This document shows positions 1-64,000 of a DNA stretch of 64,000 nucleotides, piece by piece (the stretch's first letter is position 1; each line of letters starts with the position of its first letter). This DNA is from a candidate division FCPU426 bacterium (GTDB lineage Bacteria > Oederibacteriota > PGYV01 > Palsa-1178): NCBI GenBank assembly GCA_963840035.1, contig CAWIXE010000002.1, positions 320,001 to 384,000 of the forward strand. Reading direction: 5' to 3'. The notes beneath the pieces were generated by a model. The model was not told where the DNA came from, made no database searches, and worked only from the letters and a program-made list of their open reading frames with translations. Both the position numbers and the translations under genes were made by a program.

Positions 1-2
1 GG

Positions 3-344
3 AAATATCATGATCTGGAAATATTCCTGAAAAACCCCATATTCAGCGACGAGTCCGGCGTGGAATGGTATTATATGAGGGCCCTTGTTTCCTACGCCAT
101 GCATGGGGAGACAAACGGTTCAAGGAAATACGCTGAGGAAGCCATCCGCAGGAACCCTCATGTGATTAAGTATATTGCCGGTTTCTCCAAGATGCCGGAC
201 GACCTTCCGGATAAGTACACCCCGAAAAGCGAGGAAGAAGCGGTCATATACGCGGCAAATAATATTTCCGCGTGGTTCAAGGTCGATAACGCCTTTGAGT
301 GGCTGGTGGATACCGCAACTGAAGTGCTGGGCCATTTAAAATAA
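3..344 (+). CDS. 3' part of a hypothetical helical/TPR-like protein (truncated by window start)
   Basis: Frame is open from position 3 (KYHDLEIFLKNPIFSDESGVEWYY...) to stop at 344; helical pattern WYYMRAL...AIRRNPHV..Y...SEEEAVIYA. Confidence 0.6.
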   Translation, partial: KYHDLEIFLKNPIFSDESGVEWYYMRALVSYAMHGETNGSRKYAEEAIRRNPHVIKYIAGFSKMPDDLPDKYTPKSEEEAVIYAANNISAWFKVDNAFEWLVDTATEVLGHLK

Positions 345-366
345 AATATCAGCATACATTGGTATT

Positions 367-460
367 CCTTAACCCTTACCCTCAGCCTTTGGAACTGTAT
401 TTATGCCAGCATACACTTAATAATAAAGTCCAAATTCTAAGGGTGAGGGTTAAGGTTAAG
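367..460. repeat. Intergenic imperfect inverted repeat built from ~6-nt units
   Basis: CCTTAACCCTTACCCTCAG (368-386) pairs with CTAAGGGTGAGGGTTAAGG (437-455) with 2 mismatches. Confidence 0.7.
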
Positions 461-507
461 TGTAAAGGAAAAGCAAAACCGTATCGTTTATTTCGTCTTA
501 AAATCCA

Positions 508-535
508 TTGACTTTCCCCCCAGTTTTATTATAAT
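508..535 (+). promoter_or_regulatory. Putative sigma70 promoter of polyamine operon
   Basis: TTGACT-N16-TATAAT upstream of pdaD. Confidence 0.55.
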
Positions 536-606
536 AAAAATCCGTTAGTTAAAGAAAAGGCAGACGCACTCAGCGCGTCTTTATGACAATAAAAGGAGAA
601 AAACAA

Positions 607-1137
607 ATGGCAAAAAAAGCGAAAAAGGCAGTTAAAAGGGCGCAGATAGTGTCGCTTCCGCCTCAGGGCATGACAACTACAATACCGGATAAATTTTACC
701 TCGTAGCGGGCGAATCCGAAGGCATGACGCCCCTTAACGCTTTTGATAACGCGCTAGTCGACGCGGGCATCGGCAACACCAATCTTGTGAAGATGTCATC
801 CATACTTCCCCCGGGCTCAAAGCAGATAAAGCCGGTAAAGCTTCCGCTTGGCGCGCTTGTGCCTGTGGCATTTGCTTCAAAAGTATCATCTCAGACGGAT
901 GAAATCATATCAGCCGCAGTGGCGATAGCCATACCTAAGGACCCTAAGAAAAACGGGCTTATTATGGAATACTCGGCAGCCGGACACAAGCAGGAAGTGG
1001 AAAAGATAGTAAGGCATATGGCTGAGGAAGGTTTTAAGCAGAGGGGATATGAATTAAAGGAAGTGCTTTCCATATCGGCTCAGCATAACGTGAAGAAAAT
1101 CGGCGCCGCGTACGCGGCCGTCGTTCTCTGGTGGTAA
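607..1137 (+). CDS. pdaD: Pyruvoyl-dependent arginine decarboxylase
   Basis: LNAFDNAL..AGIGNTNLVKMSSILPP with Ser-Ser self-cleavage site; AAGGAG RBS before ATG 607; adjacent to speE/speB. Confidence 0.9.
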   Translation: MAKKAKKAVKRAQIVSLPPQGMTTTIPDKFYLVAGESEGMTPLNAFDNALVDAGIGNTNLVKMSSILPPGSKQIKPVKLPLGALVPVAFASKVSSQTDEIISAAVAIAIPKDPKKNGLIMEYSAAGHKQEVEKIVRHMAEEGFKQRGYELKEVLSISAQHNVKKIGAAYAAVVLWW

Positions 1138-1141
1138 TCAG

Positions 1142-1981
1142 ATGGCAAAAATGACCGGCAAGTGGTGCACCGAAGTCTACAGGGACACAGCGCTTTCATT
1201 TAAGATAAAGAAGAAACTCTACGGCAAGCGCTCCAAGTACCAGATGGTTGAAGTCTGGGAGACCGAGAAACACGGAAACCTGATGGCATTAGACGGATGC
1301 TACATGGTATCAACGGAAGAGGAATTCGTATACCACGACATGATAACCCATGTGCCGCTTTTCGCCCACCCGAACCCGGAAAATGTTCTGGTCATCGGCG
1401 GAGGCGACGGAGGCACGGTCAGGGAAGTCATGAGGCATAAAGGGGTAAAGAACATAGATTTCGTCGAGATAGACGATGACGTATACACCGTATCCAAGAA
1501 ATACTTCCCGGCGCTTGTAAAAGGCTTAGAGCAGGACAAGAGGGTAAACTTCATGTTCGGCGACGGCATCAAATATGTAAAAGACTCGTGCGATAAGTAC
1601 GACGTGATACTCGTTGACGGCACTGACCCGTCGGATATAGCCGGCGGATTGTTTTCGTCGGAATTTTTTAAGGATGTCCATAACGCCCTTAAAAAAGACG
1701 GCATCATGGTAATGCAGTCAGAGGACCCGTTCTTTGACGCGGATATCATCAAGAACGTTCAGGACAGGCTGAAAAAGATATTCAGCAAAGCAGGCCTTTA
1801 CCTGGCGTTCATACCCATATATCCTTCGGGCATGTGGAGTTTTTCCTGGGCGTCAAAAAAGCACGACTTGAAGGAAATTAAGAATAAAAAATCAAAGATA
1901 GGCAAATGCAAATACTACACACCCGAACTTCACGGCGCGGCTTTCGCGCTGCCGCAGTTCGTGCAGGACAGGATAAAATGA
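1142..1981 (+). CDS. speE: Polyamine aminopropyltransferase (spermidine synthase)
   Basis: VLVIGGGDGG, EID, YDVILVDGTDP and YPSGMWSF motifs. Confidence 0.95.
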   Translation: MAKMTGKWCTEVYRDTALSFKIKKKLYGKRSKYQMVEVWETEKHGNLMALDGCYMVSTEEEFVYHDMITHVPLFAHPNPENVLVIGGGDGGTVREVMRHKGVKNIDFVEIDDDVYTVSKKYFPALVKGLEQDKRVNFMFGDGIKYVKDSCDKYDVILVDGTDPSDIAGGLFSSEFFKDVHNALKKDGIMVMQSEDPFFDADIIKNVQDRLKKIFSKAGLYLAFIPIYPSGMWSFSWASKKHDLKEIKNKKSKIGKCKYYTPELHGAAFALPQFVQDRIK

Positions 1982-2832
1982 ATTTCATAAAGGACCCCAA
2001 CTTCATAGGTTGCGACGCTTCTTTTAAAGCGGCAAAGTCTGTCGTGGTCGGTCTTCCCTATGACGGCACTTCCTCTTTCAGGCCGGGTTCGCGTTTTGCC
2101 CCGGACTCCATACGCAAACACTCCTATTCCATAGAGACTTTTTCCCATGAGCAGGAAAGGGATTTAACTGATTATAAGATAGCGGACATGGGGAACCTGG
2201 AGCTGCCTTTTGGGAACAGTGAAAAGGCCCTTGATGAAGTGGAAGAACTCTGCGGCTACATATTAAAGAATAAAAAGAAAGCCTTATATATAGGAGGGGA
2301 GCACCTCTTAACATACCCCATCATGAAGCAATACCATAAAAAATATAAGGGCCTGAAAGTCATATACTTTGACGCCCACGCGGATTTCAGGACAGGATAT
2401 TCCGGAAGCAGGCTCTCGCACGCGTCCGCGGCAAGGCTTACCACTGAAGTCATCGGCAATGAGAATTTATACATGTTCGGCATCCGGTCGTTTGAAAAAG
2501 CCGAGTGGCTCCACATGAAGAAGCACAATATATTTGTGGACAGCAAAGTAGAGCGTTTTGACGAGGTAGTTGAAGACATAAAAGACTCCCCGGTTTACAT
2601 GTCCCTTGATATGGATGTTTTTGACCCCGCGTGCCTTCCCGGGCTTGGCACGCCCGAGGCCGGCGGTATTTTTTACAGGGATTTCATGGACTTAATGCCC
2701 GGGCTTTCAAAGCTGAACATAGTGGGCATGGACGTGCTCGAAATATCACCCGAGTATGACCCGCACGGCAATTCCAGCGTATTCGGCGCAAAAGTGATAA
2801 GGGAACTCCTGCTTAATACTGCGGTCAAATGA
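1978..2832 (+). CDS. speB: Agmatinase
   Basis: Ureohydrolase motifs GGEH, FDAHAD, SLDMDVFDP, GTPEAGG; ATGA overlap with speE stop. Confidence 0.92.
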   Translation: MNFIKDPNFIGCDASFKAAKSVVVGLPYDGTSSFRPGSRFAPDSIRKHSYSIETFSHEQERDLTDYKIADMGNLELPFGNSEKALDEVEELCGYILKNKKKALYIGGEHLLTYPIMKQYHKKYKGLKVIYFDAHADFRTGYSGSRLSHASAARLTTEVIGNENLYMFGIRSFEKAEWLHMKKHNIFVDSKVERFDEVVEDIKDSPVYMSLDMDVFDPACLPGLGTPEAGGIFYRDFMDLMPGLSKLNIVGMDVLEISPEYDPHGNSSVFGAKVIRELLLNTAVK

Positions 2833-5189
2833 CTAAGAAAGACCGCGTCTATCAGATAATCCTCGCGATCCTCCCGCTTTTTGTTTTCTTTCCCATGTAC
2901 TTTCAGGGTAAGCTCATATCGTGGCTGGACATGATGCATTATTTCATGCCTTTCAGGATAATGACCGCCAATGCCATACAGCACGGGGTCATGCCTTTCT
3001 GGAACCCGTACATCTACTGCGGAAACCCTCTCATGGCGAACATGCAGACGGCCGTATTTTACCCGCTGAATATTTTTTACCATGTGCTCGCGCCTGACGC
3101 GGCATTGCGGATAACCACTTATCTCATTTTCCTTGTAATGGCAATTTTTGCGTATGGTTTTTTCAGGCTTTATAAGATTTCCGAGGAGGGAAGTTTCATG
3201 GCCGCCTGCATGCTGGCGTTCGGTTTTTTTACGACAATAAAGGCCGTGGAGCTTGCAGAGATAAATGTGCTGGGGTGGATGCCCGCTGCGCTATATTTTA
3301 CGAAGAAATACGCGGAAAGCGGAAAGTCCGCGGACAAGTTCATGATACCCCTGTTCCTTGCACTGTCGCTGCTGGGCGGGCACCCGCAGTTTTTTATTTA
3401 CATCTTCACGATATTCTCGATATTCTTTATTTATGAGCTGGTATACCTCAATAAGGGGCACCGGATTGACGCCGTTAAAAATTACCTTTTGATCTGTTTT
3501 TTATTGGGGGCCCTGGCGCTTATACAGCTTTTGCCCACGGCAAACTTTATCCTTCAATCAAAAAGGGCGGTGGGGGGCATTTCTTTCGAGGAAAATATCG
3601 GCGGGTTCATGAAGTTTGAGCACCTGATGTCATTCTTTTTCCCGTTCTTAACTGATTTCTTCTCCAAACACTCGAGTTTCCTCAACTGGGTGGGTTTAAT
3701 AGACATAGGAGTATTGCCGGTGGCGCTGCTGGGCCTTGGCATGCTGAAAATGAAAGACAGAAAACTTAAAATATTGATGATGTCCGTAATTGCTGTGTCG
3801 CTCCTGTTTGTTTTCGCCGGGAACATGCCGTTTTATAAGAAAATGTATGAAAGCGTGGGATTCCTGTCTTCCATGAGGTACCATTCAAAGATAATAGTAA
3901 TTACTTACTTTTTCATCTGCTTTCTCGCGGCCGCGGGGTTTGACAGCCTTTTTTACGGGGCGGACGGGGAAGCCAAAGCCTTCTCAAAAGTTGCGCTTGC
4001 GTGCGCCGGAATAATGCTGATTATTTATCTGTTCGCGGACATTTACAGGAATTTTATACTCGGGTCGTACAGAAAAATCTTCGACCCTGCCATGAGTTTC
4101 CAGGCCACGTTTGACGCGGTGAATATCTACGCCAGATTTGCCGGAAAATTCCTGATATATACCGTTTTTCTATGCGCGTCAGCGGCCGTCTTTTACCTGG
4201 CCGGGATAAAAGGGTTAAGGAACGGTTATGTAAAAGGCGCGGCAATGGCCATCGCGGTTTCAGGGCTCTTTGTCATTCATCTTCCGGGCAACGGGAATTT
4301 TACCACGTATAAGCTCATGTCGGAAACCACAAAGCAGGCGGAATTTGTCATGGCAGACCCGGGTATGAACGGGTACCGCGTACTCGCTCCGGGCATAGCC
4401 AATCCTTTTGAGTTTGACATTGATTCAAACACCTACGAGGAGCTCTACTATTATATCAGGGATGTTTTCACACCCAACATAAACCTCTGGTATCCGTTTA
4501 AGAACGCCGAGGGATTTGATTCGCTGTCCCTGCTTTCGTTTGCCCGGGTAAAGTCTTATTTTGGCGTGATGGATAAGCCCTGGGATAAACCGGCATTTTC
4601 ACTTCTTTCTGCCAGGTACATTTCAAGCAGGTCGCCGATTTCGGGCAGGTACCTGAAACTGGCTAGTAAAGGCTCTACAGACCTGTATATGAACTCAAAC
4701 GCGCTTAAAGAAGCTTTCTTCCTGCCGGTTTCTTCGGGAGTTAAGTATGTGGCCGAAAAGGACGGATATCTGGAATTATTCAAGAAGGGTTTTAACCCTT
4801 CGAAGACCATGGTCCTTGAGGAAGCGGACAGGGCGCGGGCCGAGGCTGTAATTGAGGGCGCGGCCGGGGGCAAAACCGCGGCAGCCAGGACAGAAGTTGA
4901 TTTTTCTGATGTTGACCTGAATACCATAAAGATAAAAGTAACCTGCGGGGAAGCCGGTTTCCTCACCGTTACTGATAATTATTACCCGGGATGGAAAGCC
5001 TCAGTGGACGGAGCCCCGGCCAGGATATTTAAGTCATATACCACGTTCAAGTCGGTCTTCCTTAAGCCGGGGAGCCATACAGTGGTTTTTTATTATTCGC
5101 CGCCTGAATTTCCGCCGGCCGCGGTCGTTTCAATCACGGCCCTGCTGCTGTTAATTCCCGTGGTGCCCATGCTGCTGGTGCTGTTTTGA
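2829..5189 (+). CDS. YfhO-like polytopic GT-C glycosyltransferase
   Basis: PFWNPYIYCGNP..AN.QTAVFYP, GGHPQ, many TM helices, C-terminal DNYYPGWKASVDG motif. Confidence 0.8.
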   Translation: MTKKDRVYQIILAILPLFVFFPMYFQGKLISWLDMMHYFMPFRIMTANAIQHGVMPFWNPYIYCGNPLMANMQTAVFYPLNIFYHVLAPDAALRITTYLIFLVMAIFAYGFFRLYKISEEGSFMAACMLAFGFFTTIKAVELAEINVLGWMPAALYFTKKYAESGKSADKFMIPLFLALSLLGGHPQFFIYIFTIFSIFFIYELVYLNKGHRIDAVKNYLLICFLLGALALIQLLPTANFILQSKRAVGGISFEENIGGFMKFEHLMSFFFPFLTDFFSKHSSFLNWVGLIDIGVLPVALLGLGMLKMKDRKLKILMMSVIAVSLLFVFAGNMPFYKKMYESVGFLSSMRYHSKIIVITYFFICFLAAAGFDSLFYGADGEAKAFSKVALACAGIMLIIYLFADIYRNFILGSYRKIFDPAMSFQATFDAVNIYARFAGKFLIYTVFLCASAAVFYLAGIKGLRNGYVKGAAMAIAVSGLFVIHLPGNGNFTTYKLMSETTKQAEFVMADPGMNGYRVLAPGIANPFEFDIDSNTYEELYYYIRDVFTPNINLWYPFKNAEGFDSLSLLSFARVKSYFGVMDKPWDKPAFSLLSARYISSRSPISGRYLKLASKGSTDLYMNSNALKEAFFLPVSSGVKYVAEKDGYLELFKKGFNPSKTMVLEEADRARAEAVIEGAAGGKTAAARTEVDFSDVDLNTIKIKVTCGEAGFLTVTDNYYPGWKASVDGAPARIFKSYTTFKSVFLKPGSHTVVFYYSPPEFPPAAVVSITALLLLIPVVPMLLVLF

Positions 5190-7162
5190 AAAAAACTTAC
5201 ATACTGAAAATTATTCCCGCAGCGCTTTTTTTTCTTGCCATACTTGCTTTATACACGGGGAACATGGCGCCTTCATTTAATTCGGACGACAGCCCCGAGA
5301 CTTCAGTGGCATTTCATACGCTTGGGGTCCAGCACCCGCCCGGGTATCCATTAAATACCATGATAGGAAAAATATTCACGTTTATCCCGCTGGGCAGCAC
5401 TGCTTTCAGGGCAAACCTGATGTCCGCGTTTTTTTCTCTGCTTGCGGGTTTCATGATATACCTTCTTGCATTTTCCACGGCGAAAAAACACTTTAAGCTT
5501 GAAGAGAACGGGGAAGCCCAGGCAGCGGCGCTGATAGCCGCGGTATTTTACATGCTCGGAGCCTCGGCGTGGCTCCAGGGAAGCTTCGCGAAGGGTTCCA
5601 TATACGCGTTAAACAGTTTTCTCCTGGCTGTATGCCTGTGGGCGCTTTTCAGGGCCGGGGACGGGAAAAAATTCCTGTACCTGTTTTCATTTATATACGG
5701 GATATCCATGGGAAACCACTGGACTTCCATGGCGGTAATCGCGCCGGCGGCCCTGTTTTACCTTTTCATGAAGAGAAAAAGCCTTACGTTAAAATCGTTG
5801 ATGACCGCGGCCGCCTTTTTTATTTTTGGCTGCGGCGTATATTTATACGTTTGGATACGCAGCGCCGGGATGCCGGCATACGCGTGGGGGGACATCAAGA
5901 CGGTTAATGACTTCATATGGCTCATATCCAGGGCGCAATACTCGGGTATCGAGAACGCGCATAAGCTGTCGCATACCGCGGGGCTGCTCATGTTTTACTT
6001 AAAAAACCTGTTTTACAGCGAGTATCCGCTGTTCTTTGCGCTGCTGCTTATACCCGGCGCGTATATCCTTATCAAAAAGGATTTTGCTCAGGGCGCGGCA
6101 ATAACGGGCGCGTTCCTGCTTGTCGCGGTAAGCGTGGCGTCGTTTGCGACGCCTCCGGCAAAAACCGAGTGGATAATAAAACCCTACATGGTATCGACAT
6201 ATGTCTTTGCCGCGCTTTTCGTTTCGGCTTTTTTTTCATGGGCCGCCGGGTTCATAGGCAAAAAGGCCCGGGTGTATGCCTTAGCCGGCGCGCTCGCGGT
6301 TTTAACCGCGGCCATGGCGTTTTTCAATAATCCGGGTTATTCCAGGTATTTTATCGGATATGATTTTGCTGAAAATATATCCAAGACCCTGCCTGAAAAT
6401 TCAATAGTTTTTACTGAAGGCGACATGAATGTCGGGGCCGTACTGTATAAGACGCTTGTCGACAAAGAAAAATTCACGCCGCTCATACCTGTGGTCCTGC
6501 TTTATGACTGGTACTTAGGCCAGGTCAAACGCAATTACCCTGGCAGCGTGAACCTGCCGGAAAAAGGAAGCTCGCCCGGGGCATACATACTATCCATAAT
6601 TCAGGCTAACCCGGGAAGGCTGTTTTACTATTCAAACGTGTATAACGCCGGTTTCATAAACCCTTCAATGCTCACGCCAAACGGCCTTTTGTACAAAATC
6701 CAGGGGCCGGCCGAGCGCAGGGTCGTAAGCGATACCCCCATCGCAGTTTATTCTTTCAGGGGCTTGACAGGCAAGAGGGTTAAATATGACGAATTCACGC
6801 AGAGGCTGGTGCTGGATAATTACGCGATGGCGTTTTTTACGTTGGGGGATTCGATGCGGATGGCGAACTATTTTGGCGTGGCATCGGCTTTCTACGAACG
6901 CGGCCTGCTGTTTGCTGAAAACAGCGGCGCGTATACCAACGTGGGGCTCTGTTATTATTACATGAAAAACATGGCAAAGGCCGAAGAAAAATGGGAAAAA
7001 GCGTCCCAATTGGCCCCAGACGACCCCACAATACTCACCAACCTCGCGTTTGTTTACGCGGCAAGGAACGACAGGGCAAAAGCGAGGGAATACGCGGAAA
7101 AAGCCTTAAGGATTAACCCCGCAAACCCAACCGCGGCGCAGATTATTAAAAACCTTAAATAA
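5186..7162 (+). CDS. DUF2723/TMEM260-like membrane glycosyltransferase with C-terminal TPRs
   Basis: DDSPE...LGVQHPPGYPL...FRANLMSA, GNH and EGD motifs; TTG start overlapping upstream stop; terminal TPR repeats. Confidence 0.85.
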   Translation: MKKTYILKIIPAALFFLAILALYTGNMAPSFNSDDSPETSVAFHTLGVQHPPGYPLNTMIGKIFTFIPLGSTAFRANLMSAFFSLLAGFMIYLLAFSTAKKHFKLEENGEAQAAALIAAVFYMLGASAWLQGSFAKGSIYALNSFLLAVCLWALFRAGDGKKFLYLFSFIYGISMGNHWTSMAVIAPAALFYLFMKRKSLTLKSLMTAAAFFIFGCGVYLYVWIRSAGMPAYAWGDIKTVNDFIWLISRAQYSGIENAHKLSHTAGLLMFYLKNLFYSEYPLFFALLLIPGAYILIKKDFAQGAAITGAFLLVAVSVASFATPPAKTEWIIKPYMVSTYVFAALFVSAFFSWAAGFIGKKARVYALAGALAVLTAAMAFFNNPGYSRYFIGYDFAENISKTLPENSIVFTEGDMNVGAVLYKTLVDKEKFTPLIPVVLLYDWYLGQVKRNYPGSVNLPEKGSSPGAYILSIIQANPGRLFYYSNVYNAGFINPSMLTPNGLLYKIQGPAERRVVSDTPIAVYSFRGLTGKRVKYDEFTQRLVLDNYAMAFFTLGDSMRMANYFGVASAFYERGLLFAENSGAYTNVGLCYYYMKNMAKAEEKWEKASQLAPDDPTILTNLAFVYAARNDRAKAREYAEKALRINPANPTAAQIIKNLK

Positions 7163-7285
7163 ATTTTCAATTTTCCATTCTGAATTTTCAATTAAAACAG
7201 AGCTTTTTGCAGGGATTTTTATTTTGAGTTCTTATATTTGAGTTGTTGTGGTTGATTGAAAATATAAAATTGAAAATTCATAATT
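7162..7285. repeat. Heptamer-unit inverted repeat (ATTTTCA / TGAAAAT family), copy 1
   Basis: Left arm AATTTTCAATTTTCCATTCTGAATTTTCAATT, right arm ATTGAAAATATAAAATTGAAAATTCATAATT. Confidence 0.75.
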
Positions 7286-7302
7286 GTATTCATAAATGCC
7301 TG

Positions 7303-7331
7303 TTGAAAAATCCCCCGTTTTACTGTAAAAT
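7303..7331 (+). promoter_or_regulatory. Putative sigma70 promoter
   Basis: TTGAAA-N17-TAAAAT ahead of ATG 7372. Confidence 0.55.
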
Positions 7332-7371
7332 AACTTTGTTGTTTCATAATATCAGGGAGAGTGCGCAAATA

Positions 7372-8700
7372 ATGAAATTGTCACGTAAAATCATTATAAT
7401 TATGGCTCTATTTCTTCTTTTTTCCGCACAGCTATTCCCGGCGGGCGGAGCGGGGATAACTTCTTCTAACTTCCTTAAATTATCCCAGGGCGCAAGGCCG
7501 GCGGGCATGGGTGAGGCTTTTGTCGCGATCGCTGACGACGTCAACGCTGTTTACTGGAATCCGGCGGGATTAGCCCAGCTGACACGCAACCAGGTATGCC
7601 TGATGCATTCTGTCTGGCTTGTGGATGTAAACTTTGAATACATGGCTTACGCCCTTCCCATAAAGGGCTTCGGCACGATCGCGGCTTACGGATTATTCTT
7701 AAATGCCGGGGAAATATTCAAAACCGGGGAAACTCCCGCGGGAGATTATTTATATGACGGCGCGAAGATAAAGGCCACGGATTTTAACGTGACTGTGGCA
7801 TACGCCAAAAAATTATCGGAAATAATCGGGGATGACTCGCTTTTTGCGGACTTATCGCTCGGAATAAACGTCAATATTATCAGCGAAACCATAGCGGATG
7901 ATACCGGCGGCGGATTCGGGGTAAATATCGGCGCTTATTTTTACCCGCGCTATGAAAATTATTCCATGGGGCTGACCCTCGAGAACATCGGGGTTGCCAA
8001 TAACCGCCCGTCGCTGCCCTCGGTCGTTAAATTCGGCTTTGGCTACAGGTTCCCGCTGGAAAACGCCTTCATATCATTCACTGAAGAAGGCTCCTTCAAC
8101 TACATTGAGAATAACGCGGCAGGTTCCGTGGATATACTTTACTACCCGGTGGAAGGTTTCTTTAAGGTCAGGATGGGCGTTGAAAAGTACTGGGAACTGA
8201 ATAAATTCCACACAATAGCCTTAAGGCTCGGTTACAAATTCTTTGAAGACCTTGGGGCGCTCGCCGGTATCACGGCGGGTTTCGGCTACAGGCTTACAGT
8301 AAATAAGGAAACTACCGTTGACGTGGATTACGTTATGTCGCCTTATGCCGAGCTCGGGCTTTCCCAGAGGATATCGGTGACAGGCAAGTTCCTGGGAACC
8401 CCTGAAAGCCATTCCACTGAAAACCCGAAGGAAGCTTCCGTATATTATAAAAAAGGATATGAACTCCTTTACAAAAAACAGTTTTCCAACGCGCTTATCG
8501 AATTCTCAGAGTGCATAAAAAGATACCGCAACTACGCGCCGTCATACATGGGCATAGGCGCCTGTTTTTTAAACATGGGCAAGAAAGCCATGGCAATGAA
8601 AGCTTACGCTAAAGCCCTTGAAATCGACCCGACTAACACCAAACTTAAGGATTATGTGGAGCAGCTTAAAGCCCAGATACCGCCGGTTCCCGGAAGGTAA
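7372..8700 (+). CDS. PorV/PorQ-family outer-membrane beta-barrel with C-terminal TPR extension
   Basis: Signal peptide then FLKLSQGARPAGMGEAFVAIADDVNAVYWNPAGLA (PorV/UPF0164 motif), barrel end LGLSQRISV, then TPRs; start moved to ATG 7372 after GGGAGA. Confidence 0.85.
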   Translation: MKLSRKIIIIMALFLLFSAQLFPAGGAGITSSNFLKLSQGARPAGMGEAFVAIADDVNAVYWNPAGLAQLTRNQVCLMHSVWLVDVNFEYMAYALPIKGFGTIAAYGLFLNAGEIFKTGETPAGDYLYDGAKIKATDFNVTVAYAKKLSEIIGDDSLFADLSLGINVNIISETIADDTGGGFGVNIGAYFYPRYENYSMGLTLENIGVANNRPSLPSVVKFGFGYRFPLENAFISFTEEGSFNYIENNAAGSVDILYYPVEGFFKVRMGVEKYWELNKFHTIALRLGYKFFEDLGALAGITAGFGYRLTVNKETTVDVDYVMSPYAELGLSQRISVTGKFLGTPESHSTENPKEASVYYKKGYELLYKKQFSNALIEFSECIKRYRNYAPSYMGIGACFLNMGKKAMAMKAYAKALEIDPTNTKLKDYVEQLKAQIPPVPGR

Positions 8701-8757
8701 TAAGCCTACTTGCAGCGCATGGAAGACATCTGATAAATAACTGAAGGAGCAAAGCAA

Positions 8758-9753
8758 ATGAGGGTTACGATAAAGGACATAGCAAAGAGGGTGGGTGTGA
8801 CCCCTGCCACTGTTTCCATGGTCATAAACAACAGCCCCAAGATAAGCCAGAAAACAAAGGAGCTTGTGGCAAGCGCCATAAAGGAAATGAACTACCATCC
8901 TAATTATATAGGAAGAAGCCTCGTCAAAGGCAAAACCAATAACATCGCGGTTGTGGCTTCATTTTTTGCGTCGCTTTTTGCCCTTGAGTCTGTCCGCGGC
9001 ATAGAGGCGAATCTAAGGAATACCCAGTATAACCTGATACTGTATTCGACCAGAGGGCTTGAGGAAAACGAGAACGAGATGCTCCGCAGGCTTTTTTATG
9101 AACGCAGGGCCGACGGGATAATAATCATCTCGTTAAGGATGGAAAAGGAACTTCTTGACGAATTCAAGAAGGAAGGCATACCCGTAGTTTTCATAGAAGA
9201 GGTCATAGAAGGCGCGCCAACAGTAAAATTTAAGAATATAAAGGGCGCATATATGGCCACGGAATACTTTGCCAAGAATAAGAGGAAAAACATAGGGCTT
9301 ATAGTGGGGGAATCAGGATTAAACGCGGAGGAACGGCTTAAAGGCTATAAAGACGCCTTAAATGATTTTGGCATGGCATTTGACGAGAAGAATGTCGTGA
9401 GGGTGAAAAATTATAATTTCGAAGAAGGGGAAAAATGCTTAAAACAGCTCCTTAAAAAATCCCCGGATACAGACGCCATATTCTGCGCGGCCGGGGACGT
9501 GACGGCCATAGGCGTGCTTGACGCCGCAAAAGCCATGGGGGTTAAGGTGCCTGACGACATAGCGGTCATCGGGTATGACGATATTTACATATCAAACCTG
9601 ACAAACCCTTCGCTTACCACCATAAGGCAGCCCATCGCCCAGATGGGAAGGCAGGCTTTTGACGTGCTCATGGATATAGTGGAAGGCAAGACGCCGTATG
9701 AAAGCAAAATTATCAGTTTTGAGCCGGAACTCATTATCCGCGATTCAGTGTAA
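8758..9753 (+). CDS. LacI-family transcriptional regulator
   Basis: TIKDIAKRVGVTPATVS HTH; VPDDIAVIGYDD; PSLTTIRQP. Confidence 0.95.
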   Translation: MRVTIKDIAKRVGVTPATVSMVINNSPKISQKTKELVASAIKEMNYHPNYIGRSLVKGKTNNIAVVASFFASLFALESVRGIEANLRNTQYNLILYSTRGLEENENEMLRRLFYERRADGIIIISLRMEKELLDEFKKEGIPVVFIEEVIEGAPTVKFKNIKGAYMATEYFAKNKRKNIGLIVGESGLNAEERLKGYKDALNDFGMAFDEKNVVRVKNYNFEEGEKCLKQLLKKSPDTDAIFCAAGDVTAIGVLDAAKAMGVKVPDDIAVIGYDDIYISNLTNPSLTTIRQPIAQMGRQAFDVLMDIVEGKTPYESKIISFEPELIIRDSV

Positions 9754-9761
9754 AAAACCTT

Positions 9762-10688
9762 ATGCCGCTTTCTAAAAACCGTATTTTTAAATCATTGTTT
9801 ATATCAGCGGTTTTGTTCGCGGCAATTCCTTTCAAAATATCTGCTGCCGGAAATACAGCCGGTAGTTTTCTGCTTGTAAACATTCAGGCCAGGGAAACAT
9901 CGCTCGGAGGCATATATGCCCCGTATTACGCGCGGCCCGGGGCTTCCACCATGAACCCGGCAACCCTTCAGGGAATAAAGAACAGCTATGTGATATTTTC
10001 CCATTATGCCTCTGTTTTTAACACGCACTACGAGCAGGTGCAGTATGCCTTGCCGCTGGATGTTTCCTCGTGCGCGGGAGCGTACCTGATGTATTCCGCT
10101 AACGACACTCTCTTTAGGACAAATGAATTCGGCGAGCCTGTGGAGAGGATTGAAAATTATGACGCCATAATAGGAGGGACATATTCGAGGGCCCTCAATG
10201 AAGAGTATAATATAGGGGCAAATCTGAAAGTTGTGGCTGAAAAACTTTATAACAGCACGAACTTCGGGGCGGTTATAACAGCGGGAATGCTTTACAGAAA
10301 TTATGAAAGCAGGTACACTATAGGCGCGGATATTGAAAATTTGGGGATTGGCACATCTTTCTTTAAGGAAAAGACACTGTATCCCATAGTGTTCCGGGCG
10401 GGTTACGGCACTGAAGTATATAAGTATGAGGAAGAGTATAAAATATCGCTTTACATAGAGGAACGCGTTTTTTTAAATGAGGATGAAGGCACCGAGACTT
10501 CTTTCGGGATGGAAGCCATATACAAAAAGTTTTTTGTCTTCAGGTACGGATATATTTTCGGCAGGAACGAGGGCCGGGTGGCCACGGGCGCCGGGATAAA
10601 GCTAAACGATTTTTTTGTGGATTACGCGTATCAGCCGTACTTTGTGTCCGACAACGCGCATAGGGTGACTATAAAATACATGTTTTAA
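9762..10688 (+). CDS. Divergent PorV/PorQ-family outer-membrane protein
   Basis: Signal peptide; GSFLLVNIQARETSLGG...MNPATL; C-terminal VDYAY...HRVTIKYMF ending in Phe. Confidence 0.75.
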   Translation: MPLSKNRIFKSLFISAVLFAAIPFKISAAGNTAGSFLLVNIQARETSLGGIYAPYYARPGASTMNPATLQGIKNSYVIFSHYASVFNTHYEQVQYALPLDVSSCAGAYLMYSANDTLFRTNEFGEPVERIENYDAIIGGTYSRALNEEYNIGANLKVVAEKLYNSTNFGAVITAGMLYRNYESRYTIGADIENLGIGTSFFKEKTLYPIVFRAGYGTEVYKYEEEYKISLYIEERVFLNEDEGTETSFGMEAIYKKFFVFRYGYIFGRNEGRVATGAGIKLNDFFVDYAYQPYFVSDNAHRVTIKYMF

Positions 10689-10770
10689 TTTTGGATTTTC
10701 AATTTTAAATTTTCAATTAACGGCAGATCCTGCCTTTAATTGAAAATTTAAAATATAAAATTGAAAATTG
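10687..10770. repeat. Heptamer-unit inverted repeat, copy 2
   Basis: AATTTTGGATTTTCAATTTTAAATTTTCAATTAA, inner GGCAG-ATC-CTGCC, TTAATTGAAAATTTAAAATATAAAATTGAAAATTG. Confidence 0.8.
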
Positions 10771-10778
10771 GAAGGCAC

Positions 10779-11360
10779 ATGGACGAACTTGAGATCATAA
10801 AGCGCGTTAAAAAAGGCGAGACAAAATATTTTGAGGAAATCATAAACAAATACAAAAAGGTCGTATTCGGCCATTGTTATAATTTTTTGCGCAACAGGGA
10901 AGACGCGGAGGACGTGACGCAGGAAGTGTTTGTCAGCGTATATAACAACCTCGCCTCTTTCAGGGGCGACTCAAAGCTCTCCACGTGGATATACAGGATA
11001 ACCATGAACAGCTGTAAGAACAGGTTAAAACAGATGCAGCGCCTGAAAGCCAATTTTATCGAGGAGTTTTATGAGCCGGGCGGCGAGGAAAGGGAAAGCC
11101 TGGTAAACGAGATACAGGAAAAGGAAGAAAAACAGCCGGACAAGGAATTTGTGTCCGATGACATGCGTAAGACCGTTTATAAAAGGATCGATGAGCTCAC
11201 GGAAGAACAAAAAAACGTGATACTTTTGCGTGATGTGGACGGGCTGTCTTATGAGGAGATCGGCCAGTTGTTGAAGCTTTCTGTTCCGGCAGTTAAATCA
11301 AAACTGTTCAGGGCAAGGGAGAATTTAAGGGAAAAGCTTCAGAAAGACAATATCTTATAA
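10779..11360 (+). CDS. ECF RNA polymerase sigma factor (SigW/RpoE-like)
   Basis: DAEDVTQEVF, FRGDSKLSTWIYRI, region 4 LSYEEIGQLLKLSVPAVKSKLFRAR; start taken at ATG 10779. Confidence 0.93.
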   Translation: MDELEIIKRVKKGETKYFEEIINKYKKVVFGHCYNFLRNREDAEDVTQEVFVSVYNNLASFRGDSKLSTWIYRITMNSCKNRLKQMQRLKANFIEEFYEPGGEERESLVNEIQEKEEKQPDKEFVSDDMRKTVYKRIDELTEEQKNVILLRDVDGLSYEEIGQLLKLSVPAVKSKLFRARENLREKLQKDNIL

Positions 11361-11400
11361 TTGTCAATTCGTTGTGTCAGGTTTTTATGTAAAAATACAG

Positions 11401-11426
11401 CGAAACTTTTTTAGCGGGTCGTTGTC
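11401..11426 (+). promoter_or_regulatory. Putative ECF promoter (anti-sigma gene)
   Basis: CGAAAC-N15-TTGTC; same motif and spacing at 21619, 25534 and 42515. Confidence 0.7.
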
Positions 11427-11454
11427 ATATATTTAACGATTGGAGGTTTAAAAA

Positions 11455-12420
11455 ATGCAAGAAATAAAATGCGAAAAACATAAAGAGCTGATTATGGAAA
11501 TGGTGGACGGTGAAATTAAAGCCGGTGACATTTCCATTGTTGAATCTCATTTGAAATCATGCAAAGAATGCGCCGATTATAAAAAAGACCTTATAAATAT
11601 GACCGTTTTTACGAATTCTATGAAAGTTGAAGCTCCGGATTTCATGGAAACAAGGATTATGGCAAGGATTGCCGCTCCAACAGCAGTTTCCGGGTTCAGG
11701 TGGTTTCCTGCATTATCATATGGAAGCACTTTTGCTGTGGCAGTCATAGCAGGCTTTCTCCTTATATATAACAAGCCTGGAACCGTTGAAGTTAATACTG
11801 CGTCAGTCAAAAAAGCTGAAAAAACAACGGTTGCGTCAGTAAAGAAAGTTACGACTGAAACTTCAAAAACAACTGTAAAATCAGTTGAAATAGCGAAAAA
11901 AGAAGCGCCTGCAGTCATTGATCCACCTAAAAATGAAGAAAAAAAGGAAGTAATTGCTTCCGCGCCATATATGGCGCCGGTTAATTCATCCAATTCAGGC
12001 ATGAGCCAGCAGGTTGTGCCGTCAGGCGGAAACAAGTCAAATGGAGTTTCGCAGGTTGAAAATAGCGGTATGGTATCGGCCGCAAGCGGATTGGACAAAG
12101 TTCCGGTTCCCACGAGAATACCTTTACTTGAAAGTGAAAAAGCGATTGTGGCGAATAACCTTATAAACCCTGACAGGGGAGAAACATCAAGAATAATGAT
12201 TAATGTTGAAGATGCCTGCAGGGTCAGGATAATGATTTACGACAAAAACATGCAGGTTGTCAAAGAGATAGTCGACGAAGACAAACTTCCGGGCAAATAT
12301 GAAGCCTTATGGGCGGGGAAAAATGACGAAAACCGCACAGTTTCACAGGGCGTATATTTTGTTTACATTCAGCTCGGGAAAAGGGTAATTAAAAAGAATA
12401 TTATGGTGGTAAAACAGTAA
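11455..12420 (+). CDS. Zinc-binding anti-sigma factor with TM helix, low-complexity linker and C-terminal FlgD-Ig/T9SS-CTD-like domain
   Basis: HLKSCKEC (HxxxCxxC), one TM helix, K/T/S-rich linker, C-terminal INPDRGE...IYDKN..VVK...WAGKND....SQGVYF....KKNIMVVKQ; directly after the ECF sigma. Confidence 0.82.
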   Translation: MQEIKCEKHKELIMEMVDGEIKAGDISIVESHLKSCKECADYKKDLINMTVFTNSMKVEAPDFMETRIMARIAAPTAVSGFRWFPALSYGSTFAVAVIAGFLLIYNKPGTVEVNTASVKKAEKTTVASVKKVTTETSKTTVKSVEIAKKEAPAVIDPPKNEEKKEVIASAPYMAPVNSSNSGMSQQVVPSGGNKSNGVSQVENSGMVSAASGLDKVPVPTRIPLLESEKAIVANNLINPDRGETSRIMINVEDACRVRIMIYDKNMQVVKEIVDEDKLPGKYEALWAGKNDENRTVSQGVYFVYIQLGKRVIKKNIMVVKQ

Positions 12421-12430
12421 CACTTTCAAT

Positions 12431-12459
12431 TTGACAAAATGAGCGGGAAAGCTTAAAAT
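12431..12459 (+). promoter_or_regulatory. Putative sigma70 promoter for GH8 genes
   Basis: TTGACA-N17-TAAAAT. Confidence 0.65.
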
Positions 12460-12568
12460 TAAAAGATATTGACGTGTTATATAAAGAGGAAATTTAAGGT
12501 GTTGGAATAGGTCTATATATTGTTTTATTTTTTAGGCGAAACAATAAACGAGAGGCGGTACTTATTAC

Positions 12569-15500
12569 ATGAATAAATTATTGAAGGCGTTAGGTACCTT
12601 TTTATTTATATCTGTTATTTTTTGTTATATCACGCCCGCGGCAAGCGGATACGCGACATATCAGGTGACGTACGCGGCGGGGTCGGCGCAGCTAGCGGAC
12701 TCGGCGCTGCTTGAGTCGACGTATTACCCCAACTGGAAAAGCAACTTTGTCGTGACAGCTGGGGCATACCAGAGGGTGAGGTATCCTGAAGGATTGAACA
12801 ATAACGCCGTATACGGCGGTACAGCGTCGGAAGGAATCGGATACGGGATGCTGCTTGCGGTATGGTTTGATGACCAGCCGCTGTTTAACAATTTATGGAA
12901 TTATAAGGTACAGCACTCGGTAAAAGGCGGGCTGATGGCATGGCTCGTGGACCAGAACGGAAATAACTTAGACCCGAACTCCGCGACAGACGCGGACGAA
13001 GACATAGCCATGGCGCTGATACTGGCCCACCGCAGGTGGGGAAGCTCCGGGGTTAACTACAATTCCCTTGCGAGTTTGGAAATCGGAAAGATATCGTCGC
13101 AGGACATAGACACTACGGATTTCCACCCGTACCCGGGGGATTACTGCACGCACGCAAGCAACACAAACACATACCCGTCATACTTCACGCCGGCATGGTA
13201 CCGCGAGTTCGGTATACAGAGCGGAGACACGACGACATGGAACAAGGTAATAGCAAGGACATGGACGATGCTGACCACTGGCGGAACCAGGAGCGGCACA
13301 ACGGGGCTGGCGACAGAGTTGTGCACGGCAAACGGAGGCGCGGTATCAAACATAGACAGTTACAATTCGTGCAGGATACCGTGGAGGTATTCGCTGGATT
13401 ACTGCTGGAACACGGACGCGAACGCGCTGGCGCAGATAAAGCTGAACGCGGCGTTTTTTAACGGATCAGCGACGACATGCGGAGCGGGATACGACATAAA
13501 CGCGGCAAACAACGGAGTAAGGCAGGACGCGACGCATAACGGATCAAGGGTAGGGCCGGTAACCACGGCGTTTATGTACAGCACAGCGCCGGCGGGGCAG
13601 CTGCAGGCGTTTTACAATGACGCTGTAGCGCAGCAGTCGGACACTGGACATTTTTATAACGTATCGCTGGCATTATTAGGAATGCTGCAGGCAACAGGAA
13701 ACTGCCCGAGGATGTTCGGGGCAGCACAGCCGACGCCGACGCCGAAACAGGGAGACCTGTTTGACGACTGCGAAGACGGGGACAATGTAAATATGTGGGG
13801 CGGCTACTGGTATACATACGATGACAATGATAACAATAATAAAGGCACCTCGCTTGTAGTGCCGTGGTCGGACAACCACTCGGCAACAGCGGGAAAGACG
13901 CCGACGCCGTTTTCCATGCAGGCGCCGGGATATCCGACAAGCCCGTACGGCACGGTATTTGGGGCCAGGATGACGGGAAATGTAACCACGGCATGCGCGT
14001 GGGGATTCATAGGGATGGGGTCAGGGACAAGCGCTGACAGCGGATCGCCCACATATGCGGTAAAGGACCTGACGGTATACGGGCTGGCTGCGGGAGGATT
14101 CCGTTTCAAGGTAAAAACCAATGACATTAAGCATTATACGGTAAAGATATCATGCCCGGCGTCTGTAACAAGCGCGGCGGGAGCGGATTATAATTTTGAT
14201 TTTGCCGGATCCACGGCGTGGTCGCAGGTGGACGTGCCGTTCTCGGCGCTGACACAGCCGACATGGCGCACGATAATCATGGATAAGGCGCTGGTATTGA
14301 GAAACGCGACAGACCTTCAGTGGCAGACCGTAGGCCAGCCGACAACGCAGTTTGACATAATGGTGGACGACATAGAGTTCTACCCGGCCCTGCCGGCGAC
14401 ACCTACGCCGACATATTGTGTCGGAGAAAAGCTTGACAGCATGGAAGACGGGGACAACATGAACGAGTTTGGCGGGTTCTGGTATACATACGCCAATGAC
14501 ACAGGTACGGCAAAAGCGTCGACAATATGGCCTGACTCGCCGCATGGGGTCACATTTACCATGAGCGCGCCCGGAGCAAACGGTTCCTTGTTCTGCGCGA
14601 GGATAACAGGGACGGTAAGCAATGCAACAGTGCCGTTTGTCGGGATGGGGACGAACATGAGGTCTGACGGGTCAAGCGCCAACATGGGCGGATTTATCGG
14701 GCTCACATTCTGGGCAAAAGGCGACGGAAACCTGTACAGCGTAAAATTAAAGTCTGACCCGACCGTTATAACTGGCGGCAACGAGTTCAAGTACACATTC
14801 AGGAGCACCATAGGAGCGTCCGAGGGATGGGAACAGATGAACATACCGTTCTCCATATTCACGCAGGAGAGGGGATGGGGCACAAAGACCACGGTGGCGT
14901 TAGTGCTTGCCAAACTGCAGCAAATACAGTTTGAAAGCAAGGGGCCCAGCCATACGGTTGATTTCTCAGTGGATGACGTGGAGTTTGAGTGCTCGCAGAA
15001 CTGGACTCCCACGGTAACTAAAACAATTCAGCCTCCAACAAGCACCATTACGCCCACGCATACGGTATCGCCCACATGGACCAGCTCAAATACGAAATCC
15101 GCGACGCCGACCAAGACGGACACGGCAACATATACTTCCACGGCAACAGGCACGTATACAAAATCATCCACGCCTACCGGGACATATACCAATACGCCGG
15201 CAAACACATCCACAAATACGCCGACAGGCACGAACAGCGCCACCAGGTCAGCGACGCCGACACCCACATTTACAAATTCCCCGGCAAACTCGCCGACGGA
15301 TACCCCGACGGCTACAAGCACTTCCACAAAATCTTCAACCGCGACTTCCACATATACAAATACGCCTATCAATTCCCCGACTAATACGCCGACTGTAACT
15401 GACACGGGCACGAAGACGGCCAGCCCGACGGAGTCTTCGACAAAAACAAGCACGCCGACCGTGACAGAAACCAGCTCGTTTACAAATACGCCGACAAGTT

Positions 15501-16462
15501 CTAACACGGCCACGGTAACGCCTACATTTACTCAAACCCAGACTTTCAGCAATACGCCCACGGCCACGGAGACAGGCACGACAACCGAAACATGGACTGT
15601 TTCGCCTACTTTCACGGCATCCCCTACGATATCAGAGACATATACGAACAGCCCGACATATACGGTTACGGATACAAAAACGTATACCGCTACGGCTACG
15701 CCCAGCAGCACAGGGACCAGCACCAATACAGCCACGGTTACTCCGACCGCGAGTTCCTCTGTCACGGCTACATCTTCGATAAGCCAGACTTCCACGCCGG
15801 GCAATACCTTTACATATACAAATACGCCGGAGAATACATTCACAAACACGCCGGGCAATACCGCCACATATACGAACACGCCGGTAAATACTGCCACAAA
15901 TACGCCGGTTAACACGTCAACAAACACCCCTGCTAACACGGCGACAAATACGCCTGTCAATACCGCAACGAATACTCCGGCAGATACGGCCACTTTTACC
16001 AGGACAAATACTCCTGTGGATACGGCTACTTTCACCAAGACCAATACGCCGGTTAATACCGCAACCGGAACATACACGCCCACAAGCACCATCACAAAAA
16101 CGTTATTACCCACAGCGACGGTTACATATACATCCACGCCGGACACTCAGGCTGTTGACGGATTGAAGCCGCATCCAAACCCATATAACCCTAAAAAAGG
16201 GGATCTGCTTATAGGATTCAGGGTTGCCCGGCCGGATGTGGATTCTATCACTATCAAAGTTTACACGTCGGGGCAGAGGCTTATCAGAAGTGTTACCTTG
16301 AATCAGGCCCAATCCATCATAGCCATGAATATTGGTTATATCGGATGTAAGGCGGATCTGTTTAAAAGTTTATCAAACGGCACCTATTATTACATGATAA
16401 TCGCCAAAAAAGGCGGCACAGAAACTAAATCAAAGATTGACAAAATTATAATATTAAAGTAA
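12569..16462 (+). CDS. Secreted GH8 glycoside hydrolase with 2 CBM11/CIA30-like domains, Thr-rich linker and T9SS-like C-terminal domain
   Basis: Signal peptide; GH8 motifs [11 protein letters not shown] and [10 protein letters not shown]; two [22 protein letters not shown] modules; long T/P/S linker; PHPNP...GTYYY...KIDKIIILK. Confidence 0.88.
12625..15014 (+). repeat. Direct repeat copy A (2390 bp)
   Basis: Appears identical to 16581-18970 (offset 3956); alternative-frame ORFs in the track are also identical. Confidence 0.92.
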
Positions 16463-16530
16463 TATAAGGCAATTTTTTAGAGGTTTGCTAATATTTTGTT
16501 ATATAATCCGGTACGGATTAGGAGGATTTT

Positions 16531-19500
16531 ATGAATAAAAAATTGGTTTTTGTCCTTTTTACTATTATTGCGTGCATGTTTTATATCACGCCCGCGGCAA
16601 GCGGATACGCGACATATCAGGTGACGTACGCGGCGGGGTCGGCGCAGCTAGCGGACTCGGCGCTGCTTGAGTCGACGTATTACCCCAACTGGAAAAGCAA
16701 CTTTGTCGTGACAGCTGGGGCATACCAGAGGGTGAGGTATCCTGAAGGATTGAACAATAACGCCGTATACGGCGGTACAGCGTCGGAAGGAATCGGATAC
16801 GGGATGCTGCTTGCGGTATGGTTTGATGACCAGCCGCTGTTTAACAATTTATGGAATTATAAGGTACAGCACTCGGTAAAAGGCGGGCTGATGGCATGGC
16901 TCGTGGACCAGAACGGAAATAACTTAGACCCGAACTCCGCGACAGACGCGGACGAAGACATAGCCATGGCGCTGATACTGGCCCACCGCAGGTGGGGAAG
17001 CTCCGGGGTTAACTACAATTCCCTTGCGAGTTTGGAAATCGGAAAGATATCGTCGCAGGACATAGACACTACGGATTTCCACCCGTACCCGGGGGATTAC
17101 TGCACGCACGCAAGCAACACAAACACATACCCGTCATACTTCACGCCGGCATGGTACCGCGAGTTCGGTATACAGAGCGGAGACACGACGACATGGAACA
17201 AGGTAATAGCAAGGACATGGACGATGCTGACCACTGGCGGAACCAGGAGCGGCACAACGGGGCTGGCGACAGAGTTGTGCACGGCAAACGGAGGCGCGGT
17301 ATCAAACATAGACAGTTACAATTCGTGCAGGATACCGTGGAGGTATTCGCTGGATTACTGCTGGAACACGGACGCGAACGCGCTGGCGCAGATAAAGCTG
17401 AACGCGGCGTTTTTTAACGGATCAGCGACGACATGCGGAGCGGGATACGACATAAACGCGGCAAACAACGGAGTAAGGCAGGACGCGACGCATAACGGAT
17501 CAAGGGTAGGGCCGGTAACCACGGCGTTTATGTACAGCACAGCGCCGGCGGGGCAGCTGCAGGCGTTTTACAATGACGCTGTAGCGCAGCAGTCGGACAC
17601 TGGACATTTTTATAACGTATCGCTGGCATTATTAGGAATGCTGCAGGCAACAGGAAACTGCCCGAGGATGTTCGGGGCAGCACAGCCGACGCCGACGCCG
17701 AAACAGGGAGACCTGTTTGACGACTGCGAAGACGGGGACAATGTAAATATGTGGGGCGGCTACTGGTATACATACGATGACAATGATAACAATAATAAAG
17801 GCACCTCGCTTGTAGTGCCGTGGTCGGACAACCACTCGGCAACAGCGGGAAAGACGCCGACGCCGTTTTCCATGCAGGCGCCGGGATATCCGACAAGCCC
17901 GTACGGCACGGTATTTGGGGCCAGGATGACGGGAAATGTAACCACGGCATGCGCGTGGGGATTCATAGGGATGGGGTCAGGGACAAGCGCTGACAGCGGA
18001 TCGCCCACATATGCGGTAAAGGACCTGACGGTATACGGGCTGGCTGCGGGAGGATTCCGTTTCAAGGTAAAAACCAATGACATTAAGCATTATACGGTAA
18101 AGATATCATGCCCGGCGTCTGTAACAAGCGCGGCGGGAGCGGATTATAATTTTGATTTTGCCGGATCCACGGCGTGGTCGCAGGTGGACGTGCCGTTCTC
18201 GGCGCTGACACAGCCGACATGGCGCACGATAATCATGGATAAGGCGCTGGTATTGAGAAACGCGACAGACCTTCAGTGGCAGACCGTAGGCCAGCCGACA
18301 ACGCAGTTTGACATAATGGTGGACGACATAGAGTTCTACCCGGCCCTGCCGGCGACACCTACGCCGACATATTGTGTCGGAGAAAAGCTTGACAGCATGG
18401 AAGACGGGGACAACATGAACGAGTTTGGCGGGTTCTGGTATACATACGCCAATGACACAGGTACGGCAAAAGCGTCGACAATATGGCCTGACTCGCCGCA
18501 TGGGGTCACATTTACCATGAGCGCGCCCGGAGCAAACGGTTCCTTGTTCTGCGCGAGGATAACAGGGACGGTAAGCAATGCAACAGTGCCGTTTGTCGGG
18601 ATGGGGACGAACATGAGGTCTGACGGGTCAAGCGCCAACATGGGCGGATTTATCGGGCTCACATTCTGGGCAAAAGGCGACGGAAACCTGTACAGCGTAA
18701 AATTAAAGTCTGACCCGACCGTTATAACTGGCGGCAACGAGTTCAAGTACACATTCAGGAGCACCATAGGAGCGTCCGAGGGATGGGAACAGATGAACAT
18801 ACCGTTCTCCATATTCACGCAGGAGAGGGGATGGGGCACAAAGACCACGGTGGCGTTAGTGCTTGCCAAACTGCAGCAAATACAGTTTGAAAGCAAGGGG
18901 CCCAGCCATACGGTTGATTTCTCAGTGGATGACGTGGAGTTTGAGTGCTCGCAGAACTGGACTCCCACGGCCACCAAAACAACTCAGCCGGCCTCGCCGA
19001 CTAATACGGAATCATGGACGCCGTCACCCGCAATAACATCGACATTTACGGGTACCAGGACAAGCACGGTGACGCCGTCATTCACAAAGACTGATACGCC
19101 CTATTACAGCCCGACGGATACGCGGACACCCGTACCTCCTACGGAAACCTGGACGGCATCGCCGGCTTTTACGGCTACGGATACAATGACGCCGCTTCCA
19201 CCGACCTCCACATTCTCGGTATCGCCCATAGCATCGGCAACAAATACGCCGCTGCCGGCAACCGCGACAAATACACCGATGCCTCCGACAATGACTAATA
19301 CGCCATTGCCTCCCACATCCACAAATACGCCGATACCGCCGACGCTGACATTTACACCGATACCGCCATCTCCGACAATAACGAATACACCTGACACAAG
19401 CCTTCCGGTTGATGTGCTTATAGACGACTGCAATGATGGTGATAACGCAAACTTACACGGCGGTTACTGGTACGCGTTTGATGACGCAGGAACAGGGTTG

Positions 19501-21360
19501 TCATATACGGATCCTGTATCTGACAAACGCGCGGTTGTTGACGGCAGGCCGACAGAGACCTTTATGATGAAAGCACCTGACCATACAACAGGAATGTCAG
19601 GTGGAGCGGCCAAGGTAACCGGTGCGGTAATAAATACGGCGGCAGACATCGCGGCTGGCAAAGGCTATGGTTTTATTGGAATGGGTACTAATCTTGCCCA
19701 GCCGGAAATGCCAAAAGATATAGGCTGCTGCAGTGGAATAAGTTTCTACGCCAGAAGTTCAAGTTCCACCATGACATCTTTCAGGATGAAACTGGGACAC
19801 CCGAACGCGTTTACGCCTCCAAATCCAAGCGAGAACATGTATGGAAAAGCGTTCCCGCTGACGTCAACATGGACACTTATTACCATACCATTCAGTGACT
19901 TAACTCAGCTTCCATGGTGGGGAACAACAATTCTGAGGACAGACGCCCTGAAGTTTGTTAATTCCATACAGTTCCAGTCAACAGCTCCGGATAATACAAA
20001 TGTTGCGGGCATTGACCTTGAGGTAGACGATTTGACAATATATAACTGCGTCGGAGGCTGTATGCCTACGCCGTTACCTACAGTTGTCATACCCCCGACA
20101 CCGACTATAACACCAACGCCCAATGCGCCGCTTGTGGATTTCCTTGTGGATGACTGCACGGACGGGGATAACGCGAACAAGCTCGGAGGATACTGGTACA
20201 CATTTGATGACGCAAATGCGTCAACACATTCATATGTCTGGCCCATGTCGGACAAATGGGGCGTGATTAAGGCCGTTCCGACATATGCTTTTATCATGTC
20301 GGCGCCGGGATATAATAGCACGGGTTTTGCGGCGCAGATGACCGGAACCACGACCAATGAGCTTCTGTCAGGAACCTCATATATTGACTTCCTTGGAATG
20401 GGAACAAATCTATCGGAACCCAAAGGCCCGATACAGCTTAATTGCTGCGGAGGCGTCAGGTTCTACGCAAAGTCAGACACCCCGGGCGTAATGGCTAATT
20501 TCAGGGTAAAACTCGGCGCAACAGCCGCGTACGCACTGGCCGGAGGCGAGGGCGGGGATATGTACGGCAAGGAATTCACGGTGACAAATACATGGCAGCT
20601 TTATCAGATAGGCTTTGACAGCTTTACAGCGGAAGGCTGGGGTGCCACTAATTACCCGGGAAATCAGCCTTCAAGGGCGCAGGCTCTGGCACAGGCTGAC
20701 TCTATTCAGTTCCAGTCAACCGGACAGGGGAAGGCAAACATAGACCTCTGGGTTGATGACCTGTACCTTACAAACTGCTATTCGGGATGCGTTGCGGCAC
20801 CGCCGGCACCGACTAGCACAAACACGCCGAATATACCGGCAACAGCGACTAACACACCTTATATCGGTCCGTCAGCGACAAATACGCCTATAGTTCCGAC
20901 AGCGACAAACACGCCGTACATACCGGGCGGTCCGACAGCGACTAACACTCCTTATATACCTGGAGGCGCTACAGCAACGCCGACGGCAATGCCGGTGTCT
21001 GATGTGCTCGAAATAGTGCCCGGTACAGTCGTTGTTTATCCTAATCCGGCAATGAATGACACAGACCCGATTATAATAAGGTTCTTATTAAGAAAAGAAG
21101 CGTCTGAAGCTACAGTAAGGGTATTCACCTCAGGTATGAGGCTTGTCAGGGAGGCAAAAGTTACCCTTCCCATGTCAGGCCCGTCAGGAAATATCCTCGG
21201 AGCTATGGGGCCTGTCAGCGGCGGCGGAACCTGCTATATAGGGTTGAAATATGATTTCATCAAACCGCTTTCAAAAGGCACATATTACTTCGTCATAGAT
21301 GTTAAGAAAGGCAGTGAAACCGCAAAATCAAAAGTTGAGAAGATAATAAAACTTAAGTAA
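16531..21360 (+). CDS. Secreted GH8 glycoside hydrolase with 4 CBM11/CIA30-like domains, Thr/Pro linkers and T9SS-like C-terminal domain
   Basis: Same GH8 and first two binding modules as 12569; two further DDC.DGDNAN..GGYWY modules; YPNP...KGTYYF...KVEKIIKLK; AGGAGG RBS. Confidence 0.88.
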   Translation: MNKKLVFVLFTIIACMFYITPAASGYATYQVTYAAGSAQLADSALLESTYYPNWKSNFVVTAGAYQRVRYPEGLNNNAVYGGTASEGIGYGMLLAVWFDDQPLFNNLWNYKVQHSVKGGLMAWLVDQNGNNLDPNSATDADEDIAMALILAHRRWGSSGVNYNSLASLEIGKISSQDIDTTDFHPYPGDYCTHASNTNTYPSYFTPAWYREFGIQSGDTTTWNKVIARTWTMLTTGGTRSGTTGLATELCTANGGAVSNIDSYNSCRIPWRYSLDYCWNTDANALAQIKLNAAFFNGSATTCGAGYDINAANNGVRQDATHNGSRVGPVTTAFMYSTAPAGQLQAFYNDAVAQQSDTGHFYNVSLALLGMLQATGNCPRMFGAAQPTPTPKQGDLFDDCEDGDNVNMWGGYWYTYDDNDNNNKGTSLVVPWSDNHSATAGKTPTPFSMQAPGYPTSPYGTVFGARMTGNVTTACAWGFIGMGSGTSADSGSPTYAVKDLTVYGLAAGGFRFKVKTNDIKHYTVKISCPASVTSAAGADYNFDFAGSTAWSQVDVPFSALTQPTWRTIIMDKALVLRNATDLQWQTVGQPTTQFDIMVDDIEFYPALPATPTPTYCVGEKLDSMEDGDNMNEFGGFWYTYANDTGTAKASTIWPDSPHGVTFTMSAPGANGSLFCARITGTVSNATVPFVGMGTNMRSDGSSANMGGFIGLTFWAKGDGNLYSVKLKSDPTVITGGNEFKYTFRSTIGASEGWEQMNIPFSIFTQERGWGTKTTVALVLAKLQQIQFESKGPSHTVDFSVDDVEFECSQNWTPTATKTTQPASPTNTESWTPSPAITSTFTGTRTSTVTPSFTKTDTPYYSPTDTRTPVPPTETWTASPAFTATDTMTPLPPTSTFSVSPIASATNTPLPATATNTPMPPTMTNTPLPPTSTNTPIPPTLTFTPIPPSPTITNTPDTSLPVDVLIDDCNDGDNANLHGGYWYAFDDAGTGLSYTDPVSDKRAVVDGRPTETFMMKAPDHTTGMSGGAAKVTGAVINTAADIAAGKGYGFIGMGTNLAQPEMPKDIGCCSGISFYARSSSSTMTSFRMKLGHPNAFTPPNPSENMYGKAFPLTSTWTLITIPFSDLTQLPWWGTTILRTDALKFVNSIQFQSTAPDNTNVAGIDLEVDDLTIYNCVGGCMPTPLPTVVIPPTPTITPTPNAPLVDFLVDDCTDGDNANKLGGYWYTFDDANASTHSYVWPMSDKWGVIKAVPTYAFIMSAPGYNSTGFAAQMTGTTTNELLSGTSYIDFLGMGTNLSEPKGPIQLNCCGGVRFYAKSDTPGVMANFRVKLGATAAYALAGGEGGDMYGKEFTVTNTWQLYQIGFDSFTAEGWGATNYPGNQPSRAQALAQADSIQFQSTGQGKANIDLWVDDLYLTNCYSGCVAAPPAPTSTNTPNIPATATNTPYIGPSATNTPIVPTATNTPYIPGGPTATNTPYIPGGATATPTAMPVSDVLEIVPGTVVVYPNPAMNDTDPIIIRFLLRKEASEATVRVFTSGMRLVREAKVTLPMSGPSGNILGAMGPVSGGGTCYIGLKYDFIKPLSKGTYYFVIDVKKGSETAKSKVEKIIKLK
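16581..18970 (+). repeat. Direct repeat copy B (2390 bp)
   Basis: Matches 12625-15014. Confidence 0.92.
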
Positions 21361-21379
21361 TTAGGCAAGACTTAAATAC

Positions 21380-21416
21380 AAGCCGCCTGCGCGTAAAAAC
21401 GCAGGCGGCTTTTTTT
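21380..21416 (+). terminator. Intrinsic terminator
   Basis: AGCCGCCTGCG-loop-CGCAGGCGGCT followed by a T run. Confidence 0.88.
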
Positions 21417-21454
21417 ATGTAATTTGCGCCGATGTTTTTGATTTGTGACAACTA

Positions 21455-21553
21455 TGACAGCCGCAGCCTTCATGTCCGTCGAAGCTTTAGCGGAGACGGA
21501 TTAGGCTGCGTAAGGCAGGCTGTCGTTTCGCAACCTAAAGGTTGCGGCTGTCA
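21455..21553. repeat. REP/REPIN-like palindromic element with a small nested insertion
   Basis: Ends TGACAGCCGCA / TGCGGCTGTCA; right unit CGCAACCTAAAGGTTGCG; left unit GCAGCCTT..TAGGCTGCG interrupted by TGTCCGTCGAAGCTTTAGCGGAGACGGA. Confidence 0.7.
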
Positions 21554-21618
21554 AGGAATGAAACGCTATTTTACAGTATTATTGGTTTCATATAGCAAAA
21601 CCGTATCTATTATTTTAT

Positions 21619-21644
21619 CGGAACATTTGTTATAATAATTTGTC
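21619..21644 (+). promoter_or_regulatory. Putative ECF promoter with embedded extended -10
   Basis: CGGAAC-N15-TTGTC; spacer contains TGTTATAAT. Confidence 0.7.
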
Positions 21645-21703
21645 TTATATATTAAGGATATTTATGTCTTCACGTAAAAGTATTCAAAACATATGGAGAA
21701 TAC

Positions 21704-24700
21704 ATGCTAAAAGAAAAAAGACTAACTAAATCTCCTAAATCTCTGTTTATACTATTATTTCTTTTCTTTTCTTCAACCATGTTTGCTGCCCATGATTACA
21801 GAAACGCCCTTTATCTTACAACCTATTATTACGGCGCGCAGCGGTGCGGCACATCATATTCCTGGCTTTTTGGCGCGTGCCATGTAAAGGACTCTGACGG
21901 CGCCGCAAAAATTGACGGCGGCTGGCATGACTGCGGGGACCATGTGAAATGGATGGGGACAGGAGCTTACGCGTGCGGCGTGCTGCTGGAAGGGTACCTC
22001 GCTTTTTCATCTTCGTATGAAGACAGGTATCAGCAGACAAATTCAAACGGCGCCTCAGACGGCATACCCGACATAGTAAATGAAGCGAAAGTATACACTG
22101 ATTTTCTTTTAAAGGCTTTATCAGGCGGAAAACTTTATGACCAGATAGGGAATTTCGGATCCGGTACGGGCGGCGACCATAAGCACTTCTCGGAGCCCCA
22201 TGACCAGTCGTTGAATTATACTTCGGCGGAAGGCGGCGAAAGCGACGGCCCCAGGGTATTCCGCGGCGTAACCGCGGCGTCGAACCTCGCGGGCAAAGCA
22301 GCGGCGTCGCTGGCGCTTATGGCCATCGCGTATAAAAATATCGACCTTGCCTACGCGACGCAGTGCTATAACAAAGCAAAGGATTATTTTACATTTGGCG
22401 ACGCGACAAAAGCTGTTTCGTCATCTGTACAGGGCAGCTATTACACCGAAACAAACTGGGCTGATGACATGTCCTGGGGGGCCATAGCCATATACAGGGC
22501 ATCAGTGGCATTGGGTACTCCAGATACATCATACCGCACAAAGGCAATCACATACGCTGACGATGCGGGTTTTCAGGGGGCGGGTTACTGGGTGCTGTGC
22601 TGGGACCATACCGAACAGATGGCAAATTACGGGCTGTGGCTTGTCACGGGCGACACAAAATACAGCGGCCGCATGAAAACGGAAGTTGATAAATACAAAA
22701 CAAAACTTGTTAACTGCACATCGGGCTCATATATGTTTTTTGGCTCTGGCTGGGGCGAACTGCGCTACGGAACGGCGGCCGCTTTTGTCTGCATGCTTTA
22801 TAATAAAAATGTCGCGGCAGACGCGGCGGCTGTTGATGTGGCAAAAAAGACCATTGATTATGTCCTGGGCACGCACTCCACGGCAGGCGACGCGCCGGCA
22901 GGGCGCTCTTTTGTGGTTGGTTATTCCAACCCTGATAATGTGGCGGCCGGCTGGGTACAACACCCCCATCACAGGGGCGCCTTTGGAAAAACAAAGGCGC
23001 AGAATGCCGACCAGCTCTTTCAGAATGAAAAAGCCTCACCCGGGTCTGTGCCTTACACAAACGTGCTTAAAGGGTCCATGATGGGCGGACTGACAGGGAA
23101 CTGTTCCACGTTTACCGATAATATTGACTCCTACCAGTGGACTGAAGGCGGCATAGATTATAACGCGGGGATTGTCGGGGCCATTGCCGGGCTTGTAAAT
23201 TACCTGAACCCGCCGACGCCAACATATTCGCCCACGCAGAACCTTTCCATGACAAGGACATATACGCCTACCGTATCCCCGACTTATACCATAACGCCGA
23301 TACCGCCGGCGACACACAAACTGAACCTTGAAATAAAGTCGGCAAGCCTGGCAAATACGTGCGGCGAGCAGGCCATGAATTATGACATTAAGATTACAAA
23401 TTATGATTCTGTGGACATAGATATCTCGACGTTGAAATGGAGGGTGTGGCTTAACACTGCCGCGTCAATTGTCGTGGAAAAATACGATTCAAGGATATTT
23501 GACGCTACTGGCACGGGCACAAGCAACCAGCCGGGGGTGGCATCTTCCGAGACGGCAATAGGTTCTATATGCAGCCTTGGCGGGAAAACCGCCAATAAAT
23601 ACATTGATGTTACGTTTACCGGGGCGTATTCGATACCGGCAAACGGGGGATATTTATACATGAAGGGCGTGGTAAGGACATCCTCTTACGCGAACCTGGA
23701 CCCCGAGTGCGATGATTATTCCACAATACCCGGCGCATGGGCAGCCTATACCAATTCATCGACGTTTACGCTCTACGAGGGGACTAACCTTGTATGCGAG
23801 TACCTGAATTCAACGACGCAGGATACGGCAAACACGGGAATAAATCCATGCACCGGCGCGACAGGCTGCCCAGGAGCAACGACAAAAACAAATACGCCAA
23901 CCGCGCCTACGTTTACAGCCACGCCGACAAGGACAAATACACCCGTGCCTACCCCGACGTCTACCGCGACACGGACAAATACGCCCGTGGCTCCGACCGC
24001 GACGCATACATCGACCAGGACGGTCACGCTTACAAATACGCCGCAGCCTCCGACATATACTTTCACTTCAACCCTGACAAATACACCTGTGCAGCCGACA
24101 GCAACGTTTACCGCGACTAAGACAAACTCACCCGTTCCACCGACCTCGACATTTACCCTCACGCGCACTAATACGCCGCTGCCGACCGATACTTTTACGC
24201 CGCTGCCAACAGTTACTTTTACTTCCACTTTTACGGCCTCAAAGAGCGCGACCCCGACCCCGACCCCGACAGTGACGCGGACATCATCAAGGACCGCCAC
24301 GCCGACGGTATCTGTCACATCAACAAAATCAATAACGCCTACGCTTACAATAACGCAGACGCATACGGCATCTCCGACAGAAACTGACTATGCAGGCACA
24401 CCGACCGATACATGGACAAGTTCGGCCACGCCGACTATTACGCAAACGCATACCGGCAGCCCCACGGAAACCTGGTCTGTCACCGATACTTATACAGCGA
24501 CGCCGACATTTACTTCCACGGACCTTCCTACGGAGACGAATACTCCCGTTAATACTGCCACGATGGTGCTGCCAAGCAGCACAAATACGCCTGTGAGCAC
24601 AGCCACGGATACCCCGGTGGACACTCCTGTTTATACTGCAACAAATACGCAGGTTAATACCCCGGTAAATACATTCACAAATACTCCCGTGGACACGCAG

Positions 24701-25177
24701 GTAAGCACTGCCACAAATACTCCGGTAAACACGCCGCAAAATACCCCGGTAAATACAGCGACCGCGACAAAAGTGCCTACTATGATTATTACCCCGACAT
24801 TTACACGGACGGCAATGCCGACAGCCGCGGAAACCCCCACAAATACGCCAATTACTGCCGCGACAAAAACAGATATAGAAATAATTCAGGTTAAACCTTT
24901 CCCGAACCCGTATAGCGGGACAGGGGATATGTCGCTGGGCCTTGAAATAACCAGGGCAATTAAGCAAATTGACATTTATATTTATACCTCCGGTTCAAGG
25001 CTTGTCAGGCATTATGCGCTTAATGAAAACCATGCCGCGGGATACTGCGTACTGGACATCAGCGGCGATAAATTTAACGGGCTTGCAAAAGCCACGTATT
25101 ACATGGTCGTAAAGGTGAAGGCTGATAACAATAAGGAAGCCGTCAGCGGTATTGAAAAGATAACTATTTTAAAATGA
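21704..25177 (+). CDS. Secreted GH9 endoglucanase with CBM3-like domain, Thr-rich linker and T9SS-like CTD
   Basis: GAQRCG, GGWHDCGDH, HPHHR, TEGGIDYNAG; CBM3-like YDIKITNYD...DISTLKWRVW; PFPNP...ATYY...IEKITILK. Confidence 0.88.
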   Translation: MLKEKRLTKSPKSLFILLFLFFSSTMFAAHDYRNALYLTTYYYGAQRCGTSYSWLFGACHVKDSDGAAKIDGGWHDCGDHVKWMGTGAYACGVLLEGYLAFSSSYEDRYQQTNSNGASDGIPDIVNEAKVYTDFLLKALSGGKLYDQIGNFGSGTGGDHKHFSEPHDQSLNYTSAEGGESDGPRVFRGVTAASNLAGKAAASLALMAIAYKNIDLAYATQCYNKAKDYFTFGDATKAVSSSVQGSYYTETNWADDMSWGAIAIYRASVALGTPDTSYRTKAITYADDAGFQGAGYWVLCWDHTEQMANYGLWLVTGDTKYSGRMKTEVDKYKTKLVNCTSGSYMFFGSGWGELRYGTAAAFVCMLYNKNVAADAAAVDVAKKTIDYVLGTHSTAGDAPAGRSFVVGYSNPDNVAAGWVQHPHHRGAFGKTKAQNADQLFQNEKASPGSVPYTNVLKGSMMGGLTGNCSTFTDNIDSYQWTEGGIDYNAGIVGAIAGLVNYLNPPTPTYSPTQNLSMTRTYTPTVSPTYTITPIPPATHKLNLEIKSASLANTCGEQAMNYDIKITNYDSVDIDISTLKWRVWLNTAASIVVEKYDSRIFDATGTGTSNQPGVASSETAIGSICSLGGKTANKYIDVTFTGAYSIPANGGYLYMKGVVRTSSYANLDPECDDYSTIPGAWAAYTNSSTFTLYEGTNLVCEYLNSTTQDTANTGINPCTGATGCPGATTKTNTPTAPTFTATPTRTNTPVPTPTSTATRTNTPVAPTATHTSTRTVTLTNTPQPPTYTFTSTLTNTPVQPTATFTATKTNSPVPPTSTFTLTRTNTPLPTDTFTPLPTVTFTSTFTASKSATPTPTPTVTRTSSRTATPTVSVTSTKSITPTLTITQTHTASPTETDYAGTPTDTWTSSATPTITQTHTGSPTETWSVTDTYTATPTFTSTDLPTETNTPVNTATMVLPSSTNTPVSTATDTPVDTPVYTATNTQVNTPVNTFTNTPVDTQVSTATNTPVNTPQNTPVNTATATKVPTMIITPTFTRTAMPTAAETPTNTPITAATKTDIEIIQVKPFPNPYSGTGDMSLGLEITRAIKQIDIYIYTSGSRLVRHYALNENHAAGYCVLDISGDKFNGLAKATYYMVVKVKADNNKEAVSGIEKITILK

Positions 25178-25181
25178 TGCC

Positions 25182-25428
25182 GGCAGCCGCAGCCTTTAGA
25201 TGAGGCAGTTAATAGTTGTGTTGACAGATTACAAGATGTCATTGCGAGGAGGCGTTTTTGTTATTTGCCGGCGAAGCAATCCGGCTGCTTTTACAGGAAG
25301 AAACGAGATTGCTTCGTCGCCATGAATCAAATACGGCTCCTCGCAATGACAAACTGTAAATATTAAATACTACACTTTAGTCTATGTAAAGGCTGACCTG
25401 GTTTAGCAACCTGAAGGTTGCGGCTGCC
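25182..25428. repeat. REP/REPIN-like element (same family as 21455) containing a larger insertion
   Basis: GGCAGCCGCAGCCTTTAG ... GCAACCTGAAGGTTGCGGCTGCC. Confidence 0.65.
25237..25351. mobile_element. Short non-autonomous palindromic (MITE-like) element
   Basis: Terminal inverted repeats TGTCATTGCGAGGAG / CTCCTCGCAATGACA and inner CGAAGCAATC / GATTGCTTCG. Confidence 0.75.
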
Positions 25429-25533
25429 AAGGGAAAAACATTTCCCCGCAATACTTCCAAATGGCATGAAAAAGGTGTTGTTTAATGCAATTCAAATAGG
25501 TTTCGCCATGTAAAACCCCAACCCCTATTTTTT

Positions 25534-25559
25534 CGGAACTTCTGTTATAATGCGTTGTC
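25534..25559 (+). promoter_or_regulatory. Putative ECF promoter with embedded extended -10
   Basis: CGGAAC-N15-TTGTC(TAA); spacer contains TGTTATAAT. Confidence 0.72.
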
Positions 25560-25614
25560 TAATACATAAGAATAGGTCTATGTATATATTTTTTTCAGGA
25601 AGAAGGCGCTTTGC

Positions 25615-28518
25615 GTGATAAACATTAATGCTAAAAAAACAGGCCCGAGTAACGCAAAACTTTTAATTACCCTGATTATTTTTATCCTATCCGCGTTTCC
25701 TTTGTTCGCGGCTACCAATGATTACGCCCAGGCTTTAAAGCTCGGGACCTATTTTTTTGGAGGGCAGCGCTGCGGCAATACACAGTCATGGCTCCATGGC
25801 GCATGCCACACACAGGACGGCTCCACGCAGGGTATGAGCCTATCCGGAGGCTGGCACGACTGCGGGGACCATATAAAATTCAGCCAGACCGGCGCTTACG
25901 CGGCCGCGCTGATGCTGTTATCCTATCTGGAGTTTACACCTTCTTTTAAGGATGATTATTCCACCGCAAATTCAGCCGCGCCTTCAAACGGGGTGCCGGA
26001 TGTGCTTGATGAAATAAAAATAGAGACTGATTATCTGCTGAATGTTTTTACCGGGACTGCCCTGTACTATCAGGCAGGGACAGGAGGGGATCCTGACCAC
26101 GCGTGTTTTACCGAACCTGTGACACAATCGGGCTGGACAACGGCCCAGGGCGGAAATCCGAGGACCGCGTATTCATACAACGGTTCCGCGGCGAATATTG
26201 CGGGCGTAACAGCCGCCGCGCTGGCGTATATGGCCATCGCTTACAGGCCATATAATTCGGCATACGCTGATTCCTGCCTTGCGGACGCTCAGGCCATATA
26301 TACTTTCGGAAAAAATTCAACAGGCTCCAGCGGGTCACAGTGCTGCTACTCATCGGCAAACTGGGCCGATGACATGTGCTGGGCTGCCGGCGCGTTATAC
26401 AGGGCAACCGGGACCGCAAGTTATATTACGGATGCCGCGAATTTTTATTCAAACGCAAATTACACGCAGCCGAGCGCGGGGCAGGTAAACTATTACGGCG
26501 GCTGGGACCATACTGAACCATACGGCGCTTATGAATTATGGAGGGGCACAGGCACAGCGGCTTACAGAACCATGCTGCAGACAGCCGTGGGGCTCTTCAA
26601 CGGAAAATTCACATCCTGCGGCGGGAGCGGATACTTCGCGCTCGACGGATGGGGGACTTTCAGGTACGCGTCAGCCGCAGCATTCATTAACCTGCTGTAC
26701 TATAAGATCGATAATACCGCCACGACGGCTTATAATAACGCCAAGGCAAATATGGATTTCATCCTGGGGTCGCATACGGCCTTTGGAAACGTGCCTGCCA
26801 ATTATTCATTTCTCATGGGATACAATGTGCAGGGCGGCGGAAACCCGCAGCATCCCCACCACAGGGCTGCTTTTGGAAAGACCACGGCTTATAATGTGTG
26901 GACAACATTTAACGCGGAGCAGAGTTCGCCCGGAAGCATACCATATGGTTTTTACCTTACCGGCGCCATGATTGGCGGGCTTGCTTCCTCATGTGGAAAT
27001 TTTGTGGACAATATCGGAAACGTAACCACCACAGAGGTTTGCACCGATTATAACGCGTGTTTTGTGGCGGCCATGGGCGCGCTGGTAAGTTATGTAAACC
27101 CCACAACTCCGACAAATACACCGGTGGCGCAATCGCCGACTTTTACGGTTACTTTCACAAGAACAGCAACAAAGACAGCGACAAAAACCGCAACAATGAC
27201 TTTTACACTTACAAACACGCCAAATCCTCCCACGGATACATTTACCCCGACTTTTACCCGGACCGCGACTAAGACTGCCACGCTAACTTCGACCATGACT
27301 TACACCATGACAAATACGCCTGTCGCGCCGACGTTTACATACACGGCGACTTTTACCGGGACGGCGACTAAAACAGCAACGCGGACTTCGACGATGACTT
27401 ACACATTAACAAATACCCCTGTTGCTTTCACGCCGACATTCACACAGACCTTTACCGCGACTGCGACAGTTTCATATACGCCGACACAGACGCCGTTGGC
27501 GCCTACAAATACTTTCACGGCAACGCGGTCATTTACCCTGACAGCCACGCCGACTAAGACGTCCACTGAAACATTTACAGTCACAGTTACGCCGAGCGGC
27601 ACAAAGACCGCCACCCTGACTGTTTCAAATACACAGACCATGACGGCCACCCCGACAAGAACAGTTACGCAGAGCCTGACTTCAACGCCGACGTTTACCA
27701 TCACTGAAACACATACTGCCTCGCCAACGGAAACTGATTATGCCGGTACGCCGACTGATACATATACGCCAACTCCTTCATTTACTGTTACACAGACAGG
27801 CACGGCATCGCCGACTTATACAGTCACTTACACTCTGACCGATACGCCTACGGCGGAAGATACCCCGACTCAGACAAATACACAGACAGGGACGCCTACT
27901 GAACTCCCGAGCGGGACAAATACTCCGAGCGGGACACAGACCATGCCATACACGGCCACATGGACGCCTTCAGTTACACAAACTGATACGCCTTTTGACA
28001 CGGCAACACAGACGCAGGTCGACACACCTGTACAGACTTACACACAGACGCCTGTTAATACAATTACATCAAGCCCGACGCAGACAGCCGTAAACTCCGC
28101 CTCGCCAACAAGGACTAACACTCCGGTTATCACAAATACATTTACGCGCACGATTGTCCCGACCAACACTGTCACTCCTACAGGAACGCCGGTTGGCGTG
28201 CCTACGGAAAAAGACATCAGGATAATCGATACAAAGCCGTACCCGTGCCCGTATATCAATTCGGCAGATTTGACGGTAGGATTCACGTTAACAAGGAACG
28301 CTGTGAAAACGGAATTTTATTTATATACCAAGGCGATGAGGCTGATCAGAAAATACTCTTTACCGGGAACATACGCTGCGGGGTATAACACGCTTAGCAT
28401 TGACAGCCCGTTGTTCGCAGGCATTTCAAGGGGCGTATACTATTTCGTAATAACGGCAACAGGGGATAATAAAGCGGTTGCAAAAAGCCGGATTGAAAAG
28501 CTTATAATACTTAAATAG
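25615..28518 (+). CDS. Secreted GH9 endoglucanase with Thr-rich linker and T9SS-like CTD (no CBM recognised)
   Basis: GGQRCG, GGWHDCGDH, HPHHR, TEVCTDYNA; PYPCP...GVYYF...IEKLIILK; GTG start uncertain. Confidence 0.87.
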   Translation: MININAKKTGPSNAKLLITLIIFILSAFPLFAATNDYAQALKLGTYFFGGQRCGNTQSWLHGACHTQDGSTQGMSLSGGWHDCGDHIKFSQTGAYAAALMLLSYLEFTPSFKDDYSTANSAAPSNGVPDVLDEIKIETDYLLNVFTGTALYYQAGTGGDPDHACFTEPVTQSGWTTAQGGNPRTAYSYNGSAANIAGVTAAALAYMAIAYRPYNSAYADSCLADAQAIYTFGKNSTGSSGSQCCYSSANWADDMCWAAGALYRATGTASYITDAANFYSNANYTQPSAGQVNYYGGWDHTEPYGAYELWRGTGTAAYRTMLQTAVGLFNGKFTSCGGSGYFALDGWGTFRYASAAAFINLLYYKIDNTATTAYNNAKANMDFILGSHTAFGNVPANYSFLMGYNVQGGGNPQHPHHRAAFGKTTAYNVWTTFNAEQSSPGSIPYGFYLTGAMIGGLASSCGNFVDNIGNVTTTEVCTDYNACFVAAMGALVSYVNPTTPTNTPVAQSPTFTVTFTRTATKTATKTATMTFTLTNTPNPPTDTFTPTFTRTATKTATLTSTMTYTMTNTPVAPTFTYTATFTGTATKTATRTSTMTYTLTNTPVAFTPTFTQTFTATATVSYTPTQTPLAPTNTFTATRSFTLTATPTKTSTETFTVTVTPSGTKTATLTVSNTQTMTATPTRTVTQSLTSTPTFTITETHTASPTETDYAGTPTDTYTPTPSFTVTQTGTASPTYTVTYTLTDTPTAEDTPTQTNTQTGTPTELPSGTNTPSGTQTMPYTATWTPSVTQTDTPFDTATQTQVDTPVQTYTQTPVNTITSSPTQTAVNSASPTRTNTPVITNTFTRTIVPTNTVTPTGTPVGVPTEKDIRIIDTKPYPCPYINSADLTVGFTLTRNAVKTEFYLYTKAMRLIRKYSLPGTYAAGYNTLSIDSPLFAGISRGVYYFVITATGDNKAVAKSRIEKLIILK

Positions 28519-28521
28519 GGC

Positions 28522-28604
28522 GGATTATGAATTCTGGATTCCAGATTCTGGATTGAGGAAAAAACGGGCTTTTATTGGGTTTTAATCCAGAATCTAGAAT
28601 CAAG
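28522..28604. repeat. Heptamer-unit inverted repeat (ATTCTGG / CCAGAAT type)
   Basis: GAATTCTGGATTCCAGATTCTGGATT ... AATCCAGAATCTAGAATCAAG. Confidence 0.7.
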
Positions 28605-28670
28605 CAAAAAACGCAACCTAAAACAAGCAGTTGCGTTAAGTTAGTGACGGGATTTTGCTGTGTTGATATA

Positions 28671-28709
28671 TTAGCGCTAAACCGCTTTAGTTATAAAGCG
28701 TTTAAACGC
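28671..28709. promoter_or_regulatory. Candidate LacI-type operators
   Basis: Clustered palindromes TTAGCGCTAA, CTAAACCGCTTTAG and GCGTTTAAACGC just upstream of the -35. Confidence 0.45.
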
Positions 28710-28719
28710 ATAAAAACAA

Positions 28720-28748
28720 TTGACCTGATTTTTGGGGTTTGGTATAAT
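28720..28748 (+). promoter_or_regulatory. sigma70 promoter of porin/CBM-lipoprotein operon
   Basis: TTGACC-N17-TATAAT with TG extension. Confidence 0.72.
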
Positions 28749-28791
28749 AATGTAAATTTTTTGCTATAAAAAATTTTCGCAAGGAGAGAGC

Positions 28792-31209
28792 ATGAGTAAA
28801 AGGGACTCCGTGAAATTCTTACTTGTTATTTTTTCCTTTTTTGTTATTTCGCCGGCTTTCGCCGCTTTGGATAATCCTGTTATCATCCCGCAATCAGAGG
28901 GGATTTATGAGGATTTTTATCAGATGGCGCAGGCAGGCCTTATCAAGTCAGTTCCGGCGGACCAGTTCAGGTACGCCGCGATGTCGGATTATGAGGCGGC
29001 CGGTTATGTGGTAGAGGCCATGAACCTTTACGCCCAGGCCGGTGCCCCGAAAACCTCTTCAGGGATGGCAGCCAAGCTGCAGAAATATTTCGCCATTTAC
29101 AGGGCAAAGGCATTTGAGATATACGGCAAGACCATGGAAATGAGAAAGCAGCTAAAAAAAGTTGAGGGGCTTGTAAAGTCCCCGGACATAAAAGGCTTTG
29201 ATGAAGTTTTAGACGAAGCAAAAGATACCATGCCTGATGTCGAGGAAGAATTCAAAAACACCACGTTCCGCGGAGTCCCGCCTTTTAAGGTCATGGGCAT
29301 GCTCATGGCGCGCTGGCAGGACGTCGAAGCTTTCGGTATAGCGCCGGCGCACCACACATCGCTCGGCGGCACAGTGATGTCGCTTTGGACGGAAGGTATA
29401 GTATCAAGCGATGTGAGTTTTAAACTCAATTTAAATTTTGAAAGGCCGGCAAATGAAGCGGAAAAAGGGGATTTCCCCGAATACTGGGGAACAGGGCAGA
29501 GGTTCCTCGATAAGTACACCATTAACTTAACCCTCTGGGGATGGCAGGTCAATACAGGATTTTTCTGGGAAGACATCACGCCATTCATAGCAAAAGGAAA
29601 CCTTTCAGACAGGCCGGCGTTCTTTGACCGCGACCCGTACGTCCTTGAAGAGACCACAAAGGGCCACTTTGAAAACGCGTTCTTACATTCATTCATAAAG
29701 CGCGGGGACATATGGTCCATGCATGGTTTTTACGGCGTTGAATTTGCGAACATGGCGCTGCCCTGGGGCGCTAAGTTCAAGATTATGGGCGGCAAGGCGG
29801 AAAAGTTTGACGAGCGTTATGACAAGTTATACCTGTATGAATTTGCAGGAAGGTATGTTCAGGCAATTGACTTTTCTGTGTTAAGCGGAAGCCAGGTAGC
29901 CTTTAATTTCTTTAATACTTCAAATGAACTTGCGGAAGTGCAGACACTCGCCCCGGGCGTTCCGGGTCCGAATTATCCTGTAAAGCCTTTTGCATACCTG
30001 CAGTCAGCCACGATATTCGGCGGCGACGCTAAGATAAAACTTTTTAACACACTGAGCATCAACGGCGAAATTGAAATGGGAGACCTTTACAGCTACCTGC
30101 CCAAGCCGTTTGACGCGTACCCTGGTTTTTATCCGCCTAAGTACCACCAGCAGGGGCCGGCGTTATATTTAACCGGCATATTAAAGGACCTGATTCCTGT
30201 TGACCTTGAATTAAAATACACTTTTATAGACCCGAACTATGTGGCGCAGGCTTCGGCCGTTAATGACACCACAAGCAGGACCGTAAACGCGACGGGCAAA
30301 GGCGTTGAAATGACATGGAACACTTACGCCGGAGACCCCACGCTTATGTATAATAACATGAGCAGGATCGACGCGAGGGCTTCCATAGAACTGCCGGCGG
30401 CTTTCGGGTTCCTGAACCTCGCTTACGGCACGGCCTCGCAGGTTACCGCCACGACCAATAACGTATTTGTAGACCACTTTATATTCGGCAACAGGCTTAC
30501 AGGAGCCATGTGGTGGCAGCTCTTCTTCAGCCAGTACGGGTATCCGGTTGACGGAAGGGACGTGGGTTTCTACTCATACAACGCCATGGATCACCCGGCC
30601 ATACCGATGAAAGGCACCGGATACAGGTACATATTTACGGAAAAATGGCTTTCAAACAAGGAAATGATAAGGTCAAAAGACCCCAACACCAGCTTTAAAG
30701 AAACATCCCTGAAATTTACAACGAATATCAGTGCGGAACTGAAGTTGTCCATCCATAAGATGCTGGGGGCTATGGGCATACAGTCAGGCAATATATTCCT
30801 CGAGCTATACGGAGAGTTAAATTCACTCAGGCCGGGCAGTGATATGATGCCGACATTTGACCCGGATACGCTTTTCTCGCAGAATCTTATAAATACATTT
30901 ATAATATGGAATAACACAAGAAAATCCAGCCTGATGTTTGAGTACTCCATCGAAAGATGGACGACCAAACATTCGTACGTGGCTGTGGCTCCTACGACCA
31001 TAACACCGGCCACGCCGACCGGCTTCCTTTATGCGAACATCCCTATAGATTACTTTGACCAGAGCATCGGGGCGGGTTTTGATTATGATTTCGCGCCCAG
31101 GACGCAGATAGCGGTCAGGGTCAAAAAATTCATGCATAATGACCTTGTCGTAAAGAAACAGAGCTTTGACGGATGGTATCTCGGACTTGAACTGAAAAAC
31201 TTCTTCTAA
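28792..31209 (+). CDS. Putative outer-membrane beta-barrel protein with degenerate N-terminal SLH-like domain and coiled coil
   Basis: Signal peptide; IYEDFYQMAQAGLI...MSDYEAA; coiled coil; amphipathic beta-strands; ends WYLGLELKNFF. Confidence 0.6.
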   Translation: MSKRDSVKFLLVIFSFFVISPAFAALDNPVIIPQSEGIYEDFYQMAQAGLIKSVPADQFRYAAMSDYEAAGYVVEAMNLYAQAGAPKTSSGMAAKLQKYFAIYRAKAFEIYGKTMEMRKQLKKVEGLVKSPDIKGFDEVLDEAKDTMPDVEEEFKNTTFRGVPPFKVMGMLMARWQDVEAFGIAPAHHTSLGGTVMSLWTEGIVSSDVSFKLNLNFERPANEAEKGDFPEYWGTGQRFLDKYTINLTLWGWQVNTGFFWEDITPFIAKGNLSDRPAFFDRDPYVLEETTKGHFENAFLHSFIKRGDIWSMHGFYGVEFANMALPWGAKFKIMGGKAEKFDERYDKLYLYEFAGRYVQAIDFSVLSGSQVAFNFFNTSNELAEVQTLAPGVPGPNYPVKPFAYLQSATIFGGDAKIKLFNTLSINGEIEMGDLYSYLPKPFDAYPGFYPPKYHQQGPALYLTGILKDLIPVDLELKYTFIDPNYVAQASAVNDTTSRTVNATGKGVEMTWNTYAGDPTLMYNNMSRIDARASIELPAAFGFLNLAYGTASQVTATTNNVFVDHFIFGNRLTGAMWWQLFFSQYGYPVDGRDVGFYSYNAMDHPAIPMKGTGYRYIFTEKWLSNKEMIRSKDPNTSFKETSLKFTTNISAELKLSIHKMLGAMGIQSGNIFLELYGELNSLRPGSDMMPTFDPDTLFSQNLINTFIIWNNTRKSSLMFEYSIERWTTKHSYVAVAPTTITPATPTGFLYANIPIDYFDQSIGAGFDYDFAPRTQIAVRVKKFMHNDLVVKKQSFDGWYLGLELKNFF

Positions 31210-31224
31210 TAACGGAGGTAATAA

Positions 31225-33372
31225 ATGCTTAAGAAAATCGCACTGCTTTTGGCTATGGTTATCCTGCCGGTACTCGTATTATCGGCTGATTCGGCAACGA
31301 TAGGGAGCGACCACTGGACTTATAAAGACATTAAGTCCCTTGTCGACTCCGGCGTTATTTCCAAACCCCTGACAAAGGATTCGCTTACCAGGGCGGAAGT
31401 CGTCGATTACATAAACGACGGCGTCCATAACGTGCTTGCCGCCAACGGCGCTGTGCAGGCGTCGGGCTCTGACGCCGTTTTAATGGCGCAGATAGACAAA
31501 CTGTATAACCTGGTAAAGGCATACATGACAGATATGATGAAGACGCAGCAGAAGCTGGACTCCATTCTTGAGACCATAGGCGACCTGAAAGTCAAAAAAG
31601 AAAACATAGAAAAAAGACAGGACAAGCTTTTAAATTCTATGGGTATGAGGATTAACGGAGAATCCAGCGCTTATATGACCGATGTGTTGTTATTTGGATC
31701 CAAATATCTGGCTCCGGGAACAACAGCCCAGCGCTACAGGCCTATTACGCAGTACCTTGACCTTAAATTCTCGCTCAACGCCACCAAGGAAATGTACGCT
31801 GAAGCCACATTCCGCGTGGAAAATGTTTACGGCGGATTTTGGGGTTCCATGGACATATACGGATTAAGAAGGTTCTTCATACAGGGCCAGTATCCGGTAT
31901 CATTTGTTTTTGGCGATTACCAGGCGAAACTTACGCCCTTTACTTTATGGGCGGTTGACGATGAAAGGCCGTATGAGTCCAGGATATTCTCCGACAAAAG
32001 GGAGATGAACAAGAAAGAATTATACCTTCTGGATAATACATGGCCGCTTTCAGGCGCGAAACTGCAGACCATAGCCGAACTTTTTAACACCATCGATGTT
32101 GACGTGATGTTAATGGGGGCCAGGCTCGGGGAAAATAACAAGAATAATTACCTTCTATATGATATAGCTTCAGGTGTATTTATACCGTTCACATACCAGC
32201 ACGACCAGTACTTAATGGCAGGCAGGATAGCTTCAGGCATACCTGAAACCCTGACCATCGGCATTAACATGTCGGAGATAGTTGATTCAAAAGACACCGG
32301 CACAAACCCGAACGCGCCGTCCATGGACAATTACGTTTATTCGGCTGATGCCGAAGGCAAGCTTAAATTCGGGGAAGGCATGGAACTGAAGGTTGACGCG
32401 GAGTACGCCATGTCAAACTACACTAATAATAAGTTCTTTCAGAATTACATATCGGATTCCGCTTTAAAGGCTGAAGGAGTGTTCAAATTTGACATAGCGG
32501 GAATCGGAAGTTCGTCAATCGGCGCGGCATACAGCGCGGTAGGGCTTTCATACACCGCGTACGCGGCACAGTCCAGGATAAATGACGAGAGGACAAACCC
32601 GCCATACCTTACGCAAAACAGTACATGGAACATAGCAAACAAACCGCCTTCGTACATACTCGGCGGGAGGGTATATCCTTTCACAAGGTACAGCCCGACT
32701 ATCAATGTAAATTACGGTAACGCGTCAGGTGCAAGCTCAACCGGTATCGCGGCCGGAATGGGAAACCTGTTGTTCTATCCTATTTATGAAAATAACACAC
32801 TTCCTTACGGAGATTCCACGCCGAACAGGCAGTGCATACAGGTGAAGTACTCCGGCAACTACGCGGACGGGATTTTACAACCGTCTTTAAATTATGTAAT
32901 GGCAAATGAAATAGTATCCCCGCTTCCTGTTACATATACAATCAAGCCCAGGGCTTACACGGTCATAGAAGCGGGGGTAAAGAGCGAGTTTAACCTTTTT
33001 GTACCGCTTGCCCTGACAGTCGGGTTCAAGTCTGAGGACACGAATAACAGCCAGGCGAAATCCATAGCGTTTTCCTCGGCGACAATTGACGCAGGGCTGG
33101 AAGCCACCATCATAAAGAAAAAGTTCAAGGTATATACTGGCTACAAATCCACGGCTTTTAACGGATCTGAGTACATGCTCGAAAGCGGCTCCGTGGGCCT
33201 CATGCAGTTTAACCATGAGATCTCCAGCATAGGCATCGGCATGGAATACTTCATAGCAAAACCAGCGGTTGTGGGAATGTCGTTTACAACGACAAAAGTG
33301 GCTGACCTTGAGACAGAGGCTTTAAGCTACAGCGTGCAGGAACTCGACATAAAGGTATCAATAGCATTCTAA
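31225..33372 (+). CDS. SLH-coiled-coil-beta-barrel outer-membrane protein (OmpM/SlpA-like architecture)
   Basis: Signal peptide; SLH motif SDHWTYKDIKSLVDSGVI...LTRAEVV; coiled coil; beta-strands; terminal Phe (IKVSIAF). Confidence 0.7.
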   Translation: MLKKIALLLAMVILPVLVLSADSATIGSDHWTYKDIKSLVDSGVISKPLTKDSLTRAEVVDYINDGVHNVLAANGAVQASGSDAVLMAQIDKLYNLVKAYMTDMMKTQQKLDSILETIGDLKVKKENIEKRQDKLLNSMGMRINGESSAYMTDVLLFGSKYLAPGTTAQRYRPITQYLDLKFSLNATKEMYAEATFRVENVYGGFWGSMDIYGLRRFFIQGQYPVSFVFGDYQAKLTPFTLWAVDDERPYESRIFSDKREMNKKELYLLDNTWPLSGAKLQTIAELFNTIDVDVMLMGARLGENNKNNYLLYDIASGVFIPFTYQHDQYLMAGRIASGIPETLTIGINMSEIVDSKDTGTNPNAPSMDNYVYSADAEGKLKFGEGMELKVDAEYAMSNYTNNKFFQNYISDSALKAEGVFKFDIAGIGSSSIGAAYSAVGLSYTAYAAQSRINDERTNPPYLTQNSTWNIANKPPSYILGGRVYPFTRYSPTINVNYGNASGASSTGIAAGMGNLLFYPIYENNTLPYGDSTPNRQCIQVKYSGNYADGILQPSLNYVMANEIVSPLPVTYTIKPRAYTVIEAGVKSEFNLFVPLALTVGFKSEDTNNSQAKSIAFSSATIDAGLEATIIKKKFKVYTGYKSTAFNGSEYMLESGSVGLMQFNHEISSIGIGMEYFIAKPAVVGMSFTTTKVADLETEALSYSVQELDIKVSIAF

Positions 33373-33539
33373 GGCAGAAAAATGCAGCCGCACCCTCTGC
33401 GTTTCATCGGGGTGCGCAAACGGTGATAGGTTTAAGATGGTAAACAAAGGCAGGGCTTGCGGCGTCTAATTAGTAACATCGGGCCGCGGGCTTGATTGAA
33501 AAATATAAGAACTATAAATTAACTCGAGGAGGAAATATT

Positions 33540-34283
33540 ATGAAAAAAGCACTTGTGTTGGTCCTGGCTTTAGTTGTGATGTCGTTCTCGGTACTTCTGG
33601 CGGAAAAGCCCACGGCGGCGTTGTCGGTAATTTCCGGAGCTATGACAGTTGACGGTTCAACAGCGGACTGGAAAGCATGCGGAATAAAACCGCTTACCAT
33701 CAATACCAAGGCGCAGGTAGCCATTGGCGGGCCATATTGGACAGGCGCGGCAACAGAGTCGGCGGAAGTTTATGTGGCTTTTACAGCCGAAGCTTTATAC
33801 CTCGCAGCAGAAGTAAAAAGCCCGAAAGGCATTAAGAATAAGAACGCTGAAGGCAAGATATATGACGGCAACTGCGTAGAGGTGTTCATTGGTTTTGACA
33901 ACTCAGACCCGAGCAGGGAGCTTTACACGGAGACGGATTATCAGATAGGTTTCTCAACAGGCGAGTATTCAAAGGCAAATAAGAAATTCACTGTAAAGCC
34001 GTCGGTGTTCTGCTTTAACATGCAGAAACCGGTTGATGGCGCTAAGATTGTTGTAAAACCCGCTACAGGCGGATACGTGCTTGAGGCAATGGTTCCGGCT
34101 GAATTTTTATCAGGCTGGGATGTAAGGGAAGGAATGGACCTCGGATTTGATATCGGCATAGATGATGTAGGCGAAAAAGGGGTCGGCAGGAAGATACAGA
34201 TGACATGGTCAGGAGATAAAGACGGATGGAAGAACCCCAAAGGCTGGGGCAAGGCAAGCTTAAAAGAAAAGACCTGCAAGTAA
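33540..34283 (+). CDS. Secreted/periplasmic CBM9-like (DOMON-type) sugar-binding protein
   Basis: Signal peptide; TVDGSTADW, LYLAAEV, DGNCVEVFI, GYVLEAMVP, GFDIGIDD, W..PKGWG; GAGGAGG RBS. Confidence 0.78.
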   Translation: MKKALVLVLALVVMSFSVLLAEKPTAALSVISGAMTVDGSTADWKACGIKPLTINTKAQVAIGGPYWTGAATESAEVYVAFTAEALYLAAEVKSPKGIKNKNAEGKIYDGNCVEVFIGFDNSDPSRELYTETDYQIGFSTGEYSKANKKFTVKPSVFCFNMQKPVDGAKIVVKPATGGYVLEAMVPAEFLSGWDVREGMDLGFDIGIDDVGEKGVGRKIQMTWSGDKDGWKNPKGWGKASLKEKTCK

Positions 34284-34295
34284 ATATATAACCTG

Positions 34296-34323
34296 TCAGG
34301 GCGGGCTTTAAAGCCCGCCCTGA
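34296..34323. repeat. Perfect 28-bp intercistronic palindrome
   Basis: TCAGGGCGGGCTTTAAAGCCCGCCCTGA, no U tract. Confidence 0.8.
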
Positions 34324-34370
34324 ACGGGCAAATAGGTGAGGGAAAAACCTATTTAAAAGGAGTAACGGAC

Positions 34371-35135
34371 ATGAAAAAAACAGTGCTGATAATTGCGGCA
34401 ATCGCCGCGCTTTTTGCGTTTTCATTCACGGGGTGCAAAAGAAATCCGGTCATAGCGCCGGCTGATTTGCCTGCGCCCATTGCCGCCCCTGTTTATCCGA
34501 TGAATGTTATTATAGATGACTGTGACGACAATGATAATGTGACGGCCTGGGGTGGATATTGGTTTACATACGACGATAATAAACCGCCCAATTTCGGCAC
34601 GTCGACCATTGAGCCCAAAAACGGGGCGCTTTTTACAATGACTTTTGTAGGGCCTGACTGGAACAGCCTGGTTAACGGGCCCAATGTATATTGCGCGAGG
34701 TTTACCGGCGATGTAAAAAGGGGCGGCCCGACATCGTTTGCGTATCCGCTCATAGGCGTCGGCATAGGTTTATCGCCGATGGATGACAAGCAGAATTTCT
34801 ACACATATAGCGGCATCAGGTTCTGGGTTAAAAGGGGGCTTACGGATCAGATTATCAGTTACAGGTTAGCCCTTAAAAGCGCCAACAATCCTGATCCGGC
34901 ATTATATGATTTTTGGGGCATGACATTTTCCGCTCCTGCGGGAGTCTGGACGCAGATTAACATACCGTTTTCTTCCCCGTCATTCATGCAGAATTTCGGG
35001 CTGCCGCTTGATAAACAAACTTCGCTCAGCCAGGTAACAGGCATACAGATACAGACCAAAAACAGCCCGGATCCGGCGCCATACGTAACGCTTCACGCGG
35101 ACCTTTCCATAGACAAGATAGAACTGTACAGATAA
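34371..35135 (+). CDS. Lipoprotein with CBM11/CIA30-like domain
   Basis: Lipobox FTGC; IIDDCDDND....GGYWFTYDD...WTQINIPFS...IDKIELY, same module as in the GH8s. Confidence 0.78.
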   Translation: MKKTVLIIAAIAALFAFSFTGCKRNPVIAPADLPAPIAAPVYPMNVIIDDCDDNDNVTAWGGYWFTYDDNKPPNFGTSTIEPKNGALFTMTFVGPDWNSLVNGPNVYCARFTGDVKRGGPTSFAYPLIGVGIGLSPMDDKQNFYTYSGIRFWVKRGLTDQIISYRLALKSANNPDPALYDFWGMTFSAPAGVWTQINIPFSSPSFMQNFGLPLDKQTSLSQVTGIQIQTKNSPDPAPYVTLHADLSIDKIELYR

Positions 35136-35186
35136 AAAGGTGAGTAAAATATAATCTACACACTTATTTCAGGAGGTGGAAGGCAA

Positions 35187-36074
35187 ATGAAAAGATTTTT
35201 AAAGGAAGTAATGGTAATGGCTACGATTATGCTTTTAGTAACAGCTCTGATGGTGATAGGCTGCAGCAAGAAAAAAGCTATAGACCTGACTGCCGCTGAT
35301 ATCGGGCCCGCAGGTACAGCTACGAATTCGCCAATAGTAATTCCAAGCGCTACGCCTACTTGGACATACTCAGCCCCGAGAGTGTGGCTGGACAGGTGTG
35401 AAGACGGAAATAACCAGATAGAATTTACCGTTCCGTCAAGCCCGGGATACTGGTTTACATATGACGATAACGCACCGCCGGATAACGGAACGACCCTTGT
35501 AGTACCGTGGGGAGACCCGAAATTCATGACCGCCGGTCTTACGCCTACTCCTTTTTACATGCAGGCGCCGGGTGTCGGTATTGACGGAACTGGAACAAGT
35601 GCATACGCCGCAAGGATGACCGGTTATGTAAGGAATAACAATTCAACTCCTCCAGGCATGGCGTATGGTTTTGCGGGGATGGGATTTAACCTGACCGACC
35701 CTAAAGGCGCTTTCAGTGTAACATCAACGGCCGGAGTAGGCGGATATGTGGGTATTAAATTCTGGTACAGGGGAGCAGTAACAGGCGCAAGCGCACAGGC
35801 AGTTTACAGGCTCAAACTTGATGCTCCGGGGACTTACACTACCGCCGATGTGTATGGTTATCAGTTCAATGTCCCTGTGGATGATTCATGGACGCAGTTT
35901 GTTCATCCGTTCTCTGATTTTACCCAGGAAGGCTGGGGAGCTACGCCGCCCGTAACGCTTTTTAGCGTTTTGTCAAATCTTGTTGCTTTACAATGGCAGA
36001 CGGCGACAAAGGGAAGTTCGTCATCCACAGAAGGTTATTTTGAACTCTGGGTTGACAATATAGAACTGTACTAA
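35187..36074 (+). CDS. Lipoprotein with CBM11/CIA30-like domain
   Basis: Lipobox VIGC; DRCEDGNN...GYWFTYDD...PFSDFTQEGWG...WVDNIELY. Confidence 0.78.
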   Translation: MKRFLKEVMVMATIMLLVTALMVIGCSKKKAIDLTAADIGPAGTATNSPIVIPSATPTWTYSAPRVWLDRCEDGNNQIEFTVPSSPGYWFTYDDNAPPDNGTTLVVPWGDPKFMTAGLTPTPFYMQAPGVGIDGTGTSAYAARMTGYVRNNNSTPPGMAYGFAGMGFNLTDPKGAFSVTSTAGVGGYVGIKFWYRGAVTGASAQAVYRLKLDAPGTYTTADVYGYQFNVPVDDSWTQFVHPFSDFTQEGWGATPPVTLFSVLSNLVALQWQTATKGSSSSTEGYFELWVDNIELY

Positions 36075-36090
36075 AGTATTATTACGATAT

Positions 36091-36120
36091 CGCTGGGGGC
36101 GGATTCAACCGCCCCCAGCG
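36091..36120. repeat. GC-rich intercistronic stem-loop
   Basis: CGCTGGGGGCGG-ATTCAA-CCGCCCCCAGCG, no U tract. Confidence 0.75.
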
Positions 36121-36164
36121 GATTAAATGTACTAAGGACCATAAACTTTATGAGGTGATTTCTG

Positions 36165-36830
36165 GTGAGGAAAATTATTTCCATAACACTTTCAGCCATC
36201 ATATTAACAATATTTACTTCATGCGCGGGAGTTTTCGCGCTTAAAAACCCCAAATTAACGGGCGGAAAGATAGAAACCAATGCTTATAAGCCTACAAAAC
36301 CGCCGGTTATTTTTGATGATTTTGAAGCGGGTGTGGTTGTCGGCGCGTATTCGTACGCCAACGGCGCGGGCGGCGCGTCTGCCAAGTTAATGATAAGCGA
36401 CCCGGCAACGGATGTTCCTCACGGCGGTAAATACGCCGCCAAGTCGGTATTTGATTCAGGGACAAGCGCTGACTGGGGCTGCGGATTCGGGTGCCAGTCC
36501 ACATACGGCGGCGGGTTCATAGACGCTACCGGCAGGGAATACGTAAGCCTCTGGATAAAAGCGCCTGAAGGCGTGCCATATTATGTCTTTGTAAATGAAG
36601 CGGCCGCGAACGGCGCTGACGGGGAATTCTACAACGGCCCGCTGCGCAACGGAACGGGAAAGTGGACGTTGTATGAAGTGGCCATGGAAGATTTTATTAG
36701 GAATATTTATTCGGGAAACCAGACAGGAAACGGCTCCATAGACATGTGCGGGCTTGGTACCGTCGGAGTGCAGATAACAGGGGCTTCAGGCAAGGGCGAC
36801 TTTTTTATGGATGATATCTGGTTTAAGTAG
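36165..36830 (+). CDS. Lipoprotein with galactose-binding-like/CBM11-like domain
   Basis: Lipobox FTSC; FDDFE...WGCGFGC...ADGEFY...FMDDIWFK; GAGGTG RBS. Confidence 0.72.
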   Translation: MRKIISITLSAIILTIFTSCAGVFALKNPKLTGGKIETNAYKPTKPPVIFDDFEAGVVVGAYSYANGAGGASAKLMISDPATDVPHGGKYAAKSVFDSGTSADWGCGFGCQSTYGGGFIDATGREYVSLWIKAPEGVPYYVFVNEAAANGADGEFYNGPLRNGTGKWTLYEVAMEDFIRNIYSGNQTGNGSIDMCGLGTVGVQITGASGKGDFFMDDIWFK

Positions 36831-36834
36831 GGCA

Positions 36835-36923
36835 AATTTTCGATTTTCAATTTTGAATTTTCAATTAAGATCAAACGGGGTGTGGTGATTTAATTGAAAA
36901 TTGAAAATATAAAATTTCAAATT
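36835..36923. repeat. Heptamer-unit inverted repeat, copy 3
   Basis: AATTTTCGATTTTCAATTTTGAATTTTCAATTAA ... TTAATTGAAAATTGAAAATATAAAATTTCAAATT. Confidence 0.8.
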
Positions 36924-36938
36924 AAGTTGGAGGTTTTT

Positions 36939-37598
36939 GTGAAAAAAATATCAATAATAACAGCAATAATCGCCGCGCTTGTATTTACGTCATGCGCGGG
37001 CGTTATTTCTTTCAGGAATCCAAAGGCTGCTAAGGCCGCAAAAACATCGGGCGAAGTTAAAAAACTCGCGCCTGTAAAGTTTGAGGATTTTGAGAACGGC
37101 ACAATGGTCGGCGGCTACGGCTACGCAAATACCGCGGGCGGCGCTTCAGTGAAATATATTATCGGGGACCCGTCGGCGGATAAGGCGCATGGCGGACAGT
37201 ATTGCGCCAAGGCAAATTATGACACGGGCACAAACGGAGACTGGGGCTGCGGTTTCGGATGCCAGAGCTCATACGGCGCCGGTTATATAGACGCGTCAGA
37301 CAGGGAATACATATCGTTCTGGGCAAAACTTCCCGAGGGCGTGACTTTTTACGCATTTGTTAATGAAGCGGCTGCAAACGGAGGGGACGGCGAGTTTTAC
37401 AACGGGCCGTCACAGACAGGCGCCGGCAAATGGTACGAGTACCTCATACCGCTCGATGAATTTTTTAAGAACATATATTCCGGAAGCCAGATGGGCAATA
37501 ACCAGATGGATAAATCAGGCATCGGCACAGTAGGTTTCCAGGTAGGCGGAAACCAGGGCAAAGCCGCGTTTTTAGTTGACGATATCTGGTTTAAATAA
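36939..37598 (+). CDS. Lipoprotein, close paralogue of 36165-36830
   Basis: GGAGG RBS then GTG 36939; lipobox FTSC; DWGCGFGCQSSYG, FVNEAAANG, DDIWFK shared with upstream paralogue. Confidence 0.75.
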   Translation: MKKISIITAIIAALVFTSCAGVISFRNPKAAKAAKTSGEVKKLAPVKFEDFENGTMVGGYGYANTAGGASVKYIIGDPSADKAHGGQYCAKANYDTGTNGDWGCGFGCQSSYGAGYIDASDREYISFWAKLPEGVTFYAFVNEAAANGGDGEFYNGPSQTGAGKWYEYLIPLDEFFKNIYSGSQMGNNQMDKSGIGTVGFQVGGNQGKAAFLVDDIWFK

Positions 37599-37640
37599 CA
37601 GGTAATAACTAATAGGTAATAAGTCAGAAGTGGTACATAT

Positions 37641-37666
37641 AAAGGCGGGCGAAATGCCCGCCTTTT
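37641..37666 (+). terminator. Intrinsic terminator
   Basis: AAAGGCGGGC-GAAAT-GCCCGCCTTTT. Confidence 0.8.
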
Positions 37667-37674
37667 CTATTATA

Positions 37675-37726
37675 TTGGCACGGCTTTCTGTCCTGTATTT
37701 CGCAGCCTGAAGGCTGCAGCTGCCAA
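37675..37726. repeat. Degenerate copy of the REP-like element
   Basis: CGCAGCCTGAAGGCTGCAGCTGCCAA resembles the right ends at 21529-21553 and 25406-25428. Confidence 0.55.
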
Positions 37727-37746
37727 ACCATTATTACAGTATGTGT

Positions 37747-37775
37747 TTGACAGGGGTTTTTATATTGGTTATAAT
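37747..37775 (+). promoter_or_regulatory. Consensus sigma70 promoter
   Basis: TTGACA-N17-TATAAT. Confidence 0.8.
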
Positions 37776-37804
37776 TAATGCAGGTGAGGACACCTGGAGG
37801 AAGC

Positions 37805-40800
37805 ATGTACCGCAGACTCAAATTCGCAGCTTTATTCTTGTTTATCAGCAGCGCGGTTATTTCCGCCCCTGCCCCGATATCCGAACAAATCATAGTGGAC
37901 CAGATAGGCTACAGGCCTACAGCCGATAAGTGGCTGATGATTGCAGACCCCCAGACCGGCCAAAACAGCGCCATTACATACGTCCCCGGCGCAAATGTCC
38001 AGTTAAGGCGGGCTTCTGATGATGTCAGCGTCATGACAATTCCGCTCACAGCGTGGAACTCGGGCGCTACGCACACTCAGTCGGGAGATAAGGTGTGGCA
38101 GGGCGATTTTTCATCTTACACAACACCGGGCACTTACTATATTTACGACCCCACAAACGTTTATAAATCCTATAACTTTGATATTAAAGACGATGTGTAT
38201 AATTCCATTCTTCAGGCCTCTGTAAAATCATATCTTTATCAGCGCTGCGGCGTTGCGGTTAGCAGCGGCGTGTGGACGCACGCGGCCTGTCATGTGGCGA
38301 CACAAAGCGCAGCCCATCTTTACGACTCCGGCCTCGGTGGGGATCAGGGTGCCGGGACTGCCAGGGATATAACCGGCGGTTGGCACGACGCGGGAGATTA
38401 CAGAAAATACACTTCCTGGATGGCGCATGTTATCTGGGATATGGCTTATATGTGGGAGTGGAACCCTGCGGCTTTTTCCGACGCTGCCGTAATCCCGGAA
38501 TCAGGCAACGGGGTACCTGACATACTTGATGAAATGAAGCAGGAAATAGAATGGATGTATAAAATGCAGAGGCCTGACGGAGCGCTGTATTCCGGGGCAT
38601 TTGTTGTAAAAGGTGTAAATGGCACAAACGGAGGCGACGGAAATCCCGCGCTTGAGGACAGGCCATATTTTTACGCGAACTATTCTACGGCAGCTACAGC
38701 GTCAGGCGCGGTTGCGCTTGCGATAGGAGCCAGATTACTTTCATCATATCCCGGAGTATACGCCGCTGAGGCGGCGAAGTATGAGACAGCGGCAAAAAAT
38801 GCCTGGAATTTTCTCATGGCCAATACTGCAAACATAACTTATAACGCCACCGATATTGATAACGCCGACGCAAATATGGATGCGGGAGCGGACAACAGGC
38901 TGCGTTTCATGGCTGCGGTCGAGCTTTACAGGCTGACCGGAGGCGCAGCGTACAAGACATATATTGATGATAATTATACTAACGCCAATTTGAATGACGG
39001 TACGTATCATCCCATCAACAATGGAAGCTATTTACCGGGGGCCGCATCAGATTTTCAGAGGGCGCTGGTGGCGTATTGCCTTGCGCCGGGAGCCACCGCT
39101 TCAATTGTAACGACGATTAAGACATGCATAAACGCCGGGATAAACAATTACCAGTACGCCATGCGCAATGATGACCCTTATAAATGCGCCATGTGGGACG
39201 GTCATTACTGCTGGGGGTCCAACTCCCAGAAAAGCAGCGTGGGCGAACATCCTGCTTTGGGGAGTTAAGCTGAATGTTAACGCGGGTATGACAGTTACTT
39301 ATAATAAGCTTGCCGAGGAATACCTGCACTATTACCACGGAAGAAACCCTTTATCCTGGTGCTACCTTACCCAGTCGCAGTTATCAGGCGCGGACAAATC
39401 AATAACTGAAATTTTTCACGGGTGGTTCATGGACGGTACGGCGTTTGATACAAACCCGGCGCCGGGTATTTTAGCGGGAGGGCCAAACAGGGATTTTGCT
39501 CCAACGAGGTATACCGGGACAGCGGCATGCCCGGTTTACACTGTGGCCCCACCCCAGGGTGAGCCCCCTATGAAAGCGTATAAAAACTGGAACTCAGGCT
39601 GGGTCGGGGAACAGCCTGCCGGCTCAGGCTGCGGTTGGAGCGATGACTCATGGGAAGTAACTGAAAATTCCACCGGCTACCAGTCCCTTTATTGTTTTCT
39701 TGCGGCGGCTTTTGCGGGAAGTACCGGGCCTACGCCGACAGTAACAGTTTCACCTACTTACGCGGGGAGCCCTACAATCACGCCGACTATTACGCCAACT
39801 TTCACGCTTACACCGGTACCGCCATATTTGCTTATTTACGACGGAGATACCGCGCCGCACAGACTTGCCGACGGAACGGTAAACCATGACGCGGATACCA
39901 CAATGACGGAAGTTACAGGGGGAACAATCGGAAACGCCATGCTCAATACTTATCCGGCATCGGTTGATTACTGGGCACAGAGTGAATGGGTCCCGCCTTC
40001 GAAGGTTCCCATAGGCTCTAACACATACCTGGTGTTTGACATAAAGGAAAATTCAGGCACGGTTTCAGCGCTGCTGGCAAGGCTCCTTTGGTACTACGAC
40101 CCTGTTGACATTGCGGGCTATGTGCCGGGAGGGATAATAGATAATACCTGGAGGACCGCCAGAATACCCATTGTGGACATGCAGGCAAACACATTTACGA
40201 CAATTGATAGCATAATATTTATAAGCAATGCAAATGTGGCATACAGCGTATTAATAGATAACATCAGGCTTGAAGGCGCCGCGGCAACAGCCACTAATAC
40301 GCCGTCGAATACACCGGCTGCAAGCCAGACATATACGCGGACAATTTCATCGACACCCACAGGGACTTATACTCCCACTATTTCTGCTACAGCGACACAT
40401 ACAAGGACGGCTACGGGGACATCATCAGCCACGCCTGTAATTACATTTACTGATACACCATCATGGACTGCCACGGCGACCCGCACTATGACCATGACAG
40501 GGACATTTTCACCGACTCAGCCATTAACTTCCACTTGGACTCATACGCCGTCATGGACCGGGACGCCTACATTCACGCTGACTCTTACGGACACAGGCAC
40601 CCCGACCTCCACCGGCACCATCACCCCCACAATGACCGTTACGCAGACGCATTCGGCTTCACCGACTGTAACGGATTACGCGGGTACTCCCACGGATACT
40701 TACACGCCCACGAACTCGCCCACGGTCACGGTGTCGCCGACCATCACGATTACAAAGACACCCTGCGCCTGTTCGTCGTATTTTGGAAATACGGTCGTCG

Positions 40801-42383
40801 GCCTTGTCGCTTCCATGGACGAGTCGCCTTATTTTGATTCCAATAAGTTTACGCTGGCCCAGGATTCGGTGGTGCATTCGTTATCCGCCTATGTAGCGTC
40901 GACAACCGGCGGAAATATAAGGATGGCGCTGTACGCAAATTCAGGATGGGCTCCGCATGTTCCCACGAGCCTGCTTGTGGAATCACAGGAGCAGCCGTCG
41001 GTTGCGGGCTGGAATACCGTGCCCATACCGGAGATATTTCTTGCCGCCGGTGATTACTGGATAGCATGGGAAGTGCAGCCCGGGACCGTGATGCCATATA
41101 ATTTATATAGCATGTCGGGCATAGAAGCATGGAAGGACATTATATACGGGCCATTCCCGTCGAACGCACCGAGCGCAAACGTTGATAACTATATATTTAC
41201 GGTCAAGGCTGATTATTGCCCGGTCACATGCCCGCTCCCGCAGGCGACCGCTACCATAACACCGACTTATGTCCCGGCGTGCGCCTGTGCCGGGGATTTA
41301 GGAATATTTACGCCGGGCGCTTCATTATTGAGCCCGGTGGGGTTCATATCCTCGGTATTTTATCCGCTGAGCCAGGATGTAGCGGCACAGGCCATATCCT
41401 TATATGTGGCTTCCGGGAACGGGACCGCGCAGGCCGCGATATATTCCAACAGCCTGCCCGGCATGACAAAGGGAACGCCCAAAGACCTGATAATCGAATC
41501 TGCCCCGGCCGCAATCGCGCCCGGGTGGAACAGGATAGCGGTGCCCGAGGTATTGCTTACAGGCAATAATATTTATTGGCTTACATTCCAAATAACAGGC
41601 GGGGTTATATCATATGATGCGGGGCCGGCGGGATGCATGTATTATCTCGGCAACCCGTTCGGGACGTTCCCGGCAGACGTGTCATCCGGAACAGCCGCAA
41701 ATTATGATTTTTCCGTGCAGCTTAATTACTGCCCGCTGACATGCCCGGCAAGCCCTACAAATACGCCGACAGCGACTGCCGTGCTTTCTGATACGCAAAC
41801 CCCAATTGCAACTGAAACAAGCACGGCTGATTTGTCGCCGACGCAGACATCAACGCAGACCACGGCTGTTGAATCGCCGACAGTGACTATTACACAGACA
41901 ATACTTCCGTCATCAACAAATACGCCGCTGCCTTCGTCAACTAATACCCCGATTCCAACCGCGACATTTACTTTGACGGGGACTCCGACAAAAACCATAT
42001 CTCTGACTAACACGCCGGTAATTACAGCTACAAATACACCAACACAGACACCTGCGGCGGTTCCAACAAGTGATAACCTGGTCATAGACAGCATAAAACC
42101 ATATCCTAATCCTGGAAGCGCAGGGATAACTGATATTACGGTTGGATTTAACATATCGCGCGACTGTAAAAGGATTGAATTCATGATGTACACACAGTCT
42201 GCCAGGTTAATCAGGCAGTATAAAAGTGAATTGGGGTATCCTGCAGGGAACAGGGCTGTAATGATAAGCAGGTCAAATTTTGCCGGGTTGGCTTCAGGCA
42301 CCTATTATTTTTGCATTGAAGCCACCGACACTACCGGAAAAACAGCCAAGTCAAAAATAGACAAAATAATCCTTTTAAAGTAG
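37805..42383 (+). CDS. Secreted Ig-GH9 cellulase with CBM-like domain, Thr linkers, two Cys-flanked unknown domains and T9SS-like CTD; split by a 1-nt frameshift near 39230
   Basis: GGAGG RBS before ATG 37805; IIVDQIGY Ig domain, GGWHDAGDY, GVPDILDE; removing one A at 39230-39233 gives CWGSNSQKAAWANILL and joins the second ORF (HYYHGRNP, GILAGGPN, VTENS); PYPNP...KIDKIILLK. Confidence 0.82.
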
Positions 42384-42514
42384 GGCTTTCGTAATTTATT
42401 TCCTAAAAATAAAAACCTAATAAAATAAGGGCTTTTATTTGTTGAACCGGTTTTCATTATACAAAACGCAGTTGACAATGTTCTGAAAATACTATATATA
42501 TTAAGCAGAAAGAA

Positions 42515-42540
42515 CGAAACTATTTTAAACTAAAGTTGTC
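42515..42540 (+). promoter_or_regulatory. Putative ECF promoter
   Basis: CGAAAC-N15-TTGTC. Confidence 0.68.
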
Positions 42541-42611
42541 GAAAGCATAGAAGTTTTTTTTTGCCTACAAATTTAAATGTTTAAACAAACTCTAATTAAC
42601 AGGTGAATTTG

Positions 42612-45059
42612 ATGAAAAAAGTATTTTTAACGCTGATGCTGACAACAATAGCTTCGATAATACTTGGCTACGGCGGAACAGTGCCTACAGGGCTGCCAAA
42701 CGTATTTGGTTTCGGTTCCATAGACAAGCAGGATCCGTATGCGTCTGACATGCCAAACAGGTGGAAGGATACTTCCGGATGCTGGGATTACACATATGTT
42801 TACTTAACGCCGGGATGGCATAATTGCTGGACATACTGCGCAAACGGCCAGTTCGCGAAGGATGAAATGACATACTGGCAGGCAAAGAACATGATAGAGG
42901 TTTTTACTTTCTATTATCAGCCTTCAGGCGACGGCGCTACCATATGCAACTGGTATAATAATGCAACTAACATGAAGAAGTGGTTTGATGAGCTCACCAT
43001 ACTGTTTCAGGCCATAGCAACAACAGCCAATCCCGTGGCAATAGTGCACATAGAACCGGACCTTCTCGGGTTCATGCAGTCAACGGGGAAATCAGCTGTT
43101 TCCGTGGGGTCGTGCGGAAACGCCGATGTGGCGGGGCTGTCCAATAATCTCGCCGGCTGGCACGCAGGCATAATGAAGCTGCGCGATAAGTACGCGCCCG
43201 GAAAAGCCCTCATTGCGCATCATTACACGCACTGGGCCGCGGTGGATGATGTGTTCTCAAATAACGTCTCTGATGGGCAGATAGCAAACCACGTAACAGT
43301 TGTGGGGGATTTCATACTTAGCATGGAAGGCACCAGCCCGAAAGCCGACCTTATATTTTCAGACCCTTCAGACCGTGACGCGGACTGGTTTAGAAAAGTA
43401 AAGGGGACTTCGACCCGCTGGGCTGCGATGAATTTTACGGCAACATCCGGCGCCAGGAGCTGGGGTAAGGTGGCAAATGTCATCAACCTGATGTCAACAA
43501 AACTTAACAGGCGCTTCATGTTCTGGCAGATGCCCATAGGCAATACTTTTTATAAGACATGCGACAATACCAACGGCCACTTCAGGGATAACAGTGCCCA
43601 GGCCATGATACCTTCCAGCACATATGACGGTTCCTTGGGCGCTACTCCCGGCGACGCATACAGCGCTTCTGATACATCCAAAGGGCCGAAGTACTGGGCA
43701 AGTAAGGGTGTCATCGGGTGCCTTTTTGGCGAGGGCGGATACAACTGGGACCCGGACAGCGTGCCGGTAACGCATTTGAGGGACTATCATCCGACAGACA
43801 CCACTTATAACGGATCAAGTGACGCTTTTGGCGGGGGACCTGCTGAAAGCGTGTGGGGGACAGCAACTTCAAATTCGGCTGATAACGACGGCGGTTACAT
43901 AAGAAAAGCCGTGGCCAAATATTGCCTGACAGGGAAGACATCATTATCCGGAAGCGTATCTTCACCCACATTTACAAAGACAAACACGCCTGTGCCGCCG
44001 ACAGCCACATTTACAAAGACAAACACGCCGGTACCGCCGACAGCCACATTCACAAAGACAAACACGCCTGTGCCGCCGACAGCCACATTCACAAAGACAA
44101 ACACGCCGGTACCGCCGACTTCGACTTTCACATATACAATTACAGCTGTGCCGCCGACTGCCACATTTACAAAAACAAATACCCCTGTGGCGCCGACAGC
44201 CACAAAAACAGATACTACGCTGCCTACGGAAACATGGACACCTCAGCCGCCGGCCGCGACGAAGACCTTTACAGCCACTAAAACTAACAGCCCGCTGCCT
44301 ACGGAAACATGGACGCCGCAGCCGCCAACTTCCACAAGCACGTCGACCAGGACGCGGACCGCCACTGTAACAATGACGGTCACGGCCCCTCCGACCGCCA
44401 CCTTTACTTTCACTCCGGTATATTCCATAACTGCATCGCCGACAAATCCGCCGGCAGGTTCTACGTTTACATTTACCGCGACCAGGACAAATACGCCGCT
44501 TCCGACAAATACCATGACGCCGACCCGCACCTGGACTGCGTCGCCGCTGCCTACGGCCACATTTACAATTACCTTCTCGCCCACAAACCCTCCGGCAGGG
44601 TCAAGCCCGACATTTACCCGGACAATCCCGCCGACGCCCGCAAATACGGCAACATCTACGCGTACGGCGGTGATTCCATCGGCAACAGCAACGCCGACCA
44701 CTTATATTCCGGCCGCGACGGCGACATTTACAGCAACTTCTGATGCGGGGCATGGGGAACTTCTCATTGATAAAATATCGTCATCACCGTGCACGGGTGA
44801 TTATTTAAATATTAATTTTAATATTAACAAACGCTGTACCGCCATTACTGTCCGGGTTTATACGATGTCTTACAGGCTGGCAAGAAAAGTCGAATTTTCC
44901 GGCACATACGCCGCCGGGCGAAATACCGTGCAGCTGACAAGGAAATACCTGAAAGGACTTGGAAGGGGATCGTATTATTTTGTGATAGACGCGGTAGATT
45001 TTGAGAGAAAAGTAAAGTCTTCGAAAATAAGCGCTTTTATAATGGTCAATCAATACTGA
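42612..45059 (+). CDS. Secreted putative glycoside hydrolase of unclassified family (GH6-like IEPD motif) with Thr/Pro linker and divergent CTD
   Basis: Signal peptide; aromatic-rich N-terminal domain with IVHIEPDLLGF and DRDAD; linker; CTD-like VRVYT...RL...GLGRGSYYF. Confidence 0.62.
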   Translation: MKKVFLTLMLTTIASIILGYGGTVPTGLPNVFGFGSIDKQDPYASDMPNRWKDTSGCWDYTYVYLTPGWHNCWTYCANGQFAKDEMTYWQAKNMIEVFTFYYQPSGDGATICNWYNNATNMKKWFDELTILFQAIATTANPVAIVHIEPDLLGFMQSTGKSAVSVGSCGNADVAGLSNNLAGWHAGIMKLRDKYAPGKALIAHHYTHWAAVDDVFSNNVSDGQIANHVTVVGDFILSMEGTSPKADLIFSDPSDRDADWFRKVKGTSTRWAAMNFTATSGARSWGKVANVINLMSTKLNRRFMFWQMPIGNTFYKTCDNTNGHFRDNSAQAMIPSSTYDGSLGATPGDAYSASDTSKGPKYWASKGVIGCLFGEGGYNWDPDSVPVTHLRDYHPTDTTYNGSSDAFGGGPAESVWGTATSNSADNDGGYIRKAVAKYCLTGKTSLSGSVSSPTFTKTNTPVPPTATFTKTNTPVPPTATFTKTNTPVPPTATFTKTNTPVPPTSTFTYTITAVPPTATFTKTNTPVAPTATKTDTTLPTETWTPQPPAATKTFTATKTNSPLPTETWTPQPPTSTSTSTRTRTATVTMTVTAPPTATFTFTPVYSITASPTNPPAGSTFTFTATRTNTPLPTNTMTPTRTWTASPLPTATFTITFSPTNPPAGSSPTFTRTIPPTPANTATSTRTAVIPSATATPTTYIPAATATFTATSDAGHGELLIDKISSSPCTGDYLNINFNINKRCTAITVRVYTMSYRLARKVEFSGTYAAGRNTVQLTRKYLKGLGRGSYYFVIDAVDFERKVKSSKISAFIMVNQY
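43968..44123 (+). repeat. Tandem repeat, 4 x 39 bp ([13 protein letters not shown])
   Basis: ACATT(T/C)ACAAAGACAAACACGCC(T/G)GT(G/A)CCGCCGACAGCC units within the linker. Confidence 0.9.
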
Positions 45060-45073
45060 TCGTTTTTAATGAT

Positions 45074-45108
45074 AAAAAGGCCTGGCATTTAGCCCGGCCT
45101 TTTTTTTT
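45074..45108. terminator. Bidirectional terminator between convergent genes
   Basis: AAAAAGGCCTGGC-ATTTA-GCCCGGCC followed by a T run. Confidence 0.8.
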
Positions 45109-45277
45109 ACTGGTTTTTTCCGCACCTTAAGCAGATAAATTTTTCTTTTCCCGCTGAAGGAATCACAACTTCTATCTTTCCGCCACAGCCGCAAACAAGC
45201 CTGCGCGGGCCTTTTCTTCTGTCCGCTTTGACCGATGATTTCTTTTTCCTTCTGTCTTTTTCCCTGTTGTCCTTCAT
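45107..45277 (-). CDS. Small basic zinc-ribbon protein (56 aa)
   Basis: GGAGG RBS before ATG 45277; MKDNREKDRRKK...DRRKGPRRLVCGCGG...FICLRCGKNQ. Confidence 0.68.
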   Translation of the reverse strand: MKDNREKDRRKKKSSVKADRRKGPRRLVCGCGGKIEVVIPSAGKEKFICLRCGKNQ

Positions 45278-45492
45278 GGAAACCTCCGGGTATGTAAGTT
45301 TACTTAATTTAGCATAAGATTTAAAAAATGACAATTATAAAATCGCCGGCAGTACCTAAAGTCAGTTTTTACGAAAAACAAACTAAAACGTATATACGAA
45401 AAGCTTCGAAAATACGGGTAAAATTAGGAAACCCCTTTTTAAAAAACGATTTTGCAACAAGTTGCAAAGGTTACAATATACCTACAATCACC

Positions 45493-45521
45493 TTGACTAT
45501 TGCCATATTTAGTGGTAAAAT
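45493..45521 (+). promoter_or_regulatory. Putative sigma70 promoter
   Basis: TTGACT-N17-TAAAAT with TG extension. Confidence 0.6.
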
Positions 45522-45570
45522 CTCAAAAGGGTGTATTATATATAGAAAAAACCGAAGCGTGAGGAAACTG

Positions 45571-47643
45571 ATGCAATCAGGCAAAATGCCTATTAGAAAT
45601 GCCGATAACCCTATAGTAAAAACCACACTATTTATAATCAATATCATGTTTATTTGTATTTTTATTTTTACGAAACCGTTGTTTTCGTCAAATTTCGGTA
45701 CAAATACCGCGGAATTTTTGAAAATAAATCCGGAAGCAGCTCCCGCAGGCATGGGAGAGGCATATATTGCCGTTGCTGAAGGCACTAACGCGCTTCAGTA
45801 TAATGCCGCAGGACTGGCCTTTCTCGATAAAAGCGAAATAACCGCGACTCAGCTCCTTTGGTTTAATAACATAAACATGACCCATGTTGCATATGGCCAG
45901 CCGCTTGCTTATGGATTTGGCCTGGGCGCGAGCATACTATGGATAAATTTCGGAAGTTTTGATTCCACCGGAGGCGTGGCCTCGCCGATAGATATCCAGA
46001 ACGGAGTTTTTAACATCGGCGCGGGCAAAAGCATCGGCGATAATATCCACCTCGGAGTGAACCTGAGGGGGCTCTACGAGAATTTTATGAGCAGTTCGTC
46101 TTTTGGCTTCTCAGCAGACGCCGGCGCGCTTTTTTACCTCGGTTCAAGAAATTTTACGCTGGGATTATCCGCGAAGAACATGGGTTTTTTAACAGGCACA
46201 AATGATTCGCTTCCCGTGGAAGCCGGTATCGGGCTTGGTTTCAGGCTCTTTAACGGTTCTTTCGATTTTTTAAATGTGGATATCGATTACAGGAAAATTT
46301 TAAATACTGACAACCAGTACCTGGGCGCCGGGCTTGAGTATTATATCGCGCAGGTAGCAGCGCTCCGGCTGGGCTTCAGGTATAATAACGCGATGGAAGC
46401 AACAAAAATATCATTCTCGGACCTTTCCAGGCTGGTGCTTTTTTCCGCGGGCGCCGGCATAAATATTAATGATTTTATTTCCGCCGACTATTCCTTCACC
46501 CCCATGGGAGACCTGGGCTATGTGCACAGGGTCACGCTCAAGATGAAGTTCGGCGAATCAATTTATGAAAGAAGGCTCTCGGAGAAAAATGTGAAGGTCG
46601 AGCCGAAAGCCATAGAAGTGCCGCAGGTAACTGTCCAGGATGGAAATATAAAAAGTGTTTCTTTTAAGCCCAATGTCCCGGACCAGAACGTAAAGGAATG
46701 GACACTCGCTATCAAGACCTCTGACGGAAAGATAGTCAAGTCATTCTCCGGTATCGGTGAAGTGCCAAAGACACTGAATTGGGACGGCACGGACGCGTTT
46801 GGCAGGATATCAAAGGCTGATACCAATTTCATATTTGACTTTAAAGCCAAGAATGATGAAGGCCAGATAATAAAGACCATAGGACACATAGTCCAGCCGA
46901 AAAAGTTTGATTTCTTGAAGGACGAGGACAGGCGTTTTGTCCCGCTTAAAGGCGAGGAAATGCTTGTGGCTCCCGTGACGCTGCTGGTGTCGCCCAACGC
47001 CGAGGAAAGAAAACAGGTTCCGTTCCTGATGGTAAATAAAAAGATTAAGAAGGTAAAGGACTGGGAGTTCGCGGTATATGACACAAACAAGGCGCTGCTT
47101 AAAAAATTCACGGGGCAGGACATGATCCCGTCATACCTCGTATGGGACGGAAAGGATACATACGGCAATTATGTAAATGACCTTAAGACCTGCCAGTATG
47201 TGCTTTCAATAAACGGTACAGACGGTAAGAAAGCGGAGATCAGGGACAGACAGGTGGTAAGGGACGCGTTTGTAATATCGGCTAAAACAAGAAAATTGAA
47301 AATGGCAAAGAGGATATATTTTGAGCCGAATACCGTGGATATTGATCCGGAGATGCTGCCGAAGCTTGACGAACTTGCCGCGGAAATTTCGCAGTATAAG
47401 AATGTTCAGATATACATACAGGGCCACTCGAGCAGGGAAGGGGAAAACGACTATAATATCAAGCTCTCACAGGAAAGGGCAAAGACAGTCCTGCGATACC
47501 TTGTGGAAAAGTATAAAATTTCGCCGCTGTCGGTCACGACCGTAGGATACGGTTCTGCTATCCCTATAGACCAAAGCGATACCGAAGAGGCAAAAATGAG
47601 GAACAGAAGGGTTGAAATAATAATGATCGGTGAAAAACAATGA
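45571..47643 (+). CDS. PorV-like barrel fused to two FlgD-like Ig domains and an OmpA/Pal peptidoglycan-binding domain
   Basis: FLKINPEAAPAGMGEAY...YNAAGLA; LGYVHRVTL; two W.L.I...VK.F.G....L.WDG.D..G units; IQGHS...NIKLSQERA...GYG...NRRVEI; start uncertain (45571 or 45586). Confidence 0.82.
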   Translation: MQSGKMPIRNADNPIVKTTLFIINIMFICIFIFTKPLFSSNFGTNTAEFLKINPEAAPAGMGEAYIAVAEGTNALQYNAAGLAFLDKSEITATQLLWFNNINMTHVAYGQPLAYGFGLGASILWINFGSFDSTGGVASPIDIQNGVFNIGAGKSIGDNIHLGVNLRGLYENFMSSSSFGFSADAGALFYLGSRNFTLGLSAKNMGFLTGTNDSLPVEAGIGLGFRLFNGSFDFLNVDIDYRKILNTDNQYLGAGLEYYIAQVAALRLGFRYNNAMEATKISFSDLSRLVLFSAGAGININDFISADYSFTPMGDLGYVHRVTLKMKFGESIYERRLSEKNVKVEPKAIEVPQVTVQDGNIKSVSFKPNVPDQNVKEWTLAIKTSDGKIVKSFSGIGEVPKTLNWDGTDAFGRISKADTNFIFDFKAKNDEGQIIKTIGHIVQPKKFDFLKDEDRRFVPLKGEEMLVAPVTLLVSPNAEERKQVPFLMVNKKIKKVKDWEFAVYDTNKALLKKFTGQDMIPSYLVWDGKDTYGNYVNDLKTCQYVLSINGTDGKKAEIRDRQVVRDAFVISAKTRKLKMAKRIYFEPNTVDIDPEMLPKLDELAAEISQYKNVQIYIQGHSSREGENDYNIKLSQERAKTVLRYLVEKYKISPLSVTTVGYGSAIPIDQSDTEEAKMRNRRVEIIMIGEKQ

Positions 47644-48731
47644 TGAGACAGTATAAAATAGCCGTGGCCGCGCTGTTTGCGCTTTTACTTATGTCGGCAT
47701 GCACCCAGATGAAAGAGGCAGGCGGTGATACGGCCGAGCATATTTTTAACATGGCAAATGAGGCCATCGCGCGCGGGGATGAAGCCGTAGCCATAGATTT
47801 GTTTTACAAACTTAATCAGGATTACGGGGCTTTTAAGAAGTACCGTGCGGATGTGTTATACAGGCTGGGTACGCTTTTATACAAGACTGAGCGTTACGAT
47901 GAATCCGAGAAAGTGCTATCCATGTTTGTTTCCAAGTTCCAGCAGGATGCGAGGCTGAAAAAAGCCTACGAAATGCTCCTTTACATTTATATGCAGGAGA
48001 CACATGACGAAGCTAAGGCTCAGAAAGTCCGCGACCAGTATGCCGGGAAATTTGGCAATAACCCCACATTAAAGCAGATAGACAAGACCATGACAGTACT
48101 CTCGGGCGAGACGCAGGAAGCTTCAGCCCTGCTGGCGCTTGACGCGGTAAACATCGGCATCATCGGTTCTGCCGCGGTTAACGGTTATGACAGGGAATTC
48201 TACCCGGTCAGGAATTATATACTTAAAAGCGTCAGGTCGCCGGACGGCAAATTCACGGTTGAAAAAAAGAAAAAGGCCGGCAATTATTATCTGTATATAG
48301 ACCAGCTGCCTGCCAAAGGCCAGCCCATACGCATCGATAAAAGTTCAGGCGGATACGCGCCGCAGTGGTCGTGGGATTCAAAATATGTGGTTTTCACATC
48401 CATGGACTGGGCGACTGACGAGCGCAGGGTCAGAATATATGACGTCAAAAAGAAAGTGGCCAGGGACCTCTTCAGCGCGCCGGGGCTTGAGCCGCTGCTT
48501 TGCATCTCGCCGGATTCTTCAAAGATAATTTTTACATATAACGGAAAGCTGTGGATTATGAACAGCAACGGCAACGGAGTATCGCTGCTTTCAAAGTCGA
48601 TGTCCGCTAAAAAAATGTGGATGATTGCCTGGGCAAGGGAAGGCGGCAGGATTATTTATTCAAATAAATCCGATAAGTCGCTTTATTATGAGTGCAGGCT
48701 TGGACGCAGGGAAATAGAGGCTATAAAATAA
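47640..48731 (+). CDS. Lipoprotein with TPR region and TolB/PD40-like beta-propeller
   Basis: Lipobox MSAC; BamD-like TPR helices; SPDG, PQWSWDS, SPDSSKI and AWAREG repeats. Confidence 0.75.
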   Translation: MMRQYKIAVAALFALLLMSACTQMKEAGGDTAEHIFNMANEAIARGDEAVAIDLFYKLNQDYGAFKKYRADVLYRLGTLLYKTERYDESEKVLSMFVSKFQQDARLKKAYEMLLYIYMQETHDEAKAQKVRDQYAGKFGNNPTLKQIDKTMTVLSGETQEASALLALDAVNIGIIGSAAVNGYDREFYPVRNYILKSVRSPDGKFTVEKKKKAGNYYLYIDQLPAKGQPIRIDKSSGGYAPQWSWDSKYVVFTSMDWATDERRVRIYDVKKKVARDLFSAPGLEPLLCISPDSSKIIFTYNGKLWIMNSNGNGVSLLSKSMSAKKMWMIAWAREGGRIIYSNKSDKSLYYECRLGRREIEAIK

Positions 48732-48832
48732 GGATGTTTTTATACGGCCGGATTATGATTCCGGCGCGTCTAATAGGCAGCGGGAAAACTAAGCCTTAAC
48801 CCGAGGTATTACATCACAACACGGAGGTTTTT

Positions 48833-50686
48833 ATGAAAAAGATATTTGGATTAATGCTGGCCATGCTGGCGCTTGTAACACTGAATCCCGGTGTGTTTGC
48901 GTCTGTCGATGAGTATTCCAAAGCCGTCCAGCTGGACGGGAATAACGTGGTTGCCAGGTTTAATCTGGGGTTGGCGTACTATCAGGAGCAGAAATATGAT
49001 GACGCGGTAGAGCCTCTGCGCAAGTCGCTTGAAATAAACAGGGAAGACAAGTCCAGCCACGCGAAAGTTGATTTTCAGGCGGCGCAGCTGCTGGGAATAA
49101 TATTTTTTGAAAAGAACAATATTGATGAGGCCATAAACTTTTTTAAAAAAGCGGGGGAGATAAATCCTGCGGAAGGAAATAATTACTACTATATGGGGCT
49201 TGCCTATAAAAAATCCGGCAGAACGGATGACGCACTGAAATCATTCATTAAGGCCCTTGAAAACGGGGCGGACGATACCGCGGAGAATAATTTCCGTATA
49301 GGGCAGATATACTATGAAAAAAAGGAATATGGCAGCGCGATCGAATACTTTGAGAAAGTTACCGCGAAAAAACCTGACTTCGCCGACGCCAGGGAATACC
49401 TGGGCGATATATACGACAGGCGGGGTATGGCTGATAAGGCCGTGGAAAATTACACGCGCGTTGTCAGGGTCAACCCGGATAATATCCACGCGCAGTACCA
49501 GCTGGGGCTGAATTATTTCAAACAGAAAGAATATGACAAGATGATCGCGGCGTATAAAAAAACCATAAGCATAGACCCGAATTTCGCGGACGCCCATTAT
49601 AACCTGGGCATGGCATATTATTACAGAAACATGTATGAGGACGCCATTGCCGAGTTCCAGACGGCCATTAAACTTAACCCGAACGACGCTTCCTCTTACT
49701 CGCTTCTCGCGCAGACAAAGACCACGGCTTATGAGTTTCATAAGAATAAAGGGTCCACATTTTTAACGGAAGAAGATTATTTGCAGGCAAGGGATGAATT
49801 TCAGATGGCCCTCAATGTAAAACCGGGGGATTCCGACACACAGAAGTTCCTTGACAGGACAAATGAGTCGATAAGGTCGCTGATACCGGTGAAGCTTAAG
49901 GCGGCAAAAGACAACTTTGAGTCAAAAGATTACAGCAACGCGTACAATAACTGGGATTTTGTGCTTAAGGCCCAGCCGGATAACGGCGAGGCAAAAGAAG
50001 GGATGAGTAAAATTGAAAAGAATCTGTCGGAGTTGATAGCGGCAAGGGCTGAAAAAGCCGAGAAATTCGCATCTGAGGGCAAGCTTGCCGAATCAGTGGC
50101 GGAGTACGCTGATATTTTAAAGTTAGCCCCCAAGTCAAAGCAGGCGGCCTTAACCGCAAGAATGTCCGCTTTAATGACGAAGCTGCGCACGAAGGTAACC
50201 GCGCTGCTGACGGACGCGGACGCGGCATACGCGAAAAAATCCTACGCCAAGGCCTTAAACAAATATACTGAAATACTCCGTTACGAAGCAAATAACAGCC
50301 GGGCATTAAACGGCATTACTAAAGTAAACGCAAAAATTGACGCGGATAAGGAAAAGTACCTGGCTATAGCCAAGCAGAACAAGGCAAGCAACAGCGCAAA
50401 AGCCGTGGAGTATTATAAAAAGGTTGTACAGATGGACCCGAACAACGAAGAGGCGAACAAGGCCATCGTGAACATAACGGGAAAGCAGTCTTCCGTGTCG
50501 CTGGACGCGCAGAAGATAAAGTCCCTTTACTATGAGGGCGTGGACAAATATGTCAACGGCGAGGTAGAAACGGCGATTAAGGTTTGGAAAAAAGTCCTTG
50601 AAATGGACCCGAACCACGTGGAAGCAAGGAAGAACATTAAAAGGGCCGAAGAAAAACTATTGGCAATCAAAAGCCTGAGCAGGTGA
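48833..50686 (+). CDS. Exported multi-TPR protein
   Basis: Signal peptide; many TPRs (AHYNLGMAYY, AQYQLGLNY); GGAGG RBS. Confidence 0.88.
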   Translation: MKKIFGLMLAMLALVTLNPGVFASVDEYSKAVQLDGNNVVARFNLGLAYYQEQKYDDAVEPLRKSLEINREDKSSHAKVDFQAAQLLGIIFFEKNNIDEAINFFKKAGEINPAEGNNYYYMGLAYKKSGRTDDALKSFIKALENGADDTAENNFRIGQIYYEKKEYGSAIEYFEKVTAKKPDFADAREYLGDIYDRRGMADKAVENYTRVVRVNPDNIHAQYQLGLNYFKQKEYDKMIAAYKKTISIDPNFADAHYNLGMAYYYRNMYEDAIAEFQTAIKLNPNDASSYSLLAQTKTTAYEFHKNKGSTFLTEEDYLQARDEFQMALNVKPGDSDTQKFLDRTNESIRSLIPVKLKAAKDNFESKDYSNAYNNWDFVLKAQPDNGEAKEGMSKIEKNLSELIAARAEKAEKFASEGKLAESVAEYADILKLAPKSKQAALTARMSALMTKLRTKVTALLTDADAAYAKKSYAKALNKYTEILRYEANNSRALNGITKVNAKIDADKEKYLAIAKQNKASNSAKAVEYYKKVVQMDPNNEEANKAIVNITGKQSSVSLDAQKIKSLYYEGVDKYVNGEVETAIKVWKKVLEMDPNHVEARKNIKRAEEKLLAIKSLSR

Positions 50687-50689
50687 CGG

Positions 50690-51706
50690 ATGAAAGTAAC
50701 TATTTATGATGTGGCAAAAAAAGCCGGGGTTTCCATATCTACGGCTTCAAAAGCGTTAAATGACAGGAAAGACGTGGGTGATGCCACGAAAGACAGGATA
50801 CGTATTATCGCTAAGGAACTAAGCTATGAGCCTTCGCATTTCGCGCGGGCCCTGGCCATGCGTAAGACCGGAAATATTGGCGTTATTTCAGTGAGGTATT
50901 ACCAGGCTCCGGTTATAACAAACCCTTTTTATTCAAAGATAATTGAAGGCATAGAAGAACAGCTGGTTAACGCGAACTTAAATCTGGTTACAAATGTCTT
51001 AAGGAAAGACCAGGTTGAGGCGCTTGAGCTGCCAAAGATGGTTAAGGATAAATCGGTTGACGGAATGATCCTTCTGGGACACATGCCGGAGAATTTTGTG
51101 AAAATGGTAATGGACAAATCACTGCCGGCCGTGATGGTGGATAATTTCATAAAGGGCGCGCCGGTAAGCTCCATGATAATTGATAATTTTGACGGCGCGT
51201 ATAAGGCTGTGACATACCTTCTGGAGACGGGCCATAAAAGGATAGCTTACCTTTCAGGGCCGCGTGAACGTTACAGCTTCAGCCAGAGGGCTGAAGGTTA
51301 CAGGAAGGCGCTTACGGACAAAGGCGTGAAAGTGGATGAGAAACTCATGGTGTTTGACGACGCCGAGAGCGAAGGGTACGCCTGGATGAGAACCGTCATG
51401 GAAGGGCCGAACAGGCCCGATGCGATATTCGCGTGCAATGACGTTAACGCCATCCTGGCCATCAATATGCTGAAGGAAAAAGGCTTAAGGGTTCCCGAAG
51501 ATGTAAGCGTGATTGGATTTGACAATCTGGAGCTGACGGAGCATTTTATTCCGTCCATTTCCACAGTTGATATTAATAAAGAGGCCATGGGCATAAAATC
51601 CGCGGACCTTCTTATAGATATAATTAATACCAAGAAAAACAGGATCGAAAATGTGGTTTTTCCCACAAGCCTTGTAATCAGGAATTCCGTGGCAAAACGG
51701 TCCTGA
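50690..51706 (+). CDS. LacI-family transcriptional regulator
   Basis: TIYDVAKKAGVSISTAS HTH; RVPEDVSVIGFDN. Confidence 0.95.
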   Translation: MKVTIYDVAKKAGVSISTASKALNDRKDVGDATKDRIRIIAKELSYEPSHFARALAMRKTGNIGVISVRYYQAPVITNPFYSKIIEGIEEQLVNANLNLVTNVLRKDQVEALELPKMVKDKSVDGMILLGHMPENFVKMVMDKSLPAVMVDNFIKGAPVSSMIIDNFDGAYKAVTYLLETGHKRIAYLSGPRERYSFSQRAEGYRKALTDKGVKVDEKLMVFDDAESEGYAWMRTVMEGPNRPDAIFACNDVNAILAINMLKEKGLRVPEDVSVIGFDNLELTEHFIPSISTVDINKEAMGIKSADLLIDIINTKKNRIENVVFPTSLVIRNSVAKRS

Positions 51707-51751
51707 TAAACCAATTTTATGAGCCGGCGTATGCCGGCAACCCGAGGAAAT

Positions 51752-52975
51752 ATGAAAATTAAAAACCAGGAATTAACAGTATGCCTGCTTTTTTTGTATG
51801 CTGTATCATGCATAGCTTCAATTACAATCGGCGAGATATTTTTTATTGCGGCGCTAATATCATGGGTTTACGGCGCGGTTGCGCGTAAGTCCGGTTTTGG
51901 CGGGTTTTTTACCTCCCCGCTGGCTTTTCCAATGGGCGTATTTGCGTTGTTACACCTGGTGTCGGCTGTTTTTGGAGTGGACGCCATAAATGGCATTAAG
52001 GATTTCAGGAAAATTTACCTGCTGCTCATGTTCTTCCTTGCAATGAACGCGATTGCCTCTGAGGAAGGAATAAAAAAATGCGCCGGCCTGTTCTCGGCAG
52101 GCAGCGGGCTTATAGGGCTGTATGCGATAACAAATACGGTAATTCACCGGTATTTAAATCATGAACAAAACTTCAGGGCTTCCTCGTTTTCAGGGACATA
52201 CATGATGGCCGGAGGAATGCTCATGATGGGCGTAATTGTCACGGCGGGCATCCTGGCGTACCTTTTCATTAATGAAAGGAAAAAAATGGGCCTGATCGCT
52301 ATTTTTTCAGCCATGTTTGTACTTGCTGCGGGCGGGCTTATATTTACATTCACGCGGGGTTCGTGGATAGCGGCATTTGCCGGTATTGTAATAATAGCCG
52401 CTGTTGCCGATAAAAGGATTGTGGCAGTATTTATCATCGCGCTCTTTGCGGCCGGGTTCCTTGCGAGGGATACTGATGTCGCCAAACGCGTTTTAAATAC
52501 CTTCCAGATGAAAGGCAGGACCTCGGAAATGGAGCGGGTACACATGTGGAAGGCTGGGTTGAATATAATTAAGGACCATCCGGTCATAGGTATCGGCACC
52601 GGAAACCTTGAAAAGGTTTACCCGAAATACAGGATGCCTGAAGCTGTTGAATCAAACGCGGGGCATCTGCATAACAATCTTATACAGGTGGCTGTAATCG
52701 ACGGCCTGCCCGGGCTTGCCGCGTACCTTTGGATATTCGCCGCTTTCTGGATAAGCCTTTACAAAGCTTTTCAAAAAGAGGATAATAAATTATTAAAGTC
52801 GGCTATTATTACGGGTTTTTCCGTAAATATAGCCTTCTTTTTGAACGGCTTTTTTGAATATAACCTGTTTTCATCGCAGGTTGCCCTGATTTTCTGGTTC
52901 CTGATGGGCATAACTTACGCTGCTATAAGGATGAAGAGGGTTGAGAAGGCAGAAAAACCAGAAAAGGCAGTTTGA
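51752..52975 (+). CDS. O-antigen ligase family protein (WaaL/Wzy_C)
   Basis: Polytopic; TFTRGSW, ER..MW..G..IIKDHPVIGIGTGN, HLHNNLIQ; start taken at ATG 51752. Confidence 0.85.
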   Translation: MKIKNQELTVCLLFLYAVSCIASITIGEIFFIAALISWVYGAVARKSGFGGFFTSPLAFPMGVFALLHLVSAVFGVDAINGIKDFRKIYLLLMFFLAMNAIASEEGIKKCAGLFSAGSGLIGLYAITNTVIHRYLNHEQNFRASSFSGTYMMAGGMLMMGVIVTAGILAYLFINERKKMGLIAIFSAMFVLAAGGLIFTFTRGSWIAAFAGIVIIAAVADKRIVAVFIIALFAAGFLARDTDVAKRVLNTFQMKGRTSEMERVHMWKAGLNIIKDHPVIGIGTGNLEKVYPKYRMPEAVESNAGHLHNNLIQVAVIDGLPGLAAYLWIFAAFWISLYKAFQKEDNKLLKSAIITGFSVNIAFFLNGFFEYNLFSSQVALIFWFLMGITYAAIRMKRVEKAEKPEKAV

Positions 52976-53049
52976 AGCTTTAAGTTTTAAGATGACTGAG
53001 GGTTTTGTATATCTTAAAACTTCAAACTAAAAACTAAAAACTAAAAACT
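52969..53049. repeat. Heptamer-unit inverted repeat (AGTTTTA / TAAAACT type)
   Basis: AGTTTGA AGCTTTA AGTTTTA AGAT ... ATCT TAAAACT TCAAACT AAAAACT AAAAACT AAAAACT. Confidence 0.72.
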
Positions 53050-53075
53050 GGACATCTCGGTTTTCAAAGGCATAT

Positions 53076-54175
53076 ATGAAAAAAGTGGACCTATCCCAGG
53101 TAAAGAGGGTACTTATAATCAGGCACAAAGCCATTGGTGATATTATACTTGTCACTCCCTTTATCAGGGCCATTAAAAAAGCCCTCCCGGACGCTGAAAT
53201 TGACATGCTGGTGGAGCCCATGGGAATAGAAATACTTAAGGGCAATCCGTACCTTGCCAATGTCGTTGTTTACGAAAAAAACAGATTGAAAAAAGCCAAT
53301 CCTTTTGTGAAAATAGTAGAAACAGTGCGTTTTTATATGAAGCTGTTTGGGCGCAGATATGACCTTGTATTTGACCTCTGGGGCAACCTGCGGACAGCCC
53401 TTATGAGTTTTTTGACAGGCGCGAAATACAGGGTGGGATTTCATTTCCGCATCAGGAAATACCTGTATAACATTATAGTTGTCCCGGACGAGCCCCCGAA
53501 ATACAACGCATATTTTCACATGGACCAGCTTAAGGCCCTTGGGATACCGGATGACGGCGAGAAAGCGGATTTTTACATTTTTCCCGGAGATATTGCTTTC
53601 GCTGATGATTTCTACAGGGGCATCGGAGTAAAGGCGGGGGACACGGTATTCGGTTTAAACGGCGCGGGCACATGGAAGACAAAGCGCTGGCCGGAGCATA
53701 AATTCGCGGAACTCGCGGATATTCTCATTAAAAAACACAGCGGGTGTAAAATAGTCATCATATGGGGGCCGTCAGAAAAACCAATGGCCGAAAAGATATA
53801 CTCCATGATTAAAGGAGACAGGTCCGGGGTGTTTTTAACTCCGCCGACTACCTTAAAACAGCTGGGAGCGGTTCAGAAAAGGATGGATGCGTTTATTTCA
53901 AATGACGGGCGCCCAACCACCTGGCAATCGCGCTTGACGTCCCTTCGGTTACGGTTTTTGGGCCGACAAATTACATATCCTGGGTGCCTGCCGGCAATAA
54001 ACGGCACCTGGAAGTTCACAGCGCGCTTGCCTGCGCGCCGTGCGATAAGATGCAGTGCCCCACGGAAACCGAATGCATGGAAGGTATCATGCCGGATGCA
54101 GTCTTTGACAGGGTCGGGCAATTACTGGAAAACATAAAATATGCTAAAATTCCGACTAAAAAAACGGAGGTGTAA
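53076..54175 (+). CDS. GT9 LPS heptosyltransferase-like protein, with a 1-nt frameshift near 53907
   Basis: IIRHKAIGDIIL, KTKRWP, ISNDG; adding one G at 53907-53909 restores NDGAPNHLAIALDVPSVTVFGPT and the C-terminal CAPC..C..C. Confidence 0.85.
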
Positions 54176-54176
54176 C

Positions 54177-54839
54177 ATGGTTGAAGTTGACATTGACAAG
54201 ATGCTCGCGAAAACTGAGGAGAAGGAAAAAAAGGAAAAGCAAAAGAAAGCGATCGTACTGTATTCCGCCATTGCCGCCGCTGTTGTCATAGCGGGTGCCA
54301 TAGCTTTTATCGCCACGGGAATAGTAATAGGCGACAAATCGGAAAGTTATTTCCCGCTGGAGCCGGGCAGGAAAATGATCTATAACCAGAAGGGCAAGAG
54401 CCCGGAAGAGTGGCAGATACAGGAAAAGTCTGAGAATGTTTACGGGTATGAATGTTCTGTTATGAATAAAATAGACAAAGGCAACCTGCTTTTAAAGCAG
54501 GAGTTTTATACTGTGGATGATAAACAGGGCATTGCCAGGCTCGCGTATTCTGAGAATTACGGCCAGAAAGTAAAAGATGTATTTAAAATACTGCCGTACA
54601 GGGTAAAGTCAGGCATGTCTTTTGACGCGGGTACAATAAAGGGCAATGTGATCAAGGCTGTCGTGCTTGATAAGGAAATAATGTCAACCCCGGTAGGCGA
54701 GATTGACGCATACAGGGTTGAATATAAGGCGCCGCCGTATTATGATACGACGGTATGGTATGCCAAAGGGGTCGGCGTTGTAAGGGAGATCAATAACAGG
54801 ACAGCAGAAGAAATAAGCCTGATCAGCGCCGGGGAATGA
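54177..54839 (+). CDS. Hypothetical membrane-anchored protein
   Basis: GGAGG RBS; one TM helix; YFPLEPG...TPVGEI...WYAKGVGVVRE pattern. Confidence 0.7.
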   Translation: MVEVDIDKMLAKTEEKEKKEKQKKAIVLYSAIAAAVVIAGAIAFIATGIVIGDKSESYFPLEPGRKMIYNQKGKSPEEWQIQEKSENVYGYECSVMNKIDKGNLLLKQEFYTVDDKQGIARLAYSENYGQKVKDVFKILPYRVKSGMSFDAGTIKGNVIKAVVLDKEIMSTPVGEIDAYRVEYKAPPYYDTTVWYAKGVGVVREINNRTAEEISLISAGE

Positions 54840-54963
54840 CAACCCGTTTAAAAGAGGGATGGATGGAAAATGTAAGGCGGGAAAAAGGAACCAGAGGATA
54901 TTTCGTCAGGCAGACCGCATGTTGCGGTGCGTGCCTTTATGCCATGTCACGGAAAAAAACCTA

Positions 54964-57900
54964 ATGAAAAAAATCCGCCGGTCACTCACTTTATCCTTTA
55001 TTGCGGTTATTTATACGATTATACTGCCGCTGTTATACGCGGAACCGGCAGTTGTTCCTGCAGTGACCGCGGAAGCCACCGCCGGTGTTACAGCCAATAC
55101 GACTCCGGCAGTGACCGCGGAAGCCACCGCCGGTGTAACAGCCAATACGCCTCCGGCAGTGACCGCGGAAGCCACCGCCGGTGTAACAGCCAATACGCCT
55201 CCGGCAGTGACCGCGGAAGCCACCGCCGGCGTAACAGCCAATACGCCTCCGGCAGTGACCGTACCTGTAATTGCCAACATGGTTGCGGTTGAAAAAGGGC
55301 CGGAAAACCTCAAGGCGCAGGTGTTTGGCATGAGGGTTAACCTGACATGGGAGCCGGTCCCAAAATCCGATTCGGCTGTAACATACACCATATACAGGGC
55401 AACCGGGCCGGACGAGGATTTTATCAGGGTTAATAAGGATGACATAATCACGAACGCTTTTGTCGACTCAAAGGAAACCAGCATCATTTCCTTGATGAGC
55501 GGGATTACTTATTTTTATAAAGTGGCTGCCATAATAAACGGAAGGGAATCCGCGGATTCGAACCTGGCTTCAGCCATACCCGAAGGAATTCTGGCGCCGC
55601 CGGATGAGGTCACGGCTGTTTCGAAAGTGTCCGCTATATTGTTAAAATGGGCTGAGCCTGAATCCTCAGGAAAGCTTGGCCTGTCCGGGTTTAATATTTT
55701 CCGGGCAACGGAAGGCGTCATGGAGAGGATAAATCAGGCCGTAGTAAACGCTTTTGAGTATCCGGACAACAATCTTACCAACGGTGTTAAATATTATTAT
55801 TCGGTCCAGTCCGTGGATTCCGCCGGAAATACTTCTGAGATGTCTTCGCCTGTCTTCGCGATGCCGTTTTCCATAATATCGGAACCGGCAAACGTTTCTT
55901 TTACCGCAGCTTCGTCCGAATCAATAAGGGTCATGTGGGAATCGCCGTCAAACCAGGGGACTTTCGGGATTGCCGGTTACAACATATACAGAAGCACGGT
56001 GCCGGGATATTTTCCCGATAAGCCTTTAAACATAAAACTTTGGAAGGAAATAAAAGGCGAGGATGGCAGGGTTTTTTATCACGACAATGTGGTAAACAGC
56101 GAGAATCCGCCGGCGCCGGGTTTTAATTATTTTTACAAAGTTACCGCTATGGACTCGGCAGGCAACACTGGCGCGTCGAGCGCGGTTGCGTCATTTACCA
56201 TTCCCGTGCTTGAAATTAAACAGTCAGGCACCCTTTCGCAGGACATATCAGAATACGGGCTGCCGCCTGATTCCAGGCTGACACTGGCAGGAAAAAAATC
56301 ACTGGGTATGAGCTATGAATACTTCTGGTATAACAATCCGGAAAACAAGTCGGCCCCCGGGAAATTTGATATCACCCAGAAGCTGAAACTAAAACTCAAC
56401 GGCAACATCGGCAAAAGGATAAATGTTGACGTCAACTATGACGAAGAACTTGCCATGCAGACGGATGAATACACCAAAATAGCCATAAGCTATGCGGGCG
56501 AAAAGGAAGAGGCCCTTCAGGAAGTTTCTTTCGGAGACATGTCCCTGGATTTCCCGGCCACCAGGTATGTCAGTTATTCGCAGACGCTCTTTGGCATAAA
56601 GGGAAAAGTTAAGATCGGTGACAAACTGTCGATCACTGGGATCGGCGCGCAGATAAAAGGCATAACTGAAATCCAGAGTTTTAAGGGAAACATGCGCGAA
56701 AAGGAAGTAAATGGCAAGCGCGGGGTGGATATTTCAGACGTGTCATACAGCCCAAGGGTCTATTATTATATAACAAAGGAACCCGGCGTCAGGATAAGGC
56801 CGGGTTCACTTGTGATATACACGGATGACCAGAATGCCAATACTTTTGACGGGAATACCGTAAAAATGCCGAATAACGGGGGCGATTTTGACCCGAAATA
56901 TTCAGGTATTGATTATATCGTTGATTATGAGGAACGTGTCGTGAAATTCAATATAGCAATCTCCTCAAGCACTGTGATTGCCGCCGGATACATCCAGGAA
57001 GACGGCACTTACGTCGGGTTAAACCCCGACGGGTCATTTGATTTTGTAAACGGCCTTACTTCCGAGTCGCGTGGCTATACAAATTCTTCGGCGCACCTTC
57101 TGCAAAATGGCGTAAGCGCGAGCAATAATCTTGGGGATTTGTCCCACATGGTAGTCAGCTATTATTATATGAGTGATCCGCTTATATACAACCCGAAGCT
57201 TGACCCTGATTTTGTCATCAGGATAGAATCCATTGACGGGTCGAAAATAATCAACATACTCCGGCCGCAGGACCCCGGCGTGGAAGACCAGTATGAAATT
57301 GACACGGACTTCGGAATACTGAAATTCAAGAGCCCGTTCCCGTTTGCCGCCGGACAGCCCGTGGTAACACCGCCTTATTACAACACAAACGGCAATGAGG
57401 CGGATTGTTATAACGTCCTGGACGCGAACAGGCGTTCCAATTACAGGATACATCTGGAATATAAATACTATGTTTCGTCATATAGGCTTGACCATTCGCC
57501 GGTTGTTTTCGGGAGTGAAAGGGTTGAACTAAACGGCGCAATCCTGAAAAAAGATGTGGATTATTTTATCGCGTATGAGACTGGCGATATAAGTTTTTCG
57601 GAGAACAGGAAGAAAGAAATTACATCAAGCTCTGATGTGCGCATTATTTATGAATATTTCCCGTATATGCAGTCCTTTTCATCGAACTTAATAGGCGGAA
57701 GGGTAGATTACCAGCTGCTTGACAACCTCAAGCTGGGTTTAACAGGGTTATATAAGGCTGTGAATGCCGGCTCAACCCTGCCTGACGCGCGTTCCACCGA
57801 GACTTCGCTTGCCACACCGTATAGTTCCATGGTCTTTGACGGGGACATAAAGTTCAATGTAAACAAGGAAACTATGAGCGCTATCATTAATTCGCTTCCC

Positions 57901-60900
57901 GGCATAGACAATGCCCTTGTGCCGGTGGATTACAGCCTCGACGCTGAAATGGCTTACAGCAACTATAACATAAATGTGTTTGACAGGCTTCTGCGCAATG
58001 GCAAGACGGAAAAAGGCGTCGCCATGATAGATTCCATGGAAGGCGCGGACAATGAGTTCTCGGCGTCCATGTCAAAGAACATGTGGTTCCCGGCAAGCCC
58101 ATCTTACGGGATAATACCCACTTCTACAAACAGGGTTTATTTTTCAAGAAAAGACATTACCGAGAAAAGCCATGAATATCAGACAGGGCAGGACGTCTTA
58201 AGCACGGATACCGTAAATATGCTTCAGTTTGATTTTTCCGGGGCAAGCGCGATTAACCAGGATAAATGGGAAGCCTTCAGGTATGTGCTTTCGCAGAACG
58301 GGGAGAGTTTAAAGCAATATAATTACATAGATATGTGGGTTTACGTAAAAGTAAGCCAGCCGGTGAACATGTTCCTCGACATGGGAATAATAAGCGAGGA
58401 TTCGAACGGCTCGGGTAAATTTGACTATAACATTAAGAACAGCAACGGCACAATTACACTCAATGAAAGCGAAGATTATGACCAGAACGGAAGGCTTGCT
58501 TACGCGGATGAGGATTCTGGCATCAGCAACGGGATATACCCGCCCAACCCGGAGTACTGGGGCAAAGGAAATACCGTCCTGGATACCGAGGACATGAATA
58601 ACAACGGCAGGCTTGATAATGTGGAGGCATATTATCAGTATACGCACGTAAACGACAAGCATAAAGCCATGACCCTGACAGGGAACGGGACGTGGGTAAA
58701 TATAAAGATTCCGCTTAAAGATTTTACGGGTGTGGTGGGCAGCGTGGAGGGAAATCCTGCGGCGGCAAACTTCATGTCCAACATAAAGCAGCTGCGCTTA
58801 AGTTTCAGGGGAGCCACTCCGTCCATGTCAAGCGGCACAATAAAGGTGGAATCAATAAAGTTTGTGGGGAATTCATGGCAGCTGCAGTACCTGACAAATA
58901 CCACGGACATGGCGGGGAACGTGATAAACGCGCCTGATACAAATAAATTCAACCTGGTTACCATAAACAGGAACGTGGATAAATCATATGTCCCGAATAC
59001 TGACTTCTTCGATTACCAGGCGGAGACGGACAAGGATTTTGAAGAGGCCCTTGACGCAAAATTCACCATATCAAACCTTGACCAAAATGCAGCGGGCCAG
59101 CCCATATACTACGCCACAAAATCTCTTAACAATACCGGTTCGGGATATGATTACCACGATTATAAATACGTAAAAATGGACATTTTCTATAAAAAATGGG
59201 ACCCGGGAGCCGGCCCGGGAAAGACGTTCTTTATAAGGCTGGGAAGCGGGCCTGACCCCGAGCATAATTATTACCAGTATAACCAGATACTCGGCCAGGA
59301 ATTGAATAACGGCGGCTGGCATACGCTTGTATTTGCCATAGACGGAAGCGACGACAAGCGCAGCCCGGCGCTTGATACGCCGAACCTTCGCTCGGTTCAG
59401 TATATCACCATAGGCTATTTAAACCCCAACAGCATTGAGGCTGATGAGGAAATATACGTAAATAATATTAGGTTGACCGACCCGGCCCAGAAGACGGGCG
59501 GCGCAAGGTACATCAGCCACTCACTGAATTACACGGGATTTGCCAATGTGACACATACATATGAGGAAAGGGATTCTGATTTTTATACGCTTGCGGACGC
59601 CGGCAGGTCGGATATAAAACAGCATAACAGGACAAACAGGGTCGATGTTAATTATAACCAGCTGCCGTTCCTGTCGGAGACCAACAGTTACTCCAAAACG
59701 GAATTGTTTACGGATGAAAAATACGCGCACGACCCGACTTATACCAAGAATGACACTTTAAGCAACACGTTTGTCGAGGCATACAACAATAATACGGGTT
59801 TTAACCTCATACCTGACCTGCCGATTTCATTTAACGCGTCTGTTGAAAATGCCAATTATGTGTATGGGGGCGCGAACGCGTACCTTGCGAACAAGAGGAA
59901 TAAACTGACTTTAAGGCCGAGTTTTACATACAGGGCGCCGCAGGACCTTTTTTCCGTGATACCGCTTGGTTCAAATAATTTTGAGGGAAGCATAACATGG
60001 GAAAATTTAAAAACGGAATATTACAACGGTCAAAGCAGCGGTTATTATAATAACTGGAGGACGGACAGAAAGCAGGACTATAAATGGACCGGGAGCTATA
60101 CTTTTGGCTTTTTAACCCTTCAGCCTTCATATCAGCAGAGGCTTTTTGAGGCCCTGGGGAACCAGTCGGCGCAGTTTGTTTATTATAAGGACATCCTTAA
60201 GGCGGATGATTTTTTCTATGACAGAGATTACCTGGTACTGACCAGGGAAATACTGCCGGTATTGAACATTAATACCGGGGATCTCTGGATATTCAACCCT
60301 ACGGCCGGTTTTTCCAGCAGGTTCTTTACGGACTATACCCAGAGCGTTTTAAACACCACGGGCGGGCTGTGGGCTCAGACCGCGGTAAAATTCAGCTCGC
60401 TTTTGCCTTTCATCCCTGATATTACCAGTTACAGGGTATCGGTGGATACCACCAGCCAGTATAATGATTACGCGTACCCGGGGTCGTTTAAAAGTTTTGA
60501 GGGGATGCCTTTTGAGCGCAAATGGAATGCCTTCATGTGGCGTTATCTTTACAGCGAAGATGAGGTCCGCCGGATTGAAAGTCTTGCGCAGAACGGCACT
60601 TTTGTTTTAAACCACGGGCTGCAGTTCTCGGAGATAAACTTTTTTGGCGTAACGGGATTCCAGCCGGGAGGGTCATACTCGCTTAACAGGACATTTTCAA
60701 GCCGAGGCGCTGTAAGGTCGTTTTCCGAGGTGTATGCGCTTTCGGCCAACAATTTCCATATAGAAAATGTCACCATCCCGCTGCCGTTCATATCTGATTT
60801 TGTTACCAAGGAAAGAATTACCGCGAATTATTATTACAGGCGTACCGTGACCAGGGATTCAAACAAGACGGTTACAAATGACAGCATAGAAAACACTCTC

Positions 60901-61356
60901 GACAACATAGCGCTGACTTACAAGAATCAGGACGGGTTAAACGGCGTGCTTGCGGTTACCCTAAACTGGAAAAATACCCTTGCGGGAAAAGTCCGTTCCT
61001 GGAACAATACGGTTACCCCGAGGTTTACCATGGGCTATAATTACCGCCAGTCAAACCCGTTTACAATCCCGGGATGGGTGCCGTTTGTAGGCGATAAAAC
61101 GATAAAATTTGAACAGGTAATCAATTTTAACCTTAACCTTAACGCCAGCTATACAAGGGGCGGGGACGACAGCGGCAGGCAGACCCTGCCAGTGGATGTC
61201 AATTATTATAACGCCGTACTCTCGGCCAGTTACAATGTGCTTCAGAACCTGAAAGTTATAACGGATTTAAGCTATTCGCAGAGGGATGACAATCTTCTGC
61301 CCATTAATTCACAGAAGTCGCTGCGGTTCGGCGTCAACGGCGAGATAGAGTTCTAA
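54964..61356 (+). CDS. sprA: SprA/Sov-like T9SS translocon homologue with N-terminal repeats and three FN3 domains
   Basis: LNGNIGKRINVDVNYD, LQEVSFGDMSL..QTLFGIK, SERVELNG..LKKDVDY.I.YETG.I.F, AMIDSMEG, LDTEDMNNNG; over 2100 aa; terminal Phe. Confidence 0.75.
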   Translation: MKKIRRSLTLSFIAVIYTIILPLLYAEPAVVPAVTAEATAGVTANTTPAVTAEATAGVTANTPPAVTAEATAGVTANTPPAVTAEATAGVTANTPPAVTVPVIANMVAVEKGPENLKAQVFGMRVNLTWEPVPKSDSAVTYTIYRATGPDEDFIRVNKDDIITNAFVDSKETSIISLMSGITYFYKVAAIINGRESADSNLASAIPEGILAPPDEVTAVSKVSAILLKWAEPESSGKLGLSGFNIFRATEGVMERINQAVVNAFEYPDNNLTNGVKYYYSVQSVDSAGNTSEMSSPVFAMPFSIISEPANVSFTAASSESIRVMWESPSNQGTFGIAGYNIYRSTVPGYFPDKPLNIKLWKEIKGEDGRVFYHDNVVNSENPPAPGFNYFYKVTAMDSAGNTGASSAVASFTIPVLEIKQSGTLSQDISEYGLPPDSRLTLAGKKSLGMSYEYFWYNNPENKSAPGKFDITQKLKLKLNGNIGKRINVDVNYDEELAMQTDEYTKIAISYAGEKEEALQEVSFGDMSLDFPATRYVSYSQTLFGIKGKVKIGDKLSITGIGAQIKGITEIQSFKGNMREKEVNGKRGVDISDVSYSPRVYYYITKEPGVRIRPGSLVIYTDDQNANTFDGNTVKMPNNGGDFDPKYSGIDYIVDYEERVVKFNIAISSSTVIAAGYIQEDGTYVGLNPDGSFDFVNGLTSESRGYTNSSAHLLQNGVSASNNLGDLSHMVVSYYYMSDPLIYNPKLDPDFVIRIESIDGSKIINILRPQDPGVEDQYEIDTDFGILKFKSPFPFAAGQPVVTPPYYNTNGNEADCYNVLDANRRSNYRIHLEYKYYVSSYRLDHSPVVFGSERVELNGAILKKDVDYFIAYETGDISFSENRKKEITSSSDVRIIYEYFPYMQSFSSNLIGGRVDYQLLDNLKLGLTGLYKAVNAGSTLPDARSTETSLATPYSSMVFDGDIKFNVNKETMSAIINSLPGIDNALVPVDYSLDAEMAYSNYNINVFDRLLRNGKTEKGVAMIDSMEGADNEFSASMSKNMWFPASPSYGIIPTSTNRVYFSRKDITEKSHEYQTGQDVLSTDTVNMLQFDFSGASAINQDKWEAFRYVLSQNGESLKQYNYIDMWVYVKVSQPVNMFLDMGIISEDSNGSGKFDYNIKNSNGTITLNESEDYDQNGRLAYADEDSGISNGIYPPNPEYWGKGNTVLDTEDMNNNGRLDNVEAYYQYTHVNDKHKAMTLTGNGTWVNIKIPLKDFTGVVGSVEGNPAAANFMSNIKQLRLSFRGATPSMSSGTIKVESIKFVGNSWQLQYLTNTTDMAGNVINAPDTNKFNLVTINRNVDKSYVPNTDFFDYQAETDKDFEEALDAKFTISNLDQNAAGQPIYYATKSLNNTGSGYDYHDYKYVKMDIFYKKWDPGAGPGKTFFIRLGSGPDPEHNYYQYNQILGQELNNGGWHTLVFAIDGSDDKRSPALDTPNLRSVQYITIGYLNPNSIEADEEIYVNNIRLTDPAQKTGGARYISHSLNYTGFANVTHTYEERDSDFYTLADAGRSDIKQHNRTNRVDVNYNQLPFLSETNSYSKTELFTDEKYAHDPTYTKNDTLSNTFVEAYNNNTGFNLIPDLPISFNASVENANYVYGGANAYLANKRNKLTLRPSFTYRAPQDLFSVIPLGSNNFEGSITWENLKTEYYNGQSSGYYNNWRTDRKQDYKWTGSYTFGFLTLQPSYQQRLFEALGNQSAQFVYYKDILKADDFFYDRDYLVLTREILPVLNINTGDLWIFNPTAGFSSRFFTDYTQSVLNTTGGLWAQTAVKFSSLLPFIPDITSYRVSVDTTSQYNDYAYPGSFKSFEGMPFERKWNAFMWRYLYSEDEVRRIESLAQNGTFVLNHGLQFSEINFFGVTGFQPGGSYSLNRTFSSRGAVRSFSEVYALSANNFHIENVTIPLPFISDFVTKERITANYYYRRTVTRDSNKTVTNDSIENTLDNIALTYKNQDGLNGVLAVTLNWKNTLAGKVRSWNNTVTPRFTMGYNYRQSNPFTIPGWVPFVGDKTIKFEQVINFNLNLNASYTRGGDDSGRQTLPVDVNYYNAVLSASYNVLQNLKVITDLSYSQRDDNLLPINSQKSLRFGVNGEIEF
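55057..55260 (+). repeat. Tandem repeat, about 4.25 x 48 bp (PAVTAEATAGVTANTP)
   Basis: Near-identical units CCGGCAGTGACCGCGGAAGCCACCGCCGGTGTAACAGCCAATACGCCT. Confidence 0.92.
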
Positions 61357-61377
61357 GAATAACTGGAGGGTTTTATT

Positions 61378-64000
61378 ATGAAAAGGTTTATGATTATGGC
61401 AGCGGTTTTACTGGCGGCCGCGGACATGGCGCTTGCGTTAAACGCGCCAAGCAATATTGCGATATCCTCGTCGGGGACTGATATTACGCTGCAGTGGTAC
61501 ATGCCCGTAACCAAGACAGGCGATAAGGCCATACAGTCTTATAAGGTTTACCGCGCCACATACGCCAATGTAAATGACATAAACTGGAACATCATAGGGT
61601 CAGAAGGAAAGTCAGCGGATGTGGATACATATACACTTACACTCAACACATACGTTGACGCCGGGGCCAATACCTCCGCGGGTTACTACTACAGGGTCCA
61701 GGCAGTCGATAGTGACTCTATAGGCGGAACTCTTACGTCTGCTATTGTGTCATACCCATACGGCCCGCAGTCATTGACTGTCACGGCGTATAACGCAAAG
61801 ACGGCGCTGGAATGGGACACGGGATATGACGCGCAGATAACCGGATACAATATTTACAGGTCCACATCTCCGGCAATTCCCGACCTCGTGAAAATAGCAA
61901 GTTCTGCATCAGGAAAATACACTGACCCGTCAGTTTATAACGGCAGGCAGTATTTTTATTCTGTCAGGCCTTATCTGGGTACTGTTGAAGGCTCCATGTC
62001 GTTAACAAAAAGCGTGGTGCCGTTCGCACCGCCCTATTCTCCCGTGCATGTTTCATCCATTGTTTCAGTAGGAGGACAGGTAACCCTAAACTGGGCAGGC
62101 CAGACACTGGCCGGGACTTTTCCTGTGTCATGCTATAACATATACAGGACAGGCGGAGGCGGGCCCGCATTCTCAGATGTGACTTTTACCGCCGGATACA
62201 CGGAGGCATTGACCGCAGGAGAAATATACACATATTCGGTATCGGTGTCAGATTCAATGGCAAATACATCGCTTCCGTATACTTTAAAGGTGTACGTACC
62301 GGGGCTGCCGTCAAAACCACAGGGATTTATCATATCTGATTACCGGTCGTTCGGGGCGTCCCTGACATGGGCCGCGAATGACCCACTTGAAGGGGTAACT
62401 TTTTACAGAATATTCAGGGATTCCTTACAGGTGCAGATGAACGCGCTTAATTACGCCAGCGACACGGGCCTGACTGAAGGAAATACATATACATATTATG
62501 TAGTGGCTAATAACGCAGCTGGTGACAGCGTGGCCTCAGACAGCGCTGTGATTACGGCAAAAGCGTCACCGCCAACAGATGTTACAGTGGTTAAAGGGCA
62601 GCCCGGGGAACTGGCGGTTACGTGGGCGGGCGTCCCATTCACGGAAAATGTGACAGGGTATAATGTCTACAGGGCTGAACTGCCCGGGGCTATTAATTAC
62701 TCGTCGCCATGGGCGGTTACGGAGACTTCTTCATTCATTGATTCCGGATTAAACACGGCCGCGTCATATGTCTACGCGGTGTCCGGTTTTACGTCGATGG
62801 AAGGGCAGTTTTCTTCTGAAGTTTCCGGAAAGGCAGTCACGCTTCCCGCCGACGTTACCGGGCTTTCGCTCCAGCCAAACACTAATTATATAAACCTAGC
62901 CTGGGATTTGCCGGACGTGTCATACGAGACAAGCGCTTATAATATTTACAGGGCTACCGACAGCGGCGCGGAATACTCAAAGATGGGCACGACTGTTTCC
63001 GCATTTTATCAGGATAGAAACCTTTTAAATACAATTGATTACTATTATAAAATAACGTCGCTGAATTATTACGGCGAAAGCACTCTGACCGCTGCCGCGG
63101 CGCAGCACGCCATGACATCACCGGCAGCGGCGCCTGATGCGCCGCGTAACCCTGTTTTAGTTTCAACCGGGGACGGAAAAATAAGCATTAACTGGAGCGC
63201 GGCGCCGCCGGGCAGTCTGGTTACAGCTTACAATGTATACAGGAGCATGGCGCCGGGAGTATATGCTGATGCGCCGGTCGGAGTAACCCTTACAACCGCT
63301 TCATTTACCGACACACCGCCGCTGGCTGACACGGTTTATTATTATACCGTTAAGGCGGTAAGCACAGGCGAAAGCCCGGCTTCCGCTGAGGTTTCCGGCA
63401 AAGCGTACATAAAACCGGGCAGCCCCAGGAACCTTCAGCTTGATTATTTGAACAGCCAGGTAATGCTTACGTGGGAAAAGCCGGTTTCTGATGGCACGTA
63501 TCCATATCAGTATAAGATATACAGGGGAACTTCTGTCCTTACGATTGCGGCGGCGGGAATCACAACGACAAGCCTTAAAGTATTTGACGGGGCTGTAAAT
63601 ACCATGACAGCGTCATATTATTACAGGGTCAGGTCTATTGACACGCAGGGCCATGAGGATTCAGGGACGGATTATACCGTCATTACGATTTCATCACCCG
63701 TATTTCCGCCTTCGGTACTTGTGGCAAAACCGGGTCCCGGCAGGGTAATGCTTGTATGGAGAAAAGTAAGCCCGGATTATTATAATATATACAGGAGGAC
63801 CGTGGGCAGCCTTACGGAGCGCCTCATGCGGTAAATGTGGATTTTGGCGCAAGCGTATTTACGGATACTGACGTGATAACAGGTACTGAATATTTTTACT
63901 GCATTGCGGCCTCTAATTTTGCCGGGGAAGGGCCAAAGTCAAACGAAGCTTCAGCAGTGCCGTATATCGCGGCTAAATTGCCGGTGCAGTCAAACATAAC
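61378..64000 (+). CDS. Secreted multi-fibronectin type III protein (continues beyond window; 1-nt frameshift near 63804)
   Basis: Signal peptide; repeated L.W...Y.IYR...Y.D...YYY.V.A units; adding one G at 63804-63806 continues in FN3 register (GQPYGAP...FTDTDV..GTEYFYCIAASN) to window end. Confidence 0.82.

Follow-up and report, generated by a model that had tools for sequence, protein, structure and literature searches.

Gene Content of the Locus

Within a 64,000-nucleotide stretch of contig C2 from a candidate division FCPU426 genome (the window), a 57-kb region carries one SprA-type pore gene, three PorV-family genes, six tail-bearing glycanase-type proteins, and a predicted sigma-factor switch (Table 1). 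An earlier interpretation of the bare DNA, termed here the sequence-only reading, had described this region as a self-contained type 9 secretion system (T9SS)-like locus dedicated to cellulase export.

Table 1. Features of the locus, with positions counted from the first nucleotide of the window
Feature	Position	Strand	Remarks
PorV1, PorV-family barrel with C-terminal TPR	7372..8700	+	NF033709 139.5 bits; first gene of the 5' block
LacI-family regulator 1	8758..9753	+	PF00356/PF13377; in 17/19 relatives' blocks
PorV2, stand-alone PorV-family barrel	9762..10688	+	NF033709 104.6 bits
ECF sigma factor	10761..11360	+	PF04542/PF08281, TIGR02937
ECF-type promoter motif G(G/A)AAC-N16-TGTC, before anti-sigma gene	11402..11426	+	
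Anti-sigma factor: zinc finger, one TM helix (aa 86-104), long low-complexity linker, C-terminal CTD	11455..12420	+	zf-HC2 E 9e-5; CTD profile E 1e-19; TM helix from hydropathy
GH8, CBM11/CIA30-like modules, Thr/Pro linker, CTD	12569..16462	+	PF01270 E 1e-40
Second GH8-CBM-CTD protein	16531..21360	+	First ~815 aa 98% identical to 12569 product
ECF-type motif before GH9a	21620..21644	+	
GH9a, possible CBM3, linker, CTD	21704..25177	+	PF00759 E 8e-71; CBM3 weak, E 0.04
ECF-type motif before GH9b	25535..25559	+	
GH9b, linker, CTD	25615..28518	+	PF00759 E 7e-79
Two unclassified outer-membrane barrels (805 and 715 aa), terminal Phe	28792..33372	+	No Pfam match
CBM9-like and four small CBM11/CIA30-like proteins, lipoprotein-like N-termini	33492..37598	+	PF06452, PF03425, PF08547
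GH9c with CelD-type Ig domain, linker, CTD	37778..42383	+	PF00759 on both halves; frameshift near 39230
ECF-type motif before GHx	42516..42540	+	
GHx, unclassified putative glycanase, linker, CTD	42603..45059	+	Usual first gene of the sprA block
PorV3, PorV-family barrel, FlgD-type Ig region, OmpA peptidoglycan-binding domain	45328..47643	+	NF033709 107.9 bits; PF00691 E 5e-20; true start probably near 45570
TPR and TolB-like propeller lipoprotein-type protein, then 617-aa TPR protein	47640..50686	+	Pfam/NCBIfam domains
LacI regulator 2, O-antigen-ligase-like, GT9 glycosyltransferase, membrane-anchored hypothetical	50690..54839	+	Gene order before sprA conserved; GT9 frameshift near 53905
SprA/Sov homologue, 2130 aa, N-terminal FN3 domains	54964..61356	+	Sole copy in genome
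FN3-repeat protein, C-terminal CTD	61378..64000	+	Continues to C2:384589 past window end; frameshift near 63800

All six proteins regarded as glycanases in the sequence-only reading (genes 12569, 16531, 21704, 25615, 39168, and 42603) end in a ~100-aa domain with YT..RL and G.YY motifs, but a GH family could be assigned to only five, two GH8 and three GH9. The sixth, GHx, matched nothing in Pfam, NCBIfam, or PDB; atlas scores reach 0.95 for unnamed clusters, and the only named lead is GH26 (0.83). GH9c, interrupted here, is a single 1154-aa ORF in the related genome G002. Two further proteins with the tail, the anti-sigma factor and the FN3 protein 3' of sprA, had been overlooked.

The two barrels at 28792..33372 probably form an oligosaccharide uptake pair; a paralogous pair at C2:606-613 kb is accompanied by a sugar-binding protein and a BNR/Sortilin-type hydrolase. 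They had earlier been described as SLH-anchored porins; Pfam finds no SLH domain on either, and the atlas look-alikes of the second barrel, 31225, are SLH-porin clusters (0.96, 0.94). The proposal of standard promoters held, with consensus sigma-70-like sites at 12431 (11/12), 28720 (11/12), and 37747 (12/12).

The host is most likely a member of Ca. Goldiibacteriota, outside Bacteroidota, as judged from the titles of related sprA loci. These come from Ca. Goldiibacteriota, Ca. Firestonebacteria, Spirochaetia, or "bacterium", the sole Bacteroidetes record being the weakest match (E 1e-7). This placement upholds the earlier view of a non-Bacteroidota host and lies outside the FCB phyla named in PMC11285876. 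The organism is uncultured and likely feeds on cellulose.

The SprA Homologue and PorV-Family Carriers

Identification of 54964..61356 as an SprA homologue was confirmed. The product scores 188.2 bits against TIGR04189, just below the cut-off of 200, matches PDB 6h3i when used as a profile (E 1.4e-48), and aligns with a Bacteroidetes-labelled SprA at an hhalign probability of 100%. A model of its C-terminal 1111 aa (pLDDT 84.6) retrieved SprA at Foldseek ranks 1-4 (E 5e-33 to 2e-27; next match 1e-7). By homology and by the predicted fold of this C-terminal part, the protein would thus be an SprA/Sov outer-membrane translocon, and sprA was found in 40 of the 41 phylum genomes.

The genes at 47640..50686 lie together with PorV3 upstream of sprA in 12/13 order genomes examined. 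Their products are candidate periplasmic accessories with a putative PorE/SprE-like role; 48833 reaches 39 of the 250 bits required by NF052312 (SprE/PorW), with the match confined to a generic TPR stretch. As for SkpA, one Skp is encoded within the bamA operon. On the other side of sprA, a CTD gene follows in 20 of the 30 loci with downstream DNA.

The three PorV-like genes also stood, as each passes the NF033709 cut-off of 90 bits; all fall short of the PorV equivalog NF033710 and of PF19572. A PorV3 profile matches PorV in 6h3i (chain F) at E 5.6e-4. Members of the family occur in 41/41 phylum genomes; many of those in the present genome bear C-terminal extensions (TPR, FlgD, OmpA). Orthologues of PorV1 are present in 18 of the 19 order genomes fetched (the 19th ends at the region edge), of PorV2 in 23/24 order genomes and 0/17 others, and of PorV3 in 22/24. 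The two genomes lacking PorV3, G004 (94% complete, locus continuous) and G016, both retain glycanase-type CTDs.

C-Terminal Domains and Their Cargo

The tails had been likened to type-A CTDs, but they stay below the cut-offs of the dedicated models: among the seven window tails, the best scores were 16.8 of 23 bits (TIGR04183) and 16.4 of 27 bits (PF18962). The expected Ig-like fold was nevertheless predicted, as a 7-strand sandwich (pLDDT 94.7) resembling the PorU CTD (Z 11.2, rmsd 2.5, 96 aligned residues) and the mirolase CTD (Z 9.4), which would make these proteins β-sandwich CTD cargo. The domain occurs in 41/41 phylum genomes, and the CTD search returned 0 matches among reversed-sequence decoys.

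An alternative account would have the tail be an ordinary FlgD/Ig surface-binding module, with the PorV-like barrels structural or devoted to uptake, the glycanases leaving the cell otherwise, and SprA serving, e.g., envelope biogenesis. The fold is indeed generic: 226 chains reach Z ≥ 8, the PorU CTD shares the top rank with the C-terminal domain of Vpr (Z 11.6), and Foldseek places PorU only at rank 20. In addition, a FlgD-type domain also lies on the periplasmic side of PorV3, sprA adjoins lptFG or LPS-type genes, and several PorV-OmpA fusions have no neighboring cargo gene. This account is nonetheless highly improbable given that about 99 diverse proteins of secreted type carry the domain exclusively at the C-terminus, that the top PDB sequence match of the CTD profile is the PorU CTD (E 0.009), and that SprA, the PorV family, and the CTD co-occur across the phylum. 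It is further opposed by gene pairing far above chance, with a CTD gene immediately preceding 22 of the 38 PorV genes in the genome (random mean 1.2, maximum 7 in 2000 draws), and by predicted CTD-PorV contacts that use invariant residues of PorV loops and of the CTD.

These contacts come from a co-fold of the GH9c CTD with PorV3 (ipSAE 0.69, best control 0.01), in which runs share at least 84% of contacts and partner pLDDT is at least 84; the mark applied is reached by 116/157 solved pairs and 2/215 mismatched pairs. Because PorV-CTD complexes have already been solved (8gl6, 8gl8), the co-fold may pass by likeness, and it does not establish specificity for PorV3. Comparison of PorV and CTD gene trees shows some clades that correspond in both, while overall co-variation is weak (rho 0.19, reached by 101/2000 permutations).

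A group of 34 glycanase CTDs (SH-aLRT 80 in a quick, unfinished tree) is enriched in CAZyme/CBM domains, 26/34 vs 7/65 outside the group, and contains few PorV-paired members, 1/34 vs 21/65.

A Predicted ECF Sigma Switch

The ECF-type motif occurs six times in the window, where 0.59 occurrences would be expected. CTD genes account for 13 of the 34 motif-bearing genes, or 9/30 once the four genes used to spot the motif are set aside; at eight other motif spacings, 0-1 CTD genes are found. Among relatives, the motif is retained upstream of the anti-sigma gene (19/19), GHx (7/7), and GH8-like genes (10/26), and was found before neither PorV3 (0/13) nor sprA (0/7). The closest paralogues of PorV2 sit in another anti-sigma-CTD module, and sequence relationships suggest PorV2 as the likely partner of the anti-sigma CTD. 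Beyond the sequence-only reading, the analysis adds the placement of 22/38 PorV genes right after a CTD gene and of an ECF-type promoter before the CTD-bearing anti-sigma and glycanase genes.

Conserved Blocks and Genome-Wide Distribution

The locus unites two order-conserved blocks, the 5' block and the sprA block, and the grouping of sprA with cargo, carrier, and regulator genes noted earlier proved both real and conserved. A self-contained, clustered T9SS variant dedicated to its own cellulases would agree with several of these observations: the whole arrangement recurs in G002 across two abutting contigs, PorV3 is linked with uptake and cargo genes in G009 (another family), and the conserved 5' block begins exactly at gene 7372. 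Against this, the two blocks occupy separate loci in G010 and G012, and outside the order sprA adjoins lptFG, without the present cluster, in 20 of the 23 loci with upstream DNA. Most PorV-family genes (35/38), CTD proteins (91/99), and CTD-tagged GH5/8/9/44 proteins (11/16) are encoded elsewhere in the genome. Neither "self-contained" nor "dedicated to cellulase export" is supported: the genome has a single sprA alongside 38 PorV-family genes and 99 CTD proteins, and of these CTD proteins 33 carry CAZyme/CBM domains (66 have no such Pfam match) and eight lie in the window. As worded, that proposal is largely refuted and very unlikely.

Search for a Motor and Sortase

No family match to PorK/L/M/N, PorP, or PorU was found in the window, as the sequence-only reading had stated. 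Across the phylum, GldN (PF19841) was detected in 0/41 genomes by a search that does find matches in 6/31 genomes of another phylum, and GldM (PF12081) in 0/41, here without a positive control. Searches of the present genome (98% complete) at E values up to 1, likewise without positive controls, returned no GldL/GldM (TIGR03517, TIGR03513) and no PorU sortase (PF01364, C25); PorP/SprF (PF11751), also lacking a control, reached at best 15.6 of 22.3 bits, on PorV-family genes. Since no positive control matched the GldL/GldM models, divergent forms may have been missed. sprA without detectable GldN is also found in 20/26 genomes of a Bacteroidota-labelled phylum sample. A candidate Ton operon was noted; clear orthologues of its TPR lipoprotein occur in just 5/17 genomes outside the order.

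A complete T9SS working as in Bacteroidota, its motor, ring, and sortase too diverged for current HMMs, would explain these absences. Because SprA and the CTDs themselves score low, the models could overlook components that are less conserved; elsewhere the genome encodes four members of the FGE-sulfatase family, to whose fold GldK belongs (recovered with family-level models only), and release from SprA requires energy in Flavobacterium, as described in PMC10994853. Against it stand the absence of GldM, GldL, GldN, C25, and PorP matches, with E values up to 1 allowed in the single-genome searches, the lack of conserved motor, ring, or sortase genes near sprA, and extensive carrier-cargo pairing that suits anchoring without a sortase. 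We regard such a diverged but complete system as unlikely. The earlier proposal of a T9SS-like system (SprA, PorV family, and CTD cargo) in a non-Bacteroidota host was borne out, with no canonical motor detected, and we found no published description of a motor-less T9SS-like system for the present lineage.

Proposed Export Mechanism and Related Systems

We consider the locus to be, more likely than not, the centre of a type-9-like export system that extends across the genome of a non-Bacteroidota diderm, without a detectable GldLM/KN motor or PorU sortase. Folded proteins bearing a CTD are likely handed by the SprA homologue to carriers of the PorV family, and these likely hold the cargo at the cell surface. 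Cargo would first cross the inner membrane through Sec, after which the CTD may bind PorV-family barrel loops at the SprA lateral opening, by analogy with Flavobacterium. Because no sortase was found, the CTD would probably stay uncleaved and its carrier act as a lasting anchor, a step that we give about an even chance and that applies the logic of type B CTD/PorP pairs to type-A-like tails. The 34-member glycanase group would use one or a few common carriers, with PorV3-OmpA, PorV1, or an orphan PorV at C2:65239 as candidates. The ECF sigma factor may activate its own anti-sigma gene as well as those for the glycanases, and the CTD would let the anti-sigma factor sense the export route via PorV2, a scheme we hold to have an even chance of being right. 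Released oligosaccharides would be imported by the barrel pair and CBM lipoproteins.

Release from SprA requires the motor in Flavobacterium (PMC10994853), which therefore leaves a gap in the proposed mechanism. A general ExbB/ExbD/TonB-type motor is the leading, though tentative, candidate for powering carrier release; passive release or an unrecognised motor makes up the remainder. The system likely exports surface enzymes with no motor of the kind regarded as necessary for type 9 secretion.

The closest counterpart is the type A translocon of Flavobacterium johnsoniae (6h3i, 6h3j, 8gl6, 8gl8) as described in PMC10994853, which shares the SprA-homologous giant barrel, PorV-family carriers, C-terminal 7-strand β-sandwich tails, and polysaccharide-degrading cargo. 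According to that account, it differs in its GldL/M/N, PorU, and PorP, undetected here, in one shared type A carrier rather than 38 PorV-family genes, and in lacking the C-terminal extensions of many carriers here; its SprA, at 2403 aa, is longer than the 2130-aa homologue, which is set apart by N-terminal FN3 domains. Type B CTD systems with PorP/SprF shuttles, as portrayed in PMC12618676, are alike in placing a dedicated carrier gene directly after the cargo gene, in having orphan cargo that probably uses a common orphan carrier, and in the carrier serving as a lasting anchor. The present system departs from them in its PorV-family carriers, PxPNP type-A-like tails, sub-threshold PF11751 scores, and absence of a gliding track. 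PorE, described as a TPR-WD40-CRD-OmpA lipoprotein (PMC12204202, PMC12773672), combines domains that are split here among three adjacent genes (TPR, TolB-like propeller, OmpA), with OmpA fused to a PorV barrel and homology shown for generic domains only.

For regulation, the sigma-I/RsgI systems of Clostridium thermocellum (PMC4711584, PMC6582324) are reported to likewise connect cellulase control to an anti-sigma factor that sits in the membrane and has a domain outside the cytoplasm. Here the sigma factor is ECF-type, the anti-sigma factor has a zinc finger, the host is diderm, and the outer domain is a secretion tail rather than the carbohydrate-binding module described for RsgI. Cellulases of Ca. 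Goldbacteria likewise include GH5, GH8, GH9, and GH44 enzymes with many CBM11 modules (PMC7031533). The main text of that report contains neither "T9SS" nor "C-terminal", and "secretion" solely in a reference title; it describes demonstrated activity for three GH9 enzymes.

Two Conserved Blocks Around an SprA-Type Translocon Gene

The 33 main ORFs of the window all lie on the + strand, and the locus is the junction of two conserved blocks (see table). The 5′ block begins at PorV1 regardless of the upstream DNA. PorV2-ECF-anti-sigma was present in 19/19 order-level genomes fetched from among the 22 relatives with a PorV2 orthologue, and the next gene has a GH8 cargo as its best match in all 17 in which the contig continues. 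The 3′ block consists of PorV3, two TPR genes, sprA, an FN3-CTD gene, and mutL; in 12 of the 13 order genomes examined, sprA is preceded by PorV3 and the two TPR genes. One relative (G002) carries the whole array across two abutting contigs, and another (G009) keeps PorV3 linked to cargo and uptake genes; the 5′ and 3′ blocks lie apart in G010 and G012. Beyond the order, 20/23 loci with upstream sequence have divergent lptFG close to sprA, and 20/30 loci with downstream sequence have a CTD gene after sprA. Frameshifts break the GH9c, GT9, and FN3 genes. Since all three are unbroken in relatives and the GH9c and GT9 breaks are located at short base runs, assembly error is the likely, if unproven, cause.

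Features of the window and of related loci; rows from PorV1 to the FN3-repeat gene are in gene order on the + strand, and a single number is a start position
Feature	Position	Remark
Polyamine operon	583-2832	Complete
YfhO-like and TMEM260-like genes	2829-7162	Immediately upstream of 5′ block
PorV1-TPR	7372	Start of 5′ block
LacI		
PorV2	9762	
ECF sigma	10761	
Anti-sigma	11455	
Two GH8 genes	12569-15000; 16531-19000	Stretches compared
GH9a	21704	
GH9b	25615	
Two unclassified barrels	28792-33372	Barrel pair
Five small CBM-type proteins		
GH9c	37778-42383	Frameshifted
GHx (putative glycanase)	42603-45059	
PorV3-FlgD-OmpA	45328	
Two TPR proteins		
LacI		
O-antigen-ligase-like		
GT9		Frameshifted
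Hypothetical		
sprA	54964-61356	
FN3-repeat gene		Frameshifted
Palindromic repeat	7150-7290; 10680-10770; 36830-36920	Intergenic
Barrel-pair paralogues	G000:C2:606832-611289	Source genome
Orphan PorV (L178)	G000:C2:65239-66183	Source genome
TPR-ExbB-TonB operon (L090)	G000:C2:1329528-1343156	Source genome
Second TPR-ExbB-TonB operon	C3:78759-85217	Source genome
~540-aa gene 5′ of sprA	L013:12389-14008	Related locus

The sequence-only reading placed an SprA homologue in this locus, and profile and model comparisons bear it out. At 2130 aa, the protein reaches 188 bits on TIGR04189, below the cut-off of 200, and a phmmer search of the single sequence against the PDB matched FN3 proteins only; the SprA match came with a 15-sequence profile, which retrieved F. 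johnsoniae SprA at E 1.4e-48 and aligned with a Bacteroidetes-labelled SprA over 1076 columns at 100% probability. The C-terminal 1111 residues were modelled as a long β meander (pLDDT 84.6, pTM 0.49), for which Foldseek ranks SprA structures in the first four places (E 5e-33 to 2e-27) and a fifth match at 1e-7. The gene is single copy in the source genome (G000) and present in 40/41 phylum genomes. The closest loci share 39-46% identity under record titles of Spirochaetia, "bacterium", or Ca. Goldiibacteriota (L035, L037, L039), and more distant ones include Ca. Firestonebacteria.

Among loci outside the Goldbacteria order (L042-L069), sprA is usually divergent from lptFG. The short SprA forms (1742-1846 aa), several of them from records titled Firestonebacteria, lack a neighboring FN3-CTD gene, and their alignment to the query begins only at about residue 416-433. 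Directly 5′ of sprA, many relatives carry a ~540-aa gene (L013, with equivalents in L015, L017, L021, and L029) that has an MCP-signal domain in L013; G000 lacks this gene there.

The Cargo Tail and a Candidate PorV Partner

The cargo tails, read earlier as CTDs of a T9SS variant, resemble the type A CTD in fold and fall short of it by score. None of the six window tails reaches the TIGR04183 or PF18962 cut-off, and they match TIGR04183, the PorU and PorZ C-termini, and FlgD_ig weakly. Modelled from a 19-sequence alignment, the tail forms a seven-strand sandwich (pLDDT 94.7); Foldseek of the CTD model alone was unspecific, and in the fold comparison the PorU CTD came second at Z 11.2, level with the unrelated Ig domain that scored 11.6. 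The PorU CTD is also the best PDB sequence match of the tail profile (E 0.009). The tail is therefore related to the type A CTD but has diverged from it, and is not a member by score.

Co-folding of the GH9c tail with the PorV3 barrel gave an ipSAE of 0.69, versus 0.01 for the best of three controls, and the predicted interface sets invariant PorV N-terminal and loop residues against the YT..RL and G.YY segments of the CTD. Because PorV-CTD complexes of this kind have already been solved, we take the co-fold to indicate likeness to them, not binding of this particular pair.

Genome-Wide Cargo and Carriers

An iterated CTD profile was searched over the called genes of G000, with reversed-sequence decoys as control. 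It returned 101 C-terminal matches (none in the decoys), two of which are PorV extensions, leaving 99 cargo among 3104 genes (~3%). NF033709 identified 38 PorV-family genes, 27 of them above cut-off. The locus can thus no longer be called self-contained, as first proposed: there is a single sprA, yet only 8 of the 99 cargo genes are here and 91 lie outside. Nor does it appear dedicated to cellulase export, since Pfam scans (for the 91 outside cargo, up to 1000 N-terminal residues each at E 1e-8, with the cargo of the window added) tallied CAZyme or CBM domains in 33/99. Other cargo include subtilases, NHL/kelch/FG-GAP propellers, DUF11, and ice-binding domains, with many lacking a match; 5 of the 16 CTD-tagged GH5/8/9/44 proteins fall within the window.

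A PorV gene lies directly 3′ of a CTD gene in 22 of 38 cases (random mean 1.2, maximum 7). Flavobacterium type B cargo genes likewise precede their shuttle genes, which there are PorP/SprF rather than PorV (available part of PMC12618676). In a quick CTD tree, several clades mirror PorV clades, and the overall CTD-PorV correlation is weak (rho 0.19, reached by 101/2000 permutations; one 132-aa pair left out). All six window tails belong to a 34-member CTD group (SH-aLRT 80, quick tree) in which CAZymes make up 26/34, versus 7/65 outside it, and of these members only GHx has a PorV neighbor, PorV3. PorV3-OmpA occurs in 22/24 order genomes; its absence from G004 and G016 weakens the case for PorV3 as the sole, obligatory glycanase carrier, and other carriers must be possible. 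A candidate general carrier is the orphan PorV (L178), which has the top NF033709 score in the family and bears the ECF-type promoter motif described below. The orphan PorV gene is located just after the ATP synthase operon.

Motor Components Not Found and a Candidate Energy Source

GldM and GldN were not found in the 41 phylum genomes, nor were GldL, C25 sortase, and PorP in G000 (98% complete), the one genome searched for these. In a 31-genome sample of the phylum of the Bacteroidetes-labelled record (G041-G071), which served as positive control for GldN only, the GldN search was positive in six; G041, the intended positive control, yielded neither GldN nor GldM. Of the 26 sprA-bearing genomes in that sample (completeness not given), 20 likewise have no detectable GldN, so a motor-less state is not peculiar to the phylum studied here.

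G000 encodes four proteins of the FGE-sulfatase family, to which the fold of GldK belongs, as well as four ExbB/MotA-family matches and five TonB_C matches. One operon (L090) combines CTD cargo, a PorV-FlgD, a 1037-aa TPR lipoprotein-type protein, ExbB, two ExbD-like proteins, and TonB, with no TonB-dependent receptor in it, and in G012 and G010 an L090-type operon precedes sprA at a distance of 28-41 kb. L090 is a candidate motor. Orthologues of the TPR protein are clear in 21/24 order genomes but only 5/17 others, a patchiness that weakens the operon as a universal motor. G000 also carries a second TPR-ExbB-TonB operon.

A Promoter Motif Linking Cargo and Anti-Sigma Genes

The anti-sigma protein combines a zinc-finger and a single TM helix with a long linker that leads to a CTD. 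Intergenic DNA before its gene, GH9a, GH9b, and GHx contains the motif G(G/A)AAC-N16-TGTC, which we take to resemble ECF promoters. It occurs six times in the window against 0.59 expected. Genome-wide, CTD genes constitute 13/34 motif-bearing genes, compared with 99/3104 overall, and still 9/30 after removal of the four genes that suggested the motif; eight other spacings gave 0-1. Among relatives it precedes the anti-sigma gene in 19/19, GHx in 7/7, GH8-like genes in 10/26, PorV3 in 0/13, and sprA in 0/7. The motif marks cargo genes and the anti-sigma gene, which would provide feedback; it does not mark the translocon block. As it is also found at other ECF genes, its sigma factor is assigned by linkage: the linked ECF sigma would read it. 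A LacI-type operator spotted by eye upstream of 28792 and 42603 was rejected, as the corresponding regions of 9/9 relatives lacked it and it showed no genome-wide enrichment; the search thus gave no conserved LacI operator.

Host Assignment and Proposed Working

The best reading of the host is Ca. Goldiibacteriota, although depositor labels of related loci conflict. The atlas cluster nearest the second porin is commonest in this phylum, and the GH5/8/9/44 and CBM11 repertoire matches that of the Goldbacteria, known cellulose degraders, in the accessible part of PMC7031533. G000 contains bamA, lpxA, lpxC, and flagellar rod genes.

Extrapolating from Flavobacterium (excerpts of PMC10994853), cargo would be exported by Sec, its CTD captured by a PorV-family barrel in SprA, and the complex would exit via the lateral opening. 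Because no sortase was found and many carriers are paired with cargo, the cargo is likely to remain carrier-bound at the cell surface, where the glycanases would work in contact with cellulose; the barrel pair and CBM lipoproteins would import the products. Structural work, in the same excerpts, makes motor-driven carrier release the energy-requiring step. Our best guess, a tentative one, is that a general Ton-type motor ejects the loaded carrier. The joint reading, somewhat unlikely in its entirety, is a motor-less, sortase-less, possibly ancestral type 9 secretion in Goldiibacteriota, in which one SprA would deliver ~100 folded proteins onto ~38 dedicated PorV anchors, a wall-tethered PorV-OmpA would form a cellulase surface array, and the CTD-bearing membrane anti-sigma would report translocon activity to an ECF sigma activating cellulase genes. 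Such an array, if true, would be a diderm counterpart of the cellulosome.

A 2024 paper (PMC11285876, in the part available) considered T9SS genes possible in FCB phyla only and called them absent elsewhere. No account of T9SS in Goldbacteria, Firestonebacteria, or FCPU426 was found in the literature searched (mostly open-access, main texts), and the available portions of PMC12419801 and PMC8542988 contain nothing on it. What this window newly contributes is the translocon operon together with its conservation, statistics on the carriers, and a promoter motif. A phylum that has SprA, expanded PorV, and ~3% tail-tagged genes but shows no GldLM/N makes it testable what the minimal type 9 machine is and whether the gliding-related motor was added later. 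With it come a possible way for Goldbacteria to display large cellulases at the cell surface and a short promoter motif from which part of the cellulase regulon can be predicted.

Further Features of the Window

Over ~815 aa, the two GH8 genes are 98% identical; their C-terminal halves differ, and the pair reflects either recent duplication or gene conversion. GHx, conserved as the opening gene of the sprA block, contains a ~430-aa domain without a Pfam, NCBIfam, or PDB match; its atlas neighbors are unnamed clusters from Actinomycetota and Pseudomonadota, and a GH26 lead is weak. It possibly represents a glycoside hydrolase family not yet described. The large, unclassified outer-membrane barrel pair, whose paralogues adjoin sugar-binding proteins and glycanases, is probably a non-SusC sugar uptake pair; Pfam detected no SLH domain in the N-termini of the two porins. 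Upstream of the 5′ block, the products of the YfhO-like and TMEM260-like (protein O-mannosyltransferase-like) genes could glycosylate Thr/Pro linkers; these genes adjoin the block in none of the 19 relatives fetched. The polyamine operon encodes a pyruvoyl arginine decarboxylase, spermidine synthase, and agmatinase, and an AT-rich palindromic repeat (TTTTCAATT...AATTGAAAAT) recurs in three intergenic regions of the window.

Follow-up and report, generated by a model that had tools for sequence, protein, structure and literature searches.

An anti-sigma factor ending in a secretion-signal-like domain: a possible export-coupled switch for cellulase genes

FlgM is a soluble anti-sigma-28 factor that is exported whole by the type III system, and in cellulolytic clostridia an alternative sigma factor and a membrane anti-sigma factor, SigI and RsgI, govern cellulase genes. 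Members of the Dma family end in an 8-stranded beta-barrel of their own and have an ECF21 sigma factor as partner; they are reported to be confined to Bacteroidota (PMC10927553). In Porphyromonas gingivalis, the PorA/PorXY/SigP circuit lets a PorV-binding CTD protein feed back on the ECF sigma factor for T9SS genes (PMC7712824). Within the T9SS itself, the CTDs of cargo proteins pass into SprA from the periplasmic side and are bound by PorV loops in the pore, their extraction takes energy, and a nearly invariant lysine lies close to the end of type A CTDs (PMC10994853); cognate PorV-type shuttles for cargo have also been described (PMC12618676).

The window, by which we mean the whole stretch of 64,000 nucleotides analyzed, contains at 11455-12420 (forward strand) an ORF for a protein of 321 amino acids consisting of a zinc head, a transmembrane helix, a linker and a CTD-like tail. 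By every feature that can be assessed from sequence or model it is a ZAS anti-sigma factor, and it likely holds the neighboring ECF sigma factor in check. The zf-HC2/ZAS head (residues 6-40; 11470-11574, forward strand) scores 22.9 bits against PF13490 (cut-off 22.2) and carries the zinc motif residues H32-x3-C36-x2-C39, all three without variation in the 18 rows of the alignment; in structure comparison it matches RsiW (5wuq) with Z 7.3. A lone transmembrane helix follows at about residues 83-105 (11701-11769, forward strand), as judged by the AlphaFold model and by hydrophobicity, which peaks over residues 86-104 (KD 1.96), and then a disordered linker of about 120 residues (11770-12135, forward strand), conserved in length and variable in sequence, with pLDDT below 50 across residues 110-211. 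The extreme C-terminus (12136-12417, forward strand; ...KRVIKKNIMVVKQ) is a seven-strand FlgD-Ig/T9SS-CTD-like tail according to AlphaFold, fold matches and a tail HMM, with the strands at residues 230-318 modeled at a pLDDT of about 96. The input alignment for the AlphaFold model held 32 sequences, and the head was predicted to be helical. Pfam FlgD_ig matches residues 251-303 at 24.8 bits, under its cut-off of 27, and the CHU_C match is weak (16.9 bits). The N-terminus is formed by the zinc domain and then an internal signal anchor, and does not qualify as a cleavable Sec signal peptide. The HxxxCxxC head, single helix, long flexible linker and terminal FlgD-Ig/CTD-like domain had all been proposed in the preliminary description and are borne out by Pfam and AlphaFold; so is the contrast it drew with the CBM-tipped RsgI anti-sigma factors, since neither a CBM nor an RsgI N-terminal domain is among the Pfam hits.

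The protein can be compared with several known regulators. As in SigW/RsiW, there is an HxxxCxxC head (PDB 5wuq), a single transmembrane helix and an adjacent ECF gene, with RseP present in the genome; unlike RsiW, the outer domain has a fold of the secretion-signal family and sits on a tether of about 120 residues, and a predicted ECF-type promoter directly precedes the anti-sigma gene. With Dma it shares a sigma-binding cytoplasmic head, one transmembrane helix, a long disordered tether towards the outer membrane and a proposed proteolytic release, but its own chain ends in a soluble CTD-like sandwich, a separate gene encodes the PorV-like barrel and a zinc ZAS domain forms the head. Like SigI/RsgI, the locus pairs a membrane anti-sigma factor with an alternative sigma factor and has cellulase genes as predicted targets; it differs in lacking a CBM or RsgI domain, in its diderm host and in the export-signal-family tail.

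Among 119 anti-sigma homologues, which were picked for having a tail hit, 108 have HxxxCxxC, all 119 have one transmembrane helix, and in 118 the tail lies 5 residues or fewer from the C-terminus. The linker spans 84-162 amino acids in the 77 homologues measured (10-90% range 112-143). The tail is conserved best, with 56% identity, compared with 43% in the head, 40% in the transmembrane helix and 15% in the linker. An apparent tail-less orthologue in genome G077 proved to have a frameshift inside the tail and is not a natural truncation. A separate subfamily of about 280-300 amino acids (P0133, P0140, P0144, P0147, P0150, P0153, P0157, P0161 and L051:6112-7080) has lost HxxxCxxC and kept the transmembrane helix, linker and tail; L051:6112-7080 still lies after an ECF sigma gene. 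Named homologues come from Ca. Goldiibacteriota/Goldbacteria or from loosely labelled MAGs, from which we infer that the host is likely among the cellulose-degrading Goldbacteria.

The gene order at the locus is porV-TPR, lacI, porV, ECF sigma, anti-sigma, all on the forward strand. The first gene (7243-8700; start possibly further downstream) encodes a PorV/PorQ-family barrel with C-terminal TPR (NF033709, 139.5 bits, cut-off 90), the second (8758-9753) a LacI-family regulator (PF00356 and PF13377), the third (9762-10688) a PorV-like outer-membrane barrel (NF033709, 104.6 bits, cut-off 90) and the fourth (10779-11360; a TTG start at 10761 is possible) an ECF sigma factor of 193 amino acids with Pfam Sigma70_r2 and r4_2 matches and a TIGR02937 score above cut-off. 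The preliminary description had placed the sigma/anti-sigma pair directly after two porV-like genes; one of them, 9762-10688, is indeed immediately upstream, but the lacI gene lies between the two. This five-gene order is kept in 8 of 8 related loci (the first gene being cut by a contig end in 3), and a LacI-family regulator occupies the equivalent place in all 8. Directly before the porV cluster, at 2829-7162, lie genes for YfhO-like and TMEM260-like GT-C glycosyltransferases, which may add sugars to the Thr/Pro-rich stalks of cargo proteins.

Several other features of the window deserve mention. Two GH8 genes (12569-16462 and 16531-21360) have a near-identical N-terminal part of about 800 residues and diverge in their Thr/Pro-rich linkers and CBM11-like repeats, which points to recent duplication or conversion. 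At 28792-37598, five small CBM9/CBM11-like proteins come after two large ORFs that are rich in beta structure, resemble outer-membrane proteins and have no Pfam hit, a set that could be a cellodextrin capture system. Genes seemingly split by frameshifts are found at 37778-42383 (GH9), 53076-54137 (heptosyltransferase) and 61378-63834 (an Fn3 protein whose CTD-bearing end lies just beyond the window); assembly indels are suggested, because similar frameshift splits occur elsewhere in the genome.

Since the genome holds 38-39 PorV-family genes, adjacency of a porV gene is by itself weak evidence. In the order, 23 of 24 genomes have a full-length match to a joint profile (a contig end cuts the remaining one), and so do genomes of families f16, f17, f18, f20 and f23. 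Twenty loci with near full-length matches, from the order itself and the five further families, were fetched. The sigma gene is adjacent in 19 of these 20, and a PorV-like gene is nearby in 16; of the other four, two stop at a contig end and two show no such gene. Searching with a profile of distant members added no full-length relative among the matches listed (7 hits). In the genome of the window (G000), a paralogous cassette at G000:C1:92199-103056 has the order sigma, anti-sigma with tail, porV, cargo, porV, cargo, and across the phylum the PorV association occurs in two gene orders. The sigma/anti-sigma/PorV cassette spans the phylum. SprA-like genes, for their part, occur in 92 of the 99 genomes examined from the phylum, and both results agree with the co-occurrence of architecture and SprA/PorV that the preliminary description had suggested surveying. 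Two genomes, G091 (99% complete, 160 contigs) and G029 (89%), both fragmented assemblies, have the anti-sigma factor and gave no SprA hit.

Comparison of the last ~90 residues with T9SS CTDs, as suggested in the preliminary description, put such proteins at the top. Foldseek ranked PorZ first (E 4e-5), and VIA-align gave first rank to PorU (Z 9.9, rmsd 2.4 over 91 aligned residues); PorZ scored Z 8.8 there, FlgD 8.3, the translocon-bound NucA CTD 8.3 and the mirolase CTD 7.9. As modeled, the tail matches T9SS CTDs best, by a small margin over generic Ig folds. The fold alone is indecisive, because it is a generic Ig sandwich for which 28 chains reach Z>=8, with FlgD and many unrelated proteins level with the CTDs. 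The tail sequence gave nothing significant against solved structures (best FlgD, E 0.39), and the best ESM Atlas matches, to Bacteroidota CHU_C proteins, scored 0.85-0.86, below 0.9, and serve as leads only. FlgD_ig-like domains abound, with 126,462 hits at E<=0.001. Neither TIGR04183 nor PF18962, the type A CTD models, matched the anti-sigma factor at E<=0.05 (NCBIfam) or E<=0.01 (Pfam), and the neighboring cellulase tails likewise miss both models.

Stronger support for the tail as an export-tag domain comes from its genome context. A tail HMM was seeded with the six cellulase (cargo) tails of the window and iterated with both anti-sigma factors excluded. In the first round it detected the anti-sigma tail at E 0.04 only; it converged on 99 proteins of the genome, about three of which are fused to PorV or have no signal peptide, and then scored the anti-sigma tail at 54 bits (E 4e-15). 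By sequence, the tail is thus assigned to the CTD-like domain family that ends these 99 other proteins, and fold matches and HMM together uphold the earlier view of it as a CTD-family domain. Copying of the tail from the neighboring cellulases was considered and rejected, given the first-round E value and the separate positions of the adjacent cellulase tails in a weakly resolved tree; in that tree the anti-sigma tails, 17 of 17, cluster together with a single cassette cargo at support 88. A flagellar role was also rejected: true flgD genes are found elsewhere, and a FlgD_ig-like tail ends many signal-peptide proteins. The two true flgD-like genes lie at G000:C2:1061464 and C3:310233, and the second adjoins an ECF sigma/ZAS pair.

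The tails differ at one position near their end. A lysine 5 residues before the terminal basic residue occurs in 0 of 48 members of the subfamily of this anti-sigma factor, in 63 of 68 other such anti-sigma factors and in 48 of the 84 cargo tails that could be anchored (a further 15 could not). We take it to be the probable counterpart of the T9SS CTD lysine in motif E of the last strand (RemZ K1110). In the 48-member subfamily, lysine is found at -7 in 46 and at -6 in 34.

The export route to which such a tail could be directed is represented in the window. A gene at 54859-61356 (forward strand) encodes an SprA/Sov-like translocon of 2165 amino acids that matches TIGR04189 with 188.2 bits, below the cut-off of 200 (E 1.5e-55); it is the only SprA-like locus found in the genome, which is 98% complete and encodes about 97 CTD proteins. 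Of 38 PorV-like genes, 21 lie directly after a CTD gene, suggesting cargo-specific shuttles like the cognate ones of PMC12618676, and most cellulase cargo is without an adjacent porV. One PorV-family gene, at G000:C2:65239-66183 and in G077:C1 at ~287000 (L065), scores best in the family and has no cargo gene beside it, and the ECF motif described below accompanies it in both genomes; it is a candidate general shuttle for orphan cargo. At 45328-48731 of the window, a PorV-Ig-OmpA fusion is followed by a TPR and PD40 protein, a pair that resembles the TPR/WD40/OmpA domain set of PorE, split and barrel-fused.

The structural model of the barrel 9762-10688 has PorV of the SprA translocon as its best match (8gl6_F, E 3e-12). 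In a quick tree of 65 barrels, the 24 cassette-associated PorVs form one clade (SH-aLRT 93, below the 95 mark), which takes in 3 of the 38 paralogues of G000, among them 9762-10688; the porV-TPR gene 7243-8700 falls outside it. Judged by these sequences, barrel 9762-10688 is a likely candidate for a dedicated partner of the anti-sigma tail, and the clade could be explained by co-inheritance alone.

Compared with the Bacteroidota T9SS with its type A CTDs, PorV and SprA (PMC10994853, PMC10202324), the system described here shares a C-terminal seven-strand sandwich and SprA-like and PorV-like genes. It differs in the FlgD_ig-type sequence of the tail, in a signal anchor instead of a cleavable signal peptide and in its 38-39 PorV paralogues. 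For the motor, ring and sortase, GldL, GldM, GldN and Peptidase_C25 (PorU-type peptidase) gave no match in the 98% complete genome, the control genomes being equally silent. Pulling by the machine, one of the two means of release in the preliminary description, is weakened because GldL, GldM and GldN gave no match (with the same silence in the controls). As for proteolysis, the other means, RseP is present in the genome and two ORFs, judged by eye from their sequences, look like HtrA-type proteases.

A predicted ECF promoter lies before the anti-sigma gene at 11400-11430 (forward strand), with -35 GAAAC, a spacer of 16 nt and -10 TGTC (motif 11402-11426). We take GAAAC-N16-TGTC to resemble sigma-E-type promoters. 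It occurs at the equivalent place in orthologous loci, where 19 distinct sites were counted with its own excluded (occurrences, not a fraction of loci). The window contains 2 motif matches versus 0.11 expected. Further predicted ECF promoters, all on the forward strand, lie at 21618-21648 before the GH9 and CTD gene 21704-25177, at 25533-25563 before the GH9 and CTD gene 25615-28518, and at 42514-42544 before the CTD gene 42603-45059.

A promoter matrix built from other genomes only was used to scan G000, and CTD genes lie directly behind 6 of the 13 top sites (P 3e-6). A loosened pattern, set after the matrix hits had been seen, is found upstream of 14 of 99 CTD genes versus 14 of 2613 others (P 8e-14); other spacer lengths gave 5-8 genes with 0-1 CTD genes among them, and the reverse strand gave 0 CTD genes. 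Among the 14 non-CTD genes are the anti-sigma gene, a porV and two that are probably the front parts of CTD genes broken by frameshifts. For replication in G077, from another family, 52 of 53 sites were followed, the anti-sigma factor's own being dropped, and a strict class, CGRAACT, was fixed before the downstream genes were looked at. Of 23 strict sites, 15 precede a CTD gene, and for 17 a CTD gene lies within two genes; of 29 looser sites, 2 precede a CTD gene. The background of CTD genes is 99 of 2712 in G000, a rate for G000 and not for G077. One strict site in G077 precedes a porV that has the motif in G000 too. In G089 the motif showed no excess over the reversed-pattern control (33 vs 32).

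The motif targets include GH9, GH8, GH44, GH5 and GH16 enzymes. The motif is missing directly upstream of 85 of the 99 CTD genes. Both neighboring GH8 genes are among these, and a sigma-70-like site lies before the first of them. No motif was found before the sprA gene cluster (45328, sprA) either. The paralogous sigma factor, 37% identical, has similar GGAAC sites upstream in several genomes; the regulon is therefore not assignable to the cassette sigma factor alone, and both sigma factors may share it. Cargo genes are what the export-coupled switch of the preliminary description would be expected to govern, and in G000 and G077 they are what the ECF-type promoter marks. Because this promoter precedes many tail-bearing cellulase genes and the anti-sigma factor shares their tail domain, enzyme production is likely tied to outer-membrane export. 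A gene with the ECF motif upstream at G000:C2:260042-261334 (L124) encodes a serpin with a likely signal peptide. Serpins protect secreted enzymes in cellulosomes, and this one may do the same here.

The best reading of these data is a FlgM-like export checkpoint that works by docking and proteolysis, to which we give a little less than an even chance. The zinc head would hold the neighboring ECF sigma factor, and the linker, at about 120 residues, is likely long enough to cross the periplasm and reach the pore. There the export-tag-like tail would dock in the SprA-like pore, on the PorV-like barrel that is likely dedicated to it. Once a working export route took up the tail, cleavage would follow and free the sigma factor, with HtrA-type proteases as candidates for the first cut and RseP presumably making the second; engagement of the tail must end in cleavage or release, because an anchored chain cannot exit whole. 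The freed sigma factor is predicted to transcribe the tail-bearing cellulases and other cargo. New cargo would then compete for the pore, and fresh inhibitor would be made from the anti-sigma factor's own promoter, so that the circuit would damp itself by negative feedback. Points against this reading are the generic Ig fold of the tail, its miss of the type A CTD models and its lack of the lysine at -5, the motor and sortase searches without a match (controls silent too), the two fragmented genomes without an SprA hit, the modest support for the PorV clade, the G089 result and the many CTD genes that lack the motif. The proposed logic is that of FlgM and sigma-28, in which a working exporter removes the inhibitor of the genes for its own substrates and the inhibitor gene is also a target; unlike FlgM, the anti-sigma factor here is a membrane-anchored ZAS protein beside an ECF sigma factor and would need to be cleaved.

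A serious rival, which we nevertheless think unlikely, is substrate sensing across both membranes in a two-piece version of the Dma design. The tail would be held by its partner PorV-like barrel, and contact of the barrel with cellulose or its products would change it, leading to cleavage and to cellulase synthesis, as in RsgI with its CBM. A regulon rich in GH5/8/9/16/44 enzymes, the LacI-type regulator fixed in the cluster, the conserved linker length and the dedicated PorV clade would all suit such a sensor, and Dma1 has the same plan of head, transmembrane helix and tether (PMC10927553). However, the anti-sigma factor has no CBM, and a tail that was exported while anchored would presumably leave the linker threaded in the SprA ring, to judge from the structures of PMC10994853. 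The cassette is also spread over families whose cellulase content was not part of the comparison.

The opposite sign of control, a sensor of overload or jamming, is quite unlikely in our view. Here the tail would be a protected decoy that is not exported, shielded by a periplasmic or outer-membrane partner, and unexported cargo would displace it and free the sigma factor when export fails. That none of the 48 subfamily members has the terminal-strand lysine is what a decoy might show, and the silence of the motor searches (in the control genomes as well) and the conserved porV with a promoter in two genomes point the same way; feedback of this sign has been proposed for PorA (PMC7712824). Against this, the paralogous family retains the lysine in 63 of 68 members, and the predicted targets are mostly large cargo, which would worsen a jam. 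The PorA circuit is like the present one in linking a CTD-bearing protein to an ECF sigma factor, but PorA is a surface protein that acts through a two-component system, whereas here the CTD is fused to the anti-sigma factor and the predicted targets are mainly cargo. A switch that turns on when export works, and not when it is jammed, is more sensible because the regulon is mostly large cargo with no site before the sprA cluster.

That the protein is an ordinary RsiW-type envelope-stress anti-sigma factor, which took an Ig domain from the abundant CTD pool and has no link to export, is the least likely of these readings: the abundance of FlgD_ig-like domains, the generic fold, the density of PorV genes in the genome and the two genomes without an SprA hit would allow it, but the tail is held at the C-terminus in all but one of 119 homologues, the PorV link persists across the phylum in two gene orders, and the promoter motif is enriched before CTD genes and not before stress genes.

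In the literature searched, in which subscription journals are little covered, we found no description of an anti-sigma factor with a T9SS-like CTD or of a T9SS in Goldbacteria. The main text and part of the supplement of the ECF reclassification paper contain no passage on an architecture of zinc head, transmembrane helix and CTD tail. Validated cellulases have been described from Goldbacteria, with no export route given in the available part of that paper (PMC7031533).

If the checkpoint reading is right, one protein would couple transcription to secretion capacity, a logic known until now mainly from flagella. It would also mean that a T9SS-like route is active beyond the FCB group, in bacteria whose cellulases have been validated (PMC7031533). 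With the predicted promoter and the list of targets, the idea can be put to the test in a heterologous host although the organism itself is uncultured, and both would help as sequence tags in the search for secreted cellulases among these genomes. More tentatively, and with rather less confidence than an even chance would imply, we suggest that a stripped-down, phylum-wide T9SS-like route, made up of SprA and dozens of cargo-specific PorV barrels with no known motor, may report its own throughput to transcription, as the first FlgM-type checkpoint for an outer-membrane translocon. The anti-sigma factor would then be a test substrate, equipped with a genuine export tag and with a PorV shuttle of its own, that is torn or cut on extraction and thereby licenses the cellulase regulon.

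Follow-up and report, generated by a model that had tools for sequence, protein, structure and literature searches.

A putative secreted glycoside hydrolase of an unclassified family in a cellulolytic candidate lineage

The gene, its layout and its promoter-like site

We have analyzed a stretch of 64,000 nucleotides of bacterial DNA (the window), within which the open reading frame at 42612-45059 encodes a protein with an unclassified N-terminal domain. The elements of the gene and the conserved residues of the domain are summarized in Table 1. The original prediction described a signal peptide, a linker and a C-terminal domain laid out as in neighboring GH9 proteins, and this is what we find. 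The N-terminus is signal-like, Thr, Pro and Ser make up 59% of the linker, and the C-terminal domain is matched with E = 5e-18 by an HMM built on five neighboring GH8/GH9 tails, from which the protein itself was left out. The same HMM matches 34 ORFs across the genome, and it ties the protein to others with weak Por_Secre_tail/FlgD_ig matches, as for cargo of a T9SS. SprA- and PorV-like genes lie inside the window. The module shared with the GH9 proteins is also present on the GH18 of the same genome. No CBM was found between the domain and the tail, and a search of the genome for paralogs of the domain was negative.

The domain is rich in aromatic residues, as had been noted. Trp makes up 3.8% of it, a content that exceeds 99% of the 1,391 genome ORFs longer than 300 aa, and for Trp and Tyr together the value exceeds 95.5% of these ORFs. 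The two motifs that had been singled out are both there, IVHIEPDLLGF as residues 144-154 (positions 43041-43073) and DRDAD as residues 254-258 (positions 43371-43385).

The gene is preceded by an ECF-sigma promoter-like site, which was scored with a weight matrix whose training set consisted of 10 other intergenic sites. It ranks 9th of 2,627 genes, where the pattern used for collecting the training sites was itself partly modelled on the 42516-42543 site. A site lies upstream of all 18 orthologs examined, compared with 1 of 107 neighboring genes. The expectation that the GH9 genes share the motif holds for GH9a and GH9b; the window contains a third GH9, at 37778, and this one is outside the top 45 genes by the matrix. 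Across the genome the site marks four GH9 genes, a GH44(-BNR repeat protein) gene, a GH26(-GH44) gene and, weakly, one GH8. It was not found upstream of the GH16/GH64, GH18, PL11 and GH129 genes, nor before three GH5 genes, where operon-internal genes would be without a site anyway. A subtilase gene and uncharacterized genes are also preceded by a site. The conserved regulon narrows the candidate substrates of the protein.

Table 1. Positions of the gene, its promoter-like site and the conserved residues of its domain (counts from an alignment of 279 domains)
Feature	Position in window	Strand	Remarks
ECF-sigma promoter-like site	42516..42543	+	GAAAC-N17-GTCGAA; also at GH9, GH44 and GH26 genes
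Whole ORF, 815 aa (stop included)	42612..45059	+	ATG at 42612, stop at 45059
Signal-peptide-like N-terminus, residues 1-21	42612..42674	+	judged by eye; ortholog N-termini
Unclassified domain, residues 22-448 (427 aa)	42675..43955	+	predicted (beta/alpha)8 barrel
Tyr101, end of strand 3	42912..42914	+	Tyr in 270/279; aligns with GH6 Tyr169-type residue
Glu148-Pro149-Asp150, after strand 4	43053..43061	+	Asp150 279/279, Glu148 278/279; Asp150 likely general acid
Trp208, after strand 5	43233..43235	+	276/279; aligns with Trp of GH6 Y-x-D-A-G-H-x-x-W
Asp251-x-x-Asp254-Arg-Asp256, after strand 6	43362..43379	+	candidate base cluster; acidic 267/279, Asp 275/279, Asp 276/279
Trp305-Gln306, end of strand 7	43524..43529	+	Gln 278/279; register of clan GH-A nucleophile Glu
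His323-x-x-Asp326-Asn327 loop, after strand 7	43578..43592	+	His 269/279, Asp 272/279
Asp426 of D-G-G motif, after strand 8	43887..43889	+	Asp 269/279, Glu 5/279
Repetitive Thr/Pro/Ser-rich linker, residues 447-716	43950..44759	+	
T9SS-type C-terminal sorting domain	44760..45056	+	common to 33 other genome ORFs

The family and its genomic context

The N-terminal domain had been said to match no nameable family, and database searches agree. Pfam (2025) gave no match for the protein or for 16 aligned members of its family, NCBIfam (June 2026) returned unrelated noise only (E ≥ 0.012), and among PDB sequences (2026) there were no matches at E ≤ 10 with the protein and nothing relevant with two profiles. 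A family profile recovers 2,311 clusters at 50% identity, named 'hypothetical' almost everywhere. Judged by sequence, this appears to be a large, unannotated bacterial family that is unclassified by Pfam, NCBIfam and PDB sequences. It ranges over the cellulolytic candidate lineage and soil Actinomycetota, Chloroflexota, Acidobacteriota and Myxococcota, and its cultured carriers include some Streptomyces, Variovorax and Ralstonia. The closest named homolog is a hypothetical protein of Ca. Goldbacteria with 46% identity. In the literature searched, outside subscription journals and CAZy, we found no paper describing the family.

Within the order the gene is found in 19 of 23 genomes, mostly as a conserved single copy, and GH9 in 23 of 23. 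CBM-type modules are carried by 9 of 139 homologs, and SLH and CWB2 anchors by 5 of 139. One member is fused to a GH5 with three CBM2, and one to a GH18 chitinase.

Outside the order the surroundings are different in character. A single GH was present among 121 neighbors at 36 loci, and none among 103 neighbors at 35 loci of a second set; the neighbors picked numbered 133 and 130, of which 121 and 103 were scanned, and the picking of ORFs in GC-rich loci was heuristic. GH9 was present in none of five carrier genomes outside the order, and no conserved gene neighborhood was found there. Several of these loci adjoin glycosyltransferases, and some neighbors are SpoIID, NlpC/P60 and glycosyltransferases. 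Carriers in other phyla are without a cellulase context, and this counts against the function we propose below.

Predicted fold and catalytic residues

Two AlphaFold models, with pLDDT of 90.3 and 96.9, each contain eight barrel strands as assigned by DSSP, i.e. the complete (beta/alpha)8 barrel of clan GH-A. In structural comparison using VIA the highest-scoring matches were to glycosidases, including GH5 3wfl (Z 19.1, rmsd 3.4, 273 aligned), GH5 1rh9 (Z 18.7, rmsd 3.9, 298 aligned) and GH26 2bv9 (Z 18.7, rmsd 3.8, 263 aligned). The last is also the top Foldseek match of a compact member (E 1.4e-7, TM 0.54/0.66), and GH26 provides the nearest named Atlas clusters (0.83-0.85), which is a lead only. 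GH6 chains have the highest identities among the Foldseek matches (15-17% over about 248 columns), but they match partially with a query TM of 0.29-0.40, and the three VIA top-50 tables have no GH6 entry among the matches listed. GH18 chains occur at lower Foldseek ranks; in two VIA top 50s no GH18, GH20 or GH85 entry was recognized among the matches listed. The fold is predicted to be an eight-stranded TIM barrel closest to GH5 and GH26, and not the seven-stranded distorted barrel of GH6.

The conserved acids and aromatics come after the C-termini of the predicted strands. Seven or more acidic positions hardly vary between distant phyla, and there are conserved His and Arg residues near the acids. 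Asp391, Asp396, Asp424 and Asn311 were considered as core catalytic residues and rejected because the compact subfamily lacks them.

It had been suggested that the IEPD sequence recalls the acid motif of GH6, and that the protein is a distant GH6-like cellulase. GH6 is the best of four home-built family profiles, scoring 36-39 against the family compared with 16-20 for GH26, GH5 and GH53. The match is confined to strands 3-4, where Asp150 aligns with the catalytic acid of E-P-D and, in a weak alignment, Tyr101 with the Tyr of Y-x-L/I-P-x-R-D-C. According to an excerpt of PMC6091422 the Tyr169-type residue puckers the −1 sugar. When EPD is masked the scores of the two main subfamilies fall to 21-23, i.e. 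to background, and block shuffles of these subfamilies reach 38.1 compared with 39.2 observed. Two sequences form a distant subfamily, which is joined to the family at E = 1.5e-35. It scores 51.9 (P = 90%), where the best of 40 block shuffles reaches 37.4, and falls to 24.5 with both motifs masked. With hhalign in global mode none of the families could be usefully aligned. The profile match to GH6 is weak and motif-dependent.

Other GH6 features are not shared. Of 270 members, only 5 have Asp or Glu at the position of the Asp175-type base, Tyr+6; the protein itself has Asp107 there, and 12 of 18 orthologs read YY[T/Y]PY. DRDAD was tried as the counterpart of the GH6 P-x-R-D-C loop and rejected on strand order. 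It follows strand 6, and P-x-R-D-C follows the strand preceding EPD, so that the two are not positional homologs. What survives of the suggestion is an unclassified glycosidase-like family with the EPD Asp and the Tyr in GH6 registers. With eight predicted strands, GH5, GH26 and GH53 as the best structural matches and no conserved base, the family does not appear to be a member of GH6.

The lack of GH48 and canonical GH6 noted in the window extends further. PF01341 was not found in the 98%-complete genome nor in 40 relatives, in a search that was positive in 20 of 201 control actinomycete genomes, and neither was PF02011, for which no positive control rang. This would suit a divergent GH6 that supplies processive cellobiohydrolase activity to a cellulolytic lineage with otherwise neither GH6 nor GH48. 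The mostly single-copy conservation, the GH6-like registers and the Foldseek identities fit such a role, and the cleft could be roofed by loops that are inserted after strands 7 and 8 in a lineage-specific manner. Yet the eight predicted strands, the low TM to GH6, the unconserved base, and the lack of both a PF01341 match and a CBM make it highly doubtful.

Profile homology to clan GH-A is at background, 16-20 compared with 33-90 among GH5, GH26 and GH53 controls; two GH5 loci (G093, G133), which come from unpublished genomes, are not part of the control profile. In a forced alignment with the GH26 profile the acid/base Glu is matched by Asp150 and the nucleophile Glu by Gln306. With E = 0.093 this alignment is not significant, and the registers are therefore provisional; Glu148, two residues before Asp150, could be the acid/base. 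The position five residues before Gln306 is occupied by Pro in 152 of the 279 members, by Arg in 82 and by Lys in 16, which agrees with the P-x4-E found at strand 7 in the GH5/GH26 controls. Strand 7 (domain numbering 280-286) has no Glu. A retaining GH26-like mannanase or lichenase would need Glu148 (or Asp150) as acid/base and a nucleophile moved to Asp254, Asp256 or Asp326. The structural match to 2bv9, the Atlas clusters, the retention of Glu148 and the ECF site shared with GH26 and GH44 genes are consistent with this, and the strand-6 D-x4-D fits the GH26 D-x-x-G-x-D-x-Y. However, the family scores 18-20 against the GH26 profile where GH26-GH5 scores 51, most members have Leu, Ser or Ala in place of the Tyr that comes after the strand-6 Asp in GH26, and strand 7 ends in Gln. 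We regard this as unlikely.

The missing strand-7 nucleophile could have other meanings. GH18, GH20 and GH85 enzymes employ substrate-assisted catalysis, with an acid pair and no enzyme nucleophile. The Glu148/Asp150 x-x-acid pair might act in this manner on N-acetylated glycans such as chitin, peptidoglycan or exopolysaccharide, and the GH18 fusion, the cell-surface anchors, the SpoIID and NlpC/P60 neighbors and the lower-ranking GH18 chains point the same way. But the GH18 gene of this genome is without an ECF site (score −7.7) whereas our gene has one, and we think this activity quite unlikely. Alternatively Gln at the nucleophile position, a classic inactivating change, together with the conserved His and Arg could indicate a non-hydrolase. 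The protein might then be a pseudoenzyme that binds glycans, or it might use a clan GH-A barrel as a transglycosylase or phosphorylase, where GH112 provides a precedent for a phosphorylase with a clan-A-type barrel. The number of nearly invariant acids is probably more than a binding module usually needs, and the phosphorylase version is disfavored because of the likely extracellular location, so that a non-hydrolase seems improbable.

Proposed function and comparison with known systems

The reading we prefer, with a probability of about 45%, is that the protein is a likely secreted enzyme from a large unclassified family of glycoside hydrolases, with a predicted closed eight-stranded barrel, that cuts beta-1,4-linked plant glycans and is likely inverting. 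An ECF sigma factor would co-induce the gene with those of GH9, GH44/GH74 and GH26, and the C-terminal domain would direct the protein into the T9SS-like machinery, whose genes (SprA, PorV) lie close by. The glycan chain may bind across the aromatic residues Trp69, Trp73, Tyr101, Trp208, Trp270 and Trp305, where Asp150 could protonate the glycosidic oxygen like the acid of GH6. Since the nucleophile position of clan GH-A is Gln306, water would attack directly, and the residue activating it may be Asp254 or Asp256 of the strand-6 loop, or else Asp326 or Asp426. We favor endo cleavage of beta-1,4-glucan, xyloglucan or mannan in soluble or amorphous form, rather than processive attack on crystalline cellulose.

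If active, the family would be a new one among the glycosidases, combining a TIM barrel with a novel set of catalytic residues. A bolder version, which we consider rather unlikely, makes the family a closed-barrel sister group of GH6, preserving the step in which the nucleophile of a clan GH-A barrel disappeared through a Glu-to-Gln change and an Asp took over as the acid, and makes the protein the main chain-depolymerizing cellulase here in place of GH6 and GH48. The family offers a direct test of how the inverting chemistry of GH6 relates to clan GH-A, with Asp150, Glu148, Gln306 and Asp254/256 defined as targets for single mutants.

The cellulase systems of Goldbacteria described by Doud et al. 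(PMC7031533) are similar in their content of GH5, GH8, GH9, GH44 and CBM11. In the portion of that source available, including 30 of the 36 Goldbacteria rows of supplement 4, only recognized GH and CBM genes are given and the present family is not named; annotation-driven cellulase screens such as this would miss it.

Phosphorylases of GH112 have lost the nucleophile. They are placed in clan GH-A, and show that a clan-A-type barrel can work by a different mechanism (PMC7896129, in excerpt). They are not among the structural matches listed, and our protein differs in carrying export signals and in that no phosphate site was identified.

GH26 (PF02156; CtLic26A 2BV9, CfMan26A 2BVT) has the same complete (beta/alpha)8 barrel, with Z 17.4-18.7, and the strand-6 D-x4-D and strand-7 P-x4 registers. 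It differs in that the acid/base and nucleophile positions are Asp and Gln in our family, in provisional registers, with 7-13% identity and a profile score at background. GH5, GH53, GH35 and GH42 of clan GH-A rank at the top of the VIA comparison, with Z 16-19 for alignments of 255-310 residues, but with 5-13% identity and without retention of the two-glutamate strand-4/strand-7 machinery (PMC4697909, in excerpt). With GH6 (PF01341; TrCel6A, TfCel6A 1TML, mgCel6A 6FAO) the family shares a strand-helix-strand unit in which the Tyr and the E-P-D acid are identically ordered and spaced. Both have a Trp following the next strand, and neither has a strand-7-type nucleophile. The family differs from GH6 in having eight predicted strands rather than the seven described in the excerpted text of PMC5968413, in lacking the conserved Asp175-type base loop and a Pfam match, and in possessing additional invariant D-R-D, W-Q-x-P-x-G, H-x-x-D-N and D-G-G motifs.

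The candidate protein and its promoter

Judged by eye, the candidate protein begins with a basic and then hydrophobic N-terminus. There follow a 427-residue domain, a linker in which Thr, Pro and Ser make up 59%, and a tail of ~99 residues. The tail matches an HMM of five neighbouring GH8 and GH9 tails (E = 5e-18), so that the predicted layout of signal, linker and C-terminal domain is upheld; the motifs IVHIEPDLLGF and DRDAD are both present. The domain gave no match in Pfam or in a PDB sequence search and nothing meaningful in NCBIfam, as expected of one said to match no nameable family, and no paralog was found in the genome.

Genome-wide, 34 ORFs match the tail HMM. The 28 outside the window are mostly carbohydrate-active, including GH5, GH8, GH9, GH16, GH18, GH26, GH44, GH64, GH116 and GH129 proteins, two lyases and an esterase. 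Since several tail-bearing proteins have weak Por_Secre_tail or FlgD_ig matches, and the window encodes SprA-like and PorV-like genes, we infer that the candidate would be exported by a type IX-like system. The region 3' of the candidate (45328-61356), with its PorV-OmpA fusion, TPR proteins, LacI, O-antigen ligase, GT9 and SprA-like genes, has the same gene order in roughly half of the relatives compared, and may be a T9SS-like locus outside Bacteroidota.

The ECF-sigma promoter-like site of the candidate ranks 9 among 2,627 genes, using a weight matrix trained on 10 other intergenic sites, and is the top site outside the training set. Such a site precedes the orthologs in 18 of 18 cases (from 19 relatives with a match), even without synteny, but only 1 of 107 other genes of the same loci. 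Among tail-bearing genes it is found before four GH9 genes, bearing out the proposal of a shared motif, and before a GH44 (then a BNR-repeat protein), a GH26 (then a GH44), a subtilase, an unknown protein and, weakly, a GH8. Within the tail-bearing set no site was found before the GH16/GH64, GH18, PL11, GH129 or three GH5 genes, although some genes without a site may be operon-internal; one GH16 has a borderline site (rank 41).

A sigma70-like TTGACA-N17-TATATA, seen by eye directly 5' of the ECF site (42472-42500), suggests dual control of the candidate. An ECF sigma factor and then an anti-sigma factor (zf-HC2, membrane helix) are encoded at 10761-12420, with their own ECF-like site (rank 16). 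The anti-sigma C-terminal domain resembles T9SS-type tails (FlgD_ig/CHU_C; tail HMM E = 4e-6), and could couple the regulon to secretion. Elsewhere in the genome (G000:C2:1208270-1220243, locus L036) an ECF site accompanies each of three large secreted proteins that are related to one another (ranks 3, 5 and 18).

The GH9 gene at 37778-42383 is split by a frameshift: one frame covers PF00759 positions 1-331, and positions 348-416 lie in the following frame. Its counterpart in the relative G002 is intact in one frame, and the split is either a sequencing error or a pseudogene. Residues 218-380 of the GH9 ORF at 39168-42383 form an unannotated beta-sandwich-like module, possibly a new CBM, common to this and another GH9-associated ORF (G000:C2:196569), a GH5 and the GH18, and also present on 5/18 candidate orthologs. 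Two tandem GH8 proteins (12569-21360) look near-identical over ~800 N-terminal residues, through either recent duplication or gene conversion, and then diverge. The cluster at 28792-37598, syntenic in the relative G004, has two outer-membrane-like proteins without a Pfam match, then CBM9-like and CBM11/CIA30-like lipoprotein-type proteins; it is possibly a non-SusCD glycan uptake system.

Distribution of the family

The closest homologs have 44-50% identity; those named are hypothetical proteins of Ca. Goldbacteria and 'Spirochaetia'. The host probably belongs to the Goldbacteria lineage, because its complement of GH5/8/9/44 and CBM11 agrees with that described for Goldbacteria (PMC7031533). 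The genes tested in the Goldbacteria screen were those with recognised domains (PMC7031533; 30/36 rows of supplement 4). Of the 23 genomes from the order, 19 carry the candidate gene, mostly as a single copy, and all 23 carry GH9; the candidate gene was not found in 17 genomes from other orders of the phylum.

A family profile search returned 2,311 clusters at E ≤ 0.001, the weakest of which may include linker matches; 795 of the clusters pass E ≤ 1e-30. In GTDB genomes, 471 relatives were confirmed by a pattern scan, and the top 79 come mostly from Gaiellales, Chloroflexota and Acidobacteriota. A compact subfamily is, where named, from Polyangiaceae/Myxococcales, and cultured Streptomyces, Ralstonia wenshanensis and Variovorax also carry members. 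Functional names among members go no further than 'RICIN domain-containing' or 'MYXO-CTERM'. In 139 homologs scanned (of the top 150) there was no GH match on the domain; nine have CBM-type modules and five have SLH or CWB2 anchors. Two long relatives are fusions, one with CBM2 and GH5, the other with CBM2 and GH18. No description of the family was found in the literature, mostly titles and abstracts; CAZy and dbCAN lay outside the comparison, and a recent CAZy family number is possible.

Predicted fold and conserved positions

AlphaFold predicts eight barrel strands for the candidate domain (pLDDT 90.3, pTM 0.93) and for a compact member (pLDDT 96.9). Structure comparison by VIA with 48,161 chains gave glycosidases throughout the top 50, at 5-13% identity, from families that we take to be clan GH-A. 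The candidate domain matched GH5 1rh9 (Z 18.7, rmsd 3.9, 298 aligned), and the compact member GH5 3wfl (Z 19.1) and GH26 2bv9 (Z 18.7). The proposed Foldseek comparison did recover GH6 chains, but only as poorer or partial matches: GH53 came first for the candidate domain, with GH6 from rank 5, and GH26 for the compact member, with GH6 over ~248 columns (TM 0.34-0.37, identity 12-17%).

The residues conserved among 279 trimmed domains come after the ends of the strands.

Positions of the candidate features (residues numbered in the 815-aa protein from the ATG at 42612; numbering of the isolated domain, P0001, is 21 lower)
Feature	Position	Detail
Candidate ORF	42612-45059	815 aa from ATG
ECF site GAAAC-N17-GTCGAA	42516-42543	upstream of candidate
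Conserved residue	Tyr101	270/279
Conserved residue	Glu148	278/279
Conserved residue	Asp150	279/279
Conserved residue	Trp208	276/279
Conserved residue	Asp/Glu251	267/279
Conserved residue	Asp254	275/279
Conserved residue	Asp256	276/279
Conserved residue	Trp305	278/279
Conserved residue	Gln306	278/279
Conserved residue	His323	269/279
Conserved residue	Asp326	272/279
Conserved residue	Asp426	269/279

Clan GH-A enzymes are described as having an acid/base Glu on strand 4 and a nucleophile Glu on strand 7 (PMC4697909), whereas strand 7 of the candidate domain has no Glu. In a forced alignment with the GH26 profile, non-significant at E = 0.093, the nucleophile falls on Gln306 and the acid/base on Asp150; the P-x4-E register is consistent with this position of Gln306. 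These registers make catalysis of the classical clan A type unlikely, and the model points to a TIM-barrel glycosidase whose catalytic set is unusual.

Proposed activity and relation to GH6

Neither GH6 nor GH48 was found in 41 genomes (with a positive control for the GH6 search only), in agreement with their reported absence from the window. Comparison profiles of GH6 (29 sequences), GH26 (23), GH5 (22) and GH53 (8) were made with sequences taken from genome loci. The best match of the family is GH6, scoring 35.9 and 39.2 against 16-20 for the others; known clan pairs score 33-90. The match extends from strand 3 through strand 4: EPD falls on the GH6 EPD, and Tyr101 on the Tyr found six positions ahead of the GH6 base. 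The catalytic acid of TrCel6A is Asp221 and its proposed base Asp175, with Tyr169 puckering the -1 sugar (PMC6091422). Counting against the match, masking EPD lowers the score to 21-23, and block shuffles (n = 25) reach 38.1; with a GH6 HMM 76/281 domains exceed 5 bits, and only four after masking. Against GH6, a distant subfamily of two sequences, in which Y-N-I-P follows strand 3, reaches 51.9 (P = 90%, E = 1.4e-6), exceeding all 40 shuffles (maximum 37.4), and retains 34.7-37.0 with either motif masked and 24.5 with both. Homology of the strand 3-4 segment with GH6 is plausible from these alignments, at roughly even odds.

Several weak matches to PF01341, with E between 1e-14 and 1e-30, lie in the actinomycete genomes G090, G190 and G216 (loci L134, L135, L136, L141, L142 and L143). 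These divergent GH6-like proteins might help to bridge GH6 and the candidate family.

The reading that agrees with most of the observations is an inverting hydrolase. Asp150 would serve as the acid, whichever of the GH6 and GH26 registers is used, and the base would be supplied by the D-R-D loop of strand 6 or by Asp326/Asp426, with no enzyme nucleophile. The candidate is very probably an active glycoside-cleaving enzyme. The regulon points to beta-1,4-glycans as substrate in the source organism, and we somewhat favour a plant beta-1,4-glycan. The protein has no CBM. None of five carrier genomes outside the phylum has GH9, and neighbours of family members include one GH among 121 proteins and none among another 103; glycosyltransferases adjoin a few family loci. 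The GH9-less carriers and GH-poor neighbourhoods count against a family-wide cellulase role, and substrates may differ between subfamilies. For the full statement, a likely secreted eight-stranded-barrel glycoside hydrolase, likely inverting and acting on plant beta-1,4-glycans, we estimate a probability of about 0.45.

The original prediction of a distant GH6-like cellulase stands in so far as GH6 is the best profile with EPD on EPD, but membership of GH6 fails. The GH6 barrel is described as seven-stranded (PMC5968413), whereas both our models are eight-stranded, and an acidic residue at the GH6 base position is present in just 5/270 members of the candidate family.
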